NCBI GenBank assembly: GCA_040402335.1
Contig: JBBAMX010000008.1
Coordinates: forward strand, 4,925-68,924
Length of the DNA stretch: 64,000 nt
From: Candidatus Planktophila sp.
GTDB lineage: Bacteria > Actinomycetota > Actinomycetes > Nanopelagicales > Nanopelagicaceae
Reading direction: 5' to 3'
Shown: piece by piece, positions 1 to 64,000 of the stretch
Numbering within the stretch: position 1 is the stretch's first letter
Layout of the letters: each line of letters opens with the position of its first letter
Notes under the pieces: generated by a model
What the model was told of the DNA's origin: nothing
The model's database searches: none
Seen by the model: the letters and a program-made list of their open reading frames with translations, nothing else
Made by a program: the position numbers and the translations under genes

Positions 1-739
1 TCTGGACTTTACTCAAGGTTTGTTTGCGAGTTGAACCCATTGACTGTGCGGCTTCAACCGGAGATTGATTGAGATTTCGAATTGCATGCGAAGTAATTCG
101 AATACAGATCGGAATTGCATAAATCATCGTCGCAATCGTTGCCGAGGCGGCTCCAATCATAAAAACAAGTGCGATCGGTGCCATGTAAACGAGCGTTGGT
201 AAAATCTGAGCTAAATCTAGAAATGGCGTCAGAACTTTCAAGGTTCGATCAGAGAGTCCGGCCCAAATACCTAAGGGGATTCCAATCGCTAATGAAAGAA
301 GTACTGCTGCCAATGTCATCGCTATGGAGTCCATAGTGAACTGCCACATTCCAAGTGCGCCACATCCAAGCAAAAGCGAGACTGAAAGCAAAGCGGTGCG
401 CCATGTACTTGTTGCAAATACTAAAAGAGCGACAAGCCCTACTACCCCGAGCCAACCGATTATTGGGATGACGGAGTTAGGTCCAGGAATTGCGATAAGC
501 GCTCGGATGGCCTGCACAAAGCCATCGATAGCGCCACGGATTGGATTAAAGAAATAGACAAAGGCCGTGCTTGTGGTGCGGTTACCGCGCATAGCCAGCG
601 CCCGATCTCCCACGAAAGATGTGAAGGCGGTATTTTCATAAGTAGCTATCTGTAAAGTATTTCTACCTTGGAAAACTCGGGCAGCGAGAATCCATACCGC
701 CACTGATCCCAAAAGCAGATAGGGCTTGCGAATATGCAT
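1..739 (-). CDS. proW: Glycine betaine/proline-type ABC transporter permease (partial, runs off left edge)
   Basis: Not in the ORF track. Manual translation from ATG 739 (TGATG overlap with the ATPase stop) gives MHIRKPY...hydrophobic helices...LAIGIPLGIWAG...LPTLVY...VEAAQSMGSTRKQTLSKVQ, which includes the EAA loop. Confidence 0.85.
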   Translation of the reverse strand, partial: MHIRKPYLLLGSVAVWILAARVFQGRNTLQIATYENTAFTSFVGDRALAMRGNRTTSTAFVYFFNPIRGAIDGFVQAIRALIAIPGPNSVIPIIGWLGVVGLVALLVFATSTWRTALLSVSLLLGCGALGMWQFTMDSIAMTLAAVLLSLAIGIPLGIWAGLSDRTLKVLTPFLDLAQILPTLVYMAPIALVFMIGAASATIATMIYAIPICIRITSHAIRNLNQSPVEAAQSMGSTRKQTLSKVQ

Positions 740-1767
740 CAACTGACCCCGGAGATGATGCGCAACACATCATCACTTGAGACAACTCCTAAGGCTTTAC
801 CGTTATCGCTCACCCTGATTGGGCGATGATCGGCAATAATCAAACTGCAGGCATCACGGATAATCATGTCGGCCGGAAGTTCAGGGCCATCTATAGCTTC
901 GCCAGATTTCGGTGCGCGGGCAAGATATCTAAGCGTTAACACATGAGATTTCGCGATATCGCGAACGAAGTTCGCTACATACTCATCGGCTGGATGAGCT
1001 ACTAAATCCTCAGGAGTTCCAATTTGAACAATGGCACCATCGCGCATGATCGCGATGCGATCTCCTACTTTTACCGCCTCAGATAGATCATGAGTAATAA
1101 AGACCATGGTCTTACCTAGTTCGTGGTGTAAGCGAATTACCTCTTGTTGCATATCGCGTCGAATCAGCGGATCAAGTGCGCTGAAGGGCTCGTCTAAGAA
1201 AAGAACCTGAGGGTCAACGGCGAGTGCTCTAGCTAAACCGACGCGTTGTTGCATGCCGCCCGAAAGCTGTTCGGGATATGCATTTGAATAGCCTTGTAGC
1301 CCCACGAGTTCGATTACTTCATTGGCACGTGCATGACGCTCGGTTTTTTTGACGCCATTGATTTCGAGTGAGTAAGCGATATTGTCGATTACTTTTCGAT
1401 GCGGAAGTAAACCAAAATGCTGAAATACCATGGAGAAACGGGTTTTACGAAGTTCGCGAAGGCGTGCATTATTTACCTTCAATATATCTTCGCCCTCAAA
1501 TGTTAATGAGCCGGCGGTTGGCTCGATGAGTCGGGTCATGCAGCGAACTAAAGTTGATTTTCCGGAGCCCGATAAACCCATGACAACAAAGACCTCGCCA
1601 GGGGCGACATCAAATGAGACATCACGAACTGCGATGGTATTTCCTGTTTGTGCCCGCAGCTCCGATCGCGTTAACTCAGCGAGCCGACTACCGATTACTG
1701 ATGCAGGCTCGGTACCAAAGACTTTCCAGAGGTTTTTAACGCAGATCATCGCCGCATTATCACTCAC
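739..1767 (-). CDS. proV: Quaternary-amine (betaine/proline/choline) ABC transporter ATP-binding protein
   Basis: Walker [41 protein letters not shown], and the ProV/OpuAA-type N-terminus (VKNLWKVFG). Confidence 0.9.
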
Positions 1768-1779
1768 TGAATTATCCCC

Positions 1780-3252
1780 TTACTGGTGATCTGGAAACCA
1801 TCCTGATCGACTAGGTGCATTGTTGGTCCAAATGTGTTTGATTTCAAGGTACTCACCCAGGCCATGCTCACCTAATTCGCGGCCAATGCCCGACTGCTTA
1901 TACCCACCCCACTCAGCGCCCGGGCGATATGGCCCAAAGTCATTGACCCAGATAGTTCCGTGGCGCAGGGCGCTTGCAACGCGTGCCGCTTTTTCACTAT
2001 CCCCGCTCCATAACCCGCCCGAGAGACCGAAGATCGTGTCATTTGCGATAGCGATCGCCTGCGCCTCGCTATCGAAGATCTCCACCGTCATGACCGGACC
2101 AAAGGACTCGTCTTGAACGCAGGACATGGCGCTCACACAGTTATCTAAAACCGTAGGCAGGTAGTACCAGCCCTGTGAGTGGACGGGATCGGCGCTGCGA
2201 GCGCCTCCGATTAAGAGCGTTGCGCCCTCTGCCAACGCTTTTTCAACGTAGCCGATAACGCTATTTAAATGGCTTTGGCTAATCAGTGGTCCACTCTGTG
2301 CGCTTTCATCGCCACCTAAGCGAATCTGACCTACGCGCCGGACAATCTCGGCCACCACTCGCCCATGAATTGAGCGTTCAACGATTAAACGAGTTCCGGC
2401 CGAGCAGACTTGACCTGAGTGAAGGAAGGCAGCGGTCACTGCGTTATCAATCGCCGAATCCAAATCTGCATCGGCGAAGATGATATGTGGATTTTTGCCA
2501 CCCAGCTCGAGTGCTAACTTCTTAACGGTATCGGCTGCGGCCCGCATGATCGTCTGACCAGTGAGTAAGCCCCCAGTAAAGGAGATTAAGTCGACTCGAG
2601 GATCGTTAATTAATGGAGTTCCAACAACTGCACCTGGTCCCAAAATTAAATTAGCAACACCCGGTGGCGTTCCAGCCTCTTCAATAATTGCAAACAAGGC
2701 GATTGCACTTTGAGGTGTTAACTCACTTGGTTTAACAATGAACGAGCAGCCAGCTACAAGTGCAGGAGCTATCTTCCAAGCGATCTGCAAGAGCGGATAG
2801 TTCCACGGTCCAATTAGGGCTGCAACACCCAACGGCTCACGGACGATTCTGCTCTTTACGTGCGCTAATCCAACGTCGAGGCTTCGTTCACTCTCTCTGC
2901 CACCTAGCGCTGCGAAGTGCCTAAAGGTTGCAACCACATCGGCTACGTCATAAATAGATTCAATTAAACGCTTACCAGTATCTTCACTCTCTTTGCTCGC
3001 AATCTCATCTGCGTCGCGCTCTAAGAGATCGGCGATTCGACCAACTAAGGCGCTTCGCTCGGTGAAACTCCACGCTGTAAAGATGCCGGAGTCAAAGCTG
3101 GCTCGCGCCGCAGCGATCGCATCGCCCACATCAGCGGGCGTGGCCTGTGAAACTACAGCAACGGTTCGCTGATCGTGTGGGCTATGAATCTCATGGGTTT
3201 GAGCATCCGATGCCGAGCGCCACTTGCCATCGATATAGAGTGTTGCAACCAT
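1780..3252 (-). CDS. NAD-dependent aldehyde dehydrogenase (betaine-aldehyde dehydrogenase-like)
   Basis: PWNYP, FTGG, catalytic LELGGKNP and GQVCSAG, ESFGPV. Substrate is inferred from context only. Confidence 0.85.
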   Translation of the reverse strand: MVATLYIDGKWRSASDAQTHEIHSPHDQRTVAVVSQATPADVGDAIAAARASFDSGIFTAWSFTERSALVGRIADLLERDADEIASKESEDTGKRLIESIYDVADVVATFRHFAALGGRESERSLDVGLAHVKSRIVREPLGVAALIGPWNYPLLQIAWKIAPALVAGCSFIVKPSELTPQSAIALFAIIEEAGTPPGVANLILGPGAVVGTPLINDPRVDLISFTGGLLTGQTIMRAAADTVKKLALELGGKNPHIIFADADLDSAIDNAVTAAFLHSGQVCSAGTRLIVERSIHGRVVAEIVRRVGQIRLGGDESAQSGPLISQSHLNSVIGYVEKALAEGATLLIGGARSADPVHSQGWYYLPTVLDNCVSAMSCVQDESFGPVMTVEIFDSEAQAIAIANDTIFGLSGGLWSGDSEKAARVASALRHGTIWVNDFGPYRPGAEWGGYKQSGIGRELGEHGLGEYLEIKHIWTNNAPSRSGWFPDHQ

Positions 3253-3259
3253 AATAGAT

Positions 3260-4696
3260 TTAATCTAGTTGGCTTTTACGCATTGCAACAAACTCATCTA
3301 GCTCTTTGAGCATCGAAGCATCGATCTCTGGGGCGACGTAATCCTCCAGTTTTTTCTTGTAGATATCGGCGGCACGCGCCTTCGTATCTTTGCCGCCCAA
3401 GCGGGTCCAACGCTCGAAGTTATCGCTATTTGTTAAGAAGGGACGGTAGAAACAGTCACGAAAACGCTCCATTGTGTGCGCCGCGCCTAAGAAGTGACCG
3501 CCATGGCCGACCTCTAGGTGGGCATCAAAGGCGAGTGATTCGATATTAAACTCAAGTGGAGTGAACTCGGTCATCAGTGATTGCAGAATTTCGATATCTA
3601 AAACAAACTTTTCATAACATGAGACCAGTCCACCTTCGAGCCAGCCGGCGGTATGCATCACCCAGTTTGTGCCAGATAAGAACGTCGGCATCATTGTCAT
3701 CATTGTTTGATATGCCGACTGGGCATCAACGGTCTGCGAAGAGTTTAAGCCGCCGCCGCCACGAAAGGGAAGGTTAAAGCTGCGTGCAATCTGACCGGTG
3801 CACAGCAGTCCAATTCCAGATTCTGGTGTTCCAAACTGTGGTGATCCTGACTGCATATCGATGTTGGAGAGAAAAGAACCGAAGACAATCGGGCATCCAG
3901 GATTAAGTGTCTGTGCCAGTGCAATTCCAGTTAAGGCCTCGGCGATCTGCTGCGCCAAAGTAGCTGGGATGGTGACCGGGCTCATCGCGCCCATAAGTAA
4001 AAATGGTGTGACAACAACTGGCTGGCCAGCTAAAACATATTCGCGCAATGAGTCCAACATGCGATCATCCCAGCGCAGTGGTGAGTTGCAGTTTACGAGA
4101 GAGATTAGCGCAGGAGTTTCAACGATAGCTTCGCGGCCACCGTGAATGATCTCCGCCATTCGAATTACATCTTTAGCGTTCTCGGCCGTAACCACGTTGC
4201 CCATAAAAAACTTATCGGTGAGGGTGGCGGCGGCATATGCCATATCCAAATGGCGTGAATCAAGCGAGAGATCATTCGGTTCGCAGACGACACCACCGAC
4301 GCTATCGAGTGCATCAAATGACTGCGCTAGCTTGCAAAAGTTTTCATAATCCTTAAATGTTGCATCGCGGCGAATATCGCCTTCGCGAACAAATGGTGGA
4401 CCGTAAACTCCACCAAAGACCATCGAGTTCCCACCGATATGAACATTGTTCTTGGGGTTGCGAGCGCGCAGATTAAACTCACTCGGAGCCAATGCGCACT
4501 GCTTTAATATCCAGTCGGGATCGAACTTAACGTTCTCACCTTCTACGCTCTGTCCGGCATCACGCAGGACATCGATCGCCCATGGTGACATGAACTCAAT
4601 GCCTATCTCAGAGACGATGCGTCGCCACCCTAGAGTTAAGGTCGCCATGGACTCTTGGCTCAAAATCTCGTATCGGGGCATTCGATTTTCAAACAT
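3260..4696 (-). CDS. mttB: MttB-superfamily (trimethylamine methyltransferase family) methyltransferase, pyrrolysine-free (MtgB-like)
   Basis: Family motifs GPPFV, CEPND, NCNSPLRWD, TPFLLMGAMSPVT, GTPES, HTAGWLEGGL, GPGGHF-like GHGGHFLG. No in-frame TAG. SD AAGGAG at 4703-4708. Confidence 0.9.
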   Translation of the reverse strand: MFENRMPRYEILSQESMATLTLGWRRIVSEIGIEFMSPWAIDVLRDAGQSVEGENVKFDPDWILKQCALAPSEFNLRARNPKNNVHIGGNSMVFGGVYGPPFVREGDIRRDATFKDYENFCKLAQSFDALDSVGGVVCEPNDLSLDSRHLDMAYAAATLTDKFFMGNVVTAENAKDVIRMAEIIHGGREAIVETPALISLVNCNSPLRWDDRMLDSLREYVLAGQPVVVTPFLLMGAMSPVTIPATLAQQIAEALTGIALAQTLNPGCPIVFGSFLSNIDMQSGSPQFGTPESGIGLLCTGQIARSFNLPFRGGGGLNSSQTVDAQSAYQTMMTMMPTFLSGTNWVMHTAGWLEGGLVSCYEKFVLDIEILQSLMTEFTPLEFNIESLAFDAHLEVGHGGHFLGAAHTMERFRDCFYRPFLTNSDNFERWTRLGGKDTKARAADIYKKKLEDYVAPEIDASMLKELDEFVAMRKSQLD

Positions 4697-4753
4697 TTAT
4701 CGCTCCTTCGCGCCTATTGACCATTGGACTTACATGAGAATACCCTTAGATAG

Positions 4754-4783
4754 TGGAACAGTGGTTCCATATTATGGAACAGT
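4754..4783. promoter_or_regulatory. Overlapping inverted repeats, putative IclR operator in the divergent mttB/iclR promoter
   Basis: TGGAAC-AGTG-GTTCCA (4754-4769) overlaps GTTCCAT-ATT-ATGGAAC (4764-4780). TGGAACAGT is directly repeated (4754, 4775). Confidence 0.7.
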
Positions 4784-4831
4784 CGTAAAAGCAGTTTCGG
4801 GGCCGATATCGAGCAGAGATGGGGTGTCTAT

Positions 4832-5593
4832 ATGAGCGAGTTAGTAAATGGAACCCAGGCGATAGATCGAGCCAGTGCACTCCTTATCAACGTCCTTGAA
4901 TCATCGACTCCCCCATTATTATCTGAACTATCTCGTACTCATGAGATTCCTAAGAGTACAACATCTCGAATGTTAAGCGCCCTCGAACGCCAAGGTCTTG
5001 TCCGCCGAGATCGCAACGGCGCCTTTATCGCCGGTGATGTTTTAACCCAGTTTGCTCGCTCGCAAAATCATGACTCCGTGCTGGTCGCGCGTATGCACTC
5101 AGTCTTGGAAAAATTAGCAATGAGTACAGGTGAGACGGCCAACTTAGCGGTCTCCAGCAATAGTCAGATGAAGTTAATCGATCAAGTAGATGGTCACTAT
5201 CTATTGGGAGCGACAAACTGGATTGGAAAAGTAATTCCATTTCACGCATCGGCCCTTGGCAAGGTTCTTCTTGCATATGGCGCGGCGACAATTCCACTTG
5301 GAAAATTAGAAAAACTTACTTCTAAGACAATTACTGCGCGCCCCCGCTTATTAAGCGAACTCGAGAGCGTAAGAAAAAAAGGCTACGCGATTATCGTTGA
5401 CGAGCTTGAGGAAGGGCTCGTGGCGGTAGCTGCACCTATTCGTGAAGATGATGGCCGAGTGGTTGGTGCGATTTCAATCTCTGGACCATCGCCACGATTA
5501 ACACAGCGAGATTTAGCAAAGATCGGCGACGTTATTATCCAAGAGATTCACTCACTCCAAAGCCTCAATGAAGGAAAGATAGGTGCAGCATGA
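4832..5593 (+). CDS. IclR-family transcriptional regulator
   Basis: N-terminal HTH (QAIDRA...LSELS...PKSTTSRMLSAL) and C-terminal HASALGKVLLA and GYAI..DELEEGL.AVAAPI motifs. Confidence 0.92.
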   Translation: MSELVNGTQAIDRASALLINVLESSTPPLLSELSRTHEIPKSTTSRMLSALERQGLVRRDRNGAFIAGDVLTQFARSQNHDSVLVARMHSVLEKLAMSTGETANLAVSSNSQMKLIDQVDGHYLLGATNWIGKVIPFHASALGKVLLAYGAATIPLGKLEKLTSKTITARPRLLSELESVRKKGYAIIVDELEEGLVAVAAPIREDDGRVVGAISISGPSPRLTQRDLAKIGDVIIQEIHSLQSLNEGKIGAA

Positions 5594-6255
5594 CTCACGA
5601 TGACATCATCAAGGCGCTCTTTGACGAGACGTTGGTTGGAAACGCTCCCGCGGTTTTAGCGTTAACTAATCAAGGTATCGCCGATGGCATGACTCCCAGC
5701 ACAATTCTCTTCGATGCGCTTATTCCTGCGCTAGAAGAGGTTGGTGCCCGCTTTGAACGCGGCGATTTCTTCGTCCCAGAGATGCTGATCTCTGGCAAGG
5801 CGATGTCTGGTGCGCTGGCTGTACTGCGACCACTGCTTGCCGAGACCGGGGCTGAGACCGTTGGAACGTATTTAATGGGAACCGTAAAGGGCGATGTTCA
5901 CGATATCGGCAAGAACCTTGTCAACATCATGCTCGAGGGTGCTGGCTTTAACGTGATCGATCTCGGCGTCCAAGTGGCTCCGGAAAAATTCATCGCCGGA
6001 ATCCTGGAACACAAGCCCGATATCGTGGGAATGTCGGCATTCCTCACAACAACAATGCCGATGTTTAAAGTCAATATTCATGAAATTACTAAGGCTGGCC
6101 TGCGGGATGAAGTCTTTATCATGGTTGGTGGTGCGCCGGTAACACAGGAGTATGCCGATGTAGTTGGCGCCGATGGCTTTGCCGCCGATGCTTCGACTGC
6201 CGTTCGCATCGCTAAAAATCTAATCGCCAAGAAACGCGCAACGGTCTCCGTATAA
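5590..6255 (+). CDS. Stand-alone corrinoid (B12-binding) protein, MttC/MtbC/MetH-cobalamin-domain type
   Basis: Cap domain (FVPEMLISGKAM) plus the B12 motif GTVKGDVHDIGKNLV, SAFLTTT and VGGAPVTQEYAD. Confidence 0.93.
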   Translation: MTHDDIIKALFDETLVGNAPAVLALTNQGIADGMTPSTILFDALIPALEEVGARFERGDFFVPEMLISGKAMSGALAVLRPLLAETGAETVGTYLMGTVKGDVHDIGKNLVNIMLEGAGFNVIDLGVQVAPEKFIAGILEHKPDIVGMSAFLTTTMPMFKVNIHEITKAGLRDEVFIMVGGAPVTQEYADVVGADGFAADASTAVRIAKNLIAKKRATVSV

Positions 6256-6260
6256 GCCCT

Positions 6261-6641
6261 ATGTTAAAAAAACTGCTCCCCTTTATTGAGCATGCGGTAA
6301 AAAAACCCGTATGGGACTGTCGTATGTGCGGTCAATGTGTTTTGCATTCAACGGGTATGACTTGTCCCATGACTTGTCCGAAGACTTTGCGCAATGGGCC
6401 CTGTGGTGGAGTGCGCGAGAATGGAAACTGCGAAGTAAAACCTGAGATGCAGTGCATCTGGGTCAAAGCTTATGATCGAACAATCTCTCTTCCCTTACCT
6501 AAAGTGTGGAAGGAGCATTACAACGATCTCCGCCCACCTGTTGATATGCAGCTCCAAGGTAGCTCTTCGTGGATTAATTTAGTGACTAAGCGCGATCAGC
6601 AAACTCCTGATGGATGGTCGATCGAAAGTAGCGAGCATTGA
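6261..6641 (+). CDS. MetV-like Cys-rich protein (methylene-THF reductase C-terminal domain family)
   Basis: Eight Cys in CRMCGQC..TCPMTCPKTLRNGPCGG...NCEV...QCIW, overlapping the metF start. Confidence 0.8.
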   Translation: MLKKLLPFIEHAVKKPVWDCRMCGQCVLHSTGMTCPMTCPKTLRNGPCGGVRENGNCEVKPEMQCIWVKAYDRTISLPLPKVWKEHYNDLRPPVDMQLQGSSSWINLVTKRDQQTPDGWSIESSEH

Positions 6642-7537
6642 TATCCGTGCTCAAAGAAAAACTAGAGAGTACTAAAGATTTAGTCTTTACCGCCGAGTTC
6701 CCATCGATAGATGGTGGTGGAATGGAGTTCGTTGAAAAAAACGCTGCCCGCCTAGCTCCCTGGTTTGATGCGGTAAATGCCACCGATAACGCCGCCGCTC
6801 ACGCCCACGCATCAAACACCACAACGGCTGTTGCAATGAAGATGCATGGCTTAGAACCCATTATGCAGATTGTCTGCCGAGATAAAAACCGTATTGCAGT
6901 CCAGTCCGACATGATGGGCGCGGCGCTTCATGGGATTCCAAATATCTCTCTCCTAACAGGTGATGATGTAACTGCAGGAGATGAGCCCGAAGCCCGGAGA
7001 GTCTTTGACATCGATAGCGCTCAAGCTATTAACATCGCCCGAATAATGACGACCGGTAGTTATCTATCGGGTCGAAAGATAAATCCCGCCCCCGATTTCT
7101 ACATTGGTGCCGTTGAAAATGCCTGTGCACCGCCCTTTGATTATCGAATAGCTCGGGCGTTAAAAAAATACCGAGCAGGTGCTAAGTTTTTACAACTTCA
7201 AATCTCTTACCATCCGGATCGCCTTGAGAGCTTTTGTAGGGGTGTGGCCGAAGTCGCCCCAGATTTAAAACTTATTCCAACGATTGTGCTTTTAAAGTCG
7301 GCAAAGTCGCTCAACTTCATCAATGATAAGGTTCCGGGAATCGACGTACCTTCCAATACCTTGGCCCGGATAAACGCCGCGAGTGATGAAAAAAGTGAGA
7401 TTTATAATTTAACGTTGGAGCTAGCCCAACACGCACTCTCACTCCCAGGTGTTCGTGGTTTGCATGTAACTGATTTTCGACATGATGACTCGCTCGATAC
7501 TTTAATGAACGACCTAGGCAGAACACCGAAACGATAG
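6638..7537 (+). CDS. metF: Methylenetetrahydrofolate reductase
   Basis: TAEF, AVNATDN, CRDKNRIAVQSD, LTGD, KKYRAGAKFLQLQ. Confidence 0.85.
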   Translation: MISVLKEKLESTKDLVFTAEFPSIDGGGMEFVEKNAARLAPWFDAVNATDNAAAHAHASNTTTAVAMKMHGLEPIMQIVCRDKNRIAVQSDMMGAALHGIPNISLLTGDDVTAGDEPEARRVFDIDSAQAINIARIMTTGSYLSGRKINPAPDFYIGAVENACAPPFDYRIARALKKYRAGAKFLQLQISYHPDRLESFCRGVAEVAPDLKLIPTIVLLKSAKSLNFINDKVPGIDVPSNTLARINAASDEKSEIYNLTLELAQHALSLPGVRGLHVTDFRHDDSLDTLMNDLGRTPKR

Positions 7538-7547
7538 GGGTACAACT

Positions 7548-8432
7548 TTGCATACAGTTCTCTCTTCTCCTGGCCAAACGGTCACGATCGGTCACGATCA
7601 GCCCTTTTGTATTATCGGAGAGCGCATCAACCCCACGGGACGGAAAAAATTCCAACTCCAACTGCGAGAAGGAAACCTGACCGCGATTGAAAAAGATGTA
7701 GCCGATCAAATTGCAGGTGGTGCAAACGTGCTCGATGTAAATATGGGTGTTCCACTCACCGATGAACCCGCACTTTTATCTAATGCGATTAAGTTAATTC
7801 AATCTATTACCGATATGCCGATCTGCATCGACTCCTCAGTTATCGAGGCGCTACAGGCTGGACTTGAGGCCTATCAAGGCAAGGCGCTCGTGAACAGTGT
7901 TACGGGCGAGGATGAGCGAATGGAGCTCGTTCTGCCGCTCATTAAAAAACATGGTGCGGCGATAATCGCCCTGCCTAACGATGAGACTGGAATTCCAGCG
8001 ACGGCCGCCGAGCGGATGATTATCACTGAAAAAATAGTTAGAGCCGTTGAAAAACACGGGATTGCCTTAGAGGATTTAGTAATCGATCCCTTAGCAATGA
8101 CCGTTGGCGCCGATCCAGAGGCCGTTAAAATTACCTTAGAGACAATCTATTTAATCCGTGAAAAATGGGGATTGAATATGACCCTAGGTGCATCAAATAT
8201 CTCATTCGGGCTTCCTTACCGCCACGCTCTTAACGCCGCATTCCTGCCGGCGGCGATGTCACATGGATTAACTAGTGCGGTCATGGATGCGCGGACACCG
8301 CTCATCGTTGAATCAGTGCGTGCAGCCGATCTGCTTCTTGGACTAGATCCGTGGGGAGCCACTTGGATTACCCGCTTTAGAGCGATGGAGGCGGCGAAGT
8401 TAGCCGCGGCTGTGAATGGAACTGGTGAATAG
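7548..8432 (+). CDS. Pterin-binding methyltetrahydrofolate:corrinoid methyltransferase (MetH pterin domain / AcsE-like)
   Basis: IIGERINPTGRKK, LDVNMG, ICIDSS, LVNSVTGE, IDPLAMTVG, GASNISFGLP. TTG start. Confidence 0.9.
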   Translation: MHTVLSSPGQTVTIGHDQPFCIIGERINPTGRKKFQLQLREGNLTAIEKDVADQIAGGANVLDVNMGVPLTDEPALLSNAIKLIQSITDMPICIDSSVIEALQAGLEAYQGKALVNSVTGEDERMELVLPLIKKHGAAIIALPNDETGIPATAAERMIITEKIVRAVEKHGIALEDLVIDPLAMTVGADPEAVKITLETIYLIREKWGLNMTLGASNISFGLPYRHALNAAFLPAAMSHGLTSAVMDARTPLIVESVRAADLLLGLDPWGATWITRFRAMEAAKLAAAVNGTGE

Positions 8433-10339
8433 CTATTAGTAAAAAAGAGCTGGATCCATCACTTGTTCCAAGCCACGACGGAACCGGTCGGGTTCGCCTT
8501 GCCTTTAGATCGCTTGAAAAAGATAACTCGGTCTCATCGCAAAAAACTATAACCGTACCTACAGGCGTTAGTGCATTTGATGCAGCATCCTGGAACGGTA
8601 TCGCAATCGATTCAACCTGCGGTGGTTATGGGACGTGTAAAAAATGTCGGATTAAAATAACCGATGGAGATATCCAGCCCTCTAAATTAGATTTTCGTGC
8701 CTTCACCGAGAGTGAGATTAAAGCCGGCTGGCGTTTAGCCTGTCTAGTGCGAACGAGTACCGACATCTCAATCGATGTACCCCCGCTTACAACTAGACCC
8801 AAGGCTGCGACCGTTGGAGTTGGCAGGCAGGTCATTCTGCGGCCAGCGGTTCAAAAGCGTTATGTTGAGTTAGAAGAGCCGACCTTGCACGATCAACGCA
8901 CCGATATCGTTCGCCTATTTGATGCGATCGATGATATCGAGGCAACGGCCTCACTTGCGGCGATACGCAACGTTCCCCGTGTACTTCGTGCTGCCAACTT
9001 TAAAGTTACGGCAGTCTTTGTCGATCAAGCCTTTATCGATCTCGAAGCCGGAGACACCACCGCGTTTCGATATGGAATCGCATACGATCTCGGAACAACC
9101 ACCGTCGTGGCAACGCTGCTAGATCTCAATACAGGAGCTCCACTTGCCGTAAAATCAATATTAAATAAGCAGCAACCATTTGGTGCCGACGTCATTACTC
9201 GAATCAGTGCCACCATGCTCGATCCAGCGGCCCTTGAAAAACTATCAAGCCTGGCACAAGAGACCCTGAATCAACTCACGCAAGAGGTCTGCATCGAAGC
9301 CGGTATAGATCCGCTTCACGTATATGAGATCGCTATCGCTGGAAATGCAACGATGAACCAGCTGCTACTTGGAATCGATCCCGAACCTCTAGGGGTAGCT
9401 CCCTTTATTATGGCGGCAGCCGACTTCCCCGATGTGGATGCGCGCGATATCGGAATAGCGATTCATCCGCGGGCAAAGGCGGTTATTTTGCCCTCACTTG
9501 GGGCATATGTTGGTGGAGATATTATCGCTGGCGCCCTTGCCTCGGGAATGGATCGCGATAAACGGCTACGTTTATTTATCGATGTCGGCACTAACTGTGA
9601 GATTGTTTTAGGCGATGGAGAAAAGATTTTAGCTACCGCCGCCCCAGCTGGCCCAGCCTTTGAAGCTGCAAGTATTAAATGTGGTGTACGCGCCGCCTCT
9701 GGTGCGATCGAGACGATCAAAATCGTTGATGGCCAGTTAATTATCGGTACGATCGACGATACGCCGGCGATTGGAATCTGTGGCTCGGGCTTAGTCGATG
9801 CCTGCGCATCTTTAGTCGGTATTGGTTTACTCGATCTCTCGGGCCGCTTTGTAAGCGATGAAACTGCCCGAGAGATTGCGCCAACTCTCGCCGATCGATT
9901 ACTTTTGCGTGAAGGTGAGCGGGTATTTGTTTTAACATGGAGCAAAGAGGTTGGTGATTTAAGCGACTGTGTCTTTTTAACCCAGCGCGATGTTCGTGAA
10001 CTTCAATTTGCAAAGGCAGCGATCGCAACGGGATGGGCCCTGCTGCTTGAAGAGTTTGGTGTCGCCGAAGATGAGATTGCGCAGGTCTTACTTGCCGGAT
10101 CCTTTGGCTCCTACCTCTCCCCCGCCTCGGCTATCAAGATTGGGTTAGTACCTAAGTTATCGGTTATGCGAATCATGTCGGCCGGAAACGTTGCTGGTGA
10201 GGGCGCAAAGATGGTTTTACTTTCGGCGCAAGAGCGACACGGTGCTACTGCGCTGCTCAATGAGATCTCCTACGTCGAACTCTCTGATCGTGCCGATTTC
10301 AACGATAAATTTGTAGATCGATTAGCCTTCCCGGCATGA
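8429..10339 (+). CDS. RamA/RACo-type ATP-dependent corrinoid reductive activator (ASKHA) with N-terminal [2Fe-2S] domain
   Basis: The frame is open from 8429 (after in-frame TGA 8426-8428). It encodes STCGGYGTCKKC...GWRLAC upstream of the track's GTG 8747, followed by YDLGTTT, GADVITRI, DVGTNCE, AGPAFE, GICGSG and LAGSFG. The exact start is uncertain (non-canonical). Confidence 0.88.
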   Translation: MAISKKELDPSLVPSHDGTGRVRLAFRSLEKDNSVSSQKTITVPTGVSAFDAASWNGIAIDSTCGGYGTCKKCRIKITDGDIQPSKLDFRAFTESEIKAGWRLACLVRTSTDISIDVPPLTTRPKAATVGVGRQVILRPAVQKRYVELEEPTLHDQRTDIVRLFDAIDDIEATASLAAIRNVPRVLRAANFKVTAVFVDQAFIDLEAGDTTAFRYGIAYDLGTTTVVATLLDLNTGAPLAVKSILNKQQPFGADVITRISATMLDPAALEKLSSLAQETLNQLTQEVCIEAGIDPLHVYEIAIAGNATMNQLLLGIDPEPLGVAPFIMAAADFPDVDARDIGIAIHPRAKAVILPSLGAYVGGDIIAGALASGMDRDKRLRLFIDVGTNCEIVLGDGEKILATAAPAGPAFEAASIKCGVRAASGAIETIKIVDGQLIIGTIDDTPAIGICGSGLVDACASLVGIGLLDLSGRFVSDETAREIAPTLADRLLLREGERVFVLTWSKEVGDLSDCVFLTQRDVRELQFAKAAIATGWALLLEEFGVAEDEIAQVLLAGSFGSYLSPASAIKIGLVPKLSVMRIMSAGNVAGEGAKMVLLSAQERHGATALLNEISYVELSDRADFNDKFVDRLAFPA

Positions 10340-10920
10340 ACATCGGCATCGTGGCCTGCGGTGCGCTAGCCACACACATTAACGAGATTGCGATAGCTAA
10401 TAATCTTGACCTAACGATCTATCCGCTGCCGCCGTTGTTACATAATCGCCCTGAAAAAATCGCTGGCGAAGTCGACTCACTTCTACATGAGATAAAAGCA
10501 AAACATATTAAATGCGCCGTGGCCTACGCCGATTGCGGAACATACGGAGCCCTCGATGCGGTTATTCAAGCCCATGGTGTCGCCCGACTTCGTGGAAATC
10601 ACTGTTATGACATCTTTGCCGGAGCGGCCGAGATAGAGCGGTTAATGGAGCAAGATGCAGGTACGTACTTCCTAACGGATTTTCTCGTAAAATCCTTCCA
10701 TCGAAGCGTCATCGTTGAGCTTGGATTAGATAGATATCCCTACCTTCGCGATGACTACTTCAAAAACTATACGCGAGTGATCTGGTTGGCTCAGAGCCCA
10801 AGCCCCGAACTGGAAGCGGCCGCAGTCTCAGCGGCGGCTGAGATTGGCCTGCCACTTGAGATTCACAACGCCGGCGCTACCGGTTTAACTGCCCAGATTC
10901 TCGAACTAATTTCGCACTAA
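10336..10920 (+). CDS. DUF1638-family protein (associated with corrinoid reactivation)
   Basis: IVACGAL, LHNRPEKI, YADCGTYG, GNHCYDIFAG, GTYFLTDF, YFKNYTR. ATGA overlap with the activator gene. Confidence 0.75.
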   Translation: MNIGIVACGALATHINEIAIANNLDLTIYPLPPLLHNRPEKIAGEVDSLLHEIKAKHIKCAVAYADCGTYGALDAVIQAHGVARLRGNHCYDIFAGAAEIERLMEQDAGTYFLTDFLVKSFHRSVIVELGLDRYPYLRDDYFKNYTRVIWLAQSPSPELEAAAVSAAAEIGLPLEIHNAGATGLTAQILELISH

Positions 10921-13899
10921 TAAAATATCAAGCGCCTTTAATACTATGGGTGAGAGATCAGACTTACTCACATCAGTAAGCAGGCGATCAATCATTGCCG
11001 GGGTCCAGAATTGAACAATGTGGTGGGCGGTCTGTATCTCAGCTGCATCACCGGCTGGAATATTTACGGCGATCTGATTTGCCATTCGCACGATTGAATC
11101 TAACTGGGGATCATCCCCAATATGAGAATGAATCAGATCGCCAGGGGCTTTGTGCGTTGGTGAGATCTCAACGGCCGTAACTTTGTATTCAGGACAGTTG
11201 GTAGCCCAATCTGAGAATTCTGTGGTGATTACGTTAGCCCCGCTTTCTGGAAAGTGAAAGGTCGTATAAACCACACCGGCCGGCACTTCATCGCTTATGT
11301 GCGCCTTCAAAACCGTTTCACCGACGCGACTAGCGAGCTTGACCCAACTACCTTCAGTGATTCCACGAAGGAGAGCATCGGATTCATGGATATCTAAGAT
11401 GTCCTCGGTATGCCAAATATTATTTGCCGTCCTACGTGTCTGGGCGCCGACGTTGTACTGACTTAAAACCCGCCCCGTTGTCAGTAAGAGTGGATACTGC
11501 CGTGTCGCCTTTTCATCGGTGGGAACATACTCGGTGCGCATAAAGCGACCCTCACCCCGAACAAACTCATCGACATGCATCGTTGGTGTGCCTTCAGGAT
11601 GTGCCTCGTTGCATGGCCATTGAATACTTCCCAACTCATCCAACTTTGCAAATGAGACTCCAGCAAAAGTCGGCGTAGTAGCCGCTATCTCAGCCATGAT
11701 TGCCGCACCGTTCTCATAGGCCATCGGATAACCCATCGCCGTAGCTAAATCACATGTGACTTCATACTCGCTCTTACCCGTTTTAGATTTCATAACAGGA
11801 CGTACTCGGTTGATGCGCCGTTCGGCGTTTGTAAAAGTTCCATCTTTTTCTAGAAAAGATGTGCCAGGTAAGAAGACGTGGGCAAACTTTGAGGTCTCAT
11901 TAAGGAAGAGATCTTGGACAATCACCATATCCATCGCCCGCAGCGCGGCATGTACGTGCGAGATATTGGGATCGGACTGTGCGATATCTTCGCCTTGAAC
12001 ATAGAGACCTCGATACTCGCCGGCGATTGCAGCATCAAACATATTTGGAATTCGCATTCCAGGTTCGGCCTGTAGCTCTATCCCCCAAGCATCATTAAAT
12101 ATCGCTCGCGTCTGTGGATTTGATATATGGCGGTAGCCCGAAAGCTCATGCGGGAATGAGCCCATATCGCACGAGCCCTGAACATTGTTCTGCCCACGCA
12201 GTGGATTTACGCCGACGCCTTTGCGACCAATATTTCCAGTGGCCATCGCAAGGTTTGCTATTCCCATCACCATCGTTGAGCCCTGGCTATGCTCGGTGAC
12301 GCCTAATCCATAGTAAATTGAGCCATTTTTAGCGTTAGCAAAGAGGTGGGCAGCGGCTCGAATCTGCGCCGCTGGAACCCGTGATGATTGCTCCATCGCC
12401 TCTGGCGAGTTTTGCGGCAGTTTAATAAAACGCTCCCACTCTTTAAATGAGGCTTCATCACAGCGCGCTTCCACAAACTCACGCTTTATTAAGCCATCGG
12501 TTGCGATCACGTGGGCTAGTGCGTTGATAACGGCTACGTTGGTGCCGGGCATTAATTGAAGATGATGGGCTGCGACGACCCCGGGTGTTCGAACCAGCGC
12601 AATAACTCGCGGATCGATGACAATTAAGACAGCGCCCTTTCGAATCGCCTGCTTCATACGTGAGGCAAAAACTGGGTGAGCCGATGTTGGATTCGCGCCG
12701 ATGAGCATAATCACATCGCTGTGCTCTACCGACTCGAAATCCTGAGTACCTGCCGATGTTCCAAATGTCTGGCCGAGGCCATAGCCAGTAGGTGAGTGAC
12801 ACACTCGCGCACAGGTATCCACATTATTATTTCTAAAGGCGGCGCGCACCATTTTTTGGACAACAAATACCTCTTCATTAGTGCATCTCGATGAAGTAAT
12901 TCCACCGATCGCATTAACGCCGTTCTCTTTTTGAATCTTCTTTAAGCCATCGGCGGCAAAAGCAATCGCCTCGGCCCATGAGACCTCTCTCCAATCATCG
13001 CTAATCGTATTTCTAATCAAAGGCTTTGTGATCCGATCGCTGTGAGTGGCATATCCATAAGCAAAGCGCCCCTTTACACAGGAGTGCCCCTCATTAGCGC
13101 CACCAGATTTAAGCGGAACCATCCGAACAAGCTCTTCTCCGCGCATTTCGGCTTTGAATGAACAGCCAACGCCGCAGTAAGCACAGGTAGTAATGATCGA
13201 CGATGTCGGTGCTCCGATTGTAAGCAAACTCTTTTCAGTCAGTGCACCCGTTGGACAGGCTTGAACACAGGCACCACATGAAACACACTCACTCTCTATG
13301 AATGATGTACCCGATGAGGAGACTCGAGCTTTGAACCCACGGTTTTCAATAGTCAATGCAAAGGTTCCCTGAACTTCATCACATGCTCGCACGCATCGAT
13401 TACAGACAATGCACTCAGTTGAATCAAAGGTAAAGTATGGATTGCTCTCATCTTTCGCTAAATCCAAATGTGTATCGCCACCGGCATATCTGCTGGTCTC
13501 GATTCCAAGTTTTTTAGCGACGCCATGGAGTTCGCACTCATCCCCTGTTGCACATTTTGCGGGATGATCCGATAAGTAAAGCTCCATAACGCCTTTACGG
13601 ATTCGATCAATCTTTTCCGAACGAGTAGTAACCTTCATTCCCTCGGCAACGGGAGTAGTGCAAGAGGATGGCGTCCCGTTTCGTGCATCGACTTCAATGA
13701 TGCATAGCCGACATGAGCCAAAAGCCTTTAAGGAATCGGTGGAGCAGAGCTTTGGAATCTCAATGCCTGCTTCAAGGGCGGCGCGCATGATCGAAGTTGC
13801 AGCGGCGACAAGAATCGGACGACCATCGATCTCAAGGCTCACCTGCGCTAGCTTTGCACTAGCCGGGGTGCCGAAATCTGGCTCGTAAATCATCGTCAT
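10906..13899 (-). CDS. fdsA: NAD-dependent Mo formate dehydrogenase alpha subunit with C-terminally fused FdsD domain
   Basis: [2Fe-2S] GSCRLC, [4Fe-4S] CIVCNRC/CVSCGAC, TCAYCGVGC, active-site CARVCHS (Cys, not Sec), PLRGQNNVQG, EYKVTAV, then an FdsD-like RMANQIA...HIVQFW. Confidence 0.95.
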   Translation of the reverse strand: MTMIYEPDFGTPASAKLAQVSLEIDGRPILVAAATSIMRAALEAGIEIPKLCSTDSLKAFGSCRLCIIEVDARNGTPSSCTTPVAEGMKVTTRSEKIDRIRKGVMELYLSDHPAKCATGDECELHGVAKKLGIETSRYAGGDTHLDLAKDESNPYFTFDSTECIVCNRCVRACDEVQGTFALTIENRGFKARVSSSGTSFIESECVSCGACVQACPTGALTEKSLLTIGAPTSSIITTCAYCGVGCSFKAEMRGEELVRMVPLKSGGANEGHSCVKGRFAYGYATHSDRITKPLIRNTISDDWREVSWAEAIAFAADGLKKIQKENGVNAIGGITSSRCTNEEVFVVQKMVRAAFRNNNVDTCARVCHSPTGYGLGQTFGTSAGTQDFESVEHSDVIMLIGANPTSAHPVFASRMKQAIRKGAVLIVIDPRVIALVRTPGVVAAHHLQLMPGTNVAVINALAHVIATDGLIKREFVEARCDEASFKEWERFIKLPQNSPEAMEQSSRVPAAQIRAAAHLFANAKNGSIYYGLGVTEHSQGSTMVMGIANLAMATGNIGRKGVGVNPLRGQNNVQGSCDMGSFPHELSGYRHISNPQTRAIFNDAWGIELQAEPGMRIPNMFDAAIAGEYRGLYVQGEDIAQSDPNISHVHAALRAMDMVIVQDLFLNETSKFAHVFLPGTSFLEKDGTFTNAERRINRVRPVMKSKTGKSEYEVTCDLATAMGYPMAYENGAAIMAEIAATTPTFAGVSFAKLDELGSIQWPCNEAHPEGTPTMHVDEFVRGEGRFMRTEYVPTDEKATRQYPLLLTTGRVLSQYNVGAQTRRTANNIWHTEDILDIHESDALLRGITEGSWVKLASRVGETVLKAHISDEVPAGVVYTTFHFPESGANVITTEFSDWATNCPEYKVTAVEISPTHKAPGDLIHSHIGDDPQLDSIVRMANQIAVNIPAGDAAEIQTAHHIVQFWTPAMIDRLLTDVSKSDLSPIVLKALDILLVRN

Positions 13900-15419
13900 T
13901 TCGCTGCTCCTGTGAAATCGGATGGGAAGTTAATCATCGCACTCTTTACCGGTAATGGTGTGAGTCCACCCATCGCACAGAGGGAGCCCTCGCTCATTAC
14001 CTCACATAGATCAAGTAGGAGCCGCTTATTTTCATCGACTTCAACGCCTCGAATTATTAAATCGATTGTTTCAGCCCCGCGAGTGGAGCCGATACGACAG
14101 GGCGTGCATTTGCCGCAGGATTCAATGGCACAAAACTCCATCGCAAACTTGGCTTGTACCGCTAAATCAACGCTCTCATCAAAGACCACGATGCCGCCAT
14201 GGCCTAACATACCCCCGGCTGCAATCAGGGATTCATAGTCCATCGAAACGCCAAACTGCGCAGTAGAGAAATAGGCGCCAAGTGGGCCACCGACCTGGAC
14301 CGCTCGCACAGCTCGCGCACTCAAGCTACCTCCACCATATGTATTGACTAAATCCTCGAGAGTTACACCGAAGGCTTTTTCAACGATTCCACCGCGCGCA
14401 ATATTTCCAGCTAATTGAAAGACCTGAGTTCCGAGTGAGCGCCCTACTCCCCGCTCTTTATATGCTTGAGATCCCTGGGCCAAAATCATTGGAACTGTAG
14501 CCAGAGTGAGCACGTTATTTATAACCGTTGGTTGGCCAAAGAGGCCTTCAACTGCTGGCAGTGGAGGCTTAGCTCGAACTACTCCACGCTTTCCTTCAAT
14601 GCTCTCTAACATTGCAGTCTCTTCGCCACATACATAAGAGCCGGCACCGATTCGAATCGAGATATTAAAGCTATGCGTTGTGCCGAGCACGCTTTCGCCC
14701 AACAAGTTACTCGCTCGAGCGATATCGATCGCTTTCTGCATGGTTGTAATTGCTGCAGGATACTCAGAGCGAATATAAACAATGCCGAGCGTTGCTCCAA
14801 CTGTAATCCCTGCAATTGTCATGCCTTCGATCAAAGTAAATGGATCACCCTCCATTAACATACGGTCGGCAAACGTTCCGCTATCTCCCTCATCGGCGTT
14901 ACAACAAATATATTTCTGAACTGCAGGAGTTTGTAATACGGTCCGCCACTTAATGCCAGCTGGAAAGCCTGCTCCGCCTCGTCCACGAAGGCCCGAATCG
15001 CTCAGTTCATCAATTATCTCTTGCGCGCTAAGTGTGAGCGCCCGCTTTAATCCAACTAAGCCACCGTGTTCGCGATAATCATCAAGGGATAGTGGATCGA
15101 TAATCCCAACGCGAGCAAAAGTGATTCGATCTTGCGAAGCTAGCCATTCAATCCCATCGGTTGCACCAAGTGAAAGCCGATGTGGGCCACCTGAAAGAAA
15201 ATCGGCTTCAAAGAGTGAGCCGACATCGTTGGGCATGACGGGGCCATATGCGATGCGCCCACTAGGAGTCTGCACTTCTACAAGGGTCTCAAGCCATAAC
15301 GCACCCCGCGAACCATTTCTTACAATCTCTACCGCTGGATCTATCCGCGCGATTTCGCGGGCGACTTCATCTGCACCGATCGAGACCGCGGCGCTATCAA
15401 TCGGCACATAGACTCTCAT
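13896..15419 (-). CDS. fdsB: Formate dehydrogenase beta (NuoF-like, FMN/NAD-binding) subunit
   Basis: GLRGRGGAGFP, CNADEGDSGTFADR, GAGSYVCGEET, SCGKCTPCRIG, SLCAMG. Confidence 0.95.
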   Translation of the reverse strand: MRVYVPIDSAAVSIGADEVAREIARIDPAVEIVRNGSRGALWLETLVEVQTPSGRIAYGPVMPNDVGSLFEADFLSGGPHRLSLGATDGIEWLASQDRITFARVGIIDPLSLDDYREHGGLVGLKRALTLSAQEIIDELSDSGLRGRGGAGFPAGIKWRTVLQTPAVQKYICCNADEGDSGTFADRMLMEGDPFTLIEGMTIAGITVGATLGIVYIRSEYPAAITTMQKAIDIARASNLLGESVLGTTHSFNISIRIGAGSYVCGEETAMLESIEGKRGVVRAKPPLPAVEGLFGQPTVINNVLTLATVPMILAQGSQAYKERGVGRSLGTQVFQLAGNIARGGIVEKAFGVTLEDLVNTYGGGSLSARAVRAVQVGGPLGAYFSTAQFGVSMDYESLIAAGGMLGHGGIVVFDESVDLAVQAKFAMEFCAIESCGKCTPCRIGSTRGAETIDLIIRGVEVDENKRLLLDLCEVMSEGSLCAMGGLTPLPVKSAMINFPSDFTGAAK

Positions 15420-15841
15420 CGGCGGGCCTGAGTTATTTTTTCAACTGTTGCGCGTCCAATGAGCTGGCCATCGACCATGACGGCGGGACCAAGTGCGCAG
15501 TTACCAAAGCAGTATGCGTCATGGCTCTCTTGCCCATAGATTGCTTTAATCTCTCGCTCCAAACTCCGTCCACCAACTGCCTGACACGCTTCGGCCACGC
15601 AGATTGAGATCTGATGCTGCGCTGGGGGCGTCGTACGCAGATCGTGATAGAAAGTTAGAACGCCATGAACATCTGCTCTAGTTTTATTAAAAAAATTTGC
15701 AATCAGTACAACCGACGCTTTATCCACGTAACCAAACTCTTTCTGCATCGCCTGCAGAGCCATTAATACCGGGCCTTTTTCTTCACGCAAAATCGCAAGG
15801 AGCTCTAAGGCCCGCACTTGTGACCACGGTGGATACTTCAT
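15416..15841 (-). CDS. fdsG: Formate dehydrogenase gamma (NuoE-like, [2Fe-2S]) subunit
   Basis: RADVHGVLTFYHD, ICVAEACQA, YCFGNCALGPA. Confidence 0.92.
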   Translation of the reverse strand: MKYPPWSQVRALELLAILREEKGPVLMALQAMQKEFGYVDKASVVLIANFFNKTRADVHGVLTFYHDLRTTPPAQHQISICVAEACQAVGGRSLEREIKAIYGQESHDAYCFGNCALGPAVMVDGQLIGRATVEKITQARR

Positions 15842-17505
15842 TAGAACAGACCCACTACCTTTCCATCTATATAGTCGATTCGCTCAGAGGCCGGGATCTT
15901 TGGTAGCCCGGGCATTGTCATAATCTCACCACAGATCATCACAATAAACTCCGCTCCGGCCGAGAGTTTTACTTCCCGAATATTTAAGGAGTGTCCATTG
16001 GGAGCACCTCTTAAAGCGGCATCAGTGCTAAATGAGTACTGGGTCTTAGCCACGCAGATTGGAAACCTGCCGTAGCCGGCGGCTTCAAGCTCCTTTAACT
16101 TTAGACGTACTTTGGCATCTGCAGTTACCTCTTTTGCGCCATAAATCTTGGTCGCGACTGCATCTATCTTCTCCCACAAGCTTGCATCATCTTCATAAAC
16201 AAAACGCATCTGCTCTGGCTGCTCGCAGAGTTCGACCACGGTGCGCGCTAAGTCGGCAGCACCTGCGCCACCATCGGCCCAATGTGTAGCAAGGACAATC
16301 TTCACACCTAAGGCTTCAACACGGGAGCGAAGAAGTGCTAACTCCGCGGGTGTATCACTCGTAAAATTATTAATTGAAACTACCAAGGGCAGGTTATAAA
16401 CATCTTTTATATTATGAATGTGACGCTCTAAGTTAACTAGTCCAGCTTCAAGTGCGCCTAAGTTTTCCTCGGTGATTGTCTTTAAATCGGCCCCACCGTG
16501 ATATTTAATGGCTCTTACAGTTGCTACGAGTACACATGCCGAGGGTCGTAAACCAGACTTTCGACATTTTATATCGATAAATTTCTCGGCACCAAGATCT
16601 GCGCCAAAGCCCGCTTCGGTGACAACGTAATCAGCCAACTTCATCGCTGAAGTAGTTGCAACAACCGAGTTACATCCATGGGCGATGTTGGCAAATGGGC
16701 CACCATGAATAAATGCAGGAGTATTCTCTAAACTCTGCACTAGGTTTGGTTGGAATGCATCTTTTAAGATAACCGTCATTGCCCCTTGTGCGTTGAGATC
16801 ACTCGCGAGTACTGGCGTCTTATCACGCTTATATCCAACGACAATTCTTCCAATCCTCTCTTTCAAATCCTCAATCGAAGTTGCAAGGCAGAAGATAGCC
16901 ATAATCTCGGATGCGACAACGATGTCGAAGCCATCACTTCGCGGATAACCATTACCAACTCCACCGATAGATTGAATTATTTCCCGTAACGCTCGATCAT
17001 TCATGTCGATAACGCGCTTCCATGTGACTCGACGAATATCAATTGCAAGCTCATTACCATGATGAATATGGTTATCAATAAGGGCTGCGAGTAAGTTATT
17101 GGCAAGGGCGATAGCGTTAAAATCCCCAGTAAAGTGGAGGTTAATATCCTCCATCGGAACGACTTGGGCGAAGCCACCACCTGCCGCCCCGCCCTTCATT
17201 CCAAAAACTGGACCAAGAGATGGTTCACGCAGGGCGATCATTGCGTTTTTACCGATGTAGCGCAGAGCATCACCCAGACCCACCGTTGTGGTTGTCTTAC
17301 CCTCACCAGCTGGTGTTGGGCTGATGGCGGTAACAAGAATTAACTTTGCATTTTCACGCTCTGGTAGCGCCGTTAAATATTTTAAATTTACCTTAGCCTT
17401 ATATTTCCCATAAGCCTCAAGATGTTCAACGTCGATTCCAAGTGATGCACCAATCTCATTAATTGGTTTCATCGTTGCAGCTTGAGCGATCTGGATATCT
17501 GACAT
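15841..17505 (-). CDS. fhs: Formate--tetrahydrofolate ligase
   Basis: [62 protein letters not shown]. Confidence 0.97.
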
Positions 17506-17507
17506 TT

Positions 17508-18467
17508 TTATCCCTTAGCTTGACGTATGGCGCTAGTAAGCGCAGGTATTATTTGGTGTAAGTCACCGATAATTGCATAGTCGGCATAACGTAAAATTGG
17601 AGCTTCGGGATCGGTATTGATAACAACTATCGTCTTACTATTTTTCATGCCCGCTATATGTTGCATCGCACCTGAAATTCCAGCGGCGATATATAAATCT
17701 GGAGCAACCTTGGTGCCGGTCTGCCCCACTTGTTCGGCATGAGGTCGCCAACCAGAGCTGGTAACTACCCGAGAGCAGCCCACAGCGCCTCCGAGCAGGG
17801 CGGCTAAATCCTCTAGATTACCAAAGCCGTCGGCGCCACCTACTCCTCGGCCACCTGAAACAATCACTTTGGCATCGTTAAGTGTGACTCCAGCCTTAGT
17901 TTGAGCAGAGCCCCGACTAAGAATCTTTACAACATAATCTTGCGGCTCTAATGCGGGTGTAAAGACTGCAACAGTTGCCGCTGCTCCACTTACTGATATC
18001 GCTTCAAATGAGAAATTGTTGACCGTTGCAATTAATAACTCTTCATGAACATTGGCCGATTCAATTAAATTACCGGCCCAACGTGCTCGAAGAACTTGGT
18101 GTGGATGCCCCAAAGCGATCTCTAAACACTCCGCCGCCATCGGTACATCTAAAAATGCAGCCAGGTGGGCTAACTGTTCATTGCCTCGTGGGGTTCCAGC
18201 GGCTAGAACGGCGGCTGGTGAGAGTTTTTCTACTAAATCTTTAAGCGCACGGCCCGATGCCATTGGTGTGTAATCGGTAATCAAATCATGCTGTGCAACA
18301 TGTAAAACCTTTGCACCAAATTCGCCGATGAGGCCCGCTAAAGCTGCACCCTGGCTACCAATGACTACCGCCTCAATATCTTGGCCCAAGCCACGAGCGG
18401 CAGTGAGAGCTCTGAGTGAGAGTGAATCTATCTCTCCTCGGTCGTGATCGATGAGAACTAAAATCAT
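17508..18467 (-). CDS. etfA: Electron transfer flavoprotein alpha subunit
   Basis: [36 protein letters not shown]. Confidence 0.93.
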
Positions 18468-19222
18468 TAGAAGGCCCCAATCGATTTAAGCACTTCGACT
18501 AATGCGGGTACCGCATCCGTGCCTTTTCCTAAAATCTCAGCGCCTTTATCTTTCGAAGGAGCCAGACTCAACTTAACCTTCTCAAGCTTTGGAAGCCGAG
18601 ACTCAGCCTGTTTTACCTCTACGGTTTTTTTGCGTGCCTGCATGCGCCCTGGTACTGAGGGATAGCGTGGAATATTTAAGCCATCGCGAACCGTAATGAT
18701 CGCAGGTAAGGGTGCTTCATAGTGTTCGCGACCATCTGAAACAACTCGTTCACAGTTCACGACACCATTTTCTACTCTCATCGACTTTACATTAGTAATA
18801 ATCGGGCGATTAAGTGCGTGAGCGATGCGGATATGAATCTGGTACCCAGCGCTATCGGCCGATTCTGCACCGAAAATAATCAAATCAAATTTAGTCGCAT
18901 CGGCATTTATCGCTTCAACTAAGGCGCTAGCGGTTCCTTGGGGGTCCCACTCCTGGCCATCGGTCTCAATCAAAACCGCCCTCGTTGCACCGATTGCCAA
19001 CTGCGAACGAAGCTGCTCCTCTGCATCACTTGGCCCAAGTGTCAGTAGCGTCAGAGTGCCGCCCATCTGTTCGACTAGTTGAACCCCGGCTTCAACGGCA
19101 TTTTCCTCATGGGGACTGATTCCAAAACCTAGATGTTTCGTTTCAATATCGCGAGAATCGGGCGTTAAAATCAGCGCTCCACCAGCTAATGGAACGCGCT
19201 TGAGGCAGACAAGTACATCCAT
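18467..19222 (-). CDS. etfB: Electron transfer flavoprotein beta subunit
   Basis: VLVCLKRVP, NAVEAG, LAIGATRA, PRYPSV. Coupled to etfA. Confidence 0.9.
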   Translation of the reverse strand: MDVLVCLKRVPLAGGALILTPDSRDIETKHLGFGISPHEENAVEAGVQLVEQMGGTLTLLTLGPSDAEEQLRSQLAIGATRAVLIETDGQEWDPQGTASALVEAINADATKFDLIIFGAESADSAGYQIHIRIAHALNRPIITNVKSMRVENGVVNCERVVSDGREHYEAPLPAIITVRDGLNIPRYPSVPGRMQARKKTVEVKQAESRLPKLEKVKLSLAPSKDKGAEILGKGTDAVPALVEVLKSIGAF

Positions 19223-21741
19223 TAGGCCATAATCCGTTCATTGGATGAGTCAAATACCGATGTGGCACCGACTTCGGCGATAGAGCATGGGTAGTGCTCA
19301 CCGAGATATTCAACTAAGAATTTGTTACCAGCAACAGCCAACTCGGTGGGTAGATATGACATCAAGATGTGCTTGCCCAATGATGGTGCAGAGCCCGCAC
19401 TTGTGACATATGAGCGACGCCCATGTGAATCGATGATAGGTGCTTTCTCTAAGCTCAAGATAGGTTCATTGCCCATCATGTAACGCTTTTCACCCGTTGA
19501 CGAAGTGTGGTCATCTACGAATAGTGTGCACAGCATCGTGACCGGTTTTTCACTTCGATGCTTAACATGGGCGGCTTTCCCGATAAAATCCGCATCTTTT
19601 AACTTAGGCGACTGCATGCCAGCTTCAACAACGGTGTATTCACTCTCTAGCTCTGGCCCATAAGCGCGATATGACTTTTCAAGTCGACCCGTAGTGCCAT
19701 AAACACCGATTCCAACGGGGATCATTGAATGCTTTTTACCCGATGCCCAAAGCATCTCCCACAGCTTGGCACCTTGTTCGATTGGAATATAAAACTCCCA
19801 GCCAAGATCGCCCACGTATGAGATTCGAGAGGCCAGTACACGCAATGGTCCTATCTCAATAACTTTACATGTACTGAATTTAAATGCATCTTTACTCATA
19901 TCGGCCGAAGTAATCTCTTGAATAATCTCACGTGCCTTAGGTCCCCATAGCCCCAGTGTTGTGTAGTTCGAGGTTAAGTCAGATATCTGTGCAGAGCCAT
20001 CGCCCGGCAATAGATCACTGAACCACTTTTTATCGGCCATTCCATGTGCCCCACCCGTTACCACGCGAAAATGATCGATATCTAAACGCATGATTGTCAG
20101 ATCTGATTTGAAGCCACCATTAGGACCAAGCACGGGTGTATAAACCACACGGCCAAGGGCAACATCCATCTGTCGCAACGCCGCTTTCTGGACAACCGAA
20201 AGCGCAGCTGGCCCAGTTATATCAAAGATGAAAAAAGCTGAAAGATCTACTAGGCCAGCGCTCTCGCGCATCTGCAAGTGCTCGGCATTGATAATAGGTG
20301 ACCACCAGCGCGACTCCCACTCGCTACTACGTGGCATTACCCTGTCACCAAATTTTGCGAGCAGCTCTTTGTTTGACTCATACCAAAATGGTCGCTCCCA
20401 GCCAGCGGTCTCATAAAAGACGGCACCCAACTCTTTTTCGGCAGCGTAAAAAGGTGATAGCCGAACATTTCGATTTGACGCATACTGTTCAAGTGGATGG
20501 ACTATTCCATAGGTCTTATTAAAACTCTCATCGACTCGGGCTTTAATATGAAACTCCGACTTCTGATGCTCATGAAAGCGCGCGATATTTGATGCATGCA
20601 AATCAATCTGAGAATCTCCAAGAACCATCCATTCGGCAACTGACTTCGATGTTCCTGGACCCTCTTTAATCCAGACCGCAGCCACCGACCACAATCCCTT
20701 TACCTCAGGAGTTTCACCGAGAATCGGCATTCCATCGGGAGTATAAGAGAGGATTCCATTACAAGCATATTTCTCCCGAACATTTTCATCCCCAACAATT
20801 GAAGGCATGAGCTCATAGGCATGCTCATCTTGGATATCAAAATCTGATTGAGTGAAAGCGAACTCGGTCGGGGATAACGTGGCCGTTGCATTTGATGGAA
20901 TGTCATCTGGAGTGTAAAGAATCGGACGGTGCGCATAGGATCCAATCTCTAACCCAGTACCGTGCTGACGCTCGTACATAAATACATCCATGTCGCGCAC
21001 AATTGGCCACTCAATATCACCCTTTGTATCCTTGAAAAATGGAACCGGTCCGATGTCCTTCATCTGATGGACTGCAGGTGTTAAGGGAATATTGGCTCCA
21101 GCCATTGCCGCCAATTTCGGAGACCAACAGCCCGTTGCGATAACAACATAATCGGCGGCGATCGTGCCGTGATCGGTAACCACACCAGTTACGCGCCCAT
21201 TTTCAACGGTGATATCTAATACTTCAATATTTGCAAAGGACTGTGCCGCACCCATCTCAGCCGCACTTTCGCGCATTAAAGTGCCGGTACGCAGTGAGTC
21301 AACGACACCCACGCTTGGCTGGTAATAACCTCCGAGAATGATGCTCTCGTCAATATAAGGAACTAGCTCTTTCACCTGCGCCGGAGTCAGGATCTGCCCG
21401 CCCTCGATGCCCCATGATTTAGCCGATGTAATTCGGCGGGCAAGCTCTTGCATACGCTCAGGTGTGCGGGCAACTTCAACTCCGCCGGTCTGCGTAAACG
21501 TACCCCACTCCTTATATTGGCGCATACTCTCGGCGGTAATCGCTGTCATCTCTTTTGAATGATCTACTGGAAATATAAAGTTGGATGCATGTCCGGTTGA
21601 ACCACCAGGATTCGGTAATGGCCCTTTATCAATCTGGACAAGATCACTCCAGCCTAGCTTTGCAAGATGGTAAATCATGCCGTTGCCAACTATTCCAGCG
21701 CCGATAACAACGCACTTCGCCTTGGCAGGTAACTTACTCAT
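19222..21741 (-). CDS. FAD/THF-dependent N-methylamino-acid dehydrogenase (dimethylglycine oxidase/dehydrogenase-like, DAO plus GcvT domains)
   Basis: VVIGAGIVG, GGSTGHA, YTPDGMPILG, RERPFWY-like GWERPFWY, SRISYVGDLGWE, RLEKSYR. 839 aa. Confidence 0.88.
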   Translation of the reverse strand: MSKLPAKAKCVVIGAGIVGNGMIYHLAKLGWSDLVQIDKGPLPNPGGSTGHASNFIFPVDHSKEMTAITAESMRQYKEWGTFTQTGGVEVARTPERMQELARRITSAKSWGIEGGQILTPAQVKELVPYIDESIILGGYYQPSVGVVDSLRTGTLMRESAAEMGAAQSFANIEVLDITVENGRVTGVVTDHGTIAADYVVIATGCWSPKLAAMAGANIPLTPAVHQMKDIGPVPFFKDTKGDIEWPIVRDMDVFMYERQHGTGLEIGSYAHRPILYTPDDIPSNATATLSPTEFAFTQSDFDIQDEHAYELMPSIVGDENVREKYACNGILSYTPDGMPILGETPEVKGLWSVAAVWIKEGPGTSKSVAEWMVLGDSQIDLHASNIARFHEHQKSEFHIKARVDESFNKTYGIVHPLEQYASNRNVRLSPFYAAEKELGAVFYETAGWERPFWYESNKELLAKFGDRVMPRSSEWESRWWSPIINAEHLQMRESAGLVDLSAFFIFDITGPAALSVVQKAALRQMDVALGRVVYTPVLGPNGGFKSDLTIMRLDIDHFRVVTGGAHGMADKKWFSDLLPGDGSAQISDLTSNYTTLGLWGPKAREIIQEITSADMSKDAFKFSTCKVIEIGPLRVLASRISYVGDLGWEFYIPIEQGAKLWEMLWASGKKHSMIPVGIGVYGTTGRLEKSYRAYGPELESEYTVVEAGMQSPKLKDADFIGKAAHVKHRSEKPVTMLCTLFVDDHTSSTGEKRYMMGNEPILSLEKAPIIDSHGRRSYVTSAGSAPSLGKHILMSYLPTELAVAGNKFLVEYLGEHYPCSIAEVGATSVFDSSNERIMA

Positions 21742-21774
21742 ACTTATTTATCCCCGTTTTCGTGTGATTGTGGT

Positions 21775-22437
21775 TTATAAAGATTTACGTATCGATGTTT
21801 CAAAACCCTCTACATGATTGCGCATTGCATTGCCAGCGGCATTGGCGTCACTGCTTGCAATAGCCTCCAGTAAGACGAGATGCTCAATAATCGCTTCAGC
21901 CAAACCTTTCACGCGATCCAAAGCTAAGAACCAGATGCGCAGTGCGTGAGCATAATAATTATCGAGGGCCGCTTCTAAAAACTCATTGTGCGTGCATTGA
22001 TAGATGTGGTGATGAATCCTTTGATCTAATCCAATCAAGGTGGCCATATCTACATCGCCTTTAATCGCTTTAATTTCGGTGATGAGGGCTTTAGTAATGA
22101 TGTGATCTGCATTCGTTGAACGTTCGGCGGCAAGCTGTGCCGCTTTTATCTCAAGCACAGCTCGGATCTCAGATAACGCGGAGAGGTTTTGAACATCTAC
22201 CGTGGAGACAAACATGCCGCGCCGAGGGTAGACCTCAACTAGCTTCTCGTTAGCCAGTGAGCGCAGAGCTTCGCGGATCGGCGTTCGGCCAAAGCCAAGC
22301 TTCACCATGAGATCGCTCTCACTGATCAGTGATCCCGGAATCAACTCCAGGGTGATGATCATCGAGCGAATGCGGCTATACGCCTCCTCCGATAGCGAGC
22401 TGCTCTCTCTGGAGAGAATGTGGATAACCTGGCTCAT
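21775..22437 (-). CDS. GntR-family (FCD) transcriptional regulator
   Basis: wHTH SESDL..LGFGRTPIREAL and an FCD domain (DQRIHHHI, EHLVLLEAI). Confidence 0.92.
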   Translation of the reverse strand: MSQVIHILSRESSSLSEEAYSRIRSMIITLELIPGSLISESDLMVKLGFGRTPIREALRSLANEKLVEVYPRRGMFVSTVDVQNLSALSEIRAVLEIKAAQLAAERSTNADHIITKALITEIKAIKGDVDMATLIGLDQRIHHHIYQCTHNEFLEAALDNYYAHALRIWFLALDRVKGLAEAIIEHLVLLEAIASSDANAAGNAMRNHVEGFETSIRKSL

Positions 22438-22445
22438 GAGGGTGA

Positions 22446-22455
22446 TGATATATCA
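22446..22455. promoter_or_regulatory. Palindrome TGATATATCA, putative GntR operator overlapping a -10 element
   Basis: Perfect 10-bp palindrome 9 bp upstream of the gntR ATG. The minus-strand TATCAT (22445-22450) lies 7 nt before the ATG. Confidence 0.6.
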
Positions 22456-22489
22456 GTCTTATCGATATTGATACACAGCGAGGCGGGTT

Positions 22490-23224
22490 TTATCCGAGGT
22501 AGTACTTCTTAAAGAGCCAGAGTGAGGCGCCAAAACCGACGCTCAGGATGAGCGTGCGGTAGAGCGCAGGTGAGAGACGCGATGCCCAGCGCCCACCAAA
22601 TGTCCCCCCAATACTTGCCCCCAATAACAGCACCAAGACGATCGCCCAGTTGGCCCGGCCACTGAAGATATAAATAATATTGGAGATAAGGGATGTCCAT
22701 CCCACGATTAAGTTTTTAGCGATATTGAGCCGCTTGGGATCGCGGCGAATATCTCTTGCCAATACAGCTAGCACCATTACGCCCTGACCTGGCCCAAAAT
22801 ATCCGCAGTACAGACCGCTAGCTAGGATTCCGATGCGCTCGCCCATTTCGGCTCGAGCGCTTCTTATGGGCTTAGCCTTTATTAAGAAGCTCAGGCTTGC
22901 AAAGAGAAGTAAAAAAGGAACCATTTTTTCAAAGATGCCCGGTGGAACCGAGAGCAGTAGCAGTGCACCTGTAGTCGAGCCGATGATTGAGATAAAGATG
23001 AGTTTTTTATACTCCCTGAAATACTCAGGTATCTGACGGCGGACTGCAATGAGCGCAAAAAAATTAGCAGGTGTTATACCGAGTGCGTTAGTTATCGCCG
23101 CACTCACCGGGGACATGCCAGTTGCTAATAAAACGGGGTATGAGATAACCGATGCTCCTCCTGCCATCCCATTGATCGCTCCCACAAGAAGTGCAACTAC
23201 GAAGATGAAGATGTACTCAAGCAT
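22490..23224 (-). CDS. TauE/SafE (sulfite exporter, TSUP) family membrane protein
   Basis: GAINGMAGGAS, YCGYFGPGQG, NIAKNL. Strongly hydrophobic. Confidence 0.88.
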   Translation of the reverse strand: MLEYIFIFVVALLVGAINGMAGGASVISYPVLLATGMSPVSAAITNALGITPANFFALIAVRRQIPEYFREYKKLIFISIIGSTTGALLLLSVPPGIFEKMVPFLLLFASLSFLIKAKPIRSARAEMGERIGILASGLYCGYFGPGQGVMVLAVLARDIRRDPKRLNIAKNLIVGWTSLISNIIYIFSGRANWAIVLVLLLGASIGGTFGGRWASRLSPALYRTLILSVGFGASLWLFKKYYLG

Positions 23225-23246
23225 GCCCTAACCATACAATGCCATT

Positions 23247-23492
23247 GTGGAGAACAGTGTGGAACTACGATTCTTTGCATCGGCACGGGCCGCAGCAGGA
23301 GTGGATCAAGCCTATTTCGCCAGTGCAACCCTAACTTCAATCTTGGCGCTGGCCTGCATTGATAAGCCGTTACTTAACCAGGTCGTTGTGCAGTGCAGTT
23401 TCCTACTTGATGGCGTGGTGGTACATGATCAGAGTATTTTAGTAAATAATGGAAGCGTGGTCGATGTTCTCCCACGCTTTGCTGGCGGCTAG
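23247..23492 (+). CDS. moaD: Molybdopterin synthase sulfur carrier (MoaD/ThiS)
   Basis: LRFFASARAAAG and C-terminal VDVLPRFAGG. Confidence 0.9.
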   Translation: MENSVELRFFASARAAAGVDQAYFASATLTSILALACIDKPLLNQVVVQCSFLLDGVVVHDQSILVNNGSVVDVLPRFAGG

Positions 23493-23515
23493 TATTTATC
23501 GACAAGAGGAGAGAA

Positions 23516-23938
23516 TCAGGCAGTATTGACCCACTCATCACTACCATCTTTAAAAATCTGGTGCTTCCAAATTGGTAACTTTTCTTTAATCTCATTGACT
23601 AACAGTGAGCAGATTTCAAAGGCGGCATCTCGATGCGTTGAGGACACGGCCACTGCAAAGGCCGTTTCACCGATAGCAATCTCACCAAAACGATGAGATA
23701 CGGCGACTTTTAACGCGCCAGAGCCTGCAATAACCCTTTGGCTAATCTTTACTATTTCATCAGCGGCCATTGGATGAATCTCATATCGAAGCGATGAGAC
23801 GTCTCTGCCCTTATCAATATTGCGCACATCCCCAGTAAAACTCACAACCGCACCGCAACTTTGATCACTAACAAGTGCGATTAAATCGGCTATTGAGATC
23901 ACATCACTGGTGACGTCGGCGCGCATAATCTCTGGCAT
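23516..23938 (-). CDS. moaE: Molybdopterin synthase catalytic subunit
   Basis: CGAVVSFTGDVRN, LRYE, SHRFG, HRDAAF, PIWKHQ. Confidence 0.93.
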   Translation of the reverse strand: MPEIMRADVTSDVISIADLIALVSDQSCGAVVSFTGDVRNIDKGRDVSSLRYEIHPMAADEIVKISQRVIAGSGALKVAVSHRFGEIAIGETAFAVAVSSTHRDAAFEICSLLVNEIKEKLPIWKHQIFKDGSDEWVNTA

Positions 23939-24417
23939 TAGTGATCGAGCCCATCTAGCTGGTCCAAAATATGTCCAGCTAACCTATCGATAATAACTAA
24001 GCCATCCCTGACCGCACCCGGTGATCCAGGGAGATTAATAATCAATGACTTGGCGGTGATGCCGGCGATACCGCGAGTTAAATCAGAGGTTGGAACCTTA
24101 TCCCGCGAGTAAGCGCGAAGTGCTTCGGGGATCCCTGGAAGTAGTTTTTCAATGAGCGCAGCAGTTGCCTCAGGTGTTACATCCATCGGTGAGATACCCG
24201 TTCCCCCAGTTGTCACAATCAAGCGACAACCTTGTCTTAACGCCTTACTGATTTCACTTCTAATGGCTTCGATATCATCGCCAACAATTATCGTAGATTC
24301 AATACTAAAGCCAAGTGCAGTTAATCCATCTCTTAAAATCGCACCACTTGAATCGGGGTAGATTCCTTGTGAGGCTCGATTGCTTGCAGTAATAATCGCG
24401 GCACTACGTACGATCAC
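23938..24417 (-). CDS. moaB: MogA/MoaB molybdopterin adenylyltransferase
   Basis: DSSG, TTGGTGISPMDVTPEA, NLPGSPGAVRDG. Start reassigned to GTG 24417 (GTGA overlap with the moaC stop). Confidence 0.85.
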   Translation of the reverse strand: MIVRSAAIITASNRASQGIYPDSSGAILRDGLTALGFSIESTIIVGDDIEAIRSEISKALRQGCRLIVTTGGTGISPMDVTPEATAALIEKLLPGIPEALRAYSRDKVPTSDLTRGIAGITAKSLIINLPGSPGAVRDGLVIIDRLAGHILDQLDGLDH

Positions 24418-24887
24418 CTGCGTTTCCAATCACCGTTCTTACCACCCGACTTTGCGTCAAGTTGTACATCGCTTATTGAGGCAAAAGGATCCAGCGCCTT
24501 CACCATATCTATAATAGTTAGAGCCGCCAAAGTAACCGCGGTTAAAGCCTCCATTTCAACTCCGGTTCGATCAGATGTTGAGATTTGAGCAGAAATGGAG
24601 ACACCCGAATCGGTAATTACTAAATCGATATTTATTTTATTTATGGCTATCGGATGACATAGCGGAATTAACTCACTTGTCTTCTTTGCTCCCATAATTC
24701 CAGCGATCCGAGCCGTCGCTAGTACATCGCCCTTGGGTACATCTCCATCACGCAATAACGCGACGACGTGGCTAGACAAGTTCACTCGCGCAGATGTATC
24801 GGCCGTTCTGTGGGTAGTTTCTCGTCCACTTACATCGACCATATGGGCCGCTCCGGCCTCATTTAAATGTGTAAATCCATCGTTCAT
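24414..24887 (-). CDS. moaC: Cyclic pyranopterin monophosphate synthase
   Basis: AHMVDVS, KGDVLATARIAGI, LIPLCHP, TGVEMEAL, KSGGKNG. Confidence 0.96.
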   Translation of the reverse strand: MNDGFTHLNEAGAAHMVDVSGRETTHRTADTSARVNLSSHVVALLRDGDVPKGDVLATARIAGIMGAKKTSELIPLCHPIAINKINIDLVITDSGVSISAQISTSDRTGVEMEALTAVTLAALTIIDMVKALDPFASISDVQLDAKSGGKNGDWKRR

Positions 24888-24905
24888 GCCGATTACTCTA
24901 ATTCT

Positions 24906-26075
24906 TTACGGTAGCGATAGCCAACGCACTTTTTCACCAGCGGGCGTTCGCTCCTGTGTCACAACGGCAAAACCAGTTGAGAATGCCAGTCCACGCAGCA
25001 TGGCAGAGCCCAAATACTCCCCCACTTCAAACTGAGATTTTTCTATTGTGCCGATTATTAATCGAGTAGATCGAGGTGGGGCAGTCAGATCCATACGTGT
25101 GACAACCTCGTCGAGTTCTTGCCGCTCTTGTCCCAACATAGCAGCGATGACTGGCGCGCCTAATGAGAGTAGGGCGACGATCGCCGACTGCGGATTACCA
25201 GGCAGACCAAGAATTGAGCAGTTTGGAAGTTGCGCTAAGAGCATAGGGTGGCCGGGGCGAACGGCGACCGTATCTACAAGTAGTTCGGCATCGATTTGCG
25301 CCAGCGCATCGTGCAGGAAATCTCGAGGACCTTGAGCAGTTCCACCTGTAGTGATCACAAGATCGGCATGTGCGCAGGCGTCCTTGAGCCCCTGAACGAC
25401 AAGGGCGATCTCATCGCCAACATAGCGCGTACTCACTACCTCACCGCCCAACTTGGCGATCCATCCAGGTAGCTGTGGTCCTAATGAGTCACGGACAAGA
25501 CCTGAATCAGGAATCCCGTTTAATTGAATCTCATCACCAAATAAAATAATAGCGATTCGAGGTTTTCTGACAACACTTATCTCATCTAAGCCAGCCGCAG
25601 ATAATAAGCCAAGAGTACCGGGGTTAAGTTTAGTTCCACCTTTAACTAGGAGTTCGTTAACTTTGCACTCATAGGCCGCCGGACGAATCTCTTGATTCTC
25701 AACTACTTCTCCTTCAAGAGTATCTCCGATGAGCTTGGCCAACTCCCAACGAATCACACCGAAAACACCCGAAGGAATTACCGCACCGGTTGCGATTCCA
25801 ACGGCGCAGCCTGGCTCTAATTTTTCCTTCATAGGTGAGCCCGCTTTTACTTCGCCAACAATCCTCCAAGGGCCTTTGCCCGATACGGCATACCCATCCA
25901 TGGCAGATGTTGGATATGTTGGTAGATCACACAGCGCGAAGGCATCGGTTGCCAACGTTCGATCGAGCCCCTGAATCAGTGGGATCACCTCATGAGGTAA
26001 AACCTTAGAACTCGCTGCTGCAACTGCCCGGGCAGCATCCCAACTTCCTTCAACTAATGCGCTCATAGTGGTCAA
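24906..26075 (-). CDS. moeA: Molybdopterin molybdenumtransferase
   Basis: SAMDGYAV, IATGAVIP, ITTGG, VRPGHP, GLPGNP. Confidence 0.93.
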   Translation of the reverse strand: MTTMSALVEGSWDAARAVAAASSKVLPHEVIPLIQGLDRTLATDAFALCDLPTYPTSAMDGYAVSGKGPWRIVGEVKAGSPMKEKLEPGCAVGIATGAVIPSGVFGVIRWELAKLIGDTLEGEVVENQEIRPAAYECKVNELLVKGGTKLNPGTLGLLSAAGLDEISVVRKPRIAIILFGDEIQLNGIPDSGLVRDSLGPQLPGWIAKLGGEVVSTRYVGDEIALVVQGLKDACAHADLVITTGGTAQGPRDFLHDALAQIDAELLVDTVAVRPGHPMLLAQLPNCSILGLPGNPQSAIVALLSLGAPVIAAMLGQERQELDEVVTRMDLTAPPRSTRLIIGTIEKSQFEVGEYLGSAMLRGLAFSTGFAVVTQERTPAGEKVRWLSLP

Positions 26076-26665
26076 TTATCCTTCATGGGAATAAGAAAAG
26101 CGATTGCGCGCTCAAGATCTACGGCGGTATCGATATCGATAAGAGATTTTGAACTCTGCGCATCGATTGCTATCTCATGAACTTTCAAATGCGCCAGTAG
26201 CTCTCGCATCGATTTTCCCTGTGGTTCTCCTAAAATCCTAAAAGCTCGTTGTAAAGCACTCATGCGATAAACGGCTGCGAATGGTTGCGCAAACTCTTGC
26301 GCATCTACATACATCACTGACTCATCATCGGCCTCGAGAGAGTTTAAGAGTAAGGGAGTTACTGCCATCACAAATGGCATATCGGTGGCTATCAAAATAA
26401 CTAAATTGCTAGTGCAAAGTTCAAGCCCCGCCTTAAATCCGGCGACCGGCCCCCCACCCGGTGGGGCCTCTTGGGTGCAGATGTAATGTGTAGTTTTAAT
26501 CATTGGATCGGCTCCAACTATTACTATCTCAAAATCTGGTGGAATTGAGGCGAGGATCCAACTGATCAAAGATTGACCAGCTAGCAATGCGCGTGATTTA
26601 TCGCTGCCAAAACGCTTGCTCGTACCACCGCTTAAGATGATGACGCTCGCGCTTTTACTTTGCAC
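26072..26665 (-). CDS. mobA: Molybdenum cofactor guanylyltransferase (NTP-transferase)
   Basis: ILSGGTSKRFGSDKS, GGPVAG, ATDMPF, DIDT. Start reassigned to GTG 26665, where the domain begins. Confidence 0.85.
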   Translation of the reverse strand: MQSKSASVIILSGGTSKRFGSDKSRALLAGQSLISWILASIPPDFEIVIVGADPMIKTTHYICTQEAPPGGGPVAGFKAGLELCTSNLVILIATDMPFVMAVTPLLLNSLEADDESVMYVDAQEFAQPFAAVYRMSALQRAFRILGEPQGKSMRELLAHLKVHEIAIDAQSSKSLIDIDTAVDLERAIAFLIPMKDN

Positions 26666-26683
26666 GTCACTAGGATACTGACT

Positions 26684-28240
26684 ATGGCATATGCACGGGG
26701 TGAGGCCAACGCCCTTGGCTGGCGCAATGTTGTTGAGTGTGAAGATGAAGAGCACAGCGGCCATAGCTTTCCACGTTCAAGTAATCCGCTGCTACTGCTG
26801 CACCATCTCTCGGATCTTCATGTCTGTGATGCGCAGTCCCCCACGCGTCCCGAGTATTTAGATCGATGGGCCGATCCAGATAGTCCTATCCGAGAACAAG
26901 TAGGCACCATCGGGACTTATCGTCCGCAGGCAATGTTGTCACCACATGTTGTAGAGGCGATGATCCAATCGCTTAATAAAATTACTCATGGTCCACTCTC
27001 TGGTCACGATATTAATGCGGCAATTATTACCGGTGATACAACTGATAACGCTCAACTCAATGAGCTCAACTGGTATTTAGCGCTCTTAGATGGTTTAGAT
27101 CTTCGCCCCGATTCAGGTGACTACCAAAGCTATGAGGGCGTTATAGATGATGGCGCCGATCACTACGACACTCGTTACTGGCACCCACACGGAACTCCAG
27201 GCGGTGAGCTAGATGATGATGCTCGCGCAAAGTATGGCTTTCCAGTTATCCCCAATCTTTTAAACTCTTGTCGTCAAGCATTTAAAGCTACCGGCCTTAA
27301 ATTTCCTTGGTATGCCGTGCATGGAAATCACGATGCGCTCCTGCAAGGTACGGTCGCACCACAATCGCAGATACAAAAGGAGATGATTGGTAACCGGCGA
27401 TACACCGAACTTCCTTCAAACATCTCTCTCCCCGAACTCCTTTCCAATTTTCAAGAGGTTGGTCCAGCCGCATTCCCGCCGGCCTTTGATGCCGCCTTTG
27501 TCGAAGTAACGGCCGACCTGACGCGCCGAGCCGTTGAACGTGGGGAGTTTGCCGCAATGCATTTGGCATCCCCAACGCTTCCCAAAGGCCATGGCTTCAA
27601 TCAAACGCACGTTGATGAAAAACATATGTACTACTCAACACAAATCGGAGCAGTCAAACTTATAGTCCTCGATAGTGTCAATCAATTTGGTGGATGGCAG
27701 GGCTCACTTGATATCGATCAGTTTAATTGGCTGGAAAAAGAGGTTGCAGACTCTGATCGGCCAGTAGTTCTGGCCTCCCATCATCCATTAAGCAAAATGT
27801 TTAATGGATACGCCCCAGTCGGAAGGCGTATCTGCGTCGAAGAGATTCAAACCATGCTTTTAAAATATCCAGGGGTGATCGCCTGGATCGCCGGCCATGA
27901 ACATCGCCATCATATTAAATGGATCGGTGCCGAAGTAGAGGTGCAAGGCTTTTGGCAGATTGAAACGGCATCACACGCCGATTGGCCACAGCAATCTCGA
28001 ACCATTGAAATTGTTCGAGATGAGATCGGAGATATTTACTTCGGCCTGAGCGTAATCGACCATGCAGGTGAGGCGGCCTTTGGGGATGCCAAAACTCCAC
28101 TCGAGTTAGCCGCCCTTTCTCGGATAGTCAGTGGAAATATCTGGCAAAAGCGCCCAGAACTCGGCTCGACGCATGATGTCAACTGGTGGAGTGGGCGAGT
28201 AGAGGATAGAAATGTCGTGCTAAAAATCTCACGGCGTTAG
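26684..28240 (+). CDS. Actinobacterial metallophosphoesterase (TIGR03767-like)
   Basis: SDLHVCDAQSP, ITGDTTDN, VHGNHD, SHH, AGHEH motifs. Start reassigned to ATG 26684. Subfamily assignment is from memory. Confidence 0.75.
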   Translation: MAYARGEANALGWRNVVECEDEEHSGHSFPRSSNPLLLLHHLSDLHVCDAQSPTRPEYLDRWADPDSPIREQVGTIGTYRPQAMLSPHVVEAMIQSLNKITHGPLSGHDINAAIITGDTTDNAQLNELNWYLALLDGLDLRPDSGDYQSYEGVIDDGADHYDTRYWHPHGTPGGELDDDARAKYGFPVIPNLLNSCRQAFKATGLKFPWYAVHGNHDALLQGTVAPQSQIQKEMIGNRRYTELPSNISLPELLSNFQEVGPAAFPPAFDAAFVEVTADLTRRAVERGEFAAMHLASPTLPKGHGFNQTHVDEKHMYYSTQIGAVKLIVLDSVNQFGGWQGSLDIDQFNWLEKEVADSDRPVVLASHHPLSKMFNGYAPVGRRICVEEIQTMLLKYPGVIAWIAGHEHRHHIKWIGAEVEVQGFWQIETASHADWPQQSRTIEIVRDEIGDIYFGLSVIDHAGEAAFGDAKTPLELAALSRIVSGNIWQKRPELGSTHDVNWWSGRVEDRNVVLKISRR

Positions 28241-28272
28241 CTGCACATCAAGCTTCCTATAGAATTAAGCAC

Positions 28273-28569
28273 ATGAGCGAGTATCAGATAATGCGTTGGC
28301 GTGAAATTCCATCAATGGTGATCGCACGTGCCGGTGAGACAACAATAAAAGTGATGCTTGAATCACGCTTTCAAGAAGCTATAGATGAGGCCGCTATGCG
28401 ATTAGGCGCAATCGATGCCGATGCATATACCTCGGGCTGGAACCGCGGAGCCTGGATCGAATCAAGTGAGTCTCCAGATGTGCTTGCACCCCGCATAGCT
28501 AGCGAGTTAGAGGCAGAGTTGAGCGTTGAAAAACTAGAAGAGTTATTAAACAATTTAGGTGAAAAATAA
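28273..28569 (+). CDS. Small 'virulence factor' domain (PF13769-like) protein of unknown function
   Basis: WREIPSMV, RFQEAIDEAAM, DAYTSGW. Stop overlaps the next ATG. Confidence 0.7.
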   Translation: MSEYQIMRWREIPSMVIARAGETTIKVMLESRFQEAIDEAAMRLGAIDADAYTSGWNRGAWIESSESPDVLAPRIASELEAELSVEKLEELLNNLGEK

Positions 28570-29459
28570 TGTCAGCAATCTATGAGGCGTTAGAAAAGGC
28601 AACTCTGGTTTCAGATGGAGCGATGGGGACCATGCTGCAAGATCGCGGACTCACCGATGGTGGTGCGCCAGAGCTTTGGAACGTCGAAAAACCCGATCAA
28701 ATTGAGTCGGTCTTAGAGGGGTATGCAGCCGCTGGGGCACGATTCATTACAACTAATACTTTTGGTGGAACTCATGGTCGCTTGGCGATGCATGGTTTAG
28801 AAGATCGCCTATTTGAGCTCAATCAAGCCGGTGCCCAGATCGCACGAAGAGTTGCCGATCGACATCCTGGCTGTTTTGTTATGGGAGATATTGGACCCTC
28901 TGGAGATCTCATGGAGCCAATGGGCACAATGACTCTTGAAAGCGGTCAGGCGTTATTTGCCGAACAGATCCGCGCACTTGTCGCCGGCGGTGTCGATGCG
29001 ATTCTCATCGAGACAATGTCGGATTTAGGCGAGGTCGAGGCGGCAGTAAACGCCGCAAAAGAGGTCGCACCCGGAATGCCGATTATTACCATGATGAGTT
29101 TTGATACCAACCTTCGAACGATGATGGGAGTTAAGCCAGGAATGGCAGTTACTCATATCGCTGGGCTTGGAGTTCGCATCATCGGCGCAAACTGTGGTCG
29201 AGGTACGGATGAAATGTTAGTTTTAGCCGAAGAGATGGTTAAGGCTCGGCCAGAGGGAGTATTTATTATTACTCAATCAAATGCTGGTCTACCAAAACTC
29301 CAAGGTGATGAGTTCATTTACGACGGCACCCCCGCAGAGATGGCTAAACATGCAAATAAGATGAAAGAGATCGGCGTAAATATCATTGGCTCCTGTTGTG
29401 GATCGACACCAGCCCATACTGCCGCAATCGCCGCTGCCATTACGGCGACATCTGCTTAA
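28569..29459 (+). CDS. Stand-alone homocysteine S-methyltransferase domain (split MetH)
   Basis: VSDGAMGTML, PELWN, TNTFGG, GDIGPSG, IETMSD, Zn ligands GANCG and IIGSCCGST. No B12, pterin or AdoMet domains. Confidence 0.9.
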   Translation: MSAIYEALEKATLVSDGAMGTMLQDRGLTDGGAPELWNVEKPDQIESVLEGYAAAGARFITTNTFGGTHGRLAMHGLEDRLFELNQAGAQIARRVADRHPGCFVMGDIGPSGDLMEPMGTMTLESGQALFAEQIRALVAGGVDAILIETMSDLGEVEAAVNAAKEVAPGMPIITMMSFDTNLRTMMGVKPGMAVTHIAGLGVRIIGANCGRGTDEMLVLAEEMVKARPEGVFIITQSNAGLPKLQGDEFIYDGTPAEMAKHANKMKEIGVNIIGSCCGSTPAHTAAIAAAITATSA

Positions 29460-30257
29460 ATGAAAAGTAAGATTCTTCTCATAGGTATCGATGGGATTAA
29501 TCTCGAAACTGCACTTGAAACCTCTCCCACAATAACTGCTTTGAAGAACTCTGGATATTTCACCGCCCTGACTATGCAGGTGCCAACCTGGTCTGGGCCG
29601 GGTTGGTCAACTATCTTGACTGGCTCCACCCACGAGCAACACGGGGTGCGTGATAACACTTTAGTTGGGCATAAGTTGCTGCATTGCCCCGATTTGCTAT
29701 CACTTGCTTACTACCAAGATCAGAGTACGACAACATTTGCCGCAGCTGGTTGGCCACCATTAGTTGATCCCAATGGCCATGGCCCAATCATCCAAGAACG
29801 GCGTGAACAACAAAAAGCCTATCGCCATCGCATCATCGCCCGAGATGGTGAAACCTATGGATATACGGCGGTTGATGCCGAGATTTATCAGGCTTCACTT
29901 TTCGCCATTGAAAGTTTTGCCCCCGATATTTCTTTTGTTTATTTCTGTGGGGTCGATGAAGCTGGGCATTTATATGGATCAGTTGGGCAAGAGTATCGCG
30001 CAGCAATTTCGCGAATAGATAGTTTTATTGCGAATCTGCTTAAAGCCGTTCAAGTGAGGGCATCTGCCGATGAACCATGGTTAGTTGTCTTAACTACCGA
30101 TCATGGACATATAAACGCTGGCGGCCATGGCGGTGAGTCTGCCCAAGAGCGCGCCTCCTTCGTGATTGCACAGGGCATTGGGCGGACAAATCCAGTTTGG
30201 CCAGAGTCATTTGAGCCCCACGAATTAGCTCGATTATTATTAGCAGAGCGGGCTTAG
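29460..30257 (+). CDS. Alkaline-phosphatase-superfamily nucleotide pyrophosphatase/phosphodiesterase
   Basis: LIGIDG, TWSGPGWSTILTG, DEAGH, TTDHGH. No signal peptide evident. Confidence 0.85.
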   Translation: MKSKILLIGIDGINLETALETSPTITALKNSGYFTALTMQVPTWSGPGWSTILTGSTHEQHGVRDNTLVGHKLLHCPDLLSLAYYQDQSTTTFAAAGWPPLVDPNGHGPIIQERREQQKAYRHRIIARDGETYGYTAVDAEIYQASLFAIESFAPDISFVYFCGVDEAGHLYGSVGQEYRAAISRIDSFIANLLKAVQVRASADEPWLVVLTTDHGHINAGGHGGESAQERASFVIAQGIGRTNPVWPESFEPHELARLLLAERA

Positions 30258-30264
30258 TGAAGAT

Positions 30265-31173
30265 ATGGACCTCAATAAAGTCATTCTCTACTACGCCTTT
30301 ACTCCGATTTCAGATCCACAGGCGGTGATGTTGTGGCAAAAGACTCTATGTGAATCGCTGAATCTCAAAGGACGCATTCTCATCGCTCCGCATGGAATCA
30401 ATGGGACTCTCGGTGGCGACATGGAGGATCTCAAGAAATACGTTAAGAGCACCCGCTCTTACTCAGGTTTTCGAAAGATCGATTTTAAGTGGTCACAAGG
30501 TACCGGCCATGATTTTCCTAAATTAAAAGTCAAAGTAAAAACTGAACTCGTAGCCTTTGGCAATCCCGATGAGATTGAAGTCGGCGAAAATGGAGTGATC
30601 GGTGGTGGAGTCCACTTGCGTCCGGACGAGGTAAACAAACTCTGCGATGAGCGGGGCGAAGACGTTATATTCTTTGATGTTCGCAATGCATTTGAAGCCA
30701 AAGTAGGAAAGTTTAAAGATGCAGTCGTACCAAATATAAATACTTCTCATGGTTTTATTCAAGCAATCGAAAGTGGAATGTACGATCATATAAAAGATAA
30801 GCCAATAGTTGCTTACTGTACGGGTGGGGTTCGCTGCGAAATCATCACGATGGTAATGAAAAAACATGGATTTAAAGAGGTTTATCAGATTAAAGGTGGG
30901 ATCTTTCGTTATGGGACGTCATTTGGCGATGATGGTTTATGGGATGGTTCGCTCTACACTTTTGATGATCGCCTGACGATCGATTTCAGCGATCACACCA
31001 AGCTAATCGGTGAATGTGCTCACTGCGGCGCGGCAACTAAAGAGTTTAGAAACTGCCAAAAGCCCTCCTGTCACCAGTTGGTTCTCTTATGTCAAGGCTG
31101 CTATGACTCCCACTTAGAGCGTCCGTGCAAGCATGATCGAGAGTTAAAACGCAGCCCTGATCTGGCGGGCTAG
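30265..31173 (+). CDS. trhO: tRNA U34 hydroxylase, rhodanese-domain (YceA/TrhO)
   Basis: LKGRILIAPHGINGT, DVRNAFE..VGKF, YCTGGVRCE, C-terminal Cys cluster. Confidence 0.88.
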   Translation: MDLNKVILYYAFTPISDPQAVMLWQKTLCESLNLKGRILIAPHGINGTLGGDMEDLKKYVKSTRSYSGFRKIDFKWSQGTGHDFPKLKVKVKTELVAFGNPDEIEVGENGVIGGGVHLRPDEVNKLCDERGEDVIFFDVRNAFEAKVGKFKDAVVPNINTSHGFIQAIESGMYDHIKDKPIVAYCTGGVRCEIITMVMKKHGFKEVYQIKGGIFRYGTSFGDDGLWDGSLYTFDDRLTIDFSDHTKLIGECAHCGAATKEFRNCQKPSCHQLVLLCQGCYDSHLERPCKHDRELKRSPDLAG

Positions 31174-31219
31174 GCCAGTGGTACTGCCCATCGCGTGCGC
31201 CCTCGATAACGTGGCTGAG

Positions 31220-32455
31220 ATGAATTATGGGAAAAGATTCCTAACTTCCGAAGCGGAAAGACTTTTAGATTTTGCAAAGTTATCATTTCTACCTCAAGGT
31301 GGATTTGGATATTTAAATAACTTGGGCGAAATCGATACTACTAAGCCACGCGAAGTTTATATTCAATGCCGAATGATACAAACATTAGGCCTTGGGCATT
31401 TATTAGGTCTCACTTCTGCCCTTGATCACATTAATCATGGTGTAGATGCGTTATTAGATTTGTTTTACGATAAGAAAAACGATGGCTTTTACAGTGCAAT
31501 TGACCTATCAAATCAACCCACCACACTCAATAAAATGGCTTACGATCACATGTTTGTAATGTTGGCCGCTTGCACTGCCAAAGTGGCAGGGTGCCCCCGA
31601 GCCGATGAGCTTTTTTCGATTATCGATAGCGTTATTGATCGTTATTTTTGGGATAAAGATTTTAAGATGATGAACAATAGTTGGGATCTAGAGTTTAAAG
31701 TTTTGGATAACTACCGCGGAATAAATGCAAATATGCATGCCGTAGAGGCGATGGCTGCAGCCTTTGATCTTACCGGAGACCAAAAATACCTGGATCGTTC
31801 CTACGCCATCTGCCATAGAAGTATTGATGGCTTTGCCAAGGAAAATGATTGGATACTGCCAGAGCATTTCAATGAGAAGTGGCAAGTTATTCGGGATTTT
31901 AATATCGAGAATCCAAGCGATCCCTTCCGACCTTTTGGTGTAACTATCGGACACTTATTTGAATGGTCCAGGCTAATAATTCAACTTGAAATTCAACTCA
32001 AAGATAGCCAATTAGATCGTTCTTGGATTCTTCCGTCAGCTGTGGGGCTTTATGAGTGTGCCACGCAATCTGGTTGGTCGGCCGATGGGAGCGATGGCTT
32101 TGTATACACAGTTGATTGGCAGTCCAAACCCGTTGTTCGTTCCCGAATGTTTTGGGTAGTAGCCGAGGCCGTGATGACGGCTTACACACTCTGGGTTATT
32201 ACCGATGATGCTGGATATCTCAAGGACTACTCGAACTGGTGGGCATATATCGATGCTCACATGATCGACCGTGAAAATGGATCTTGGTTTCATGAGTTAG
32301 ACCCCAATGGAGGAGTTGTCTCGCACACTTGGTCGGGTAAGCCCGATACTTACCACGCCTTTAACGCATGCGTTCTCCCCCTCTATCCTCTTGGGTCAAG
32401 TTTTATTGGAACGGTTTTAAGCTTACAAAAAAAATCTAGCGATTCACTTCCGTAG
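31220..32455 (+). CDS. AGE-family epimerase/isomerase (YihS/mannose isomerase-like)
   Basis: YDHMFVMLA, RGINANMHAVEA, LPEHF, TIGHLFEW, FWVVAEA, SWFHEL, KPDTYH. Start reassigned from GTG 31178 to ATG 31220. Confidence 0.88.
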   Translation: MNYGKRFLTSEAERLLDFAKLSFLPQGGFGYLNNLGEIDTTKPREVYIQCRMIQTLGLGHLLGLTSALDHINHGVDALLDLFYDKKNDGFYSAIDLSNQPTTLNKMAYDHMFVMLAACTAKVAGCPRADELFSIIDSVIDRYFWDKDFKMMNNSWDLEFKVLDNYRGINANMHAVEAMAAAFDLTGDQKYLDRSYAICHRSIDGFAKENDWILPEHFNEKWQVIRDFNIENPSDPFRPFGVTIGHLFEWSRLIIQLEIQLKDSQLDRSWILPSAVGLYECATQSGWSADGSDGFVYTVDWQSKPVVRSRMFWVVAEAVMTAYTLWVITDDAGYLKDYSNWWAYIDAHMIDRENGSWFHELDPNGGVVSHTWSGKPDTYHAFNACVLPLYPLGSSFIGTVLSLQKKSSDSLP

Positions 32456-32563
32456 AAAATCGAGTATGAGTTGTGAGTCATTTTCTGGTTTGCTAGTGGC
32501 AACTCTGTTCGGTGGATTCGATCACAGCGCAATCATTCTTGAAATTACGCCACGTAGTACTTC

Positions 32564-33463
32564 CTAATTTCTAAAAACAATATTCTCGGGCTCCTTACCT
32601 GCAGCTATAGCCGCCAACTGATTTTCCACAAAGATTTTACCTTTACTCTCGAAAATATCTGAGTTACCCCCAACATGTGGTGATAATAAAAGGTTTTTAG
32701 CGCTCCACAAATTATGGTCTGCAGGTAATGGCTCCGGGTCTGTTACGTCTAACCCGGCAAAAAGACGACCAGAGTTCAACTCGGAAACAAGTGCCTCAGT
32801 ATCAATAATTCGACCACGAGCCACGTTTATAATCACCGATCCATCCTTCATTAAAGCCAAACGCTGGGCATTAAACAAATGCTGACTTTGTGCATTGAGG
32901 GGAAGAGTGAGAAAAACAAAATCAAATGTCGGTAACAAATCATCTAATGCATCCATCGAGAGGGAACCGTTTTTTGGTGAGCGTGAAAAACCGGTAACTG
33001 ATACATCAAAGCCAGTGAGTGCCCGCCCTAAGCACTGTCCAATAGATCCAAATCCAACTATTGCAATATTGCTTCCATTAAAAGATGGATAACGTTTATG
33101 GCTCCACTGTCCCCTGTCGGCTGCTCTTACAAAATCATGAAAACCACGTCGAACCCCAATGGCCAAGCCAATTGCTAACTCGGAGGTGGCGGCATCATGT
33201 ACTCCACGTGCATTGCACAAGATCGCACCCTTTGGTGTGAACTCTATCGCGTCCTCATAGCCGGCATTAGGAACTTGGAAGTAACTTAAACTTTTCATTT
33301 TTAGGGCATATTCAAACGTCTCTTTGCCTCCCATGTATTGTGGGACATAGAAATCAATTTTTCCAAGGTCGTTATCATCCAGAGAAAAATTATCTGGTGA
33401 TAACCGAGTAAAACCTTCAGGGATTTTTAAGTCACTCCATTGGGACCATACCGATAGATTCAT
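32564..33463 (-). CDS. D-isomer-specific 2-hydroxyacid dehydrogenase
   Basis: VGFGSIG, INVARG, LDVTDPEPLP, SPHVGG. Start reassigned to ATG 33463. Confidence 0.9.
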   Translation of the reverse strand: MNLSVWSQWSDLKIPEGFTRLSPDNFSLDDNDLGKIDFYVPQYMGGKETFEYALKMKSLSYFQVPNAGYEDAIEFTPKGAILCNARGVHDAATSELAIGLAIGVRRGFHDFVRAADRGQWSHKRYPSFNGSNIAIVGFGSIGQCLGRALTGFDVSVTGFSRSPKNGSLSMDALDDLLPTFDFVFLTLPLNAQSQHLFNAQRLALMKDGSVIINVARGRIIDTEALVSELNSGRLFAGLDVTDPEPLPADHNLWSAKNLLLSPHVGGNSDIFESKGKIFVENQLAAIAAGKEPENIVFRN

Positions 33464-33502
33464 TGGCAAAGAGTACACATAAGTGGTTTACTAAACTCCA
33501 TT

Positions 33503-33949
33503 ATGAAGAAGTTCATCAAACTTAGATCTTCCAAAGGCTGGATCGTCGTATTAGCTACTCTGATTGGCCTTACTTTCGGCGGCTACTCTTTTACAAAAAA
33601 TGCGGTCAGCACTCAGGTGTACGTCACAAACTGTGGAAAGTTAGATTACAAGCCATCGCTCATCATTAAATTCTGTGCCGATGCCGGGGTTCTTATTAGC
33701 CACATAGAGTGGTCGAGTTGGAGCGCCGATAGTGCAGTCGGTAAGGGCGCATATGAGATTAACGACTGCCAACCAACATGTGTTGCCGGGAAAGTTCATC
33801 ACGCCGATATAGAAATCGTATTAAGTAAGTCAAAGCTCATTCAAGAAAAAAGAGCTCTGAGCTTTATAACTATCAAATCCAAAGATGGAAAGAATCTGCC
33901 TTTAAGTAACTCCCCTATCGATGAATGGCCGCTGGAGTTGGCGGGCTAA
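33503..33949 (+). CDS. Hypothetical secreted or membrane-anchored protein
   Basis: Basic N-terminus, hydrophobic segment and 4 Cys (NCG, FCADAG, DCQPTC). No family recognised. Confidence 0.65.
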   Translation: MKKFIKLRSSKGWIVVLATLIGLTFGGYSFTKNAVSTQVYVTNCGKLDYKPSLIIKFCADAGVLISHIEWSSWSADSAVGKGAYEINDCQPTCVAGKVHHADIEIVLSKSKLIQEKRALSFITIKSKDGKNLPLSNSPIDEWPLELAG

Positions 33950-33956
33950 CGCAGTT

Positions 33957-34580
33957 TTACCTGGGAGAAGTAAGCAACAAGATAGCCGCTAGAGCGAGAA
34001 TACCGATCGCTGAAAATGCGGTAAGAGCTCTACGTACCTTAGGTCTTGCCAATACCGTTGCCGCTCGCCCAATTATGGTGATGAGGAAGGAGTACCAAAC
34101 CACCGATGTGAGGGCTTGAACAGTAGCTAATATAAAGATTCCCCAACCTAAACTAAAATCCTTCGGCACAAAGGCCGGGATAAATGCAACGGCGAAGACG
34201 GCCGCCTTTACATTTGTTAAGTTAGTTAAGAAACCTAAACGAAAGGCTGGGATCAATCCGGTTTTGGCTTGGCCATCTAAATCGAACTTACCGAACTCTT
34301 TTCTCAGTGACCAGAGCGTTTGCAGGGCGAGAGCAGTTAGAAAGGCGACGCCGACAAATTTTAGAATCGTGTAGGCCAAGTGGGATCTGGCAAAGATTTC
34401 CGACAGACCAACTGCCGATGCACCGCCCCAAAATACGAGGCCACTACTCGTACCAATCAAAGTCATGAACGCGGTCTTTGAGCCACCCACAATCGCCTGA
34501 CGCAAAAACATCGCAACCGTCTGCCCAGGTACAACGACAAGTAAAAAGGCAGTTGCAATGAATGCCGGGAGAGCTTTCAT
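33957..34580 (-). CDS. LysE/RhtB-family translocator
   Basis: VVPGQ, GSKTAF, GFLTNLTNVKA. Start is ATG 34580 or 34592. Confidence 0.88.
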   Translation of the reverse strand: MKALPAFIATAFLLVVVPGQTVAMFLRQAIVGGSKTAFMTLIGTSSGLVFWGGASAVGLSEIFARSHLAYTILKFVGVAFLTALALQTLWSLRKEFGKFDLDGQAKTGLIPAFRLGFLTNLTNVKAAVFAVAFIPAFVPKDFSLGWGIFILATVQALTSVVWYSFLITIIGRAATVLARPKVRRALTAFSAIGILALAAILLLTSPR

Positions 34581-34595
34581 CAGTGAAACCATACG

Positions 34596-34668
34596 TAGCC
34601 CCGAAGGGATTCGAACCCTCGTAGCTGACTTGAGAAGCCAGAGTCCTAGGCCGCTAGACGACGGGGCC
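34596..34668 (-). tRNA. tRNA-Glu(CTC)
   Basis: GGCCCCG/CGGGGCT acceptor stem, anticodon loop TTCTCAA, T-loop GGTTCGAATCC. CCA not encoded. Confidence 0.93.
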
Positions 34669-34719
34669 GTGCTTGTGTAAAACTAGGACAAACATATTCA
34701 GTTGTTTTTCTTTACTGCG

Positions 34720-34791
34720 CTGGGGTACCAGGACTCGAACCTAGACTTACTGAACCAGAATCAGCAGGGCTGCCAATTACCCCATACCCCA
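34720..34791 (-). tRNA. tRNA-Gln(CTG)
   Basis: TGGGGTA/TACCCCA acceptor stem, anticodon loop TTCTGGT, GGTTCGAGTCC. CCA not encoded. Confidence 0.95.
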
Positions 34792-34821
34792 ATACTTCAA
34801 GCGGTAAGAATACCGTATCGA

Positions 34822-36291
34822 TTACAGAGTCAGCGCCGCGCGTATTCGTGCTAAGGAGGCCTCCCTGCCCAATAGTTCCATCGACTCAAAGAGTGGCGGA
34901 GAGATCACACTGCCCGTTGTTGCAATCCGCACGGCGCCAAATGCAATCCGGGGCTTTAACCCCATCTCATCGATGAGCGATAGTCGAAGGGCTGCCTCAA
35001 TTTCAAGATGTCCCCAATTGGCGATTGCTTCAAGCTCTGTTAGCGAACGCTCGAGTACTTCTTTTGCAGCGCTATCACTTACTTTAGCCACACTCTCGGC
35101 CTCGACCACGAAACTCTTGGTAAAAAGGAAGTTGAGAATCGCTGGGATTTCGCTAAACATAATGATTCGCTCTTGGATAATCGGAAGTGCCCGTTTAACG
35201 AGTGCAATTTCATCCTCGCTACCAGTGATGACCTTTGACTTGATCAGGAAGGGTAGGGACCAGGTCAAAAATTCGTCGATAGTCAGGGCGCGAATCTTGT
35301 CACCATTGATCGCTTCTAACTTCTTCATATCGAATTTAGCTGGTGAGCTATTTACCTTTTCAACTGTGAAAAGCTCGCATAACTCTTTCATTGTTAAATC
35401 TTCCCGATCATCCCCGGGCGACCAGCCAAGTAGAGCTAAATAGTTACAGATCGCCTCAGGTAAAAAGCCTTTTTCACGGTACCAAGCTATCGATACCTCA
35501 CCGTTGCGCTTAGATAATTTAGCGTTATCGGCGCCCATGACAAATGGAAGGTGGGCAAAAACTGGGTAATCCTCGAGAGCAACACCCATAGCTTGATAGA
35601 CCCGAATCTGGCGTGGAGTAGAGGATAGTAAATCCTCGCCACGCAAAACATGTGTCACCTTCATTAAAATATCATCAACGGCGACGGCCAACGTATACAG
35701 CGGTGAGCCATCGGCACGGGCTAAAACAAAATCTGGAACAAACTTGTGATCAAATGCCATTTCTCCACGGATTAAATCGGTAAACGTTGTTTCCCCATCT
35801 GGCATACGCATTCGAACTACCGCACCTCGTCCCTCAGTCTTATAAGCAGAGATTTGATCGGGTGTTAAATCACGACAGTGACCGTTATATCCGGGGGCTT
35901 GATTTTCAGCTCGCTGAGCTTCACGAACGGCCTCTAACTCAATTGGGGTGCAATAACAGTAGTAAGCATCTTTTTGTTCAATAAACTTTGCCGCCCAGTG
36001 CGCATAAATCTCTAACCGCTGGGACTGCAAGTACGGGCCGTTATCGCCTCCAACTTGCGGGCCCTCATCCCAATCTAGTCCGAGCCATTTCAAGGTATCG
36101 ATGGCGGCATTAATGTACTCATCGGTGACACGTGTTGTATCGGTATCCTCAATACGAAAGAGAAAGCTGCCTCCGGTATGGCGGGCATAGGCCCAATCAA
36201 AGAGTGCGGTGCGGATATTTCCTACATGCAGATCACCGGTTGGAGATGGAGCAAATCGAACTTTTACTTGTCTTCCTGCTGTTGTACTCAA
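34822..36291 (-). CDS. gltX: Glutamate--tRNA ligase
   Basis: RFAPSPTGDLHVGN, RIEDTD, KLSKR, SPPLFES. Confidence 0.97.
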   Translation of the reverse strand: MSTTAGRQVKVRFAPSPTGDLHVGNIRTALFDWAYARHTGGSFLFRIEDTDTTRVTDEYINAAIDTLKWLGLDWDEGPQVGGDNGPYLQSQRLEIYAHWAAKFIEQKDAYYCYCTPIELEAVREAQRAENQAPGYNGHCRDLTPDQISAYKTEGRGAVVRMRMPDGETTFTDLIRGEMAFDHKFVPDFVLARADGSPLYTLAVAVDDILMKVTHVLRGEDLLSSTPRQIRVYQAMGVALEDYPVFAHLPFVMGADNAKLSKRNGEVSIAWYREKGFLPEAICNYLALLGWSPGDDREDLTMKELCELFTVEKVNSSPAKFDMKKLEAINGDKIRALTIDEFLTWSLPFLIKSKVITGSEDEIALVKRALPIIQERIIMFSEIPAILNFLFTKSFVVEAESVAKVSDSAAKEVLERSLTELEAIANWGHLEIEAALRLSLIDEMGLKPRIAFGAVRIATTGSVISPPLFESMELLGREASLARIRAALTL

Positions 36292-37073
36292 TTTCTACTT
36301 ACCTTGTTCGTGAGTTCGCCCAGACCCTCGATCGCCATGGTAGCGCTCCCACCTGCAACCATTGGACCGATACCAGCTGGTGTGCCAGTCAAAATGATAT
36401 CGCCTGGAAGTAAAGTCATTACGCGGGAGACGAAGTTAATGATCTCAGGCACCTTAAAAATCATCGAACTAAGTAGCGCAGACTGTTTAATTTCGCCATT
36501 TACCGTCGCGGTAATTCTCTGATTGCCGGGAACAAAATCGGTATCTATCCAGGGCCCGATCGGGGCGAAAGTATCAAAGCTCTTAGCGCGGGTCCATTGG
36601 CCATCCTTTGTCTGTAAATCTCGCGCGGTAACATCATTTGCAACTGTGTAACCAAAGATCACATCATTGACGCGTTCAATAGGAACGTCCTTACACAGCC
36701 TTCCGATAACAATCGCTAACTCACACTCGTGATCAACTCGCTCGGACATGTCGGGCCAGATAATCGTGTCAAGTGGGCCAATAACTGAGGTATTCGGCTT
36801 TAAAAATATAATCGGCTCATCCGGGAGTTCGCCCCCCATCTCGGTAGCGTGATCGGCGTAGTTTTTACCAATACAGACCACTTTAGAGCGGGGAATAACT
36901 GGAGCCAGTAAGCGAACTTTGTTGAGTGCGATCGTTGCCGCCGTCTTTTGAATACCTGAATAAATTGGATCTCCACTAATGATCTGAATCAGGCCAGCCT
37001 CATCCAAAAGACCAAAGAGTGGATCACTACCTAAACCGGCATCTGGGCCAGGTGAAAAACGTACGATGCGCAT
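36288..37073 (-). CDS. Fumarylacetoacetate hydrolase family protein
   Basis: CIGKNYADH, FLKPNTS, DHECEL, NDVTARD, AKSFDTF, LTGTPAG. Confidence 0.93.
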   Translation of the reverse strand: MRIVRFSPGPDAGLGSDPLFGLLDEAGLIQIISGDPIYSGIQKTAATIALNKVRLLAPVIPRSKVVCIGKNYADHATEMGGELPDEPIIFLKPNTSVIGPLDTIIWPDMSERVDHECELAIVIGRLCKDVPIERVNDVIFGYTVANDVTARDLQTKDGQWTRAKSFDTFAPIGPWIDTDFVPGNQRITATVNGEIKQSALLSSMIFKVPEIINFVSRVMTLLPGDIILTGTPAGIGPMVAGGSATMAIEGLGELTNKVSRN

Positions 37074-37089
37074 ACGGTGATTCTATCGC

Positions 37090-38367
37090 TTACTCGTGGT
37101 CCTCAATCTCTTTATCTAAGCGCTCAATCATTACGCTACTAATTCGACGGCGGCGACCTAGTGGGCGTGCAGATGTGATCGACCAGCCACTTAATGAGAT
37201 TGTGCTGCCGGCGATTGGGACACGACCGAGTTTTTGTGCCATGACGCCACCGATGGTATCTACATCCTCGAACTCAGATTGATTGATTTCAATCTTCAAC
37301 TCATCGGCTAAATCCTTGATGTGGAGCGTTGCATTAGCCCGGGCCTTATCGGGGGAAAGCCAAGTGAAGTGGTCTTGGCCATCATCGAACTCATCTTCAA
37401 TCTCACCAACTATCTCTTCGATAATATCCTCGATAGTGATGATTCCAGCCGTGCCGCCATACTCATCAACAACGACAGCTAAATGGATTTGGTCTCGTTG
37501 CATCTCTCGCAATAACTCATCGGCCATCTTCACTTCAGGACAGAAATAAGCAGGGCGCATATGCTCTTTGATGGTTTCACTTTGTTCGGCCTCGTGATGA
37601 TCTAAGGCGCGTTTGGCTAAATCCTTTACGTAAACGATGCCTAAAATATCATCTGGGCTTGTACCCACCACTGGAATTCTTGAGAAACCAGAGCGTAAAG
37701 CGAGCGAGAGACCTTGGCGTAGCGTCTTATCCTGTTCAATCCACACCATCTCAGTACGCGGAACCATCAGCTCGCGCACCAAAGTATCACCGAGTTCAAA
37801 GACTGAGTGGATCATCTCGTGCTCATCGGATTCGACCAGACCACGTTCGTGGGCTTGATCCACTAAATCACGCAGCTCGGCTTCAGATGTAAAAGGACCG
37901 GAGCGAAATCCTTTTCCAGGTGTTATCGCATTTCCAAGGGTGATAAGCAGTTTAGTCAGAGGCCCAAGAAGAAGGGCTAGTGCGTATGCGACGATAATTC
38001 CATAGCGAGCATATTTATGTGGCTGTTGCTTTCCTAATGTGCGAGGGCCGACCCCAACTACTACATATGAAAGTACAACCATAATTAATACTGTCAACGC
38101 CATCGCTTGGGCCGAGGCATAGTTGCGCAGTAATATCGAGGCCAGAAGTACCGTTGCAGTGAACTCACAGAGTTTGCGAACAAGAAGAAGTACGTTCAAA
38201 TAACGTGCTGGCTGCGCACTATATTTGCGAAGGAGTGCTCCCCCACGCTTTCCCTCTAACTCTTCAACAACGATACGTGAAATAGATGTCAGAGCCGATT
38301 CGCTGGCGGCTAAAAAACCGGCGAAGGCTAAAAGTGCAATTATGCTAAAAATAGCTATCGGACTCAT
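37090..38367 (-). CDS. CNNM/CBS-domain hemolysin-family (CorC/TlyC-like) protein
   Basis: N-terminal TM (AASESAL), MVPRTEM, FSRIPV, VVDEYGGTAG, IEEIVGEI. ATGA overlap with ybeY. Confidence 0.9.
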   Translation of the reverse strand: MSPIAIFSIIALLAFAGFLAASESALTSISRIVVEELEGKRGGALLRKYSAQPARYLNVLLLVRKLCEFTATVLLASILLRNYASAQAMALTVLIMVVLSYVVVGVGPRTLGKQQPHKYARYGIIVAYALALLLGPLTKLLITLGNAITPGKGFRSGPFTSEAELRDLVDQAHERGLVESDEHEMIHSVFELGDTLVRELMVPRTEMVWIEQDKTLRQGLSLALRSGFSRIPVVGTSPDDILGIVYVKDLAKRALDHHEAEQSETIKEHMRPAYFCPEVKMADELLREMQRDQIHLAVVVDEYGGTAGIITIEDIIEEIVGEIEDEFDDGQDHFTWLSPDKARANATLHIKDLADELKIEINQSEFEDVDTIGGVMAQKLGRVPIAGSTISLSGWSITSARPLGRRRRISSVMIERLDKEIEDHE

Positions 38368-38801
38368 TGTGTGAGCTTCCACTCTTTAACAATCTGCTCC
38401 TGCAGTTCAAACATAATCTTCTCTTCCTGCGGGTCGGCATGGTCATATCCAATAATGTGTAACAAGCCATGCGTTGCCAAAATATAAATCTCATCCTCAG
38501 TAGTGTGCCCCGCCACTTTGGCTTGCGTAGCGGCAAAGGTTGGACTGATCATGATGTCTCCGAGAATCACGACATCACCCTCGTTTTCGGGCAGATCCAT
38601 CGGAAAGGAGAGAACATCGGTACTGCCCGGCTCATCCATCCATTTAATATGTAGCTCGGTCATGAAGGCATCTTCTATAAAGCCGACGTTTAACTCGCAC
38701 TCAGAGTTGAGCTTAAGTCGTCCCATTGCAAAGGCAAGCAAGGAGATTGTCTCTTCAGTTGGAACTAACTGCCCTGAAGTATTTGTTACTTCGATTGTCA
38801 T
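38364..38801 (-). CDS. ybeY: rRNA maturation endoribonuclease YbeY
   Basis: TDVLSFPM, LGDIMI, HGLLHIIGYDH. Confidence 0.96.
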   Translation of the reverse strand: MTIEVTNTSGQLVPTEETISLLAFAMGRLKLNSECELNVGFIEDAFMTELHIKWMDEPGSTDVLSFPMDLPENEGDVVILGDIMISPTFAATQAKVAGHTTEDEIYILATHGLLHIIGYDHADPQEEKIMFELQEQIVKEWKLTQ

Positions 38802-39782
38802 CTATTGCCGAATGGGGCGCAACGCTTGGCGGTGTTCATCAAAAACATCATAAGCGCGAACAATATCGGTGATTAATCGGTGGCGGACAACGTCTTCGGC
38901 GGTCAGTTCGAGAAAGGCGATATCGTCGATCTCGCCTAAAATATCGCGAACAACGCGCAGGCCAGAGTGCTGACCATTAGGTAGATCGATTTGTGTGACA
39001 TCACCCGTGATCACCATCTTTGAACCAAAGCCCAAGCGGGTAAGAAACATCTTCATCTGTTCTGGGGTCGTATTTTGAGCCTCATCTAAGATAATAAATG
39101 CATCATTTAATGATCTTCCCCGCATATAAGCAAGGGGGGCTACCTCAATAACTCCAGATTGCATTAACCGTGGGACGGTTTCAATATCAATCATTTCATG
39201 CAGCGCATCGAAAAGGGGGCGAAGATAAGGATCGATTTTCTCACTTAAAGTACCGGGTAAAAATCCTAAGTGCTCACCAGCTTCAACGGCCGGACGCGTC
39301 AAAATTATTCGATTTACCTTCTTATTTTGTAACGCTGAAATGGCCATCGCCATCGCAAGATAAGTCTTACCTGTTCCAGCTGGTCCAATTCCAAAAGTGA
39401 TGGTGTGATCTTCAATCGCATCGACGTAACGTTTTTGATTGGCAGTCTTTGGGCGGATAGTACGACCACGGTTTGTGAGTATGTTCAGAGATAAAACTTC
39501 GGCAGGGTGATCGGCCGGTTTATTTTCAAGCATTGAAATCGAGCGAATTACTGCATCAACGGTTAAATTATTGCCAGATCGAATTACGACCATGAGCTCG
39601 GCAAAGAGATTTTCTAAGCTCTCACAGTCAATGTGCGGACCACGCAAAGTAATTTCATTTCCCCGCACGGTGATATTTACCGAGGAAAAAGCGGCTTCAA
39701 CGGCACGTAAGTTCTCGTCGTGGGCTCCAACGAGTGCAACCATTGGAATAGCGATCGGTACCGTGATTAATGTGCGCTCCAT
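38802..39782 (-). CDS. phoH: PhoH-family ATPase
   Basis: GPAGTGKTYLA, RPAVEAGE, PYLRPL, LDEAQN, GDVTQIDL. Confidence 0.95.
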   Translation of the reverse strand: MERTLITVPIAIPMVALVGAHDENLRAVEAAFSSVNITVRGNEITLRGPHIDCESLENLFAELMVVIRSGNNLTVDAVIRSISMLENKPADHPAEVLSLNILTNRGRTIRPKTANQKRYVDAIEDHTITFGIGPAGTGKTYLAMAMAISALQNKKVNRIILTRPAVEAGEHLGFLPGTLSEKIDPYLRPLFDALHEMIDIETVPRLMQSGVIEVAPLAYMRGRSLNDAFIILDEAQNTTPEQMKMFLTRLGFGSKMVITGDVTQIDLPNGQHSGLRVVRDILGEIDDIAFLELTAEDVVRHRLITDIVRAYDVFDEHRQALRPIRQ

Positions 39783-39800
39783 GTAGGGATAAATCTATCT

Positions 39801-40148
39801 TTAACCGGGTGGCCATGCCAGCGCACGGCCGCCCAATAAATGCAGATGGGCGTGGAAAACGCTCTGACCAGCCTCGGCGCCAGTATTAAATACGCTTCGA
39901 TAACCCAAAAGTCCTCGTTCGGTCGCCAGCTTTTCAGCTATTGCAAAAAGTTCTGCCATAATCGAGGGCGAGCTCGCAGCCAGTTGCCCGGCATTTTCAA
40001 CGTGGATAGTGGGAATAATCAATATGTGGGTCGGCGCCTGTGGTGCGATGTCATTAAAGGCGAGGATATTTTCATCTCTAAAAACTATGTCGGCCGGGAT
40101 CTCACCGGCTGTGATTTTACAGAATAAACAGTTCGCATCTACCGCCAT
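39801..40148 (-). CDS. HIT-family nucleotide hydrolase
   Basis: CLFCKI, GQSVFHAHLHLLGG. Confidence 0.95.
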   Translation of the reverse strand: MAVDANCLFCKITAGEIPADIVFRDENILAFNDIAPQAPTHILIIPTIHVENAGQLAASSPSIMAELFAIAEKLATERGLLGYRSVFNTGAEAGQSVFHAHLHLLGGRALAWPPG

Positions 40149-40152
40149 TTAA

Positions 40153-40863
40153 TTACCATACCTTGAGCAGAGCAGAGGTCGCAGCCACGGCGGCGATACC
40201 TGCATGGGCCGATCGCAAAATAGGTCGGCCCATAAGAGCGATCTTAGCCCCGGCCTCCTTAAAGGCATCGAGTTCAGTTGGGGTTATTCCGCCCTCTGGT
40301 CCAATAATAATTAATAAATGGGCGACGTTATGGGAAGAGATGCAGTCACTGAGCTTTGATTCGGCGCTTTCGTGAAATGCTATTGCAAGGTCGCTGAGTT
40401 TAATCGCTTCACAAATCTGCTCCGTTGTTGCAATATCGGTGACTTCAGGAATTCGTAGCCTTCGCGACTGCTTACTCGCCTCGCGGGCGGTGATAGCAAA
40501 CTTGTCGGAAGCTTTACCAATACTACGAGCGGCAATCCAAGGAACTATGCGATCGACACCGGCTTCGGTTAAGAGTTCAATCGCCTCTTTAGCTCGATCA
40601 CTCTTTGGAATCGCTTGAACAACCGTAATAGTTGTGGGCAGAGCCTCTTGAAAGCCAGCGGCTATAACTTCGACCTCCATAGATCGCTTCTTAATCGCAA
40701 ACGCCTTAACGTGGCTCCAACTCCCTTTTCCGTCGGCGAGCATAAAACTTTCACCTGCCGACATCCGAAGAACTCGGATCGCATGATTAGCGTCTTCATT
40801 ATCGAAATCGTAGATTTGACCGATACGTGTCGGTAAATCTTTAACAAAAAATAAGGTGAGCAC
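40153..40863 (-). CDS. rsmE: 16S rRNA m3U1498 methyltransferase
   Basis: HAIRVLR, ELLTEAG, IIGPEGG, ILRSAHAG. Confidence 0.93.
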   Translation of the reverse strand: MLTLFFVKDLPTRIGQIYDFDNEDANHAIRVLRMSAGESFMLADGKGSWSHVKAFAIKKRSMEVEVIAAGFQEALPTTITVVQAIPKSDRAKEAIELLTEAGVDRIVPWIAARSIGKASDKFAITAREASKQSRRLRIPEVTDIATTEQICEAIKLSDLAIAFHESAESKLSDCISSHNVAHLLIIIGPEGGITPTELDAFKEAGAKIALMGRPILRSAHAGIAAVAATSALLKVW

Positions 40864-41963
40864 TATTTATTAAACGCACCTTTAATTTTAGAAAAGACTC
40901 CACCCTCTTGGTTCTTAATGTGTGCATCTCCAGATTTTTCACCACGTAGCTGCGCAAATTTCTTGAGTAGCTCTTCTTCTTCACGGCTTAACTTTGTGGG
41001 TGTTGCCACCTCAATATGAACGATTAAATCCCCACGCCCGCTATGGCGCAGACGGCTCATACCCTTACCCTTAATAGAGATGGGTGCACCGCTTTGAGTT
41101 CCAGCTTTCACGTTTACATCTACAGCTCCATCGAGTGATTCAACGCTCAAAGTTGTACCAAGAGCTGCCGCGCTCATTGAAACGGAGAGTGAAATGTGTA
41201 ATGTGTCGCGGTCTCGGATGAGATATTCATGCTCGGATACAAGAAGCTCTACATAGACATCACCGGCGGGCCCGCCGCCATGGCCGACTTCTCCCCGACC
41301 AGTTAATTGAATTCTATTTCCTGTCTCAACTCCGGCGGGAATCTTTACGTGAATATCTTGACGTGCACGTACGCGACCTTCACCCGAACACTCTCGACAT
41401 GGATTTTCGATAACGCTTCCATATCCAGAGCAAGGTCCACATGGGCGCGATGTCATTACCTGTCCAATAACCGATCGAACGACTTGGGATGTCTCTCCTC
41501 GCCCTTTGCAGACGTTGCACATAGTTGGTTGTGCACCATCCATGCAGCCATTTCCCGTGCATTGCGAACAGGTGATCGCACTCTCGACGCTTATTTCGCG
41601 TTCAGCTCCAAAGCAGGCCTCATTCAAATCGACTTCGATTCGAATAAGTGAGTCTTGCCCAGCTCGCATTCGTGGGCGCGGTCCTCTAGAACCACCTCCG
41701 CCGAAGAATGCATCCATGATGTCGCTAAAGCCACCACCAAAGTTATTTCCCGCTGAATGGCTTCCACCCATGTCGTAGTTCTGACGCTTTTTTGGGTCGC
41801 TCAATGTCTCATACGATGCGGTGATCTCTTTAAACTGATCTTGCACCGCTGGATCTGGGTTTACATCGGGATGTAGTTCTCGGGCTAGTTTGCGATATGC
41901 ACGTTTAATTTCATCGGCCGAAGCCTCACGTGAAACACCTAACCTCTGGTAATGATCTGCCAC
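40863..41963 (-). CDS. dnaJ: Chaperone DnaJ
   Basis: J domain with HPD and four CxxCxGxG zinc-finger repeats. Confidence 0.97.
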   Translation of the reverse strand: MADHYQRLGVSREASADEIKRAYRKLARELHPDVNPDPAVQDQFKEITASYETLSDPKKRQNYDMGGSHSAGNNFGGGFSDIMDAFFGGGGSRGPRPRMRAGQDSLIRIEVDLNEACFGAEREISVESAITCSQCTGNGCMDGAQPTMCNVCKGRGETSQVVRSVIGQVMTSRPCGPCSGYGSVIENPCRECSGEGRVRARQDIHVKIPAGVETGNRIQLTGRGEVGHGGGPAGDVYVELLVSEHEYLIRDRDTLHISLSVSMSAAALGTTLSVESLDGAVDVNVKAGTQSGAPISIKGKGMSRLRHSGRGDLIVHIEVATPTKLSREEEELLKKFAQLRGEKSGDAHIKNQEGGVFSKIKGAFNK

Positions 41964-42977
41964 TTATGCACCCTCATCTATAAATCGTCCGACATATCGA
42001 GCAACGGCAGAGACCGCGGCCATTGAAGCCGCATAATCCATGCGAGTTGGGCCAATAACTCCAAGTGCACCAAGTGGCACCTCATCGCTTCCATAGCCAA
42101 CCGCGACTAGGGATGTTGAACGCAGATTAGCATCTACCTGTTCCCCGCCAATTCGCACTTTAACGCTCTGACTCGTATCCCCGAGTAAGCGAAGTAAGAC
42201 CACTTGCTCCTCAAGGGCTTCAAGAACTGGATGCATGGTATTTGAAAAATCTTCATGGAATCTAGCTAAGTTGGCAGTACCCGCTAATACGATGCGCTCT
42301 TCATGTCGCTCCACTGCCATCTCAATTACTAACGAGAGTACCACTGCTATGTCGCGGCGCTCACGTAATGTATAACTCTCTAATATTCCAGTGATTCGAT
42401 CGGCTACCTCTGGAAGAAGGCGACCAACCATCGCCGTATTCAACTTAGCGGCAAGGGTATGTAAAAACTGATTGGATAACTCTTGTACTAATTCAATAAC
42501 CCGTTGCTCGATTCGGCCGGCATCGGTAATTAAGACCACCATCAGCCTGATGGGTGTTAATGGAACTAATTCAATATGGCGAACTCGGGATTTAATCATC
42601 GATGGATACTGCACCACAGCTACTTGTTTTGTTACATCTGCAAGCAGCTTCACAGTGCGCAAGACAACATCATCTAAATCAACGGCACCCTCTAAAAAAA
42701 CTTCAATCGCTCGGCGCTCCGCCCCTGATAAGGGCTTAACGGTCGCCAACTTATCTACAAAGAGTCGATACCCCTGATCCGTTGGAATCCTCCCGGCACT
42801 TGTATGCGGCTGAGTGATCAACCCTTCCTCTTCCAAAACCGCCATCTCATTGCGGATAGTGGCCGGAGAAATACCCAGTCCATGGCGATCTGCAATCGAT
42901 TTGGAGCCCACCGGCTCTTGCGTGGCCACGTATTCATCGACAATTGCTCGAAGGATATCTAGGCGGCGAGATGACAT
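41964..42977 (-). CDS. hrcA: Heat-inducible transcription repressor
   Basis: EPVGSK, SPATIRNEM, HTSAGRIPT, GPTRMDY. Confidence 0.97.
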   Translation of the reverse strand: MSSRRLDILRAIVDEYVATQEPVGSKSIADRHGLGISPATIRNEMAVLEEEGLITQPHTSAGRIPTDQGYRLFVDKLATVKPLSGAERRAIEVFLEGAVDLDDVVLRTVKLLADVTKQVAVVQYPSMIKSRVRHIELVPLTPIRLMVVLITDAGRIEQRVIELVQELSNQFLHTLAAKLNTAMVGRLLPEVADRITGILESYTLRERRDIAVVLSLVIEMAVERHEERIVLAGTANLARFHEDFSNTMHPVLEALEEQVVLLRLLGDTSQSVKVRIGGEQVDANLRSTSLVAVGYGSDEVPLGALGVIGPTRMDYAASMAAVSAVARYVGRFIDEGA

Positions 42978-42993
42978 AGTGGTAGAAAGGATA

Positions 42994-44115
42994 CTAGATA
43001 GTTATTTCACGCACGATTCGATCGGCGATTAAGCGCCCTTTTGAGGTTAATACAACGTGATTCTGAGTGATTTCTAAAAATCCATTTTCACTGTAGTTTG
43101 CCAGATTTGCTATAGCCGCAGAAGTTAGCATCTCTAAAGATATTCCCTGGCGCATTCTTATCCCCAACATAATCGACTCGGTGTTCATCTGCGTTTGCGT
43201 CAGAAGCTCACTGCCGAGAATGGGCGAGGTTTTAGAAAAGAGTTTCTGCTTATAAGCAGTTGGATGCTTAACGTTCCAGAAACGCTCCCCCGCTAAATGT
43301 GAGTGCGCCCCAGGTCCAAGCCCCCACCAGTTCTTATTCTCCCAATAAGCAATATTATGCCGACACTCGTGGCCCGGTTTCGACCAGTTCGAAAGTTCAT
43401 ACCAGGATAAACCCTGGCTTTCGCACATTTCATCCACGAGTAAATACATATCGGCCATCAAATCATCATTGGGCATTGAGAACTCGCCCCGCTTGATCTG
43501 AGCCGCTAGCTTGGTTCCACTTTCAACAATTAATGCATAGGCGCTGATGTGATCGATATCTAGCGACAGTGCCGTTGTAACGCTTTCACGCCAGTCATCG
43601 ATTGACTCACCGGGAGTGCCATAAATTAAATCGACACTAATACTTTCAAAACCTGCAGCTCTCGCCATATCCACGGATCGTTTTACATTCTCTGGGTTGT
43701 GGGTGCGATCTAGAACCGCCAGCACATGTGCCTTAGCCGACTGCATTCCGAAAGAGATCCGATTAAATCCAACCTCTAAGTATCTTTCTAGTTTTTCTTG
43801 TGTCACAGAGTCGGGATTGGCCTCTAGGGTTATTTCACAATCTGGGGTTAAGCCATTGCGCACTTTGATCGCGCTTATTACGCGACCTAAATCATCTGCC
43901 GGTAATAGCGATGGTGTTCCTCCACCGAAGAAGATTGTTGGCACTTCCTCACGCGGAGTCGTATCCAGCTCAGCTAATACGGCATCGATGTAATCATTAC
44001 TGACCAGCTCCAACGTTGCACCGTCTTGAAGTTCGCTAGGCGTATAAGTATTAAAATCACAGTAGCCACAGCGCTTGATGCAGTATGGGATATGTACGTA
44101 GTACGAGAGCGCCAT
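42994..44115 (-). CDS. hemW: Radical-SAM heme chaperone HemW
   Basis: YVHIPYCIKRCGYCDF, FGGGTPS, DLIYGTPGE, YELSNW. Confidence 0.92.
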   Translation of the reverse strand: MALSYYVHIPYCIKRCGYCDFNTYTPSELQDGATLELVSNDYIDAVLAELDTTPREEVPTIFFGGGTPSLLPADDLGRVISAIKVRNGLTPDCEITLEANPDSVTQEKLERYLEVGFNRISFGMQSAKAHVLAVLDRTHNPENVKRSVDMARAAGFESISVDLIYGTPGESIDDWRESVTTALSLDIDHISAYALIVESGTKLAAQIKRGEFSMPNDDLMADMYLLVDEMCESQGLSWYELSNWSKPGHECRHNIAYWENKNWWGLGPGAHSHLAGERFWNVKHPTAYKQKLFSKTSPILGSELLTQTQMNTESIMLGIRMRQGISLEMLTSAAIANLANYSENGFLEITQNHVVLTSKGRLIADRIVREITI

Positions 44116-44117
44116 AG

Positions 44118-45992
44118 TTAGAGCTTTCGAGCGGCTTTCACCTTTTCAATATCGGCATCGGTAGCAAGGGCGGCAACGAAGGCCTCTTGGGGAACCTCTA
44201 CCCGGCCCACCATCTTCATACGCTTCTTACCCTCTTTTTGCTTTTCCAGCAGTTTGCGTTTACGTGAAATATCTCCGCCATAGCACTTAGCTAGAACATC
44301 TTTACGAATTGCGCTGATGCTCTCTCTGGCAATAATTCGTGAGCCGATCGCCGCTTGAATCGGGACATCAAACTGTTGGCGCGGAATTAGTTGGCGAAGT
44401 TTTCCAGTCATCATGACCCCATAGGCATAGGCCTTATCGCGATGAACTATTGCGCTGAAGGCATCAACGGCTTCGCCCTGGAGCAGAATATCGACCTTAA
44501 CCAAGTTTCCTTCGGCATCGCCCTTTTCTTCATAATCTAGTGATGCGTAACCTTTAGTCCGAGATTTTAGTTGATCGAAAAAATCAAAAACAATTTCTGC
44601 CAACGGCAAGTCATAACGAATCTCAACACGATCCTCAGAGATGTAATCCATGCCCAGCAATACTCCACGACGCTCTTGGCAGAGCTCCATGATTGTTCCG
44701 ATGAACTCAGAGGGCGCTAAAATCGTGGATTTAACGATAGGTTCCTTCACCACGGCGACTTTGCCATCTGGGAACTCAGATGGGTTAGTTACTCGAACTT
44801 CTTTTCCATCATCCATTGTGACGTTATAGACAACGTTTGGGGCGGTAGAGATTAAGTTCAGTTTATGTTCACGCTCTAAACGCTCACGGACAATCTCCAT
44901 GTGCAACAGACCTAAGAAGCCACAACGAAAGCCAAAGCCAAGGGCGGCTGAGCTCTCTGGTTCATAGACGAGGGCGGCATCGTTTAACTGCAGCTTGTCT
45001 AGAGCCTCGCGTAGTGCCGGAAAATCCGCTCCATCAAGTGGAAACAGACCTGAGAAGACCATCGGTTTGGGATCTTTATAGCCAGCTAATGCATGTTTTG
45101 TTGGATTATTAAAGGTAGTGATCGTGTCACCCACACGAGATTGGCGAACATCTTTCACACCGGTGATTAAATAACCTACTTCGCCAACGCCCAATCCTTT
45201 TGATGCAACAGGCTCTGGTGAGATAACTCCAACTTCAAGTGCCTCATGTCGAACACCGGTTGAAAACATCTGGATCTGTTCGCGCGGAGATAAGTGGCCA
45301 TCGATAACTCGGACATAGGTGACAACACCGCGATAACTGTCATATACCGAGTCGAAGATTAACGCTCGAGCAGGTGCATTGGGATCACCCTTTGGCGCAG
45401 GTATCTGTTTAACGATCTCATCGAGTAACTCTTTTACGCCATCACCTGTCTTGCCTGAGACACGCAAACAATCCTCAGGCTGGCAACCGATGAGCTTTGC
45501 AAGCTCTGCGGCAAACTTTTCAGGTTGAGCGTTAGGTAGATCGATCTTATTTAGCACCGGAATTATCGTTAGATTATTCTCCATAGCTAAGTAGAGATTT
45601 GCTAACGTCTGCGCCTCGATACCTTGGGCACAATCAACTAATAAAACCGCACCCTCGCATGCCGCTAATGAACGTGAGACCTCATATGTAAAGTCAACGT
45701 GGCCTGGAGTATCGATCATATTCAGGATGTACTCCTGGCCATCAACGCCGCTTCGCCACGGCAGGCGCACTGCTTGAGATTTAATTGTGATTCCACGTTC
45801 GCGTTCGATATCCATGCGATCTAAATACTGTGCGCGCATATTTCGAGGATCTACAACCTCGGTGATGCCCAACATGCGATCGGCGAGCGTTGATTTACCG
45901 TGGTCGATATGAGCGATGATGCAGAAATTGCGTATCTGCGCCGGATTGGTGGATGCTGGTTGCGGCGCCTTAGCAAGTGAAATTGCAGGCAT
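44118..45992 (-). CDS. lepA: Elongation factor 4
   Basis: [39 protein letters not shown]. Confidence 0.98.
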
Positions 45993-46024
45993 GAACCTAG
46001 CCTCGCTTTAAGGGGTGAGAAGAG

Positions 46025-46294
46025 TTAACGTGCGCCGGCTTTGGCGGCAGCCTTAGCCATTGAAGACTTCTTATTTGCGGCAGAGTTTTTATGAAGAACA
46101 CCCTTTTGAACGGCGACATCGAGCGCCTGTGAAGCCGAGCGAAGTTCAGTGGTGATTACTGCAGCGTCGCCACCGGTAAGTGCATCGCGAAATTTACGGA
46201 CAGCGGTCTTGATAGATGAGCTCACAGACTTGTTGCGAAGGCGTGCCTTCTCGTTCGTCTTAATGCGCTTGATCTGGGACTTAATATTTGCCAC
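46025..46294 (-). CDS. rpsT: 30S ribosomal protein S20
   Basis: [10 protein letters not shown]...[11 protein letters not shown]. Confidence 0.98.
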
Positions 46295-46354
46295 GCTGTG
46301 GTACTCCGGACTCTTGTAGTGGATGTTGAAGGGTAAAGGTTACCCGCTTAGCTG

Positions 46355-46377
46355 CCCAGCCTCAAATTGAGGCTGGG
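46355..46377 (-). terminator. Hairpin downstream of rne (terminator-like)
   Basis: Perfect stem CCCAGCCTCA-AAT-TGAGGCTGGG. There is no U-tract on the rne strand, as is common in Actinobacteria. Confidence 0.55.
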
Positions 46378-46390
46378 TTTGAGCCTTAAA

Positions 46391-48607
46391 TCATGCAGTA
46401 ATGATGCCCGAGGAGGATGCTCGGCGACGCTTGCGCCCACCAGTTTTTACCTCAGGTACTACTGGCTGGGTTGAAATCGGTGCATCTTCGGATTCATCCA
46501 TATCAGATGCTTCTTCCAACTCATGATTACTGGTAACTAATTCATCGGCAACTTCGTGTCGCGCCGATGCAATTTCCTGCATTGGCATAGCTGCCTTCAT
46601 CTTTACCGGCTCCATGTGGATATGAATTCCACGCCCACTACATGCATCACATGTCGTTGAAAAAGCCTCAATCAGACCCTGTCCAACGCGCTTTCGCGTC
46701 ATCTGGACTAAGCCGAGAGATGTTACTTCGGCAACTTGATGCTTAGTGCGATCGCGCCCAAGGGCTTCAACTAGACGGCGCAGAACCATCTCGCGGTTTG
46801 ATTCAAGAATCATGTCGATAAAGTCGATGACGACGATTCCACCTAAGTCGCGAAGACGTAGTTGCCGTGCAATCTCTTCAGCGGCCTCTAAGTTATTTTT
46901 AGTAACGGTCTCTTCGAGATTTCCACCCTTGCCGATGAACTTTCCAGTATTAACATCGACAACAATCATGGCCTCGGTACGATCAATGACTATAGATCCA
47001 CCCGATGGTAAATAAACCTTGCGATCAAATGCCTTTGCAAGCTGCTCTTCTACGCGAAAGTCAGAGAATAAATCGCCCACGCCAGTATATTTTTCAATCT
47101 TCGTGGTGAGCTCAGGAGCGATAAAGCCGAGATAGCTCGTAACCTCATCCCAGGCGTTAGCCCCCTGCACCGTTAACTTACGGAAATCCTCATTGAAAAT
47201 ATCGCGGATAACACGTACAGCTAGATCGGGCTCTTGATAGAGCGCCGCAGGTGGGTGAAAGTTTGGATTCTCACTCTTGGCATAAATATCATCCCATTGA
47301 GCTTTAAGACGTGCGACATCGCTCGTTAGATCCTCTTCACTTACGCCCTCGGCAGCGGTACGAACAATGACGCCAGCGCTCTCTGGAATAAGGTTTTTTA
47401 GAATCGCTTTTAATCTTGTTCGCTCCGACTCTGGAAGTCGCTTAGAAATACCCGACATACCACCGCCTGGAACATAGACGACATAGCGCCCTGGCAGTGA
47501 AATCTGACTGGTTAGGCGCGCGCCTTTTTGGCCGATGGGATCTTTTGTGACTTGAACGAGAACGCTCTGTCCGCTTTTTAAAACTGTTTCAATCTTACGT
47601 GGTGCAGATTCAGAGATTCCAGCGGCATCCCAGTTGACTTCACCGGCATATAAAACCGCGTTCCGGCCCTTGCCGATATCTACGAATGCGGCCTCCATGG
47701 ATGGAAGAACATTTTGTACTCGTCCTAAGTAGACGTTACCGACGTATGAAACATTGCTATTTCGGTTCACATAATGCTCAACCATGATGCCATCTTCAAT
47801 TACTGCGATCTGCGTACGATCGGCAATCTGGCGAACCAGCATCTCGCGATCTACGTTTTCCCGGCGAGCTAAGAATTCACCATCTGTAATTACGGTACCG
47901 CGTTTGCGATATGGCTCGCGATACTCACTGCGACCACCGCGTTCACTGCGATCACTGCGTGCCGTACGCGATCCACGGCGTTCACTGCGATCAGTACGTT
48001 CAGCGCGAGCAGGTCGTGCCGCTCGCTCACGAACTTCACGGAGCTTTACAACGGTTACAACGCCATCTTCAACGCTTTCACCCGGAACCACTCCATCAAC
48101 ACCTGCGACTCGACGTCGACGGCGGCGATGAGTTGAGCCTTCACTTGCATCTGCGCCATCAGAACTATCGGCGGGCTCCTGGGTCTCTAGATCACTTCCC
48201 TCTTCACCGCCCGCACCTTCCGCGCCTGGCTTTCGGCGACCCCGGCCACCCCGGCGGCGGCGGCGATTACGACTGGCCGCATCTTCGCTTCCCTCTGGCC
48301 CCGCGCCCTCCTGACGCACTTCACTACTAACTGCCTTATCGGGAGCTGCGATGGGAGCCTGAGCTACCTTTTTGCGCGATACCTTGGCTAAGGGTTTTTC
48401 AGGAGCGGCTTGAAAGATAGGACTTTGAAAGATTGGAACAGGTATAGCTGCCGGCTTTTTTCGCGGAGTTTTTTTCGTCTCATCGTTTGCCGCCGCTGGG
48501 CGAGTAACTTCAACCTTCTCCGCCGGCTTTATCTCTAATTTTACATCGGGCTTAGCCGATGTCTTTTTAACCGCACGCTTGCGCGGTGTTTTTGGCTCAA
48601 TCGCCAT
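46391..48607 (-). CDS. rne: RNase E/G family endoribonuclease with long disordered N-terminus
   Basis: S1 domain (GNVYLGRVQNVLPSMEAAFVDIG), VDVNTGK, IDFIDM, CDACSGRG. Confidence 0.96.
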   Translation of the reverse strand: MAIEPKTPRKRAVKKTSAKPDVKLEIKPAEKVEVTRPAAANDETKKTPRKKPAAIPVPIFQSPIFQAAPEKPLAKVSRKKVAQAPIAAPDKAVSSEVRQEGAGPEGSEDAASRNRRRRRGGRGRRKPGAEGAGGEEGSDLETQEPADSSDGADASEGSTHRRRRRRVAGVDGVVPGESVEDGVVTVVKLREVRERAARPARAERTDRSERRGSRTARSDRSERGGRSEYREPYRKRGTVITDGEFLARRENVDREMLVRQIADRTQIAVIEDGIMVEHYVNRNSNVSYVGNVYLGRVQNVLPSMEAAFVDIGKGRNAVLYAGEVNWDAAGISESAPRKIETVLKSGQSVLVQVTKDPIGQKGARLTSQISLPGRYVVYVPGGGMSGISKRLPESERTRLKAILKNLIPESAGVIVRTAAEGVSEEDLTSDVARLKAQWDDIYAKSENPNFHPPAALYQEPDLAVRVIRDIFNEDFRKLTVQGANAWDEVTSYLGFIAPELTTKIEKYTGVGDLFSDFRVEEQLAKAFDRKVYLPSGGSIVIDRTEAMIVVDVNTGKFIGKGGNLEETVTKNNLEAAEEIARQLRLRDLGGIVVIDFIDMILESNREMVLRRLVEALGRDRTKHQVAEVTSLGLVQMTRKRVGQGLIEAFSTTCDACSGRGIHIHMEPVKMKAAMPMQEIASARHEVADELVTSNHELEEASDMDESEDAPISTQPVVPEVKTGGRKRRRASSSGIITA
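47939..47993. repeat. 16-bp direct repeat inside rne encoding Arg/Ser-rich DRSER units
   Basis: GCGTTCACTGCGATCA at 47939-47954 and 47978-47993 (39-bp period), with further CACTGCG copies nearby. Confidence 0.7.
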
Positions 48608-48771
48608 GGCACCAAATCCTCTATGCGCTTATTAAAAAACGCTCTAATGTTAAAAAAAATCCCGTTTAGGTTTTTTCTGACCTGCCCGCGCTGGGCTTTT
48701 GCCGCGATGGATTCGCGAGCCGCGCTGAACTGTTGGTAGAAGTATGGCAGAGGAGGGCTTAATTACCTACT

Positions 48772-49932
48772 TTAACCCCGAGATCGAGCGTGAACGTTCT
48801 GTAAAAGGCCAAATCCGATCAATGTGGCAAACATGGACGATCCGCCATATGAGATAAATGGCAGGGGCAGGCCGGTCATCGGCATCAGGCCAAGCGTCAT
48901 TCCGAGGTTTTCAAATACCTGGAATGCAAACCAGGCGCTAATTCCTGTGGCCATGAGGCGCCCAAATGGATCGTTCGTACGTCGAGCTATCGATAACGCC
49001 CGCATCACTATTAGGAGGTAGAGAAAGATAATAAGTCCGCTTCCTAAAAATCCAAGCTCTTCACCGGCAACGGTAAAGATAAAGTCGGTCTGCTGCTCTG
49101 GAACAAATCGTCCATTTGTCTGAGGCCCTTTAAATAAACCGGTGCCTATTAGCCCCCCTGAGCCCACGGTGATGCGGGCCTGTCGAAGTTGATATCCGGC
49201 GCCTTGAGAATCGGCAGTTGGATCGACAAATGTCTGTAACCGCTTAATTTGATAGCCCTTTAAGACGCCTGACTTTGTTGCGACAACTCCACCCAGTACG
49301 GCGAGAATTAAAAGCGCGGCTACCCAACGAGAAGAGGCGCCCGAGACTGCAATTATCGTTACAACCGCGGCGCTAATCACAAAGACGGTTCCCATATCGG
49401 GCTGCGCAATAATAAGCATTACCGGAATCGCCGCAATGACAAGTGCCTGCATGACATCTCGCGAAGTTGGTTCATCGCTGTCATGGCTCCGCTCGGCTAA
49501 GAGCATCGACATCCCAATAATAATTCCGATCTTTGCTAACTCTCCTGGTTGAACTTGAAAACCACCAGGAAGTGCGATCCATGCTTGGGCGCCATTGATC
49601 GTACTTCCGACGCCAGGAATTAAAACCGCGACCAACCCCAAGGTTCCGAGCCCCCAGAAGATCGGCGTATATGCGCGCAGTAATCGATAGTCGATCACAG
49701 TTGTCCCGTATGCCATTGCCAGGCCGATCGCGATATTAATAATATGCCGCTTCAAGTAATACTGTGGATCTAAACCGGCATGCGCATACCAGTCACGAGT
49801 TGCGGCATAGACAAGAAGAGTTCCCATCACAAGTAAAACTGCGACCGCACCGGTGAGTACCGGATCAAATCGACCAAGAATAGAGGGTCGGTTGCGATGC
49901 TTAAATCTTGGACGCAGAGAGCTCTGACTCAT
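48772..49932 (-). CDS. rodA: Rod shape-determining SEDS protein
   Basis: QPGELAK, QPDMGT, PEQQTDFIF, GLPLPFISYGGSS. Confidence 0.95.
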   Translation of the reverse strand: MSQSSLRPRFKHRNRPSILGRFDPVLTGAVAVLLVMGTLLVYAATRDWYAHAGLDPQYYLKRHIINIAIGLAMAYGTTVIDYRLLRAYTPIFWGLGTLGLVAVLIPGVGSTINGAQAWIALPGGFQVQPGELAKIGIIIGMSMLLAERSHDSDEPTSRDVMQALVIAAIPVMLIIAQPDMGTVFVISAAVVTIIAVSGASSRWVAALLILAVLGGVVATKSGVLKGYQIKRLQTFVDPTADSQGAGYQLRQARITVGSGGLIGTGLFKGPQTNGRFVPEQQTDFIFTVAGEELGFLGSGLIIFLYLLIVMRALSIARRTNDPFGRLMATGISAWFAFQVFENLGMTLGLMPMTGLPLPFISYGGSSMFATLIGFGLLQNVHARSRG

Positions 49933-52019
49933 GGCGCAACAATAGGCTTAGTGGCAGGAGAAATCTTGGGCAGGATGGTCGGAGGCTTTCCATCAGGAAA
50001 TATCGCCGCCCCCGGAATGATCGTATTTCCCCGCACACCAAAAAGGGTTTCATAGATGTTTCGAACACCCACCCCGGACGTAGTGGCACCAAATCCACCT
50101 TGGCTCACCATCATGACAACGGCATACCGTGGTTTATTACTAGGTGCATATGAGGCAAACCATGAAGTGTTGTCTTTTTTGCTGCCGTTGAGATTTCGCC
50201 CGAATACTTCGGCGGTACCAGTCTTACCACTGACCGGAATCGGAAAACCGGCAAAGGCTCCTGCGGCCGTTCCAGTGAGAACGACCTCACGTAGCGCATC
50301 ATGTAAGAAATTTAATGTCGAAGGTGCCGCACTTAACTTGCCAAGTTGAATTGGGCTCATGGTTTTTACGACCTTGCCGTTAGTTTTAACAACTGCCTTA
50401 CCGATCATCATCTGCCAAATCGTTCCACCGTTACCGATAGCTGCATACATCTGCGCCAATTTTAGCGGGGTCACAACGGTATCGCCCTGACCGATTGAAA
50501 AGTTAACGGCATCACCTGCACGAATCTTGTCACCATCAAGACAGTTTTCTTTTGCAAGTAAGATTAAAAATGCACTCTGTTGCTCTTTACTAGCCCGATC
50601 CTTGTAGTTACAGTAAAAATCTTTATTCTGTTGATACCAACTTTTTTTATAACTTCGATCAGCCAATCGGGATGAGGATTCGGAGGGTAGGTCGATACCT
50701 ACTTTCTGGGTGATGTTAAAGCTTTGAGCCGCCTTAAAGAAGTAATCACTGGGATTATCCTTTGGTCTCAGACCGCCATCTCGCAACCATTGATCGAAAG
50801 CGATTCGATACCAGATTGTGTCGCATGAAACTGCGATCGCCTTTTTCAAACTCATCGTCCCTTGTGATTTACTCTCAAAGTTCTGGAAAGCTCGATCGCC
50901 GACTTGTACTTCGGCAGGACAGTTATAAGAAGCATTCAAGTTATAGCCAGCCGAAGCCGCGGCGATCACTGAAACGGATTTAAAGGTCGATGCCGGTGCA
51001 TATAAACCCTGTAACGGACGCGAAAGCGCTGGAACTGATTTTTTCTCACTAAATAGATCCGATGCTTGCTGCACGGTCAATCCCTTTTCAAAGATATTAG
51101 GGTCATAAGTCGGATAGGAAGCGAGAGCTAAAATCTGCCCATTAGTAACATCCATAACAACGGCCGCCCCAGAATCAGATGCATATCCGCTGCTGCGCCC
51201 GCGCATAACGGCATCGGCCAGAGCGGTTTCTACACCGGCCTGTAATCTAATATCAAGGGAAGTGACTAAATGATCACCGGCAAGTGGTGCGCTGATATGG
51301 CTCTGGGCCGTTATCGCCTCCTTGCGATCAACGATTAAAGTTCGAATACCGGGAACTCCACGAAGATAGGAGTCATACATAATCTCTAACCCAGATTTAC
51401 CGATTGTTTCACTTCGAAAATACTTCCTACCACTGCTCTTTGCCATGTCGCTTTCGGTGAGCGGTCCAATGTAACCGAGCAGGTGCGCTGCGTTCACGCC
51501 CAATATCCCAGGGTAGTTTCGAATCGCAATCGGCCCCGCACCTATTCCAGGGAACTGATCAGAGCCTTCAGCGATCTGTAGTGCGAGATCGGGGTTAGCC
51601 GCTTTAGTGATTGGAATTGGTTGATATCGAGAGCCAGTCCAGCAACCTGTTTTATCACCTGTGGGAAGCTCGCCACACAATCGTGTTTTTCGATAAAGAT
51701 CACTGTATTTTATTTTAAGGAGTCGACTTAATTTCTGCATGACCGCAACCCCCTTGTCGGGCTGCTTATCGATAGCGATTCGATCAAGGGTTATCGCAAG
51801 TCCCACTTTATTAAGGGCTAATGGCACACCAGATGAGTCGACTATTAATCCACGAATAGCCGGCGTGATGACATCACGGCTCTGAATACTTAACGCTGCA
51901 TCGCGATACTTTGGTCCCGCCGCGACCTGTAAGTAAAATAGGCGTCCAAAAAGCGCGGTCATGAGTGAGAAGATAAGAATCTGGACCACAAATAAATTGA
52001 GTCGGGAACGTTGATTCAT
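49929..52019 (-). CDS. mrdA: Penicillin-binding protein 2
   Basis: SxxK (ASTFK), SCD, KTGTAE. Located between mreD and rodA. Confidence 0.93.
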   Translation of the reverse strand: MNQRSRLNLFVVQILIFSLMTALFGRLFYLQVAAGPKYRDAALSIQSRDVITPAIRGLIVDSSGVPLALNKVGLAITLDRIAIDKQPDKGVAVMQKLSRLLKIKYSDLYRKTRLCGELPTGDKTGCWTGSRYQPIPITKAANPDLALQIAEGSDQFPGIGAGPIAIRNYPGILGVNAAHLLGYIGPLTESDMAKSSGRKYFRSETIGKSGLEIMYDSYLRGVPGIRTLIVDRKEAITAQSHISAPLAGDHLVTSLDIRLQAGVETALADAVMRGRSSGYASDSGAAVVMDVTNGQILALASYPTYDPNIFEKGLTVQQASDLFSEKKSVPALSRPLQGLYAPASTFKSVSVIAAASAGYNLNASYNCPAEVQVGDRAFQNFESKSQGTMSLKKAIAVSCDTIWYRIAFDQWLRDGGLRPKDNPSDYFFKAAQSFNITQKVGIDLPSESSSRLADRSYKKSWYQQNKDFYCNYKDRASKEQQSAFLILLAKENCLDGDKIRAGDAVNFSIGQGDTVVTPLKLAQMYAAIGNGGTIWQMMIGKAVVKTNGKVVKTMSPIQLGKLSAAPSTLNFLHDALREVVLTGTAAGAFAGFPIPVSGKTGTAEVFGRNLNGSKKDNTSWFASYAPSNKPRYAVVMMVSQGGFGATTSGVGVRNIYETLFGVRGNTIIPGAAIFPDGKPPTILPKISPATKPIVAP

Positions 52020-52531
52020 ATCGCCGACCGTGAATCAAAGATTAATGAATGTAGATGAGTAAAGATAGGCAGGACTATCGGAGTGATAACAAGATTCCAG
52101 ATAGAAATTCCAATGGTGGTCAGAATTACCTGTCCAAAACCCCCGCTGGCAACGCCTAACAAGGCTCCAGTCAGAACGTATGCCAGTTCAGTAAAGAAAA
52201 GCGCACTACCGACAAAGAGCGTAAAACCCAGTGGGTTTTCCATCACGCTGGCGTTCCCCGCTCCAAAGTATGCAACTGAATAACATGTTGCAATCATTAA
52301 AAGCGTCCACTGGCCAATGGGCCCATTTGAACTAGCTGAAAGATCCATCATTAACCCAGCAATAAAGCCAATGAATGCCGCAATCTCTGGTGGACTTAAT
52401 ATCGCCCAAACAACGGTAAATATGAGAAAAATTGAGAATCCACCACCCGGAAGTCGGAATTGATTTACGACAGCCTCCTGGACGATATAAATCAGGAGGA
52501 AAATCGGAAGAGCGATAAATATTCGGCGCAT
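52016..52531 (-). CDS. mreD: Rod shape-determining protein MreD
   Basis: Hydrophobic protein with GFIAGLMMDL, positioned after mreC. Confidence 0.85.
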   Translation of the reverse strand: MRRIFIALPIFLLIYIVQEAVVNQFRLPGGGFSIFLIFTVVWAILSPPEIAAFIGFIAGLMMDLSASSNGPIGQWTLLMIATCYSVAYFGAGNASVMENPLGFTLFVGSALFFTELAYVLTGALLGVASGGFGQVILTTIGISIWNLVITPIVLPIFTHLHSLIFDSRSAI

Positions 52532-52544
52532 GGTGAGTGAAATA

Positions 52545-53468
52545 TTATTTCGTTGGGCTGGGTGAGGGGGTCACAAAAACTGTGATCGTTGGCAGTGGAG
52601 TTGGTTGTGGCTTTGTAGGTACCAGAGCATCTCCAGGGTTAACACCTGGCGAGGCCAGCACAACTGCAACAACGCCTAGGGTAGAAAAACTTGTATAGAG
52701 ATGCACGGTTGCACTCTGGGCAATTGCCCCGGCCGAGTTATCAACTGCAGTTACATAGCCCACTGGAACGCCAGGAACAAATGGACGATTTGCAACACTG
52801 CCGCGAGAGAGCAGAACATCACCGATCTTCACATTTGTTAAGTTATCAATTAACTCAAGGCCGGCCGAAGTATTACCTCGCCCTGAGAGAATTCCGATCT
52901 GTTGGCTCCCGGCTACACGTACTCCGATTTTAAATGAAGGATCGGTCGCAAGCGTTATTAATGCGGTGTTGAAATAAACATCCTTTACTACACCGGCTAA
53001 GCCAAACTCAGAGAGTACGGTCATGTTCTTTTTAATTCCTGCGTTCGTGCCAGCGTCGATAGTGATGCTCTGGGCGAACGACTGACTCGAACCTTGACTA
53101 ATGACTCGGGCATTAAGAACTTTAAATCCAGCGGTGCCTGCTAAATTCAAAATATTTTTTAACTGGGTTAGCTCGGCATCGGCGTTTTTACGGTTTAATA
53201 ACTGAGAAGTTAACTTTGCATTATCTAAACGCAGGCTTTCAATCTGATTGTGGGTGCGACCCAAGTGCGTGATATCTGAGAAAAAACTTTTCACTGGTGA
53301 AAAAACAAAGGCTCCGGCGCGCTGAAACGGCGAGAGAATAGTTTGCACACCGGCTCTTGCGCCATTGAGCACTCCAACGCCACGTAAATCGAGAGTAATT
53401 AAAAACAGCGCCGTAACAATAAGCGTGATCAAGAGCAGACGACTGCGACCTCCACCGCTGGTACGCAT
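52545..53468 (-). CDS. mreC: Rod shape-determining protein MreC
   Basis: N-terminal TM, coiled coil, IDAGT, FVPGVPVG. Confidence 0.92.
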   Translation of the reverse strand: MRTSGGGRSRLLLITLIVTALFLITLDLRGVGVLNGARAGVQTILSPFQRAGAFVFSPVKSFFSDITHLGRTHNQIESLRLDNAKLTSQLLNRKNADAELTQLKNILNLAGTAGFKVLNARVISQGSSQSFAQSITIDAGTNAGIKKNMTVLSEFGLAGVVKDVYFNTALITLATDPSFKIGVRVAGSQQIGILSGRGNTSAGLELIDNLTNVKIGDVLLSRGSVANRPFVPGVPVGYVTAVDNSAGAIAQSATVHLYTSFSTLGVVAVVLASPGVNPGDALVPTKPQPTPLPTITVFVTPSPSPTK

Positions 53469-53481
53469 CGCTTAAGTGGGC

Positions 53482-54519
53482 CTATCGACGGGGTTCGGAG
53501 ATTAAGACCTTCTCTAAGGCTTCAAACTCTTCGATACATTTTCCGGAGCCTTCAACAACTGCATCCAATGGACGATCGGCCACGTGAATGGGCATACCCG
53601 TCTCTTTGCGCAAGCGCTCATCGAGGCCCTTAAGCAGAGCGCCGCCGCCGGTTAAAACGATTCCGCGGTCCATAAGATCTGACGCCAGCTCTGGCGGGGT
53701 CTTATCTAGCGTGGATTTAACGGCGTTGACTATGGCATTGACCGGCTCTTCAATCGCCTTACGGATCTCTGCCGCCGATACAACGATGGTCTTAGGAAGA
53801 CCGGTAGTCAGGTCACGCCCACGGATTTCAGCGTCGTTTTCACCAGGGGTTGGATAGGCCGATCCGATAGCCATTTTAATCTCCTCGGCCGTGCGCTCTC
53901 CCAAAAGTAGTGAGAACTCGCGTTTAACCCAGTTGATGATCGATTGATCTAACTCATCACCGCCGATGCGGATTGAAAGTGAGCAGACAATTCCGCCGAG
54001 TGAGATAACTGCAACCTCGGTTGTTCCGCCACCAATATCAACGACCATATTTCCAGTCGGTTCGTGAATTGGAAGTCCGGCGCCAATTGCAGCTGCCATC
54101 GGCTCTTCAATAATATAAACCTTACGTGCACCTGCAGCGTATGCCGCATCCTTAACCGCGCGCTGCTCAACACCGGTAATACCCGATGGAACACAGACGA
54201 CAATTCGCGGCTTGGCTAAATAGCGACGGCGGTGAACTTTTTGAATAAAGTAACGCAACATACGCTCGGTAGTTTCAAAGTCTGCAATAACACCATCTTT
54301 TAGTGGACGGATTGCAACGATATTTCCAGGAGTACGGCCGATCATCTTTTTCGCCTCGAGGCCAACGGCTAAAATTCCACCAGTATCTTGGTTGACTGCA
54401 ACTACTGAGGGCTCATTTAAAACAATGCCACGGCCACGCACATAAACCAGGGTATTTGCCGTACCTAAATCCACGGCCATGTCTCGACCAATAAATGACA
54501 TCCTGTTTTGCGAACTCAT
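53482..54519 (-). CDS. mreB: Actin-like MreB
   Basis: [23 protein letters not shown]. Start reassigned to ATG 54519 (SD AAGGAG). Confidence 0.97.
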
Positions 54520-54535
54520 AGTTTTTACTCCTTGA

Positions 54536-54955
54536 TTAATTAGGGAAAAAGATTTCAATCTCACGTGCCGCAGACTCCGGTGAATCCGAACCATGCACAA
54601 TATTTTGGAGAACTTTGCTCCCTTGATCACGGGCTAAGTCACCGCGAATCGTGCCAGGGGCTGCAAGGGTCGGATCGGTTACTCCCGCTAATGCGCGAAA
54701 TCCCTCGATAACTCGATTACCCGATGCAACGATGGCCACAATTGGGCCAGACATCATGAACTCAACGAGAGGCTCATAAAATGGCTTCTCGAGATGTTCG
54801 GCGTAGTGTTGTTCGAGTATGGCACGGTCGGCCATCAACATGCGAAGCGCATCAATCGCATAACCCTTAGTTTCAATCCTTGAAATTACCTCTCCCACTA
54901 AGCCCCGTCGTACGCCATCGGGCTTTACCAGAATGAGAGTTTTATCGATATTCAC
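54536..54955 (-). CDS. ndk: Nucleoside diphosphate kinase
   Basis: [24 protein letters not shown]. Confidence 0.97.
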
Positions 54956-54967
54956 TCCCGTAGTGTA

Positions 54968-55303
54968 TTAGTCCTTCTTGGCGGCCTGTGCCAGCAGGGC
55001 GGCGCGAGCGGCCTCACCCTTTCGCCCCACGAAAATCGCCGCCACCCAGAGGGCTCCGAAAATCGCCCCAATAACGTAGAAGGAGGGGATAAAGACCCCG
55101 AAGGCTAAGGTGAAAATCTGCAAAATCGAGCCTATATAAAAACCTGAACGTCGCTTGAGAAGACCGGCAGTTAAGAATAAAAGTAAGCAAAGGATCGAGC
55201 CATAGATAATCCCGGCCGTTGAGTGCGCCTTGATCGCAAGCAGAATCGCAAAACTTAAGCTCAGGGACTCCATAACAAGTACCGATGCACCTAAAACTCT
55301 CAT
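54968..55303 (-). CDS. DUF4233 membrane protein
   Basis: Small hydrophobic ORF at the conserved actinobacterial folC-ndk position. Confidence 0.75.
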   Translation of the reverse strand: MRVLGASVLVMESLSLSFAILLAIKAHSTAGIIYGSILCLLLFLTAGLLKRRSGFYIGSILQIFTLAFGVFIPSFYVIGAIFGALWVAAIFVGRKGEAARAALLAQAAKKD

Positions 55304-56646
55304 TGCGCAAACTTCTTTCTTATATAGCTTCGAGCTTGGCCAACGGTTACCACTGAGCCAGTGACTAAGACTCCGATTGTATCTTCACTCAATGGTCGAA
55401 CCGCATCTGAAAGTGCACGATCAAGAGCGGATTGTAGATCGGTAACTTCAAAGACCCGATCGGTTCCGAATATTTTCGATGCAATCTTTTCAAGCTCACT
55501 TGATGCCATCGCCCGATCTGATGAACTCTGGGTCACGATGACGTGATCAACTATCGGCTCAAGCTCTTGCAAAATTCCGGCGGCATCTTTATCGGCAAAG
55601 ACACCAACAACGGCGATAATCTCATCGAAATTAAACTCGTTCGCCAACGTATCGGCTAGCGCCTTTGCGCCATGAGGATTATGTGCGGCATCTAGAATTA
55701 TTGTTGGATCACGGTGTACGACTTCACATCGCCCGGGTGACGTGACGGCGGCAAAGCCTGCACGTACCGCCTCAATATCCAACTGCTGATCACCAAAGAA
55801 GGCCTCAACAGCTACCAGGGCACTTGCCGCATTGGATGCCTGGTGTTTGCCATGTAAGGGGAGAAAAATATCTTCATAAGTATCGTTGATGCCCTTAATG
55901 CTTATTAACTGACCACCTACAGCAACGGCACGGGAGATAATTGAGTATTCGACTCCTTCGCGAACCACATCGGCGCCGACCTCTGCCGCCTTTCGAATCA
56001 ACTCTTTAGCCGCCTCCGGCTCTTGTTGAGCCAAGACTATAAAACCACCGGCTTTAATTATTCCAGCCTTTGTTGCGGCGATCTCATGAAGAGTGTGACC
56101 TAGGTACTCCATATGGTCAAAGCCGATTGGCATAAGAACTGAGACTTCGGCTTCAACAACGTTGGTTGCATCCCACTCTCCGCCCATTCCAACTTCTATC
56201 ACTGCAACATCTACTGGATGCTCGGCAAATGCGACAAAACCCAGGGCGGTAATCGCCTCAAAGAAAGAGATTGGATCGGGAAACTTTTCATCCATTAACG
56301 TTAAGTAAGCGGCGATATCGTTATAGGCAAATATTAAATCCTTGGGGTCAATAGGCTGCGAGTTAATTGCAATTCGCTCACGAAAAGTTTCAAGATGGGG
56401 GCTAGTAAAGCGGCCAGTACGAAGACCGTGAGCCAGTAAAACCGCATCTATCATGCGGGAAGTACTGGTCTTTCCATTAGTGCCACCCACATGGATAGTG
56501 GGATACGTGAGTTGAGGTGATCCGAGAATATCTACCAGGGCGGCAATTCGCTGCGTCGACGGGGCGATTCGTGTCTCTGGCCACCTAGCAAGAAGTGCTT
56601 GCTCAATTGCATCGAGCCGCTCCTGATCATCGGGGGAGATAATCAC
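55300..56646 (-). CDS. folC: Folylpolyglutamate synthase/dihydrofolate synthase
   Basis: GTNGKTS, TSPHL, EVGMGG, DAAHNPHG, TGSVVTVG. Confidence 0.96.
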   Translation of the reverse strand: MIISPDDQERLDAIEQALLARWPETRIAPSTQRIAALVDILGSPQLTYPTIHVGGTNGKTSTSRMIDAVLLAHGLRTGRFTSPHLETFRERIAINSQPIDPKDLIFAYNDIAAYLTLMDEKFPDPISFFEAITALGFVAFAEHPVDVAVIEVGMGGEWDATNVVEAEVSVLMPIGFDHMEYLGHTLHEIAATKAGIIKAGGFIVLAQQEPEAAKELIRKAAEVGADVVREGVEYSIISRAVAVGGQLISIKGINDTYEDIFLPLHGKHQASNAASALVAVEAFFGDQQLDIEAVRAGFAAVTSPGRCEVVHRDPTIILDAAHNPHGAKALADTLANEFNFDEIIAVVGVFADKDAAGILQELEPIVDHVIVTQSSSDRAMASSELEKIASKIFGTDRVFEVTDLQSALDRALSDAVRPLSEDTIGVLVTGSVVTVGQARSYIRKKFAQ

Positions 56647-59219
56647 GGCGTTAAAAGTTTCGAAAGTTGAGCGGTAATCTGCTCGATATCTGAAGATGTC
56701 TTAGCCAACCGCTCCCGGATTTCAACGACTACGGTCTCTGGCGCTTTAGCCATAAAGCCTTGATTGTCTAACTTAATCTGTGCCGTCTGCATATCTTTAT
56801 GAGCGTTCGCTAGATCTTTTTCCAAACGAGCGCGCTCAGCTACTAGATCGATGGCCGAGGTCAAATCAAACTCAACTTTGGATTTGCCAATTTCACAGTT
56901 CGCACTTGGCGTTATCTCACCTAGCTCTAAGCGCAAGACAAATGCCATAGCCGGTACATAATCAACGATATGAGCTGGTGCTAAAAATCGTGCAGGAATT
57001 TTCTGTGAACTCTTAATGCCTTGATCATTTCGAAATCTACGTACCTCGGAAATAATCTCTTGAAGTTCACCGATTAAATTTTCAGAGATTTTATCGACAT
57101 GATCTGCGTGCGCCACCGGCCATTGCGCAGTTACTAAACTCTCCCCACCGGTAAGCGCCGTCCACATAGTTTCGGTTATGAAGGGCATAACTGGATGCAT
57201 CAAACGAAATAGTTGATCTAAAACAAAGCCCAAAACCCGTTTGGTATCGGCGCAGTCTCCCGATGAGAAGCGCTCCTTTGAAAGCTCGAGATACCAGTCG
57301 CAAAGATCATCCCAAGCAAAGTGATACATCAACTCGCAGGCACGTGCGAACTCATAATCTTCTAGAAGTGAATCGACCTCGGCGACCGTTTGCGCCAAGC
57401 GGCTTAGAATCCACTTATCGATTGCGTTGAGTGTTGCGAAATCTGGTAAATCACCCTCAATATTTGCGCCGTTCATCATTGCAAAACGGGTGGCGTTCCA
57501 TAGTTTGGTAGCAAAGTTGCGCGAGCCACCAATCCAATCTTCGGCAAGGGCTTGATCTTTTCCGGGATTAGCACCGCGGGCCAGAGTAAAGCGCAGCGCA
57601 TCGGCGCCGTACTTATCCATAAACTCAATTGGATCCACGGTATTGCCCTTTGACTTTGACATCTTTTTACCAAATTGATCGCGCACTAATCCATGCAGAG
57701 CGATTGTGTGAAAAGGCGCCACCCCATCCATCGCAAATAATCCAAACATCATCATGCGGGCGACCCAGAAAAATAAGATGTCATATCCAGTAACTAAGAC
57801 CGATGTTGGATAAAACCTCTTTAAATCCTCGGATTGGGCTGGCCAACCCAGCGTAGAAAACGGCCACAGCGCCGATGAAAACCAGGTATCTAGCACATCT
57901 GGATCTTGTACATAGCCAGCCGGTGCAACCTCACCTGGGCCGACAACTATAACCTCATCATTTGGGCCATACCAAACTGGGATGCGATGTCCCCACCATA
58001 GCTGACGCGAAATACACCAGTCATGCATATTATCGATCCAGTCAAAATAACGCGGAGCTAACTCGGTAGGTTCAATCTTTACGCGACCATCACGAACGGC
58101 ATCACCTGCCGCCTTTGCAAGGGGCGCGGTTTTTACAAACCACTGTTTAGATAATCGCGGCTCAAGGGTGGTTTCACAGCGAGAGCAGTGGCCCACCGCA
58201 TGGATATATGGACGTTTTTCATCCATGATTCGACCTTCGGCGCGAAGAGCTTCAACCACGGCCGTGCGTGCATCAAAGCGATCCATTCCATCAAAGCGTG
58301 TACCTGAGCCAGCCATGACACCATGCTCGTTCATGATGACAACCAAAGCGATGTTATGGCGCATCGCCATTTCAAAGTCATTGGGATCGTGTGCGGCCGT
58401 TACTTTCACCGCACCCGTACCAAACTCCATCTCTACTAACTCATCGGCGATGATAGGGATATATCGGTTAGCAAGTGGAAGTAATACCTCTTTGCCTATT
58501 AAATGTTGGTAGCGCGCATCATCGGGATGAACTGCAACAGCGCCATCACCTAGCATCGTTTCTGCGCGTGTAGTTGCCACGGTAATTTGAATATCACCTT
58601 CGCCATACCGCACTTGAACAAACTCACCGGCATCATCGCTGTGTTCAACTTCGATATCAGAGAGCGCGGTTAAACATCGCGGGCACCAGTTAATAATTCT
58701 CTCAGCGCGATATATAAGTCCCTGGTCGTACAACTTCTTAAAAATCGTGAGCACTGCCGTTGATAGACCGGCATCCATAGTGAACGCCTCCCGCGACCAA
58801 TCCACACTATCGCCGAGCCTGCGCATCTGATCTAAAATCACACCGCCCGATTCACGCTTCCACTGCCAGACTTTTTCAACAAAGGCTTCGCGGCCTACAT
58901 CATGGCGCGTAATACCTTGGGTAGCTAACTGTTTCTCAACAACGTTCTGGGTCGCTATCCCTGCATGATCCATGCCGGGCAGCCAGAGCGCCTCAAAGCC
59001 CTTCATTCTTTTCATTCGAATTAAGGTGTCCTGCAACGTATGATCCAAAGCATGTCCGATGTGTAGCGAGCCTGTTACGTTCGGAGGTGGGATAACGATT
59101 GTGTACGGCGGCTTTGAAGAAGAAGCCTGGGCCGTGAAATACCCAGCGGCTATCCACTTTTCATAGAGTGGCGCTTCAATATCAGCTGGTACAAAGCTTG
59201 AAGCTAGTTCACGGTCCAT
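56643..59219 (-). CDS. valS: Valine--tRNA ligase
   Basis: PPPNVTGSLHIGH, WCISRQLWWGH, KMSKS. Confidence 0.98.
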   Translation of the reverse strand: MDRELASSFVPADIEAPLYEKWIAAGYFTAQASSSKPPYTIVIPPPNVTGSLHIGHALDHTLQDTLIRMKRMKGFEALWLPGMDHAGIATQNVVEKQLATQGITRHDVGREAFVEKVWQWKRESGGVILDQMRRLGDSVDWSREAFTMDAGLSTAVLTIFKKLYDQGLIYRAERIINWCPRCLTALSDIEVEHSDDAGEFVQVRYGEGDIQITVATTRAETMLGDGAVAVHPDDARYQHLIGKEVLLPLANRYIPIIADELVEMEFGTGAVKVTAAHDPNDFEMAMRHNIALVVIMNEHGVMAGSGTRFDGMDRFDARTAVVEALRAEGRIMDEKRPYIHAVGHCSRCETTLEPRLSKQWFVKTAPLAKAAGDAVRDGRVKIEPTELAPRYFDWIDNMHDWCISRQLWWGHRIPVWYGPNDEVIVVGPGEVAPAGYVQDPDVLDTWFSSALWPFSTLGWPAQSEDLKRFYPTSVLVTGYDILFFWVARMMMFGLFAMDGVAPFHTIALHGLVRDQFGKKMSKSKGNTVDPIEFMDKYGADALRFTLARGANPGKDQALAEDWIGGSRNFATKLWNATRFAMMNGANIEGDLPDFATLNAIDKWILSRLAQTVAEVDSLLEDYEFARACELMYHFAWDDLCDWYLELSKERFSSGDCADTKRVLGFVLDQLFRLMHPVMPFITETMWTALTGGESLVTAQWPVAHADHVDKISENLIGELQEIISEVRRFRNDQGIKSSQKIPARFLAPAHIVDYVPAMAFVLRLELGEITPSANCEIGKSKVEFDLTSAIDLVAERARLEKDLANAHKDMQTAQIKLDNQGFMAKAPETVVVEIRERLAKTSSDIEQITAQLSKLLTP

Positions 59220-59233
59220 AGGAGCACTCTAGA

Positions 59234-60520
59234 TTACGCGCTCTTCTCCTCTTGACCCTTTTGTCCTCGGCCCCGCTTTGGAATATCGCCCGAGTGGAAG
59301 ATGAACTCTGGCTGGGCGCCAGTTTGAATGCACTCCTTTGTCACCAAAACCTTTGCAATATCACTTCGGCTTGGAACGTCATACATGAGCGAGAGAAGTA
59401 CCGACTCCATTATTGCTCGAAGGCCGCGAGCCCCAGTTCCACGTAATAATGCCAGATCTGCGATCGCATCTAAAGCCTCAACTGAAAACTCAAGGCCGAC
59501 ATTATCGAGATCAAAGAGGCGTTGATACTGCTTGACCAGCGCGTTTTTTGGTTCGGTTAAAATCTGCATCAACGCCGCTTTATCCAGGTTTTCTACACTT
59601 GTTAGAACGGGCAAGCGACCGATGAACTCTGGAATCATTCCAAACTTTAATAAATCCTCGGGCATAACATCGGCAAATATATCTCGGCGATTTTTCTCCG
59701 AAGTGTCTTGAAGGGTCGCGTTAAAACCGACACCTGCCTTGCCACTTCGAGATTCAATTATTTTTTCTAGACCAGCAAATGCACCACCAACAATGAATAA
59801 GACGTTTGTGGTGTCGATCTGAATAAACTCTTGGTGTGGGTGTTTGCGACCACCCTGTGGTGGAACCGAGGCGATGGTACCTTCAAGAATTTTCAGTAGC
59901 GCTTGTTGAACACCTTCGCCAGAGACGTCTCTGGTAATCGATGGGTTTTCAGATTTCCGTGCGACCTTATCAATCTCATCGATATAGATAATTCCTGTCT
60001 CTGCTTTTTTAACATCATAATCGGCGGCCTGTAAAAGCTTCAACAGAATATTCTCGACATCTTCACCTACATAGCCCGCTTCGGTAAGTGCAGTTGCATC
60101 GGCGATAGCGAAGGGAACGTTGAGCATGCGCGCAAGCGTCTGTGCCATGAGCGTCTTGCCACACCCCGTTGGGCCGAGTAATAAAATATTAGATTTTGCT
60201 AACTCAATTGAGTCCTCGCGTGGGCCGCCCTGTACGCGCTTGTAATGGTTGTAGACCGCAACTGAAAGTGACTTCTTCGCGCGATCCTGGCCAATCACAT
60301 ATTGATCGAGGAATCCGAAGATCTCCTGTGGCTTTGGAAGTTCAGCTAGCCCAAGTGAGTTCGCCTCTGAAAGCTCTTCTACGATAATCTCATTACAGAG
60401 TTCGATGCACTCATCACAGATATAGACACCGGGCCCTGCGATAAGTTTTTTTACCTGCTTCTGGGTCTTGCCACAGAATGAGCATTTGAGCAGGTCGCTG
60501 GTTTCACCGATTCTAGTCAT
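59234..60520 (-). CDS. clpX: ATP-dependent Clp protease ATPase
   Basis: Zn finger [26 protein letters not shown]. Confidence 0.98.
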
Positions 60521-60592
60521 GGACGAAGTTTAGATTCTTCACGCTCCTAAGGTGCGGTTATTTACGTTGGTGATTGTTCGCCGTGAGAATAA

Positions 60593-61816
60593 TTAAGCGG
60601 TTTTTTCTGGCATCTTCATATCTTTCACACCTGGAACTCGTAAAACGAGAAGGCAGATAATGACGTGAAAAACGCTGGCGCCAATGAGTAACTGCTTTTC
60701 ACCAAAGAATGAGACGGCCGGACCAACTAAAGCCATACCTAATGGCATCAAACCCATTGTCCCCATCTGGTCGATACTAAAAACTCGGCCCTGTAATTCG
60801 CGCGGGACTTCTCGCTGAATCGCTGAGTTCCAAAAAGCCTCCCACGGCCCGATTGAAATACCAGCGAAGAGATATGCCAGAACAACAAAACTCTGCGAGA
60901 TTGGAAATGCCAACGAGAGCGGAGCGATAATTAAAAGCATCCACACAACAACGCTAAATCTTCCTTGATGCTTAACTTTGAGTTTGACGCAGCAAATAGC
61001 CGAAATCACTCCCCCAATTGAAAAAACCGCGGCAGAGAGTGCGAAGGTTGAATTTGTTCCAAACTCTCGCCTTGTAATCACTGGTAAAAGAACGTTTTCT
61101 GCAGCGAGAACAACCATGAGTTGAATCGATGCCATCACAATCATGGCGCCGATCCATGGGATATCGCGCACAGTTCTGAGCCCTTCGCGCATTTCAACCA
61201 TGAAGGGCTCACGGGGCTTTTTATCTGAGTTAATATCCTCTTTAATCTGGGTTAAGAAATAAGTTCCAGCGGCAAATGCGACTGCGGTAAAGAGAAATGT
61301 TAATCGGCCACCGAAGAGAAAGACAAAAGCCCCTCCGATGCCAGGACCGATAATCGTGGCCGAGCGCACTACGATTCCGCGGGCTACGTTTCCTGCCGGA
61401 AGTTTATCTTCGGGAAGTAGAGATGGCATGATCGCCCCCGCCGAGGCCATTCCAAATGCATCCCCAATCCCCATTAAAAATACGGCGAGTGCGAGCAAGA
61501 TATGCGGAAGTTTTGGCGCCGAGATAAAGACCATCCCAAACACCAAGACCGCTCGAAATAAATCTGAGGCGATCATGACTTGCTTGCGCGGTAACCGATC
61601 AGACCAGACACCTGCAATCGGTGCAAAGATAACGGCCGATAAAACCCGAGCTCCTAAAATTAATCCTAAAGTTGTCGCACTTCCACCGGCATCTAAAACA
61701 GTTACTGCAAGTGCGATTGGAAATGCAGTTGCACCCAGAACAAAGATTGTGGTGTTGTACCAAAAGAGACGGTACCCCTTGTATGACCACAGGGAGCCCG
61801 CCTCAAATAGCTTCAT
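60593..61816 (-). CDS. MFS transporter (DHA3/MefA-like)
   Basis: About 12 TM, GVWSDRLPRKQVMIASDL, VPRELQGRVFS. Confidence 0.88.
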   Translation of the reverse strand: MKLFEAGSLWSYKGYRLFWYNTTIFVLGATAFPIALAVTVLDAGGSATTLGLILGARVLSAVIFAPIAGVWSDRLPRKQVMIASDLFRAVLVFGMVFISAPKLPHILLALAVFLMGIGDAFGMASAGAIMPSLLPEDKLPAGNVARGIVVRSATIIGPGIGGAFVFLFGGRLTFLFTAVAFAAGTYFLTQIKEDINSDKKPREPFMVEMREGLRTVRDIPWIGAMIVMASIQLMVVLAAENVLLPVITRREFGTNSTFALSAAVFSIGGVISAICCVKLKVKHQGRFSVVVWMLLIIAPLSLAFPISQSFVVLAYLFAGISIGPWEAFWNSAIQREVPRELQGRVFSIDQMGTMGLMPLGMALVGPAVSFFGEKQLLIGASVFHVIICLLVLRVPGVKDMKMPEKTA

Positions 61817-61825
61817 GGCTAAAGA

Positions 61826-62452
61826 TTACTTGACTGGCTTAGCCTTTCGAGATGCTAATACCTGATCGATGATTCCGTACTCAACGGCCTCGAGCGCCGT
61901 TAAAATCTTGTCTCGCTCAATATCTTTTTCAATCTCGGCAGCAGATTTAACCACGTGGCGAGCAAGTAGCTCCTCCTGCAAGCGCGCAATTCTTGCAATC
62001 TCTTTTGCTTGAATTTCAACATCGGATGCCTGTCCGCCACCTTCAGATGATGGTTGATGGATCAAAATCCGTGAGTGCTCAAGTGCATAACGCTTTCCCT
62101 TTGCGCCCCCAGCAAGGATCACAGCTGCAGCTGATGCCGCCTGACCCAGACAGATGGTGCTGATATCGGGACGAACGAACTGCATCGTGTCGTAAATCGC
62201 CGTCAACGCGGTGAATGATCCGCCTGGAGAGTTGATATAAATCATAATGTCACGATCGGGATCCATGGACTCCAAAGTCAGTAACTGCGCCATGACATCG
62301 TTTGCAACGGTGTCATCGATGGGCTGGCCCATAAAGATGATGCGCTCTTCAAATAACTTTGTATATGGATCTAGTCGTTTAAAGCCATACGCCGTCTTTT
62401 CTTCAATCGTTGGAAGAACGTAGCGAGCGCTAATCTCATGAAAGTTATTCAT
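61826..62452 (-). CDS. clpP2: Clp protease proteolytic subunit 2
   Basis: [34 protein letters not shown]. Confidence 0.95.
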
Positions 62453-63078
62453 TAGGCATTGCCTCCAAATACTTGACCATCCGATGTTGCAATGTGATCG
62501 ATAAATCCATAGGCCTTTGCATCCTCTGCGTTAAACCAGTTATCGCGATCAGAGTCGATAAGAATCTTTTCAAGGCTCTGTCCCGTGTGCTTAGCGTTGA
62601 TCTGCGCCATTGTGCGCTTAGTAATCGCCATCTGTTCGGCTTGAATACGGATATCGGTTGCAGTACCACCGATGCCACCAAGCGGTTGATGCATCAAGAT
62701 GCGGGCATTTGGCGTTGCATAACGCTTGCCCGGTGCCCCAGCAGTGAGCAGGAACTGACCCATAGATGCAGCGATCCCCATACCGACGGTTGCAATATCA
62801 TTTTTAACGTAATGCATCGTGTCGTAAATCGCCATACCGGCTGTCACCGAACCACCAGGAGAGTTGACGTAGATATAGATATCTTTCTCAGCATCTTCAG
62901 CGGCCAAGAGCAGAATCTGTGCGCAGATCGCGTTAGCCATTTCATCTCGGACCTCGCCCGCTAAGAAAATAATGCGCTCGCGTAATAAGCGGTTGTAGAC
63001 CTGATCATCTAATCCGATCATTCCGGAGCTAGCCGAGCGGGCCTGGAGCTGTCCAACTTGTGGGCTAAGAAAATCCAC
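62452..63078 (-). CDS. clpP1: Clp protease proteolytic subunit 1
   Basis: [27 protein letters not shown]. Likely start is GTG 63078 (SD AAGGA); ATG 63099 or 63105 are alternatives. Confidence 0.95.
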
Positions 63079-63194
63079 GTGTATTCCTTCCGAGTTCATA
63101 ATCATTTACCTGTAGTGACCCTAACAATGTTGCACGCGAAATGCTTCCCGATTGCGGAGAAATCGAGCGTAATAGTGGTGATGTTCGCTTAGGG

Positions 63195-64000
63195 CTAAAG
63201 CAGCTGTGATGGCTCAATCACATCAGAGATTTCAGGCGCGAGCCGCAACCCCGCTAGATCGATTGAGGCACCCGATGCATCTTTAACGCTTATGCGTCCC
63301 AGGACCGTGGCCAAGGCCTTTGCGCGAGTCACTTCGGCGACCAACTGTGAAATCTGTCCCGCCTTTTGTAACTCTGCGGCAAACTGCTCTGGCGCCATTC
63401 CATATCGCTGGGATGTGCGCATCAAATACTCGGTCAGTTCGATTTCAGTTACTTGAACCTCTTCGCTCTGCACAATTGCATCAAGCAAGAAATCTGATTG
63501 AAGTGATGAGCGAACCTGACCATCGACCTCGGCGCGATGTTCGGCATCCTCTAACCGGCCTTCGCCTTCAAGATGATCTTGGACTTCTTGCTCTACTAAT
63601 GACTCAGGTACTGGGATATTTAAATCTGCAAGGAGTTTTTCCATGAGGCGATCACGCGCCTGTGTTCCCTGCTCCATCTTCTTGACTCGCCCTAAGCGCT
63701 CAACGAAATCGCTCTTAAGTTCGGCTAAGGTATCAAACTCGGATGCAAGCTTTGCAAATGCATCATCTACAGGTGGAAGTTCGCGGACTTTAACCGCCTT
63801 AACTGTGGCCTGAACTTCGCCTTTTTCACCATCAACTTGGCCAACTAGTTGAGTTTCAAACTTCTTAGTCTGGCCTACCGACATGCCGATTAAAATCTCA
63901 TCAAGGCCATCGATCATGCGATCAGAGCCGACTTCGTATGAAATATCATTTGCCTGGCCACCTTCAACGGACTCACCGTTTATGAATGCATCCATATCGA
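63195..64000 (-). CDS. tig: Trigger factor (partial, 5' end outside window)
   Basis: FKBP-like YEVGSDRMIDGLDE, LPPVDDAFAKLASEFDTL, upstream of clpP1. Confidence 0.95.
   Translation of the reverse strand, partial: DMDAFINGESVEGGQANDISYEVGSDRMIDGLDEILIGMSVGQTKKFETQLVGQVDGEKGEVQATVKAVKVRELPPVDDAFAKLASEFDTLAELKSDFVERLGRVKKMEQGTQARDRLMEKLLADLNIPVPESLVEQEVQDHLEGEGRLEDAEHRAEVDGQVRSSLQSDFLLDAIVQSEEVQVTEIELTEYLMRTSQRYGMAPEQFAAELQKAGQISQLVAEVTRAKALATVLGRISVKDASGASIDLAGLRLAPEISDVIEPSQLL

Follow-up and report, generated by a model that had tools for sequence, protein, structure and literature searches.

A close counterpart of the locus considered here is the aerobic MtgBCDE system of Ruegeria pomeroyi, a glycine betaine demethylase and split methionine synthase (Mausz et al., PNAS 2025; PMC12478193), for which MtgB (pfam06253), MtgC, MtgD, MetF2, RamA, DUF1638 and MtgE have been characterized experimentally. 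A split MetH had been reported earlier for Phaeobacter inhibens, as cited in that paper. A further counterpart is the MtgB/MtgC/MtgA system of the anaerobe Desulfitobacterium hafniense (PMC13080624). SAR11 (Pelagibacter), like acI a streamlined, abundant, aerobic planktonic oligotroph, gains extra energy from osmolyte methyls via tetrahydrofolate (THF), formate-tetrahydrofolate ligase (Fhs) and formate dehydrogenase, with methionine tied to betaine, but it does so with a B12-independent Bhmt-type enzyme and without MtgC, whereas the system described below is corrinoid-dependent (PMC12478193). Among four acI genomes, Kang et al. (2017; PMC5301498) observed a formate dehydrogenase, molybdenum cofactor (Moco) genes and a glycine betaine/proline ABC transporter only in the A7 strain, acI-A7 IMCC19121, and reported all four to be B12 auxotrophs that have an ECF module under riboswitch control. 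Our locus shares the three A7 traits; the available passages of that paper link them neither to a corrinoid demethylase nor to methionine synthesis, and the word methyltransferase does not occur in these passages.

We analyzed a 64,000-nucleotide stretch (the window) of a contig from a Candidatus Planktophila (acI-A) genome (1.43 Mb, 99.5% complete, 48% GC). Each gene named in a preliminary description of the window was confirmed at the position given there by Pfam and NCBIfam profile matches, all parts of the description open to computational checking were borne out, and its proposal of an aerobic actinobacterial host agreed with the closest loci, which were titled Candidatus Planktophila or Nanopelagicaceae, and with the two genes for heme-copper oxidase subunit I in the genome. 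These closest loci, the genome size and GC content, and the housekeeping genes gltX, dnaJ, hrcA, lepA and valS carried by the contig identify the host as a streamlined actinobacterium of the acI type and not a contaminant contig. The assembly is a MAG of 29 contigs, so that mis-binning, or a recent foreign insertion that is non-functional in Planktophila, might be suspected. However, the GC content equals the genome mean, core genes share the contig of the cluster, MtgB has its nearest relatives exclusively in Actinomycetes, every ORF is intact, and the same cluster is present in single-contig Planktophila genomes (G156, G161, G248 and G256). This explanation is already largely refuted, and we regard it as extremely improbable.

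We consider it quite likely that the locus represents, in acI-A Planktophila, the aerobic MtgBCDE system that depends on cobalamin, joined on a single chromosomal stretch to genes that feed it and oxidize its products. The feeding genes are on the − strand. The preliminary description had recognized proW (2..742; PF00528), but its extent had to be corrected: the window holds only the N-terminal part of this ABC membrane protein, and the full ORF, a 642-aa double permease with two BPD_transp_1 stretches, runs off the window start to C8:3738 on the same contig. Adjacent are proV (739..1767), encoding an ABC ATPase (PF00005, 118.6 bits) with a C-terminal CBS domain, and a gene for an aldehyde dehydrogenase (ALDH; 1780..3252; PF00171, 510 bits), probably a BetB-like betaine-aldehyde dehydrogenase (BADH), whose best NCBIfam match was TIGR01804 BADH (532 bits, under the 668 cut-off). 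The cluster extends beyond the window start, where ProX/OpuAC, the choline dehydrogenase BetA (TIGR01810, 804 bits, above the equivalog cut-off of 732) and FdhD are encoded just upstream; folD, which the preliminary description had assumed to lie outside the window, is located elsewhere in the genome. Choline is likely to be an entry substrate, via BetA and the BADH-like ALDH, a point that had been missed.

The gene mtgB (3260..4696, − strand) encodes a pyrrolysine-free member of the MttB superfamily (PF06253, 602 bits, no internal stop). The protein matched PDB 4yyc at 410 bits and aligned end to end with D. hafniense MtgB (2qne/9yce, about 390 bits), but was far from the Pyl-containing MttB 7xcl (126 bits only); its score against TIGR02369 was 251 bits, under the 525 cut-off. 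As in D. hafniense, it is accompanied by a corrinoid protein and RamA-type activation, and it keeps equivalents of Y97/Y98, R312 and H348. In contrast, position 356 is glycine in the window protein and in 80/80 actinobacterial relatives, whereas in D. hafniense MtgB glycine betaine is bound by four residues that include F356, and an F356L variant of that enzyme has a Km raised several hundred-fold. An invariant tryptophan (W352) lies four residues upstream of G356 and may compensate for the loss. Because the F356 equivalent is glycine, the substrate assignment is based mostly on gene context. The altered pocket would be consistent with another quaternary amine as substrate, such as proline betaine, carnitine, gamma-butyrobetaine or choline, considering that R312 and H348 are common to MttB-family enzymes for several acidic quaternary amines and that OpuAC-type binding proteins often take several betaines. 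We think such a substrate unlikely, since the choline dehydrogenase and BADH-like ALDH of the operon would make glycine betaine, the adjoining dimethylglycine-dehydrogenase-family enzyme would use the product, MttB is present in a single copy per genome, and the motif HxAGWLEGGL is common to MtgB and 4yyc. MtgB is therefore probably a glycine betaine:corrinoid methyltransferase.

Divergent from mtgB, a + strand operon begins with iclR (4832..5593; PF01614, PF09339), which encodes an IclR-family regulator. The spacer between the two genes contains a 17-bp perfect palindrome, GTTCCATA-T-TATGGAAC (4764..4780), which was unique within the window and was matched in 0/100 shuffles. In 21 related loci, whose MtgB identity goes as low as 70%, the exact pattern occupies the corresponding position, and we regard it as a candidate IclR operator. 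The next gene, mtgC (5590..6255; PF02310, PF02607), is the only gene in the genome for a corrinoid (B12-binding) methyl-carrier protein. It is followed by metV (6261..6641; PF12225, 92 bits) and metF (6638..7537; PF02219, 86 bits), encoding a MetVF-type methylene-THF reductase of which MetV is the small subunit, and by the single-copy mtgD (7548..8432; PF00809), encoding a pterin-binding methyl-THF:corrinoid methyltransferase (NF005719/PRK07535, 304 bits, above the 259 cut-off). The operon ends with ramA (8435..10339), whose product resembles RACo/AcsV, ATP-dependent activases that reduce corrinoids, and combines a 2Fe-2S domain at the N terminus with the linker, middle and C-terminal domains of RACo, and a gene for a DUF1638 protein (10336..10920; PF07796, 77 bits), a corrinoid reactivation accessory named among the parts of the aerobic Mtg system (PMC12478193). 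RamA, MtgC, MtgE and ALDH all scored under the NCBIfam curated cut-offs; the best match of MtgC was MtgC_2 (196 bits).

The start of ramA, first placed at 8747, was moved to about 8435, because the in-frame stretch upstream encodes a 2Fe-2S motif and the extended protein covers positions 7–619 of the 632 in the AcsV model (421 bits, compared with 366 for the truncated form). This stretch contains no ATG, GTG or TTG start. The probable start is a non-canonical ATT located 2 nt past the mtgD stop, and ATT or ATC is kept at this position in relatives.

At the far end of the island, mtgE (28569..29459, + strand; PF02574, 228 bits) encodes the stand-alone homocysteine-binding module of a split methionine synthase. 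Its best NCBIfam match was PRK07534 (S. meliloti Bhmt type, 277 bits), and the metH N-terminal region gave 178 bits. A gene for a 98-aa PF13769 (“virulence factor” family) protein (28273..28569, + strand; 50.5 bits) overlaps the mtgE start, and the pair is kept in three relatives. Orthologs of MtgE (75–100% identity) were found only in MttB carriers, whereas the best match in non-carriers was the N-terminal domain of a 1170–1250-aa MetH (36–39% identity). Among 280 Nanopelagicaceae species genomes, 56 MttB carriers were without MetH and 21 with it, compared with 10 and 193 non-carriers, respectively (Fisher p = 7e-31); within Planktophila, 38/39 carriers lacked MetH and 76/77 non-carriers possessed it. 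The MetH ORF is replaced by MtgC. MetE was absent from all 25 Planktophila genomes tested, and a PF02219 search of the host genome detected no canonical MetF (about 310 bits in relatives without MttB), the island metF being its only match and also the sole MTHFR in three closed relatives. With no MetH, MetE or canonical MetF in the cell, MtgC, MtgD and MtgE with MetVF would form the sole methionine synthase route, and the island probably combines a methyl-oxidation pathway with the cell's only methionine synthase. The preliminary description overlooked this second role, which the homocysteine methyltransferase would share with the corrinoid and pterin modules. A cobalamin riboswitch match scored 31.1 bits, just under the gathering score of 31.5.

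The oxidation genes occupy a − strand operon headed by a GntR/FCD regulator gene (21775..22437; PF00392, PF07729). It comprises genes for a dimethylglycine/sarcosine dehydrogenase (DMGDH)-family flavoenzyme (19222..21741; DAO, FAO_M, GCV_T, GCV_T_C) and an electron transfer flavoprotein (etfB, 18467..19222; etfA, 17508..18467; PF00766/PF01012), followed by fhs (15841..17505; PF01268, 868 bits; NF010030, 891 bits, above the 652 cut-off) and the genes for an NAD-linked formate dehydrogenase: fdsG (15416..15841; PF01257, NuoE-like 2Fe-2S subunit), fdsB (13896..15419; PF01512, PF10589, NuoF-like FMN/NAD-binding subunit) and fdsA (10906..13899; PF00384, PF01568, PF11390), whose product is the Mo-bisPGD catalytic subunit with a C-terminal FdsD domain (TIGR01591, 867 bits, above the 666 cut-off). 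An 816-aa DMGDH-family paralog (C3:42706-45210) and GcvT are also encoded in the genome, which contains no canonical ETF:quinone oxidoreductase; a membrane Fe-S/CCG protein encoded on a different contig is the sole candidate acceptor for EtfAB electrons. The genes moaE, moaB/mog, moaC, moeA and mobA (23516..26764, − strand; PF02391, PF00994, PF01967, PF03453, PF12804) presumably supply bis-MGD cofactor to the formate dehydrogenase. An 81-aa ORF with a GG terminus (23247..23492, + strand) had no Pfam match at E<=1e-5 and is tentatively assigned as MoaD.

The gene set is complete, and it most likely serves to demethylate choline and glycine betaine with the help of B12, oxidize the methyls to CO2 and make methionine. 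From these genes and the R. pomeroyi model we infer the following route. An OpuA-type importer, ProX-ProW-ProV, would take up choline and/or glycine betaine, and BetA and the BADH-like ALDH would convert choline to glycine betaine. MtgB would move one methyl from glycine betaine onto MtgC, whose corrinoid accepts it in the Co(I) state, leaving dimethylglycine, and MtgD would pass it to tetrahydrofolate. MetVF would oxidize methyl-THF to methylene-THF, which FolD, Fhs and NAD-linked FdsABG(D) would convert to CO2 with a gain of ATP and NADH, if Fhs and Fds run in the directions proposed. The two DMGDH-family enzymes would release the remaining methyls as methylene-THF, with electrons passing to EtfAB; FdhD and the adjacent Moco genes would mature the formate dehydrogenase; and RamA and DUF1638 would again reduce oxidized corrinoid. 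Methyl-MtgC would also feed MtgE for homocysteine methylation. Regulation is probably by IclR, via the conserved palindromic candidate operator, and GntR.

Alternatively, the corrinoid genes could be a housekeeping split methionine synthase, with MtgB methyls used for methionine only, Fhs and Fds oxidizing or assimilating formate independently of betaine, and no significant energy harvest. The absence of MetH, MetE and canonical MetF does make the module at least anabolic, and formate to formyl-THF is the direction of Fhs in most bacteria. Fhs was detected in 74 of the 77 MttB carriers and 10 of the 203 non-carriers (p = 2e-52); the ten fit a betaine-independent use, but the near confinement to carriers does not. 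The Fhs, EtfAB and DMGDH-family genes form one predicted operon directly adjoining the mtg operon, the genome encodes a second DMGDH-family enzyme, and R. pomeroyi grows on betaine by means of the same gene set and strongly induces MetF2 (PMC12478193). Purely assimilatory use is accordingly improbable, and we favor combined methyl oxidation and methionine synthesis.

The survey of the 280 species genomes detected MttB in 77 (27.5%). The gene order ProWV-ALDH-MttB / IclR-MtgC-MetV-MetF-MtgD-RamA-DUF1638 recurred in about 50 species-representative Nanopelagicaceae loci (MttB identity 80–98%), indicating that the arrangement is not due to chance. [quoted passage not shown] The acI system differs in that a stretch of about 34 kb holds nearly all of its genes, among them those for BetA, the BADH-like ALDH, the ABC importer, FdhD, Fds, Fhs, Etf and Moco, its MetF belongs to the MetVF type and is the sole MTHFR, MtgC scores under both curated NCBIfam MtgC models, and MtgB is present in one copy, compared with up to seven in roseobacters. 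Its oxidation of the methyl, proposed from genes, would be aerobic, unlike the metabolism of D. hafniense. The preliminary description knew of no account of the trait in an acI-like lineage, and we found no literature account of a corrinoid betaine demethylation system in acI, but the aerobic mechanism was demonstrated in 2025 in marine bacteria (PMC12478193), where the steps from betaine to CO2 are those that the preliminary description had proposed. The hosts in that study were mainly Proteobacteria, whereas acI is a streamlined freshwater actinobacterium. The finding is a new host for a known mechanism: the probable B12-dependent demethylation island would extend this mechanism to acI, a common freshwater lake bacterium.

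ORFs of at least 90 aa in the first part of the window (1–31173) were scanned against Pfam and NCBIfam, and the scans recovered the genes listed in the preliminary description, each at its coordinates. The mtg region consists of three transcription units with tightly packed genes. Unit 1, on the minus strand, comprises mtgB (pyrrolysine-free MttB family, 3260–4696), an ALDH gene (1780–3252), proV (739–1767) and proW (2–742). proW extends past the window start, and the unit continues into the 4.9 kb of contig C8 upstream of the window. This upstream stretch encodes the remainder of ProW (a 642-aa double permease), ProX (an OpuAC-family lipoprotein), the choline dehydrogenase BetA (C8:962–2635) and FdhD (C8:112–981). 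ProX and FdhD, for which a genome-wide search had been proposed, were thus found adjoining the window. Unit 2, on the plus strand, contains iclR (4832–5593), mtgC (corrinoid protein, 5590–6255), metV (6261–6641), metF (6638–7537), mtgD (pterin-binding methyltransferase, 7548–8432), the gene for a RACo/RamA-like corrinoid activase (ramA) and a DUF1638 gene (10336–10920). Unit 3, on the minus strand, contains gntR (21775–22437), a gene of the dimethylglycine dehydrogenase (DMGDH) family (19222–21741), etfB, etfA, fhs (15841–17505), fdsG, fdsB and fdsA with a fused FdsD domain (10906–13899). Beyond these units lie genes for TauE, a possible MoaD and a metallophosphoesterase, the group moaE-moaB-moaC-moeA-mobA (23516–26764), a gene for a 98-aa PF13769 protein (28273–28569) and the homocysteine S-methyltransferase gene mtgE (28569–29459). 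The possible MoaD is an 81-aa ORF ending in GG, which gave no Pfam match at E ≤ 1e-5. The only Rfam matches in the window were two tRNAs, and no riboswitch was detected there.

The source genome (1.43 Mb, 29 contigs, 99.5% complete, 48% GC) is that of an acI-A bacterium, and the contig, of which the window is C8:4925–68924, genuinely belongs to it. The closest MttB loci in species-representative genomes (98–80% identity) come from MAGs titled Candidatus Planktophila or Nanopelagicaceae, the remainder of the window carries core genes (among them gltX, two tRNAs, phoH, dnaJ, hrcA, lepA, RNase E/G, PBP and valS), GC is flat along the window, and an identical gene set with identical spacing occurs in several genomes of this genus that consist of a single contig. 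The genome also encodes two heme-copper oxidase subunit I (COX1) proteins. A contaminant contig or an anaerobic host, either of which would have undermined the preliminary description, was ruled out by the genome context, the nearest MttB loci, the core genes and the COX1 genes. folD, a step of the route proposed there, was found in the genome.

An aerobic cobalamin-dependent glycine betaine demethylase/split methionine synthase has been described in Ruegeria pomeroyi by proteomics and knock-outs (Mausz et al. 2025, PMC12478193). The R. pomeroyi set includes MtgB (pfam06253), MtgC, MtgD, an adjacent extra MetF, RamA, DUF1638 and the homocysteine module MtgE (PMC12478193). Judged by domain content, the core genes of the window are the same set. 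MtgB matched PF06253 with 602 bits and is encoded by an uninterrupted 478-aa ORF, with no pyrrolysine. MtgC is a stand-alone, single-copy protein of 221 aa with PF02310 and PF02607 domains; its NCBIfam scores were 196 bits for MtgC_2 (cut-off 370) and 156 bits for MtgC (cut-off 310). The pterin-binding MtgD (PF00809) scored 304 bits against PRK07535, above the cut-off of 259, and the RamA-like activase, with RACo and 2Fe-2S domains, scored 421 bits against AcsV, below the model cut-off. The DUF1638 protein (PF07796) is present, and so is a stand-alone MtgE, whose best NCBIfam model was the S. meliloti Bhmt type (PRK07534; 277 bits, below the cut-off of 338), which Mausz et al. equated with MtgE (PMC12478193). 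A dedicated MetF adjoins mtgD, with metV-metF here placed between mtgC and mtgD. The aerobic host, usually without MetH, is also matched, by a genome with two COX1 genes, no MetH and no MetE.

The preliminary description held MtgB to be a pyrrolysine-free member of the MttB family, and this was confirmed. A pyrrolysine-type trimethylamine methyltransferase was ruled out, because the ORF has no internal in-frame stop, the score against the TIGR02369 equivalog (251 bits) is well under the cut-off of 525, and the match to structure 7xcl reached only 126 bits. MtgB aligned end to end with the Desulfitobacterium hafniense glycine betaine methyltransferase (PDB 2qne/9yce, approximately 390 bits) and with 4yyc (410 bits). 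Betaine is bound in D. hafniense MtgB by Y97, R312, H348 and F356 (PMC13080624). Three of these pocket residues are kept in the query, as Y98, R312 and H348, whereas the second aromatic residue, F356, is replaced by G356. A tryptophan (W352) lies four residues upstream of G356, in the motif HTAGWLEGGL, as in 4yyc. Y98, R312, H348, W352 and G356 were all invariant in 80 actinobacterial relatives. Glycine betaine is therefore a likely substrate, but the pocket alone is no proof. The gene context is the stronger argument for betaine, because the operon has a choline dehydrogenase and a probable betaine aldehyde dehydrogenase, which would convert choline to betaine, and an OpuA-type importer, and the neighboring operon has a DMGDH-family enzyme together with its ETF. 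BetA scored above both the equivalog cut-off of TIGR01810 (804 bits against 732) and the cut-off of NF002550 (847 against 605), and the top NCBIfam match of the ALDH was betaine aldehyde dehydrogenase (BADH, TIGR01804; 532 bits, below the cut-off of 668).

Two sequence features were also observed. The default ORF call starts ramA at GTG 8747. From 8435 onward, however far upstream of this GTG, the same reading frame already encodes a 2Fe-2S ferredoxin domain, in a stretch where ATG, GTG and TTG are all lacking; when this stretch was added, the match of the ramA product to the AcsV model grew from model positions 125–619 to 7–619. The 5′ region of ramA (8429–8750) was compared with that of related loci (L011, L012, L016, L017, L019, L020, L022, L023, L036, L038, L039, L042 and L045). 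The conserved N-terminus I-S-K-K-E-L-D is headed only by ATT or ATC in most Planktophila relatives, 2 nt past the mtgD stop, and by ATG or GTG in a few. The comparison suggests that ramA has a conserved non-canonical start with translational coupling, and ordinary gene callers would cut off its Fe-S domain. In the divergent mtgB–iclR spacer, a perfect 17-bp palindrome, GTTCCATATTATGGAAC, was located at 4764–4780. It occurs once in the window, and 21 related loci with MtgB identities as low as 70% have it unchanged; it is a candidate IclR operator.

Unit 3 bears on the proposed oxidation of the methyl groups. fhs was present in 74 of the 77 genomes that carry MttB (MttB carriers) versus 10 of the 203 non-carriers (p = 2e-52); it usually shares a contig with mttB, at a distance of 12–13 kb. 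Most relatives have fdsA-fdsB after DUF1638, and in a few fhs-etfAB comes directly after it. FdsA scored 867 bits against TIGR01591, above the formate dehydrogenase alpha equivalog cut-off of 666. The complex resembles NAD-linked FdsABG(D) in its alpha, NuoF-like beta (PF01512, PF10589) and NuoE-like gamma (PF01257) subunits and in FdsD (PF11390), with FdhD and the Moco genes also present. The DMGDH-family protein has the DAO, FAO_M, GCV_T and GCV_T_C domains of dimethylglycine/sarcosine dehydrogenases, with EtfAB in the same transcription unit. A second gene of this family (816 aa, C3:42706–45210) is located on contig C3, and gcvT is also present; the second gene is divergent from a choline/ethanolamine-kinase-family gene (C3:42706–46087). 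A canonical ETF:quinone oxidoreductase (PF05187) is absent from the genome. The only ETF acceptor candidate, detected by regex and Pfam searches, is a 688-aa membrane protein with a 4Fe-4S dicluster and two CCG domains (C3:24213–26300, plus strand), which we take to resemble mycobacterial EtfD. For Fhs and Fds the direction of reaction is inferred, as is the protein that exchanges electrons with MetVF.

Kang et al. (2017, PMC5301498) had already recorded that, of four acI genomes, only that of the acI-A7 strain (IMCC19121) has a formate dehydrogenase together with Moco genes and a transporter for betaine; they reported all four to be auxotrophic for B12, with an ECF module under riboswitch control. 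In the source genome, the single cobalamin-riboswitch-like match scored 31.1 bits, 0.4 under the gathering score of 31.5. It is followed on contig C20 (C20:16815–20782) by genes for a secreted protein, a CbiQ-type ECF T component, a fused double ATPase and an S-component-like protein, which together are a candidate B12 importer.

We then considered methionine synthesis. When the window proteins were compared with all genome ORFs by phmmer, MtgB, MtgC, MtgD, MetF, MetV, RamA, DUF1638 and Fhs were single copy, and no MetH-like paralog was found. The source genome gave no match to PF02965 and has no MetH-sized B12-binding ORF, and MetE (PF01717) was absent from 25 of 25 Planktophila genomes tested. 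A search for B12-binding domains detected an MtgC of 227–236 aa and no MetH-sized ORF in MttB carriers, and a MetH of 1170–1250 aa and no MtgC in non-carriers. The survey was extended to 280 Nanopelagicaceae species genomes, each at least 85% complete. MttB was found in 77 (27.5%), belonging to 6 of 17 genera, and the MetH activation domain in 214. The two were distributed as 56 MttB+/MetH−, 21 MttB+/MetH+, 193 MttB−/MetH+ and 10 MttB−/MetH− genomes (Fisher p = 7e-31). Within the genus of the source genome, MetH was missing from 38 of 39 MttB carriers and present in 76 of 77 non-carriers. This absence mirrors the marine pattern, in which approximately 70% of MtgBCD genomes lack MetH (PMC12478193). 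The MttB+/MetH+ genomes are mostly of one genus, whose genomes are larger (1.7–2.1 Mb): they comprise all 16 carriers in genus g28 plus G201, G084, G085, G120 and G145, and G201 retains MetH with the stand-alone MtgE missing. These genomes look like intermediate stages of a MetH-to-Mtg replacement.

The stand-alone MtgE ortholog (75–100% identity) was confined to MttB carriers, and the best MtgE match in non-carriers was the MetH N-terminal domain (36–39% identity). The MetVF-type MetF of the island is the sole MTHFR in the source genome and in three closed relatives; a canonical MetF was present in 8 of 8 non-carriers tested. Because MetH, MetE and canonical MetF are absent, the island is very probably, on this gene content, the organism's sole means of making methionine. 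The PF13769 ORF ('virulence factor' family) overlaps the start of mtgE, and the pair is kept in three relatives (L092–L094); its product may assist the homocysteine module as an accessory not described before. The pair is flanked upstream by a gene for a 526-aa metallophosphoesterase (26660–28240; paralog at C3:30698–32299) and on the other side by one for a 265-aa type I phosphodiesterase-family protein (29460–30257). That these phosphoesterases release choline from phosphocholine or glycerophosphocholine is pure speculation.

In the most reduced Planktophila (the source genome and the closed relatives G156, G248 and G256), MetH, MetE and canonical MetF would all have been lost, and the methyl group of methionine would come only from methyl-MtgC. 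MtgC would be loaded either from choline/glycine betaine via MtgB or from methyl-THF that MetVF makes when it runs backwards. Should MetVF be inefficient as a reductase in an aerobic cell, these bacteria could be conditional methionine auxotrophs that need external B12 and quaternary amines, although we regard this as rather unlikely. If true, it would be a freshwater parallel to the betaine/DMSP dependence of SAR11, and a possible reason for the cultivation difficulty of these lake bacteria and their link to phytoplankton.

The preliminary description regarded energy harvesting from methyl groups (methylovory) by an acI-like freshwater lineage as a trait not known to be described. The mechanism has been known since 2025 (PMC12478193); acI is a new host. 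Our literature search, whose coverage was incomplete, found nothing tying acI, Planktophila or Nanopelagicales to MttB, betaine demethylation, choline or a split methionine synthase. As far as can be told, the family-wide counts (prevalence, MetH/MetF replacement and Fhs linkage) are also new, and the marine finding is extended to fresh water and to Actinomycetota. Some of the cluster-bearing single-contig genomes of the genus may be those of cultured strains. The prediction should therefore be testable, given these possible cultures and the cultured acI-A7 strain of Kang et al. (2017), which has the associated traits.

In lakes, the acI bacteria (Nanopelagicaceae) usually outnumber all other bacteria, and their carbon and energy sources and vitamin dependencies are still under study. 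If confirmed, the MetH-to-Mtg swap would be a clear gene substitution during genome streamlining, and the B12 demand of acI would span catabolism as well as methionine synthesis. If about one quarter of the species in the family oxidize the methyl groups of choline and betaine via a B12 enzyme, phytoplankton osmolytes would be a defined source of both energy and methyl groups for them.

Follow-up and report, generated by a model that had tools for sequence, protein, structure and literature searches.

A predicted glycine betaine:corrinoid methyltransferase of the aerobic MtgBCD(E) type in a freshwater acI actinobacterium

The predicted mtgB gene and its surroundings

The window (the whole stretch of DNA analysed, 64,000 nucleotides) comes from an acI genome (Nanopelagicaceae) of Candidatus Planktophila that is 99.5% complete. 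The features of interest are listed below.

2..742, minus strand: 5' portion of a permease with two fused ProW units (full length 643 aa; continues outside the window, G000:C8:3735-5666)
739..1767, minus strand: proV-type ABC ATPase with C-terminal CBS (TIGR01186 proV, 351.7 bits, above the cut-off of 326.6)
1780..3252, minus strand: betB-like betaine aldehyde dehydrogenase (PF00171; TIGR01804)
3260..4696, minus strand: mtgB, MttB-superfamily methyltransferase without pyrrolysine, predicted glycine betaine:corrinoid methyltransferase
4697..4831, no strand: divergent promoter region; palindrome TGGAAC-N4-GTTCCA plus a third half-site, a candidate IclR operator from its sequence
4832..5593, plus strand: IclR-family regulator (PF09339, PF01614)
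5590..6255, plus strand: mtgC corrinoid protein (PF02607, PF02310; DxHxxG motif as DVHDIG)
6261..6641, plus strand: metV-like Cys-rich MTHFR partner (PF12225)
6638..7537, plus strand: metF (MetF2-like) methylene-THF reductase (PF02219)
7548..8432, plus strand: mtgD methyl-THF:corrinoid methyltransferase (PF00809; NF005719, 303.9 bits, above the cut-off of 259)
8429..10339, plus strand: RamA/RACo-type reductive activase (RACo linker, middle and C-terminal domains)
10336..10920, plus strand: DUF1638 protein (PF07796)
10906..15841, minus strand: NAD-type formate dehydrogenase (FdsA with fused FdsD, NuoF-like and NuoE-like subunits)
15841..17505, minus strand: formate-tetrahydrofolate ligase (PF01268, 867 bits)
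17508..19222, minus strand: electron transfer flavoprotein (ETF), alpha and beta
19222..21741, minus strand: dimethylglycine/sarcosine dehydrogenase-type flavoenzyme with a THF-binding GcvT domain (DAO, FAO_M, GCV_T, GCV_T_C)
28273..29459, plus strand: PF13769 small protein, then MtgE-like homocysteine S-methyltransferase (PF02574, 227.8 bits)

The mtgB gene is an open reading frame of 478 codons with an ATG start and no internal stop, and the absence of an amber codon reported in the first-pass annotation was confirmed. The same-strand string mttB-aldh-proV-proW described there was also found, with 7 nt between mttB and the aldehyde dehydrogenase (ALDH) gene, 12 nt between the latter and proV, and a 4-nt overlap of proV with proW. 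This gene spacing suggests that the string is co-transcribed. Past the window edge the same operon goes on with the fused ProW, an OpuAC binding protein, the choline dehydrogenase BetA and FdhD. The window itself holds no choline dehydrogenase, as had been stated earlier; BetA (G000:C8:959-2605) belongs to the same gene string but sits 2.3 kb past the left edge, and scored 804.3 bits against TIGR01810, above the equivalog cut-off of 732.1. The best NCBIfam match of the ALDH was TIGR01804 (BADH), at 532 bits and below the cut-off of 668.6. Its best 22 solved relatives in the PDB were almost all BADH, headed by Staphylococcus aureus BetB (4MPB, 487 bits). These relatives and the presence of BetA in the operon favour the earlier proposal that the ALDH acts on choline-derived betaine aldehyde.

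On the plus strand, the top NCBIfam match of the mtgC product was NF047996, the glycine betaine-specific corrinoid protein MtgC (196 bits, below cut-off). The [2Fe-2S] part of the activase (8429-8746) is in frame without an ATG, GTG or TTG start, and its translation includes CGGYGTCKKC. DUF1638 is accessory to corrinoid reactivation in published systems (PMC12478193). Scans for promoters and terminators gave site counts at chance level, and an Rfam search of the window returned two tRNAs only, with no riboswitch near the operons. The complete formate dehydrogenase of the island is accompanied by Moco genes, and a paralogue of the dimethylglycine-dehydrogenase-type enzyme (33% identical) lies on another contig (G000:C3:42712-45138). 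The first-pass annotation had not linked the divergent IclR/MtgC/MetV/MetF/MtgD/RamA/DUF1638 operon or the dimethylglycine and C1-oxidation genes to the MttB-family gene.

The predicted MtgB protein and its putative binding pocket

The protein matched PF06253 (MTTB) with 601.6 bits (cut-off 25), over profile positions 25-499 of 500. NCBIfam has no MtgB model, and the sole match there was TIGR02369, the equivalog model of pyrrolysine-type MttB, at 251.4 bits and below the cut-off of 525. The segment NLPFRGGGGLNSSQ, which had been aligned as carrying Leu where trimethylamine (TMA) methyltransferases carry Pyl, was located at residues 308-321. HMMER alignment paired Leu317 with the X at chain position 334 of Methanosarcina barkeri MttB (PDB 7XCL). 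The earlier alignment was thus correct, and the PF06253 match together with Leu317 upheld the reading of the gene as a pyrrolysine-free member of the MttB superfamily. The host genome encodes no other MttB homologue.

Sequence identity was 42% to a close proxy of Desulfitobacterium hafniense MtgB and 43% to the Sinorhizobium meliloti protein 4YYC. The proxy (L024:5023-6456) scored 894 bits against 2QNE; a search with a degenerate DNA pattern derived from an MtgB peptide of D. hafniense had matched three Bacillota MAGs but missed D. hafniense itself. The AF2 model (pLDDT 96.5) superimposed on glycine betaine-bound MtgB (9YCE) with a TM score of 0.97 and an rmsd of 1.2-1.4 Å; TM scores were 0.97 to 2QNE, 0.95 to 4YYC and about 0.92 to 7XCL. 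The modelled protein therefore has the predicted TIM-barrel fold of MtgB and MttB.

The glycine betaine-binding residues of D. hafniense MtgB have been established by mutagenesis and a glycine betaine-bound crystal structure as Y97, R312, H348 and F356 (PMC13080624). R312 and H348 form the carboxylate-binding pair, and Y97 and F356 are an aromatic pair that binds the trimethylammonium group by cation-pi interaction; published alignments show that this aromatic pair is not kept in MtcB, MtpB, MthB or MtyB (PMC13080624). Three of the four residues are retained in the acI protein, as Y98, R312 and H348. The fourth, F356, is replaced by Gly356, and position 352 is Trp rather than Ile. The site signature is hence Y98, R312, L317, H348, W352 and G356 (YRLHWG). 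It is invariant in all 121 acI-clade homologues, which are intact and 77-100% conserved.

The same signature was found in the S. meliloti chromosomal protein (4YYC) and in a Paracoccus methylovorus protein. Both are encoded, like the acI mtgB, divergently from mtgC-DUF1638-metV-metF-mtgD-ramA. Paralogues in other gene contexts, on S. meliloti pSymA and a Leisingera plasmid, carry AR-HWG, with Ala at position 97, and Tyr97 is also missing in the nearest non-acI clusters (55-56% identity). Trp352 goes with a small residue at position 356 in 33 of 34 clusters. This family-wide pattern suggests that Trp352 may stand in for Phe356. An arrangement of residues 352 and 356 as i and i+4 on one helix was considered and dropped, as the AF2 model has a bridge at 352-353 and a short turn at 354-356.

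A phylogeny, proposed earlier as a check on the assignment, was built from 107 sequences, comprising representatives of 50%-identity clusters and D. hafniense proxies. In this proxy-based tree the acI protein and the biochemically proven D. hafniense-type MtgB fell into different superclades (split support 99). Because the acI protein lies opposite the D. hafniense MtgB group at the deepest split, such a phylogeny could probably not have settled the substrate.

Substrate and predicted pathway

Among 201 Nanopelagicales genomes, 48 carry MtgB. A BetA orthologue is present in all 48, about 7 kb from MtgB, and in none of the remaining genomes. MtgC was found in 46 of the 48 and likewise in none of the others, and MtgE in 45 of the 48.

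The operon context (BetA and the BADH-like ALDH), the divergent corrinoid operon and the dimethylglycine and C1-oxidation genes together point to glycine betaine. We conclude that the gene very probably encodes MtgB, the glycine betaine:corrinoid methyltransferase of an aerobic MtgBCD(E)-type system, and that its substrate is most likely glycine betaine, from which it would remove the first methyl group. From the observed gene content we infer the following flow. Choline and/or glycine betaine would be taken up by the ProV/ProW-ProW/OpuAC transporter, and choline would be converted to glycine betaine by BetA and the BetB-like ALDH. In the TIM-barrel pocket of MtgB, glycine betaine would be held by Tyr98, Arg312, His348 and probably Trp352. 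One N-methyl group would be transferred to Co(I) of MtgC, leaving dimethylglycine, and MtgD would pass it on to THF. MetV/MetF, which presumably operates from CH3-THF to CH2-THF, would begin the oxidation, and the carbon would leave as CO2 through formate-THF ligase and the Fds formate dehydrogenase. The remaining two methyl groups may be removed by the dimethylglycine-dehydrogenase-type enzyme encoded nearby and its contig C3 paralogue, together with ETF. Oxidised corrinoid would be re-reduced by the RamA-type activase with DUF1638.

It is unlikely that MtgB demethylates another quaternary amine (proline betaine, carnitine, gamma-butyrobetaine, choline or phosphocholine) while BetA and BetB make glycine betaine solely as an osmolyte. 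Specificity does shift between close paralogues in this family, MtcB and MtyB being 53% identical (PMC8604678), and such a shift would agree with the loss of F356, the different residue at position 97 in the nearest non-acI clusters and the separation from D. hafniense MtgB in the tree. However, the protein is the single MttB homologue of the genome, its linkage to BetA is without exception in the MtgB genomes, and the genes adjoining it are those for dimethylglycine and C1 oxidation. The window showed no genes for the catabolism of carnitine or proline betaine. The site signature is that of the S. meliloti and Paracoccus proteins encoded in mtgC/D clusters; paralogues from other loci carry Ala at position 97, and the enzymes known for other amines (MtcB, MtpB, MthB, MtyB) lack the aromatic pair.

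The second question was whether the methyl group serves methionine synthesis. The MtgE-like gene (28569-29459) had as its top NCBIfam match the BHMT-type model NF005718 (277 bits, below the cut-off of 338), and its product is predicted to be the homocysteine module of a split methionine synthase. The host genome has no MetE, full-length MetH or CobS, while an MmuM-type homocysteine methyltransferase is present. MtgB-negative relatives carry instead a MetH of about 1170 aa. Since the genome lacks MetH and MetE, dual use of MtgC and MtgD with the MtgE-like protein as methionine synthase is suggested, and cobalamin must be imported because CobS is missing. By analogy with R. pomeroyi, MtgC/D and the MtgE-like protein thus probably also make methionine with imported B12, and both glycine betaine demethylation and methionine synthesis would rely on that import.

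That this anabolic use is the main role, in which MtgB would hand the glycine betaine methyl to MtgC and thence to the MtgE-like protein, making a B12-dependent betaine:homocysteine pathway to methionine, we regard as very unlikely. The missing MetH and MetE in a nearly complete genome, the co-occurrence of MtgE with MtgB and the genetic proof of a shared-MtgC model in R. pomeroyi (PMC12478193) are all in its favour. Nevertheless, MetV/MetF, Fhs, formate dehydrogenase with its Moco genes, the dimethylglycine-dehydrogenase-type enzyme and ETF serve methyl oxidation and not methionine synthesis, and the MmuM-type enzyme offers a further homocysteine methyltransferase. Methionine synthesis is also compatible with a catabolic role and would come on top of it, so it is not a genuine rival reading. 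Finally, the reading of the protein as a TMA methyltransferase that does without pyrrolysine, or as a relic without catalytic function, has a negligible probability despite the database name "trimethylamine methyltransferase family protein", given 24% identity to MttB, a TIGR02369 score of less than half the cut-off and Leu at the Pyl position (on the last two of which the TMA identity was rejected), the retained carboxylate-binding Arg312 and His348, and the intact, conserved homologues with their invariant site.

Relation to known systems and meaning for acI bacteria

MtgBCD(E) with RamA, DUF1638 and MetF2 has been described in R. pomeroyi (Mausz et al., PNAS 2025, PMC12478193), and an mtgB1 knock-out in P. 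inhibens has genetically validated MtgB1 (bioRxiv 10.64898/2025.12.19.695462). The acI genes most likely represent this aerobic system, known from marine bacteria, in a new host. Shared with R. pomeroyi and P. inhibens are an MttB-family MtgB, a stand-alone MtgC, a pterin-binding MtgD, a MetF2-type MTHFR, a RamA-type activase, DUF1638 and an MtgE module, as well as the lack of MetH and MetE and the proximity of dimethylglycine and C1-oxidation genes. In contrast to these marine proteobacteria, the acI host is a streamlined freshwater actinobacterium whose genes are packed tightly about a single divergent promoter with an IclR regulator, its mtgB is joined into a choline operon (betB-proVWX-betA-fdhD), and without CobS it needs to import cobalamin.

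The D. hafniense Y51 enzyme (PDB 2QNE, 9YCE; Ticak et al. 2014; Picking et al., JBC 2026, PMC13080624) has the same fold (TM 0.97), about 42% identity as judged from the proxy, the three shared pocket residues and Leu at the Pyl position, and it too has a partner corrinoid protein along with a methyl-THF methyltransferase and an activase. The acI protein differs in having Gly for F356 and Trp for Ile at 352, in its superclade, in its aerobic host, and in a corrinoid protein that is predicted to be shared with methionine synthesis. The S. meliloti chromosomal protein (4YYC, deposited with an "unknown ligand") is 43% identical with the full YRLHWG signature, and its locus has the same divergent order with mtgC, DUF1638, metV, metF, mtgD, ramA and bmt/mtgE; the acI gene order matches both this cluster and that of Paracoccus. 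However, the S. meliloti protein is extended by about 45 residues at its N terminus, and its cluster is not joined to betA/betB. M. barkeri MttB (7XCL) belongs to the same superfamily and shares the TIM barrel (TM about 0.92), but the acI protein is only 24% identical to it, has Leu317 in place of a UAG-encoded Pyl, carries the carboxylate-binding Arg and His, and falls below the TIGR02369 cut-off.

A broader proposal, which we put forward tentatively and rate at slightly less than an even chance, combines three elements. In acI bacteria that are cobalamin auxotrophs and have neither MetH nor MetE, MtgC loaded with imported B12 would form a common centre, serving the sole de novo methionine synthase as well as the oxidation of choline and glycine betaine methyl groups. 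The pocket would be put together differently, with Trp352 over Gly356 taking the place of the Ile352/Phe356 pair found in the anaerobic enzyme. Members specific for glycine betaine would be told apart from paralogues with other substrates by Tyr97. The Tyr97/Trp352/Gly356 pattern would then offer a simple candidate rule for recognizing glycine betaine-specific members within the large and mostly unassigned aerobic MttB branch.

The acI group (Nanopelagicales) comprises the most abundant bacterioplankton in lakes, and the island occurs in about a quarter of the Nanopelagicales species sampled (48 of 201 genomes). A recent genomic survey of cultured Nanopelagicales noted formate dehydrogenase and C1 genes and never mentioned betaine; the pathway that feeds these genes seems to have been overlooked there. 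A literature search pairing "Planktophila" with "MttB" found no paper in the library covered. If the assignment is true, the island would let acI bacteria use choline and glycine betaine for energy, nitrogen and methyl groups, and both this catabolism and methionine synthesis would hang on cobalamin that the host cannot make. The island would then connect B12 cross-feeding with osmolyte turnover and with the niche separation of Planktophila species that live side by side, a concrete link that is open to testing.

The MttB-family gene and the choline operon

The MttB-family gene, the predicted mtgB, is translated without an internal stop, as the first-pass annotation had said, and the segment NLPFRGGGGLNSSQ quoted there was found in its product. 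A Pfam profile search matched PF06253 (MTTB) over the full length with 601.6 bits; the NCBI equivalog for pyrrolysine-type MttB scored only 251 bits, against a cut-off of 525. When HMMER aligned the protein with M. barkeri MttB (PDB 7XCL), Leu317 fell opposite the pyrrolysine (X, chain position 334), which bears out the Leu that the first-pass annotation had placed there.

The proposed same-strand order mttB-aldh-proV-proW was also confirmed. The window (G000:C8:4925-68924) is part of a 1.43-Mb genome of 99.5% completeness, and we added 4.9 kb to its left (within L002, a stretch of the same contig, G000:C8). After ProW, this DNA encodes an OpuAC-family binding protein, then BetA, then FdhD.

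3260..4696, minus: MttB-family ORF, 478 aa, ATG start, PF06253
1780..3252, minus: aldehyde dehydrogenase (ALDH), 7-nt gap after the MttB gene
739..1767, minus: ProV ATPase, 12-nt gap after the ALDH gene
L002:3735-5666, minus: ProW permease running off the window edge, fused double permease, 643 aa
L002:109-969, minus: fdhD (formate dehydrogenase maturation), last gene of the choline/glycine betaine operon

The earlier statement that the window holds no choline dehydrogenase is literally correct; nonetheless, BetA (804 bits against TIGR01810, cut-off 732) lies near the end of the same operon, outside the window. The ALDH had been taken as a hint that a betaine aldehyde or another trimethylammonium aldehyde feeds the pathway. 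Its top matches of solved structure are all betaine aldehyde dehydrogenases (S. aureus BetB, 487 bits), although its score falls below the NCBI cut-off for that family. The position of fdhD, which overlaps betA by 11 nt, links methyl-group oxidation to the uptake operon. The fused ProW contains two BPD_transp_1 domains, one half being closer to a choline-type permease model and the other to a ProW-type model.

Predicted glycine betaine pocket and family tree

The glycine betaine site of D. hafniense MtgB was defined by mutagenesis and the ligand-bound crystal structure 9YCE (Picking et al., JBC 2026, PMC13080624). The trimethylammonium group is held by Y97 and F356, and the carboxylate by R312 and H348; in MtcB, MtpB, MthB and MtyB, R312 is retained and H348 partly so, whereas the aromatic pair is lacking (PMC13080624). 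The numbering offset was fixed by finding these four residues in the 9YCE alignment. Our protein has Y98, R312 and H348 at the corresponding positions, but position 356 is Gly and 352 is Trp; Trp352 may take the place of Phe356. The AF2 model of the protein (pLDDT 96.5) gave a TM of 0.97 against 9YCE. We consider glycine betaine very probably the substrate, with the main reservations that F356 is absent and that the protein is distant from the assayed D. hafniense enzyme.

For a family survey we gathered 150 cluster representatives (clustered at 50% identity), stand-ins for D. hafniense MtgB (the D. hafniense proxies) and acI relatives, aligned the full-length sequences and built a tree. It separated two superclades with a split support of 99. 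The first, in which 352 is aliphatic and 356 aromatic, contains the D. hafniense proxies and the cluster named by NCBI 'glycine betaine--corrinoid protein Co-methyltransferase'. The second contains our protein and combines Trp352 with a small side chain at 356. Among 101 non-acI family representatives, Trp352 was paired with Gly, Ala or Ser at 356 in 33/34 clusters of this superclade, and an aliphatic 352 with Phe, Tyr or Trp in 38/50. Since this pairing tracks one deep split, it amounts to essentially one evolutionary event. Position 97 is aromatic in only 9 of the 34 Trp352 clusters. A phylogeny with the anaerobic enzymes had been suggested; ours, from which the E. limosum enzymes were absent, places the protein opposite the D. 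hafniense proxies, and for this reason such a phylogeny is probably not decisive for the substrate.

In the two nearest non-acI clusters (representatives P0125 and P0126, 55-56% identity), Tyr97 is replaced by Gln or Ser, and in one of them His348 is replaced by Gln; these proteins may act on another substrate.

The divergent corrinoid operon and its counterparts

A second operon diverges from mtgB across 135 bp, in which lies the palindrome TGGAAC-N4-GTTCCA.

Divergent operon, opposite to mtgB: IclR regulator
Divergent operon: corrinoid protein, DVHDIG motif; top NCBIfam match 'glycine betaine-specific corrinoid protein MtgC', sub-threshold
Divergent operon: MetV-like protein and MetF
Divergent operon: methyl-THF:corrinoid methyltransferase, NF005719 above cut-off
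Divergent operon: RACo/RamA-type activase
Divergent operon: DUF1638 protein
28273-29459: PF13769 protein and MtgE-like homocysteine S-methyltransferase

The operon is followed by genes for formate dehydrogenase, formate-THF ligase, ETF alpha/beta and a dimethylglycine/sarcosine-dehydrogenase-type enzyme, with molybdenum-cofactor genes beyond the last. In the mtgB/iclR promoter region (4737-4783), the palindrome TGGAACAGTGGTTCCA is accompanied by a third half-site, ATGGAAC, and may represent an IclR operator. The [2Fe-2S] ferredoxin part of the activase (CGGYGTCKKC, 8429-8746) lies in frame 5' of the listed GTG start; this stretch is devoid of ATG, GTG and TTG, and candidate starts are ATA 8429, ATT 8435 and CTG 8450.

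The S. meliloti record labelled 'plasmid' is the chromosome, and is the source of the PDB 4YYC protein (1190 bits to 4YYC). The 4YYC gene is divergent from genes for a cobalamin-binding protein, DUF1638, PF13769, MetV, MetF, a methyl-THF methyltransferase, an ASKHA activase and bmt, and this is the MtgBCDE cluster of Mausz et al. (PMC12478193). Plasmid p1 of Paracoccus methylovorus has the same arrangement. Both proteins carry YRLHWG at six sites (Y98, R312, L317, H348, W352 and G356 in our numbering), identical to ours, so the MttB homologue attached to a corrinoid/THF module carries this signature in three lineages. It is invariant in 121/121 acI-clade homologues.

AR-HWG was found in two paralogues, on S. 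meliloti pSymA and a Leisingera plasmid. The former (L026:11896-13431, on a pSymA stretch) adjoins genes for a GlxA regulator, aminopeptidase P, isochorismatase, an ABC transporter and a mandelate-racemase-family protein, a context that suggests a proline-betaine-type substrate. The latter adjoins PrpD and an ALDH.

The small PF13769 'virulence factor' protein (28273-28569) is encoded immediately 5' of the MtgE-like gene, and its S. meliloti counterpart (L027:9102-9404, in the mtg cluster) immediately 5' of metV; PF13769 proteins recur alongside mtg systems for no evident reason. Immediately 3' of the MtgE-like gene lies a type I phosphodiesterase-family gene (29460-30257), and upstream a gene for a calcineurin-like phosphoesterase (26660-28240); that the two release choline from phosphocholine-type esters is pure speculation.

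Methionine, cobalamin and distribution in Nanopelagicales

The DNA comes from a freshwater acI actinobacterium, and the closest homologues of the protein (77-97% identity) bear names such as Ca. Planktophila and Nanopelagicaceae. MtgB occurred in 48 of 201 sampled Nanopelagicales genomes, spread over 5 of the 13 genera; within the host's own genus, 25 of the 94 other sampled genomes had it. These relatives are not independent, and the counts show linkage without statistical weight. All 48 MtgB-positive genomes encode a BetA orthologue (at least 73% identity) about 7 kb from mtgB, and no MtgB-negative genome does, one having only a 38% paralogue. MtgC orthologues were found in 46/48 positive and no negative genomes, and MtgE orthologues in 45/48. 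Among the MtgB-negative genomes, 85 had their B12-domain match inside an ORF of about 1170 aa instead, a classical MetH; MtgC and MetH occurred together in only 7 MtgB-positive genomes.

Neither MetE, full MetH nor CobS was found in our 99.5%-complete genome, where MetH is represented by three split modules, all inside the window. An MmuM-type homocysteine S-methyltransferase (G000:C5:198-1061, on stretch L010, minus; NF007020 310 bits, cut-off 215) would offer a second, B12-independent methionine route from S-methylmethionine or SAM. A candidate cobalamin riboswitch (G000:C20:16815-16988, L028:1501-1674) scored 31.1 bits against an Rfam gathering score of 31.5. Two genes follow 3', one for a 183-aa protein without a Pfam match and one for a CbiQ/EcfT-like protein, and together these may form an ECF cobalamin importer.

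Overall, the island is an aerobic MtgBCD(E) system. Such a system, with RamA, DUF1638 and MetF2, was described in R. pomeroyi in 2025, when mtgC reads from Actinomycetota were already noted by Mausz et al. (PMC12478193), and MtgB1 is genetically supported in P. inhibens (bioRxiv 10.64898/2025.12.19.695462). A 2025 survey of cultured Nanopelagicales discussed formate dehydrogenase and C1 genes and left betaine unmentioned, and we found no paper pairing Planktophila with MttB in the literature searched. Compared with the published systems, the island is compacted, linked to an operon for the uptake and oxidation of choline, and hosted by a streamlined lake actinobacterium. Our additions are modest: the operon completed past the window, the residue rule of Tyr97, Trp352 and Gly356, the pattern of MetH replacement over Nanopelagicales, and cobalamin auxotrophy.

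Follow-up and report, generated by a model that had tools for sequence, protein, structure and literature searches.

Candidatus Planktophila belongs to acI-A, a group of freshwater Actinobacteria. The stretch analysed here, 64,000 nt of Candidatus Planktophila sp. (GCA_040402335.1, JBBAMX010000008.1, positions 4,925-68,924 of the forward strand; "the window"), raises the question of how its host makes methionine. The original prediction was that the modules of the methionine synthase MetH are encoded here as separate genes, with no AdoMet reactivation domain, and it suggested looking in the genome for a full-length metH or metE. Neither was found in the host assembly (1.43 Mb, 99.5% complete): a profile search at E<=1 gave no match to the MetH reactivation domain, PF02965, in the whole assembly, and the MetE domain PF01717 was likewise without a match in it. 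Homocysteine is made and has to be remethylated, since the genome carries the SAH hydrolase gene and four PF01053-type genes.

The genes that bear on this question are the following (Pfam domains in brackets).

739..1767, - strand: ProV-like ABC ATPase with a CBS domain, of a betaine-type importer (ABC_tran and CBS)
1780..3252, - strand: aldehyde dehydrogenase, co-transcribed with mttB (Aldedh, 510 bits)
3260..4696, - strand: non-pyrrolysine MttB-family methyltransferase, MtgB-type (MTTB, 602 bits)
4832..5593, + strand: IclR-family regulator, divergent from mttB and first gene of the corrinoid operon (HTH_IclR and IclR_C)
5590..6255, + strand: MtgC-type corrinoid protein, proposed as the shared carrier of methyl groups (B12-binding_2, 58 bits; B12-binding, 96 bits)
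6261..6641, + strand: MetV-like Cys-rich MTHFR partner (DUF5981/MTHFR_C, 92 bits)
6638..7537, + strand: MetF-type methylene-THF reductase (MTHFR)
7548..8432, + strand: methyl-THF:corrinoid methyltransferase, MtgD-type (Pterin_bind, 99 bits)
8435..10339, + strand: RACo/RamA-like reductive activase (Fer2 with RACo linker, middle and C-terminal/ASKHA domains)
10336..10920, + strand: DUF1638 protein (DUF1638, 77 bits)
10906..21741, - strand: C1-oxidation block (FdsA with FdsD fused, FdsB, FdsG, formate-THF ligase, ETF alpha/beta, dimethylglycine/sarcosine dehydrogenase)
28273..28569, + strand: acidic 98-aa PF13769 ('virulence factor') protein, a candidate accessory subunit (50.5 bits)
28569..29459, + strand: stand-alone homocysteine S-methyltransferase (HMT), MtgE/Bmt-type, 296 aa (S-methyl_trans, 228 bits)

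The three MetH modules are indeed separate reading frames at 5590-6255, 7548-8432 and 28569-29459, each with the matching Pfam domain, and the homocysteine/zinc module, placed by the prediction some 20 kb away in its own operon, is separated from the corrinoid gene by 22.3 kb and follows an upstream partner gene of its own. Scored against the MetH model TIGR02082, the separate pieces reach 126-178 bits (cut-off 1011). The corrinoid protein carries the DxHxxG His-on motif as DVHDIG at residues 102-107 and is 44% identical to the cobalamin-binding protein of S. meliloti; it scores 196 bits on the NCBIfam MtgC models, under their cut-off of 370. The pterin-binding protein passes NF005719 (304 bits, cut-off 259) and is 46% identical to S. 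meliloti MtgD, and the MetV-like protein is 49% identical to its homologue there.

In the whole genome, Pterin_bind matches only FolP and the window gene. The corrinoid protein is the only true B12-binding protein of the host, because a second PF02310 match, weak and on contig C11, belongs to a radical SAM enzyme of the MiaB/RimO type. PF02219 has a single match, the MTHFR of the window, and E. coli MetF as a tblastn query matched nothing in the genome. Two S-methyl_trans genes are present, the window HMT and, on contig C5, one of the MmuM type. Cobalamin synthesis genes were sought by tblastn with S. meliloti CobN, CobO, CobU and CobW, the aerobic route as distinct from the anaerobic pathway and transporters, and none matched. 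Judged by gene content, the split system is most likely the sole methionine synthase of this genome.

In place of the reactivation domain the operon encodes an activase of the RamA type and a DUF1638 protein, as had been predicted. The region 8747-10339 holds the RACo linker, middle and C-terminal domains, and the reading frame, open from 8429, brings in the N-terminal Fer2 domain. The gene probably starts at an ATT codon at 8435: an isoleucine codon (ATT, ATC or ATA) is conserved at the first position of the conserved RACo peptide in seven genomes, and in three of these the frame is without a canonical start ahead of the Fe-S cysteines. The DUF1638 protein is 38% identical to its S. meliloti homologue, and genetics in P. 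inhibens identifies DUF1638 as a B12 reactivation partner (PMC5764234).

Divergent from the corrinoid operon lies the methyl donor arm. The genome's one mttB gene, free of any in-frame stop or amber codon, adjoins the only corrinoid gene. Its product scores 391 bits against D. hafniense MtgB and 410 bits against the S. meliloti structure 4yyc. From the residues listed for betaine binding in an MttB-type enzyme (PMC13080624) it keeps Y97, R312 and H348, with G in place of F356, and it is probably a glycine betaine:corrinoid methyltransferase. In the neighbourhood, the ProV-like ATPase is 45.5% identical to the glycine betaine/proline ABC ATPase of the S. meliloti MtgBCDE locus, its gene and that of the IclR-family regulator keep their positions in relatives, the aldehyde dehydrogenase gene is syntenic in six relatives, and the C1-oxidation block adjoins the corrinoid operon in every relative checked.

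These genes suggest a scheme in which MttB (MtgB) would use glycine betaine to methylate MtgC, the single corrinoid protein, in its Co(I) state, and MtgD, the pterin-binding enzyme, would move the methyl group from MtgC to THF, where it could be oxidised via MetVF, formate-THF ligase and formate dehydrogenase. Running in reverse, MtgD would load MtgC from CH3-THF. HMT would draw the methyl group from methyl-MtgC to form methionine, and the activase together with DUF1638 would repair oxidised Co(II), the job of the AdoMet domain in MetH. We infer that MtgC hands the methyl group over to HMT physically and that MtgD and MetVF work in both directions.

The module on which the methionine arm depends is HMT, which we propose to be the methylcorrinoid:homocysteine module. 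The zinc ligands are present as Cys209, Cys276 and Cys277. The protein is 43% identical to S. meliloti Bmt and scores 175 bits against the homocysteine domain of T. maritima MetH. Its identity to the MetH proteins of its own family, Nanopelagicaceae, is no more than 34-40%. A quick tree of 159 sequences, with S. meliloti, Terrarubrum and Paracoccus Bmt as references and without R. pomeroyi and P. inhibens, places it inside a stand-alone clade (SH-aLRT 96) and groups it with the three references (SH-aLRT 92), whereas MetH of acI and Streptomyces forms its own separate clade (SH-aLRT 100). A TAGAAT box lies 7 nt 5' of the ATG of the upstream partner gene. A riboswitch or leader ahead of this operon was considered and rejected: the intergenic gap is 32 nt, and Rfam at gathering thresholds returned two tRNAs and nothing else across the window.

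The upstream partner encodes the PF13769 protein, and its stop codon overlaps the HMT start as TAATG, an arrangement that indicates translational coupling. The gene stands immediately 5' of the HMT gene in 65 of 77 loci. In a survey of 151 Nanopelagicaceae genomes it was found in 33 of the 38 with HMT and in none of the 113 without, so that its presence follows HMT and not the demethylase; genome G057, which keeps MtgBCD and MetH, has lost both HMT and PF13769. In other bacteria PF13769 genes occur within corrinoid operons, and fusions of PF13769 to Fer2-RACo are found in Terrarubrum and seven other protein clusters (eight in all, an isolate among them). These two observations connect HMT and its partner gene with the corrinoid machinery. 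P0399, an apparent fusion to MTHFR, and P0400, one to a corrinoid protein with DUF1638, were set aside as single metagenomic calls with partial domains and possible read-through, and we restrict the fusion evidence to RACo. The protein has no Cys or His, and its predicted fold is confident (pLDDT 88.6); a Foldseek search of the PDB with this model found no significant match (best E 0.18, TM <0.3). We tentatively suggest that PF13769 may be an undescribed subunit of aerobic corrinoid methyl transfer, a redox-inert adaptor that docks RACo and/or HMT onto the corrinoid protein and that, in acI, would serve the methionine-synthase arm alone. We put this forward as a possibility that is less probable than its opposite.

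The alternative that survives best is that HMT is only a direct, cofactor-free betaine/onium:homocysteine S-methyltransferase, so that the corrinoid system would be catabolic and methionine synthesis would depend on betaine taken up from outside, a dependence that has been suggested for SAR11. In favour of this, the gene is surrounded by a betaine and C1-oxidation island, with which its co-occurrence would be equally expected, and its best NCBIfam match is NF005718/PRK07534, 'betaine--homocysteine S-methyltransferase'. The match fails, however, at 277 bits against a cut-off of 338, and the likeness to true BHMT is weak, 62 bits for the human enzyme against 175 for the MetH domain. In P. inhibens the orthologue is part of the split synthase in vivo and can also use betaine or DMSP directly to form methionine in vitro (PMC12366255); direct use of betaine, which the original prediction had held to be a refutation, is therefore not exclusive of the corrinoid route. 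Moreover, P. inhibens and R. pomeroyi strains mutated in mtgC or mtgD require methionine when betaine is absent (PMC5764234, PMC12478193), PF13769 as the coupled partner belongs with the corrinoid and RACo machinery, and G057 dropped HMT and PF13769 while keeping MtgBCD and MetH. That last case indicates that HMT acts as a MetH substitute and not as a part of betaine catabolism. On balance we regard exclusive direct use of betaine as unlikely.

The distribution of these genes in the 151 genomes bears on a further possibility, that HMT and the corrinoid cluster merely travel together on an island while methionine is imported, HMT having a minor salvage role unrelated to MtgC. HMT occurs in 38 genomes, 37 of which also have the corrinoid protein (the exception, G112, is in 180 contigs), and two genomes have MtgC without HMT. 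MetH is missing from 27 of the 38 genomes with HMT, including 19 of 19 of the window's genus and four closed genomes, but from just six of the 113 without it; these associations between HMT, MtgC and MetH were assessed with Fisher tests uncorrected for shared ancestry. MetE is present in four of the 151 genomes, none of them with HMT. Simple hitch-hiking would fit the streamlining of acI bacteria, the six sampled genomes that lack both MetH and HMT, and the 15-26 kb that separate HMT from MtgC in many genomes. Against it, the co-occurrence holds at a spacing of 130 kb and even at about 800 kb (G053 and G103, from a genus with both systems, MetH and split), HMT and MetH follow an either/or pattern across 72 genomes of one genus that hitch-hiking does not lead one to expect, and homocysteine needs a sink where SAH hydrolase is present. 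We therefore consider it very unlikely.

That HMT is an MmuM/YagD-type enzyme, methylating homocysteine from S-methylmethionine or AdoMet, a use of S-methylmethionine that the prediction had also named as a refutation, has the shared Pfam domain and the stand-alone size in its favour but is barely credible, given that HMT scores 84 bits on NF007020 (cut-off 215) and 46 bits against the MmuM-type structure 5dml and lies far from the MmuM outgroup in the tree, while the gene on contig C5, at 311 bits, is already a true MmuM.

We are thus left with an acI-A version of MtgBCDE in which one corrinoid hub serves both betaine demethylation and methionine synthesis, a reading that we consider likely as a whole. 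Sequence analysis contributes the gene content, the homologies and the lack of alternatives in this genome, together with patterns of joint and complementary occurrence in relatives. The shared hub is supported because the genome has no other synthase, because of the homology to S. meliloti, the clade of HMT and its co-occurrence with the corrinoid protein, and because MetH is replaced. The genome has a sole B12-binding protein and an mttB divergently adjacent to its gene, and MttB and the methionine arm would share that carrier.

The closest known systems are those of roseobacters, which are marine Proteobacteria. Genetics established a three-part methionine synthase in P. inhibens in 2018 (PMC5764234) and, in 2025, the branch-point role of a shared corrinoid protein in Ruegeria pomeroyi (PMC12478193). 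As in the window, R. pomeroyi DSS-3 MtgBCDE and the P. inhibens system have the homocysteine (PF02574), pterin (PF00809) and B12 (PF02607 and PF02310) domains on separate proteins (PMC12478193, PMC5764234), with a RamA-like Fer2-RACo activase and DUF1638 in place of the AdoMet domain. Both also lack MetH and MetE, have a second MetF gene next to mtgD, as a metF gene is in the window, have mtgE outside the mtgBCD operon and have a corrinoid protein common to non-pyrrolysine MttB, a sharing that would extend to Planktophila. The roseobacters differ in having up to seven MttB proteins instead of one, and in Planktophila the MetVF-type enzyme is the only MTHFR. Planktophila, for its part, is an actinobacterium of fresh water whose genome measures 1.4 Mb, its functions here are read from the genes, its whole pathway, including FDH, FTHFS, ETF and DMGDH, is packed into one island, and its HMT is translationally coupled to the PF13769 protein.

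All ten components, PF13769 included, are 32-48% identical to their counterparts in the S. meliloti MtgBCDE locus (CP090106.1), which comprises bmt, mttB, the cobalamin-binding protein, DUF1638, PF13769, metV, metF, mtgD and ASKHA. S. meliloti, unlike Planktophila, also has a full MetH with a reactivation domain (PMC5764234). Its metV-metF-mtgD operon begins with PF13769, the gene that in Planktophila precedes HMT, and its Bmt is 337 aa long as against 296 aa. The MtgB/MtgC/MtgA system of Desulfitobacterium hafniense, with RamA, follows the same logic of a corrinoid protein and a THF methyltransferase, and its MtgB is the one to which Planktophila MttB, with three of the four betaine-binding residues, aligns at 391 bits. 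That glycine betaine demethylase, however, belongs to an anaerobe and has no homocysteine arm. Canonical MetH, as in E. coli, Thermotoga and most Nanopelagicaceae, shares the chemistry, the three domain families, the zinc cysteine triad and the His-on motif, but is a single polypeptide with an AdoMet module, whereas the Planktophila modules are separate genes with no such domain.

Searching the literature for Planktophila together with MttB, methionine synthase or betaine turned up no earlier description, and the genome table of PMC12478193 contains no Actinobacteria. The branch point of the original prediction had already been shown in Ruegeria pomeroyi, which makes it less novel. Planktophila is most likely a new host of an already known split, shared-hub system.

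The acI bacteria, or Nanopelagicaceae, are among the commonest bacteria of lakes. If the reading is true for the 38 of 151 genomes, about a quarter of the species, then B12 need, methionine supply and the use of methylated osmolytes would be coupled in them, and genome surveys based on MetH would mislabel these lineages as methionine auxotrophs. Within one genus, the clear-cut alternation between the split system and MetH is natural evidence that the former is a full functional replacement, and IMCC19121 is probably a cultured carrier of it. The PF13769 link names a specific candidate for a component still missing from the system now under study in marine bacteria.

The modules of methionine synthase (MetH) are separate genes in the window, as the original prediction had stated, with open reading frames at exactly the positions it named; the RamA-like reductive activase (RACo) and DUF1638 are likewise present. 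The genes that concern us are as follows.

739-1767, minus strand, ProV-like ABC ATPase
1780-3252, minus strand, aldehyde dehydrogenase
3260-4696, minus strand, MttB-family methyltransferase without an amber codon
4832-5593, plus strand, IclR regulator
5590-6255, plus strand, corrinoid protein (MtgC), B12-binding_2 and B12-binding domains
6261-6641, plus strand, MetV-like protein
6638-7537, plus strand, methylenetetrahydrofolate reductase (MTHFR)
7548-8432, plus strand, pterin-binding methyltransferase
8429-10339 (open frame), plus strand, RACo activase
10336-10920, plus strand, DUF1638
After DUF1638, minus strand, C1-oxidation block: FdsABG, formate-THF ligase, ETF, dimethylglycine/sarcosine dehydrogenase
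Directly beyond this block, molybdenum-cofactor genes
28273-28569, PF13769 protein of 98 aa, translationally coupled to the next gene (TAATG)
28569-29459, homocysteine methyltransferase (HMT) of 296 aa, S-methyl_trans domain

The DVHDIG motif of the corrinoid protein is intact, as are Cys209, Cys276 and Cys277 of HMT in the GxNC and GSCCG contexts that typify MetH. An Rfam search of the window found no riboswitch near HMT or the corrinoid operon; its sole matches were two tRNA genes (34596-34791, minus strand). Homologues at 83-91% identity come from loci titled Candidatus Planktophila, Nanopelagicaceae and freshwater MAGs, including the closed genome IMCC19121 (CP015605.1).

Several of these genes have features of their own. 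The RACo frame keeps an intact N-terminal [2Fe-2S] domain, yet has no ATG, GTG or TTG ahead of its cysteines (8429-8746), and the same lack of a canonical start is seen in two other genomes, G038 and G059. The conserved peptide I-(S/A)-K-K-E-L begins with ATT, ATC or ATA in all seven genomes compared (ATT at 8435-8437 in the window), which disfavours a frameshift and points to conserved non-canonical initiation. The formate dehydrogenase alpha subunit (997 aa, 10906-13899, minus strand) carries a C-terminally fused FdsD domain (PF11390, residues 936-990). MttB scores 391 bits against D. hafniense MtgB and keeps three of its four betaine-binding residues (Y97, R312 and H348; residue list from PMC13080624). 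At the fourth position, F356, a Gly stands instead; it belongs to a W-L-E-G-G segment that recurs in the S. meliloti structure 4yyc and may be a signature of an aerobic MttB subgroup.

The arrangement closely resembles published systems. Around S. meliloti bmt lie genes for proteins that match their window counterparts at 32-48% identity: an MttB-family protein, a cobalamin-binding protein, DUF1638, the PF13769 'virulence factor', MetV and MetF, a methyl-THF:cobalamin methyltransferase, and a protein of the ASKHA/RACo type; Mausz et al. equate the S. meliloti 'Bhmt' with MtgE (PMC12478193). In P. inhibens, methionine prototrophy depends on DUF1638 and a RamA-like protein as well as on the three module proteins (Price et al., PMC5764234). 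In R. pomeroyi, MtgC and the methyl-THF:corrinoid methyltransferase MtgD are required for both methionine synthesis and betaine demethylation, so the idea of a corrinoid branch point is already in print; the actinobacterial share of ocean mtgC reads is 5% (Mausz et al., PMC12478193).

The window's own genome (1.43 Mb, 29 contigs, 99.5% complete) contains no other methionine synthase. Whole-genome searches found neither the MetH reactivation domain (PF02965) nor MetE (PF01717 or core-MetE), in line with the prediction that the AdoMet domain is missing and answering its call to look for full-length metH or metE. The window also holds the only genuine B12-binding-domain protein (5590-6255; a second, weak match is a MiaB/RimO-type radical SAM enzyme) and the only Pterin_bind gene besides FolP. 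E. coli MetF as query found no match in the genome. As the sole MTHFR, the MetV/MetF pair (6261-7537) would be responsible for oxidising CH3-THF and also for making any CH3-THF that methionine synthesis draws on. A second, stand-alone S-methyl_trans gene (contig C5, 207-1037, minus strand) scores 311 bits against NF007020 (cut-off 215) and is a true MmuM-type enzyme; it stops about 200 nt short of the contig end and is therefore no truncated MetH. MmuM-type enzymes use S-methylmethionine or AdoMet as donor, with no net gain of methionine. With an SAH hydrolase and four PF01053-type genes, this organism is predicted to make homocysteine, which needs remethylation. In tblastn of the whole genome, S. 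meliloti CobN, CobO, CobU and CobW found no homologues, and the cobalamin required by the sole methionine synthase is probably imported.

Among 151 genomes of the order (one family, 12 genera, completeness of 90% or more), HMT (72-100% identity) occurs in 38 and an MtgC orthologue in 39. Both occur in 37; G112 (180 contigs) has HMT alone, and G057 and G121 have MtgC alone. MetH is missing from 27 of the 38 HMT carriers and from 6 of the 113 non-carriers, and none of the four genomes with MetE carries HMT. By Fisher tests, which ignore kinship, HMT is associated with MtgC (p = 1e-31) and with MetH absence (p = 1.5e-15). In the window's genus (72 genomes sampled), all 19 carriers, four of them closed, lack full-length MetH, which non-carriers encode in a frame of 1130-1260 aa. 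Both systems persist in a genus whose genomes are larger (1.8-2.1 Mb). The pattern fits an ancestor that carried the two together and descendants that lost one or the other as they were streamlined. In a sample drawn from the whole phylum, close homologues were found in only 4 of 400 other genomes.

PF13769 lies directly upstream of HMT in 65 of 77 loci and occurs in 33 of the 38 HMT-carrying genomes (five have no match) and in none of the 113 others. A Nanopelagicaceae clade with ~78%-identical HMT lacks the upstream gene (L060, L062-L064, L066, L072, L074, L075, L077-L080); at L060 a histone-deacetylase-like gene on the opposite strand takes its place. The protein has no Cys or His, and its confident structure model (pLDDT 88.6) matches no solved structure significantly. 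In Azoarcus KH32C, PF13769 sits between DUF1638 and metV within a corrinoid operon, and it is fused N-terminally to Fer2-RACo (743-766 aa) on a Terrarubrum flagellatum plasmid (L127:9001-11280) and in seven more protein clusters (P0392-P0398). Two other joins, with MTHFR (P0399) and with a corrinoid protein and DUF1638 (P0400), come from single metagenomic calls in which the domains match only in part; these may be artefacts. Gene order and fusions make PF13769 a predicted tie between the HMT operon and the corrinoid and activase machinery, independent of betaine context.

HMT could instead be purely a direct betaine:homocysteine enzyme, as P. inhibens Bmt uses betaine directly in vitro (PMC12366255), but we judge this improbable as its sole role. 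The top NCBIfam model is indeed 'betaine--homocysteine S-methyltransferase', yet at 277 bits HMT falls below the 338-bit cut-off (YitJ N-terminus and MetH follow). Among solved structures it is nearer to the T. maritima MetH domain (175 bits) than to human BHMT (62). The PF13769 link to corrinoid machinery also argues against this reading, as does the way HMT behaves as a MetH substitute: G057, with an intact mttB-to-DUF1638 block and MetH, lacks HMT and PF13769. The best annotated match in a plasmid/chromid collection is S. meliloti bmt (43% identity). A tree was built from 138 cluster representatives (50% identity) plus references, 159 homocysteine domains in total. In it, HMT falls in a clade of 82 nearly all stand-alone sequences (SH-aLRT 96), grouping with S. 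meliloti, Terrarubrum and Paracoccus Bmt (SH-aLRT 92). A distinct clade (SH-aLRT 100) holds the MetH domains of Streptomyces and of five Nanopelagicaceae genomes; HMT is therefore no recent fragment of local MetH. An MmuM-type function is unlikely, the MmuM structure scoring 46 bits. Six genomes show strict synteny across the corrinoid block. The PF13769-HMT pair stays intact at 15-26 kb, 130 kb or ~800 kb from mtgC, and island hitch-hiking is an unlikely source of the HMT-MtgC co-occurrence.

Taken together, the comparative evidence makes it likely that the window encodes a split methionine synthase sharing its corrinoid protein with the demethylase. This part of the original prediction stands; the novelty of its branch point does not, given the earlier report (PMC12478193). 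The system itself is known, and the phylum and habitat are new. Two things are added here: a clean natural pattern in which the split system and MetH replace each other, and a candidate for a further subunit. The latter, PF13769, is mentioned neither in PMC12478193 nor in a 2025 bioRxiv paper and may be the one new element.

Follow-up and report, generated by a model that had tools for sequence, protein, structure and literature searches.

Gene arrangement at the activase locus

The window, by which the whole analysed stretch of 64,000 nucleotides is meant, originates from Candidatus Planktophila sp. and comprises a tightly packed operon encoding MetVF together with a corrinoid reductive activase. 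Candidatus Planktophila is a common freshwater actinobacterium, and the activase repairs vitamin-B12-type cofactors. The features at this locus are as follows:

3260-4696: MttB (non-Pyl), identified by Pfam
5590-6255: B12-binding corrinoid protein, identified by Pfam
7548..8432, + strand: upstream gene, pterin-binding methyl-THF:corrinoid methyltransferase (MtgD/MtrH-like; Pfam Pterin_bind, E=4e-28)
8416..8439, + strand: mini-ORF MELVNSY* in the third frame, from ATG 8416 to TAG 8439; attributed to chance, not conserved
8424..8428, + strand: Shine-Dalgarno (SD)-like GGTGA within the 3'-terminal codons of the upstream gene, separated by 6 nt from ATT 8435
8435..8437, + strand: probable activase initiation codon ATT; homologous codon ATT/ATC in relatives
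8435..10339, + strand: predicted full coding sequence of the RACo-type corrinoid reductive activase, 634 codons plus stop
8438..8536, + strand: clade-specific N-terminal tail and first strand, SKKELDPSLVPSHDGTGRVRLAF..., translated as judged from periodicity and pN/pS
8537..8752, + strand: [2Fe-2S] ferredoxin domain of the plant type with four Cys codons (Pfam Fer2, residues 37-108 of the translation of the 8429 frame)
8747..8749, + strand: GTG, first canonical in-frame start; rejected as start, located after all Cys codons and unconserved
10336..10920, + strand: DUF1638 gene (Pfam DUF1638), its ATG overlapping the RACo stop (ATGA)

The methyltransferase ends with TAG 8430-8432, which leaves a gap of 2 nt to ATT 8435. 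The remaining genes of the operon likewise lie close together (junctions of -4, +5, -4, +10 and -4 nt), and its start codons read, in order, ATG, ATG, ATG, TTG, TTG, ATT and ATG. An Rfam scan of the window returned two tRNAs only, and a riboswitch near the operon was not found.

Behind the Fer2 domain, the RACo linker (PF17650), the middle domain (PF17651) and the C-terminal ASKHA domain (PF14574) were found in this order, all of them far over the Pfam cut-offs. The match to the RACo structure PDB 3ZYY (E=2.7e-99) comprised query residues 37-632, starting from residue 11 of the 3ZYY chain, and the C-x5-C-x2-C...C motif of the activase was aligned with CGGAGTCGKC...LAC of 3ZYY. Furthermore, DUF1638 is a known partner of RamA-like activases (PMC12478193). 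Based on its domains, their order and its neighbours, the protein can be classified as a RACo-type reductive activator of corrinoid proteins (DUF4445/ASKHA), for which an ATP-dependent Co(II)->Co(I) activity is predicted.

A coding frame without a canonical start

The activase frame is interrupted by TGA 8426-8428 and is open from ATA 8429 onward. The four Cys codons of the [2Fe-2S] domain are located at 8618 (TGC), 8636, 8645 and 8741 (all TGT), while the first in-frame ATG, GTG or TTG is GTG 8747, which lies 3' of all four. Consequently, almost the entire Fer2 domain (nt 8537-8752) is found 5' of this codon. The positions of the TGA, of the open frame, of the Cys codons and of GTG 8747, which were already given in the initial annotation, were confirmed by reading and translating the sequence, and both the GGTGA 6 nt before ATT 8435 and the mini-ORF starting with ATG 8416 were present as described there. 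The ORF listing gives the activase as 8747..10339 with 530 aa. Although the region between TGA 8426 and GTG 8747 comprises not a single ATG, GTG or TTG, the Fer2 domain and its four Cys residues are intact. The 106 start-less codons showed a coding score of 0.217, identical to the mean that long ORFs of the same genome reach over their first 40 codons. Taken together with the purifying selection in relatives described below, this score indicates that the region has not remained open by chance.

The homologous codon in related genomes

For comparison, 80 unique orthologous loci from species-level Planktophila/Nanopelagicaceae genomes were used; L064 was excluded due to its unreliable N-terminal alignment. 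The codon homologous to position 8435 was ATT in 42 loci, ATC in 18, ATG in 15, TTG in two, GTG in two and, with some doubt, ATA in one. In the 60 loci with ATT or ATC (ATY), which are phylogenetically related, so that the counts and P-values overstate their independence, the A and the T were invariant (60/60) and the third base was T or C, never A or G. ATA accounts for 13% of the Ile codons in this genome, yet it was absent among these 60 loci. Since about 60 related species keep ATT or ATC, a sequencing error can be excluded.

Canonical codons occur at or close to the same point in a part of the relatives. L063 carries ATG at exactly the homologous codon (MSKKELDP), L058 shows a GTG directly 5' of a retained ATT, the more distant sister group L072-L083 comprises an ATG one codon later (MAKEFNPD), and a high-GC relative begins its activase with an ATGA-coupled ATG. 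In some relatives a canonical codon is located 2-4 codons upstream (GTG in L002, ATG in L015, TTG in L030 and L018), and these codons could be used there instead of ATY. In most ATY loci, the upstream frame is closed within 0-5 codons or contains no canonical start, and the first canonical start is scattered among the relatives from +10 to +134 codons.

Coding constraint sets in at the ATY codon. Three-base periodicity starts directly after it, with an information content of 1.11/1.35/0.48 bits over the 60 loci. In the relatives, pN/pS amounted to 0.37 for codons 2-13 and to 0.20 for codons 14-34, and the value of 0.18 for the ferredoxin domain reflects strong purifying selection. A GTG at codon 11 was considered as the true start in 13 close relatives and was rejected, since codons 2-10 showed a pN/pS of 0.11 in the loci carrying this GTG. 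Altogether, the comparison suggests that the activase gene most likely begins at ATT 8435 (ATC in some relatives), for which an N-terminal peptide of (f)M/I-SKKELDPSLVPSHDGTGR is predicted.

The public gene calls for the orthologues begin at the nearest canonical codon and span 562 to 661 aa, and the 562-aa calls show no Fer2 match. The expectation that automated annotation would shorten the protein was thus supported. This exposes a systematic annotation error with misplaced N-termini. In some calls the Fe-S domain is lost, and reconstructions of metabolism would thereby be misled with regard to B12-dependent glycine-betaine demethylation.

Other non-canonical starts and the initiator tRNA

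Within the genus, infC starts with ATC in 23 genomes and with GTC in five, including the genome examined here (GTC). The infC start lies 6 nt after a conserved SD sequence, mostly AAGGAG or TAGGAG. This indicates that non-canonical starts are used in the lineage; Streptomyces infC also starts with ATC (PMC5472188). A genome-wide screen for coding leaders lacking a canonical start yielded RACo, infC, a tauE-like gene, apt and possibly a YHYH gene, of which the tauE and apt cases are confined to this genome and are not found clade-wide. A general laxity of start codons in the genome was rejected based on this handful of cases, and together with the genome-specific nature of tauE and apt it points to RACo as a special case. 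A variant initiator tRNA reading AUY was also considered and rejected. The sole initiator-like tRNA is of the standard type with the anticodon CAU, while tRNA-Ile(GAU) is not initiator-like.

Probable initiation at the ATT codon

Upstream of the ATY codon, a G-rich SD-like patch was observed at -11 to -8 in the 60 loci, with a G at -10 in 51 of them. The relatives show GAAGGGA, ACGGAGG or GGTG at this patch, and the GGTGA of the window itself is modest. Neither an rRNA operon nor a 16S gene from which the anti-SD could be read was found in this assembly. The predicted RNA structure is weaker near the codon, with -8.2 kcal/mol compared to -10.8 to -12.3 kcal/mol at three internal controls (P<1e-4).

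These observations can best be explained by an initiation in which the purine-rich SD-like sequence at the 3' end of the methyltransferase gene would position ribosomes at ATT 8435. The ribosomes would arrive there largely by coupling to the methyltransferase gene, whose stop lies 2 nt earlier, and the ordinary initiator tRNA (CAU) would initiate at AUU as a near-cognate codon, so that the product of 634 residues would retain its N-terminal [2Fe-2S] domain intact. As AUU and AUC are weak and discriminated by IF3, the activase may thereby be set low compared to the methyltransferase, the corrinoid protein and MetVF, a low setting which the lineage would have kept through its long diversification. 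We consider this explanation highly probable, and the low level of the activase, which we infer, probable.

Alternative explanations

The same codon could be reached by another route, in which AUU or AUC would serve solely for re-initiation, or 70S scanning, by ribosomes that have terminated at the upstream stop, so that the output would follow upstream translation instead of an SD-driven, IF3-checked 30S initiation. Such a route is suggested by the short distance of 1-4 nt that separates the ATY codon from the upstream stop in 56 of the 60 loci and by its overlap with the stop in two more, as well as by the other tight junctions of the operon. Tight spacing, however, is the norm in this streamlined genome of 1.4 Mb and need not be functional. 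Moreover, the G-rich SD-like patch is conserved at a proper distance, the gap is 11 nt in L018, and L068 combines a spacer of 39 nt with a strong AAGGAG at -7 (AAGGAG-N7-ATC) and contains no canonical start, which indicates that initiation at ATC can be driven by an SD sequence without tight coupling. Exclusive re-initiation is therefore regarded as unlikely.

Initiation at another site is very improbable. ATA 8429 or CTG 8450 would also give a full-length protein, while GTG 8747 would yield an ATPase of 530 aa that lacks the Fe-S domain. Both ATA and CTG are near-cognate (10.1101/063800), and RACo without its ferredoxin domain is stable in crystal structures (PDB 4C1N chains, 509-510 aa). In the relatives, however, the position of ATA 8429 is occupied by AAT, GTT, AGT, AGA, AAA and others, and that of CTG 8450 by CTA, TTA, CTC or CTT. 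The GTG 8747 is replaced by GTA or GTT in close relatives (GTG in some), the first canonical start varies between the genomes, and the low pN/pS of the ferredoxin domain speaks against its loss. Among the three start candidates named in the initial annotation, ATT 8435 was thus retained (ATT/ATC in 60 of 80 loci), while ATA 8429 and CTG 8450 were dropped because they are not conserved, the codons found there in the relatives being mostly no start codons. The mini-ORF at 8416, which had been put forward as another possibility, lies where the upstream gene encodes its variable C-terminus and can be discarded.

A recoding event, either a frameshift, for example at A AAA AAG 8441-8447, or a readthrough of TAG 8430, would create a fusion of methyltransferase and RACo that could do without a start codon for RACo. 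The two genes lie almost end to end, and the dnaX-like heptamer lies in the frame of the upstream gene, from which a -1 shift would enter the RACo frame. On the other hand, the heptamer is located downstream of the upstream stop, which means that a fusion would require two recoding events. Over the 60 loci, the ATY codon was separated from the upstream stop by gaps of -8, 1, 2, 3, 4, 11 or 39 nt, corresponding to a gap mod 3 of 2, 1 and 0 in 30, 21 and 9 loci. Relative to the upstream gene, RACo accordingly occupies each of the three frames, which leaves no single shift or readthrough that could be conserved, and in L068 the two genes are 39 nt apart and the activase has its own SD sequence. 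The probability of a fusion is considered minimal, and of the explanations first offered for the missing start, namely non-canonical initiation, frameshift or indel, the frameshift fails due to the variable phase, the indel due to the independent assemblies, and only non-canonical initiation is retained, in agreement with the conserved ATY.

Equally hard to believe is an assembly error, indel or strain lesion, in which an extra base near 8426-8434 threw GTG 8425 out of frame and left a mis-sequenced gene or pseudogene: the close relative L002 (= L012) does show 1 nt instead of 2 between stop and ATT, and thereby brings a GTG into frame three codons earlier, a pattern which had been proposed as the sign of a lesion, but at least 13 genomes with 88-94% identity (L007, L011, L013, L014, L016, L017, L019, L020, L021, L024, L025, L069 and L084), over a dozen of them equally close, keep the 2-nt spacing without a canonical start before the conserved tail, ATT or ATC is found at the homologous codon in 60 independent assemblies (assemblies being what was compared), and the activase frame shows no interruption and is subject to purifying selection.

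Significance

The probable start at ATT 8435 is a new, well-conserved case of a known kind, namely near-cognate start codons, and its mechanism is not new. A literature search found no paper tying Planktophila to start codons and no title on the start codons of RamA or RACo. With 60 species-level genomes, the interchange of AUU and AUC, and ATG in orthologues, it is among the better comparative cases of a start other than ATG, GTG or TTG outside infC. It may also serve as an example of start-codon choice setting the enzyme stoichiometry within an operon in an abundant, hard-to-culture freshwater lineage (acI).

Initiation at AUU or AUC reaches about 1-2% of that at AUG in E. coli (10.1101/063800), and in Streptomyces the GTC start of sigR sets SigR below RsrA through IF3 (PMC5472188). 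By analogy with these data, it is plausible that weak or coupled initiation limits this ATP-consuming activator, as the initial annotation had supposed. A further proposal, which is tentative and may well not hold, would regard ATT/ATC as a selected, IF3-gated throttle. The synthesis of the activase would then be tied to the IF3 level (growth state or stress) and to the translation of the methyltransferase, and this would have been held across the entire radiation of this dominant freshwater lineage, apart from occasional escapes to ATG, GTG or TTG. If this were true, the activase and infC (ATC/GTC) would together constitute a small translational regulon under IF3 in a streamlined bacterium with few transcription factors.

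Comparison with known systems

The activase shares its domain order of [2Fe-2S] ferredoxin, linker, middle domain and ASKHA ATPase with RACo of Carboxydothermus hydrogenoformans (PDB 3ZYY, 4C1N). Its neighbours, comprising non-Pyl MttB, the corrinoid protein, the pterin-binding methyltransferase, MetVF and DUF1638, are the same as those of the bacterial 'RamA' in MtgBCD clusters for glycine-betaine demethylation (PMC12478193). It is set apart from both by an N-terminal tail of about 20 residues that is specific to the clade, and by its probable ATT/ATC start. Canonical starts are found in the more distant orthologues of our data set, namely in the high-GC relative and in the ATG groups. RamA proper of archaea has [4Fe-4S] clusters at its C-terminus instead.

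Regarding the start codon, infC (AUU in E. coli, AUC in Streptomyces) is likewise a long-kept, conserved near-cognate start behind an SD sequence that is missed by gene-finders. It differs in being autoregulatory, since IF3 discriminates against its own start, whereas the activase is a metabolic repair enzyme within an operon and shows no evident feedback. The closest analogue is Streptomyces sigR (Feeney et al. 2017, PMC5472188), in which a non-canonical start keeps one operon product below its partner via IF3. In that case the effect was shown experimentally for a sigma/antisigma pair and GUC, while in the present case AUU/AUC and enzyme partners are concerned and the stoichiometry is deduced. 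In E. coli, the weak AUU start of pcnB, which encodes poly(A) polymerase, limits the level of an enzyme whose excess is harmful or wasteful. Like the activase gene, pcnB is no translation-factor gene and has an AUU start, but it represents a single-gene enterobacterial case, compared to a family-level radiation switching between AUU and AUC in the case of the activase.

Reading frame and operon context

The gene for the corrinoid reductive activase (RACo, RamA) lies in a frame neighbouring that of the gene upstream, with the following features:

7548-8432 (+), pterin-binding methyltransferase, ending ...GGT GAA TAG (TAG at 8430-8432)
8426-8428 (+), TGA in the RACo frame
8429-10339 (+), open RACo frame from ATA 8429 to TGA 10337-10339
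8435-10339 (+), inferred RACo coding sequence, ATT 8435 as proposed start
8618 (TGC), 8636, 8645 and 8741 (TGT), RACo cysteine codons
8747, GTG, earliest in-frame ATG, GTG or TTG, 3' of all four cysteine codons

Read over 8100-9000, the sequence matches the stops, open frame, cysteine codons and GTG 8747 that the initial annotation described. A canonical start is thus lacking for 106 codons in total, among them the whole [2Fe-2S] domain, and their codon-usage score of 0.217 equals the genome mean for genuine N-termini. Pfam places Fer2 at residues 37-108 of the translation, followed by RACo_linker, Raco_middle and RACo_C_ter (E-values 7e-21 to 7e-71). Against the solved RACo of Carboxydothermus hydrogenoformans (PDB 3ZYY), the alignment has E=2.7e-99 and runs from residue 11 of the chain onwards.

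RACo is a member of a tightly packed operon (4832-10920), the junctions of which measure, in order, -4, +5, -4, +10, +2 and -4 nt.

Table. Start codons of the operon genes
IclR regulator: ATG
Corrinoid protein: ATG
MetV: ATG
MetF: TTG
Pterin-binding methyltransferase: TTG
RACo: ATT
DUF1638: ATG, overlapping the RACo stop

The series looks like a gradation of initiation strengths. Together with the divergently transcribed non-Pyl MttB operon, these genes form a B12-dependent glycine-betaine demethylation system (MtgBCD with RamA and DUF1638), as described in aerobic marine bacteria (PMC12478193). The RACo gene was found in only 7 of 25 sampled genus genomes, the source genome included, and is therefore accessory in Planktophila; the demethylation cluster probably shares its distribution. 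The source assembly comprises 1.43 Mb (99.5% complete, 48% G+C), and its relatives bear the names Candidatus Planktophila or Nanopelagicaceae (freshwater acI actinobacteria).

Start codon among relatives

A whole-genome search gave seven same-genus RACo loci and one from another family, and a scan of species-representative genomes gave 80 further loci. One duplicate was removed, as were five loci truncated at contig ends and one that aligned unreliably, and the comparison then covered 80 unique loci.

Table. Codon homologous to 8435 (80 loci)
ATT: 42
ATC: 18
ATG: 15
TTG: 2
GTG: 2
ATA (uncertain): 1

The 60 ATT/ATC loci show no variation at the A and T, and their third base is always T or C; ATA accounts for 13% of the Ile codons in the source genome. 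On the 5' side the sequence is not conserved in the RACo frame: it holds the last codons of the preceding gene with their stop, then 1-4 spacer bases. In most of these loci the RACo frame is shut within 0-5 codons on that side. The first canonical start varies from +10 to +134 codons, often past the Fe-S cysteines. Canonical starts in other relatives fall at or near the same point: locus L063 carries ATG precisely at the codon homologous to 8435 (MSKKELDP...), the sister group L072-L083 has ATG one codon downstream (MAKEFNPD...), and a high-GC relative shows an ATGA-coupled ATG. L058 retained ATT with GTG immediately 5'.

Three-base periodicity sets in immediately 3' of the ATT/ATC codon (1.11, 1.35 and 0.48 bits at positions 1, 2 and 3), and purifying selection was quantified for the codons that follow.

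Table. pN/pS in 56 gap-free ATT/ATC loci
Codons 2-13: 0.37
Codons 14-34: 0.20
Codons 35-110 (ferredoxin domain): 0.18

In 13 close relatives with a callable GTG at codon 11, codons 2-10 showed a pN/pS of 0.11 at a pS of 0.54. A G-rich, Shine-Dalgarno-like patch spans -11 to -8, and 51 of the 60 loci have G at -10; in the window the patch reads GGTGA, 6 nt 5' of ATT. In L068, a 39-nt intergenic spacer carries AAGGAG, 7 nt and ATC without a canonical start in frame, so ATC can be a Shine-Dalgarno-driven start without tight coupling. The 16S rRNA 3' end was looked for in the source assembly and not found, and the tRNAs detected numbered only 31; this assembly, nearly complete in other respects, appears to lack the rRNA operon. 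Predicted RNA structure was weaker at the start codon (-8.2 kcal/mol) than at three internal controls (-10.8 to -12.3), with a paired P<1e-4 that overstates significance because the loci are related and not independent.

The RACo gene thus lacks a canonical start, and translation constraint sets in at a conserved AUU/AUC. The best explanation, initiation at ATT 8435, is very probable. Directly after this codon, AAAAAAG (8441-8447, codons Lys-Lys-Glu) is kept in most ATT/ATC loci, and may be nothing more than an initiation region that is rich in A and unstructured.

Alternative readings

The initial annotation had named a relative with one base fewer as evidence for an indel or assembly error. 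Such a relative exists (L002 = L012, with GTG in frame three codons upstream of ATT), but it is exceptional against the start-less arrangement, which at least 13 genomes of equal closeness share and which 60 assemblies carry in total.

A frameshift or readthrough fusion with the upstream gene would join the two frames. The distance between the upstream stop and the ATT/ATC codon varies, and therefore the genes stand in all three relative frames among the 60 loci, which rejects this reading.

Table. Gap from upstream stop to ATT/ATC
1 nt: 17 loci
2 nt: 29 loci
3 nt: 8 loci
4 nt: 2 loci
11 nt: 1 locus
39 nt: 1 locus
-8 nt (overlap): 2 loci

Slippage was considered at 8441-8447, which in the frame of the upstream gene is a dnaX-like A AAA AAG heptamer; it lies 3' of the stop of that frame. 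Among the starts proposed initially, ATT 8435 is borne out by the conserved ATT/ATC, whereas ATA 8429 and CTG 8450 are not conserved in relatives, and neither is GTG 8747. A special initiator tRNA is dismissed, the initiator of the source genome being of the standard CAU type (C1, three G-C pairs in the anticodon stem) and its tRNA-Ile(GAU) ordinary.

Evolution and annotation of the start

A RACo tree was computed from the protein sequence minus the N-terminus (quick IQ-TREE search, SH-aLRT support only). ATT, ATC and possibly ATA occupy the earliest ingroup branches (L070, L078, L068) and most of the clade, while the canonical starts (three ATG groups, one TTG pair, one GTG) are nested inside; the well-supported branches require a minimum of four ATT/ATC label changes. 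This start arrangement is an old one and has been stable, with occasional escapes in some lineages. The early-branching L078 (JAKAIC010000105.1) shows GGGAG, 6 nt and ATA at the expected start with no canonical start nearby, and ATA initiation is possible there.

In a 5.8-billion-protein collection, orthologues at 80-94% identity were called at 562, 590, 596, 602, 609, 615, 624, 626 and 634-661 aa, a spread reflecting whichever canonical codon is nearest. The 624-aa entries originate from the GTG at codon 11, and the 562-aa calls have no Fer2 match. Thus the truncation by automated annotation that had been predicted does occur.

Other non-canonical starts in the lineage

When the whole genome was screened for coding leaders that lack a canonical start, only a few cases emerged: RACo, infC, a TauE-like gene, apt and perhaps a YHYH gene. 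Non-canonical start codons are used in this lineage, sparingly, and RACo alone among the metabolic genes shows clade-wide conservation of the start-less feature.

C2:12748-13335 (-), infC (L091), outside the window; no canonical start before the IF3_N domain; AAGGAG, 6 nt, then GTC (VSTEPRINDR)
C7:6481-7272 (-), TauE/SafE-family permease (L140); Pfam domain begins 69 codons 5' of the first canonical start
C17:134-685 (-), adenine-phosphoribosyltransferase-like gene (L120); 100 coding codons before the first canonical start
C6:65956-66561 (+), YHYH-domain gene; domain from open-frame residue 7, with the first canonical start 103 codons further on

In 28 genus genomes, a conserved Shine-Dalgarno sequence (mostly AAGGAG or TAGGAG) precedes the infC start by 6 nt; the start is ATC in 23 and GTC in five, including the source genome. 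Starts at GTC are very rare, Streptomyces sigR being a known case. The TauE-like and apt cases are specific to the source genome, since relatives carry GTG or ATG there. For the permease, the relatives' GTG or ATG stands against CTC ATC, so the start codon has been lost in this genome specifically, and ATC is a possible site of initiation. The apt-like gene has candidate ATT starts at open-frame positions 3 and 7, and its same-genus homologues (about 50-55% identical) start with ATG or GTG. The YHYH-domain gene, in which no signal peptide was visible, may have a non-canonical start, a frameshift or be a pseudogene.

Proposed mechanism and comparison with known systems

The initiator tRNA would read AUU as a near-cognate codon. 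In E. coli, the output from codons of this kind is about 1-2% of that from AUG (10.1101/063800), and IF3 discriminates against them (PMC5472188). The initiating ribosomes may be mostly terminating ones or mostly fresh 30S subunits. As a catalytic, ATP-consuming repair enzyme, RACo should suffice in small amounts, and a weak start in a translationally coupled operon would be a simple means of setting it low. A throttle acting through IF3 discrimination is a plausible interpretation of the ATT start. It would parallel the GTC start of Streptomyces sigR, which holds SigR below RsrA, and in infC the ATC of Planktophila is also the codon reported for Streptomyces (PMC5472188). ATT 8435 is an unusually well-conserved case of a known phenomenon rather than a new mechanism.
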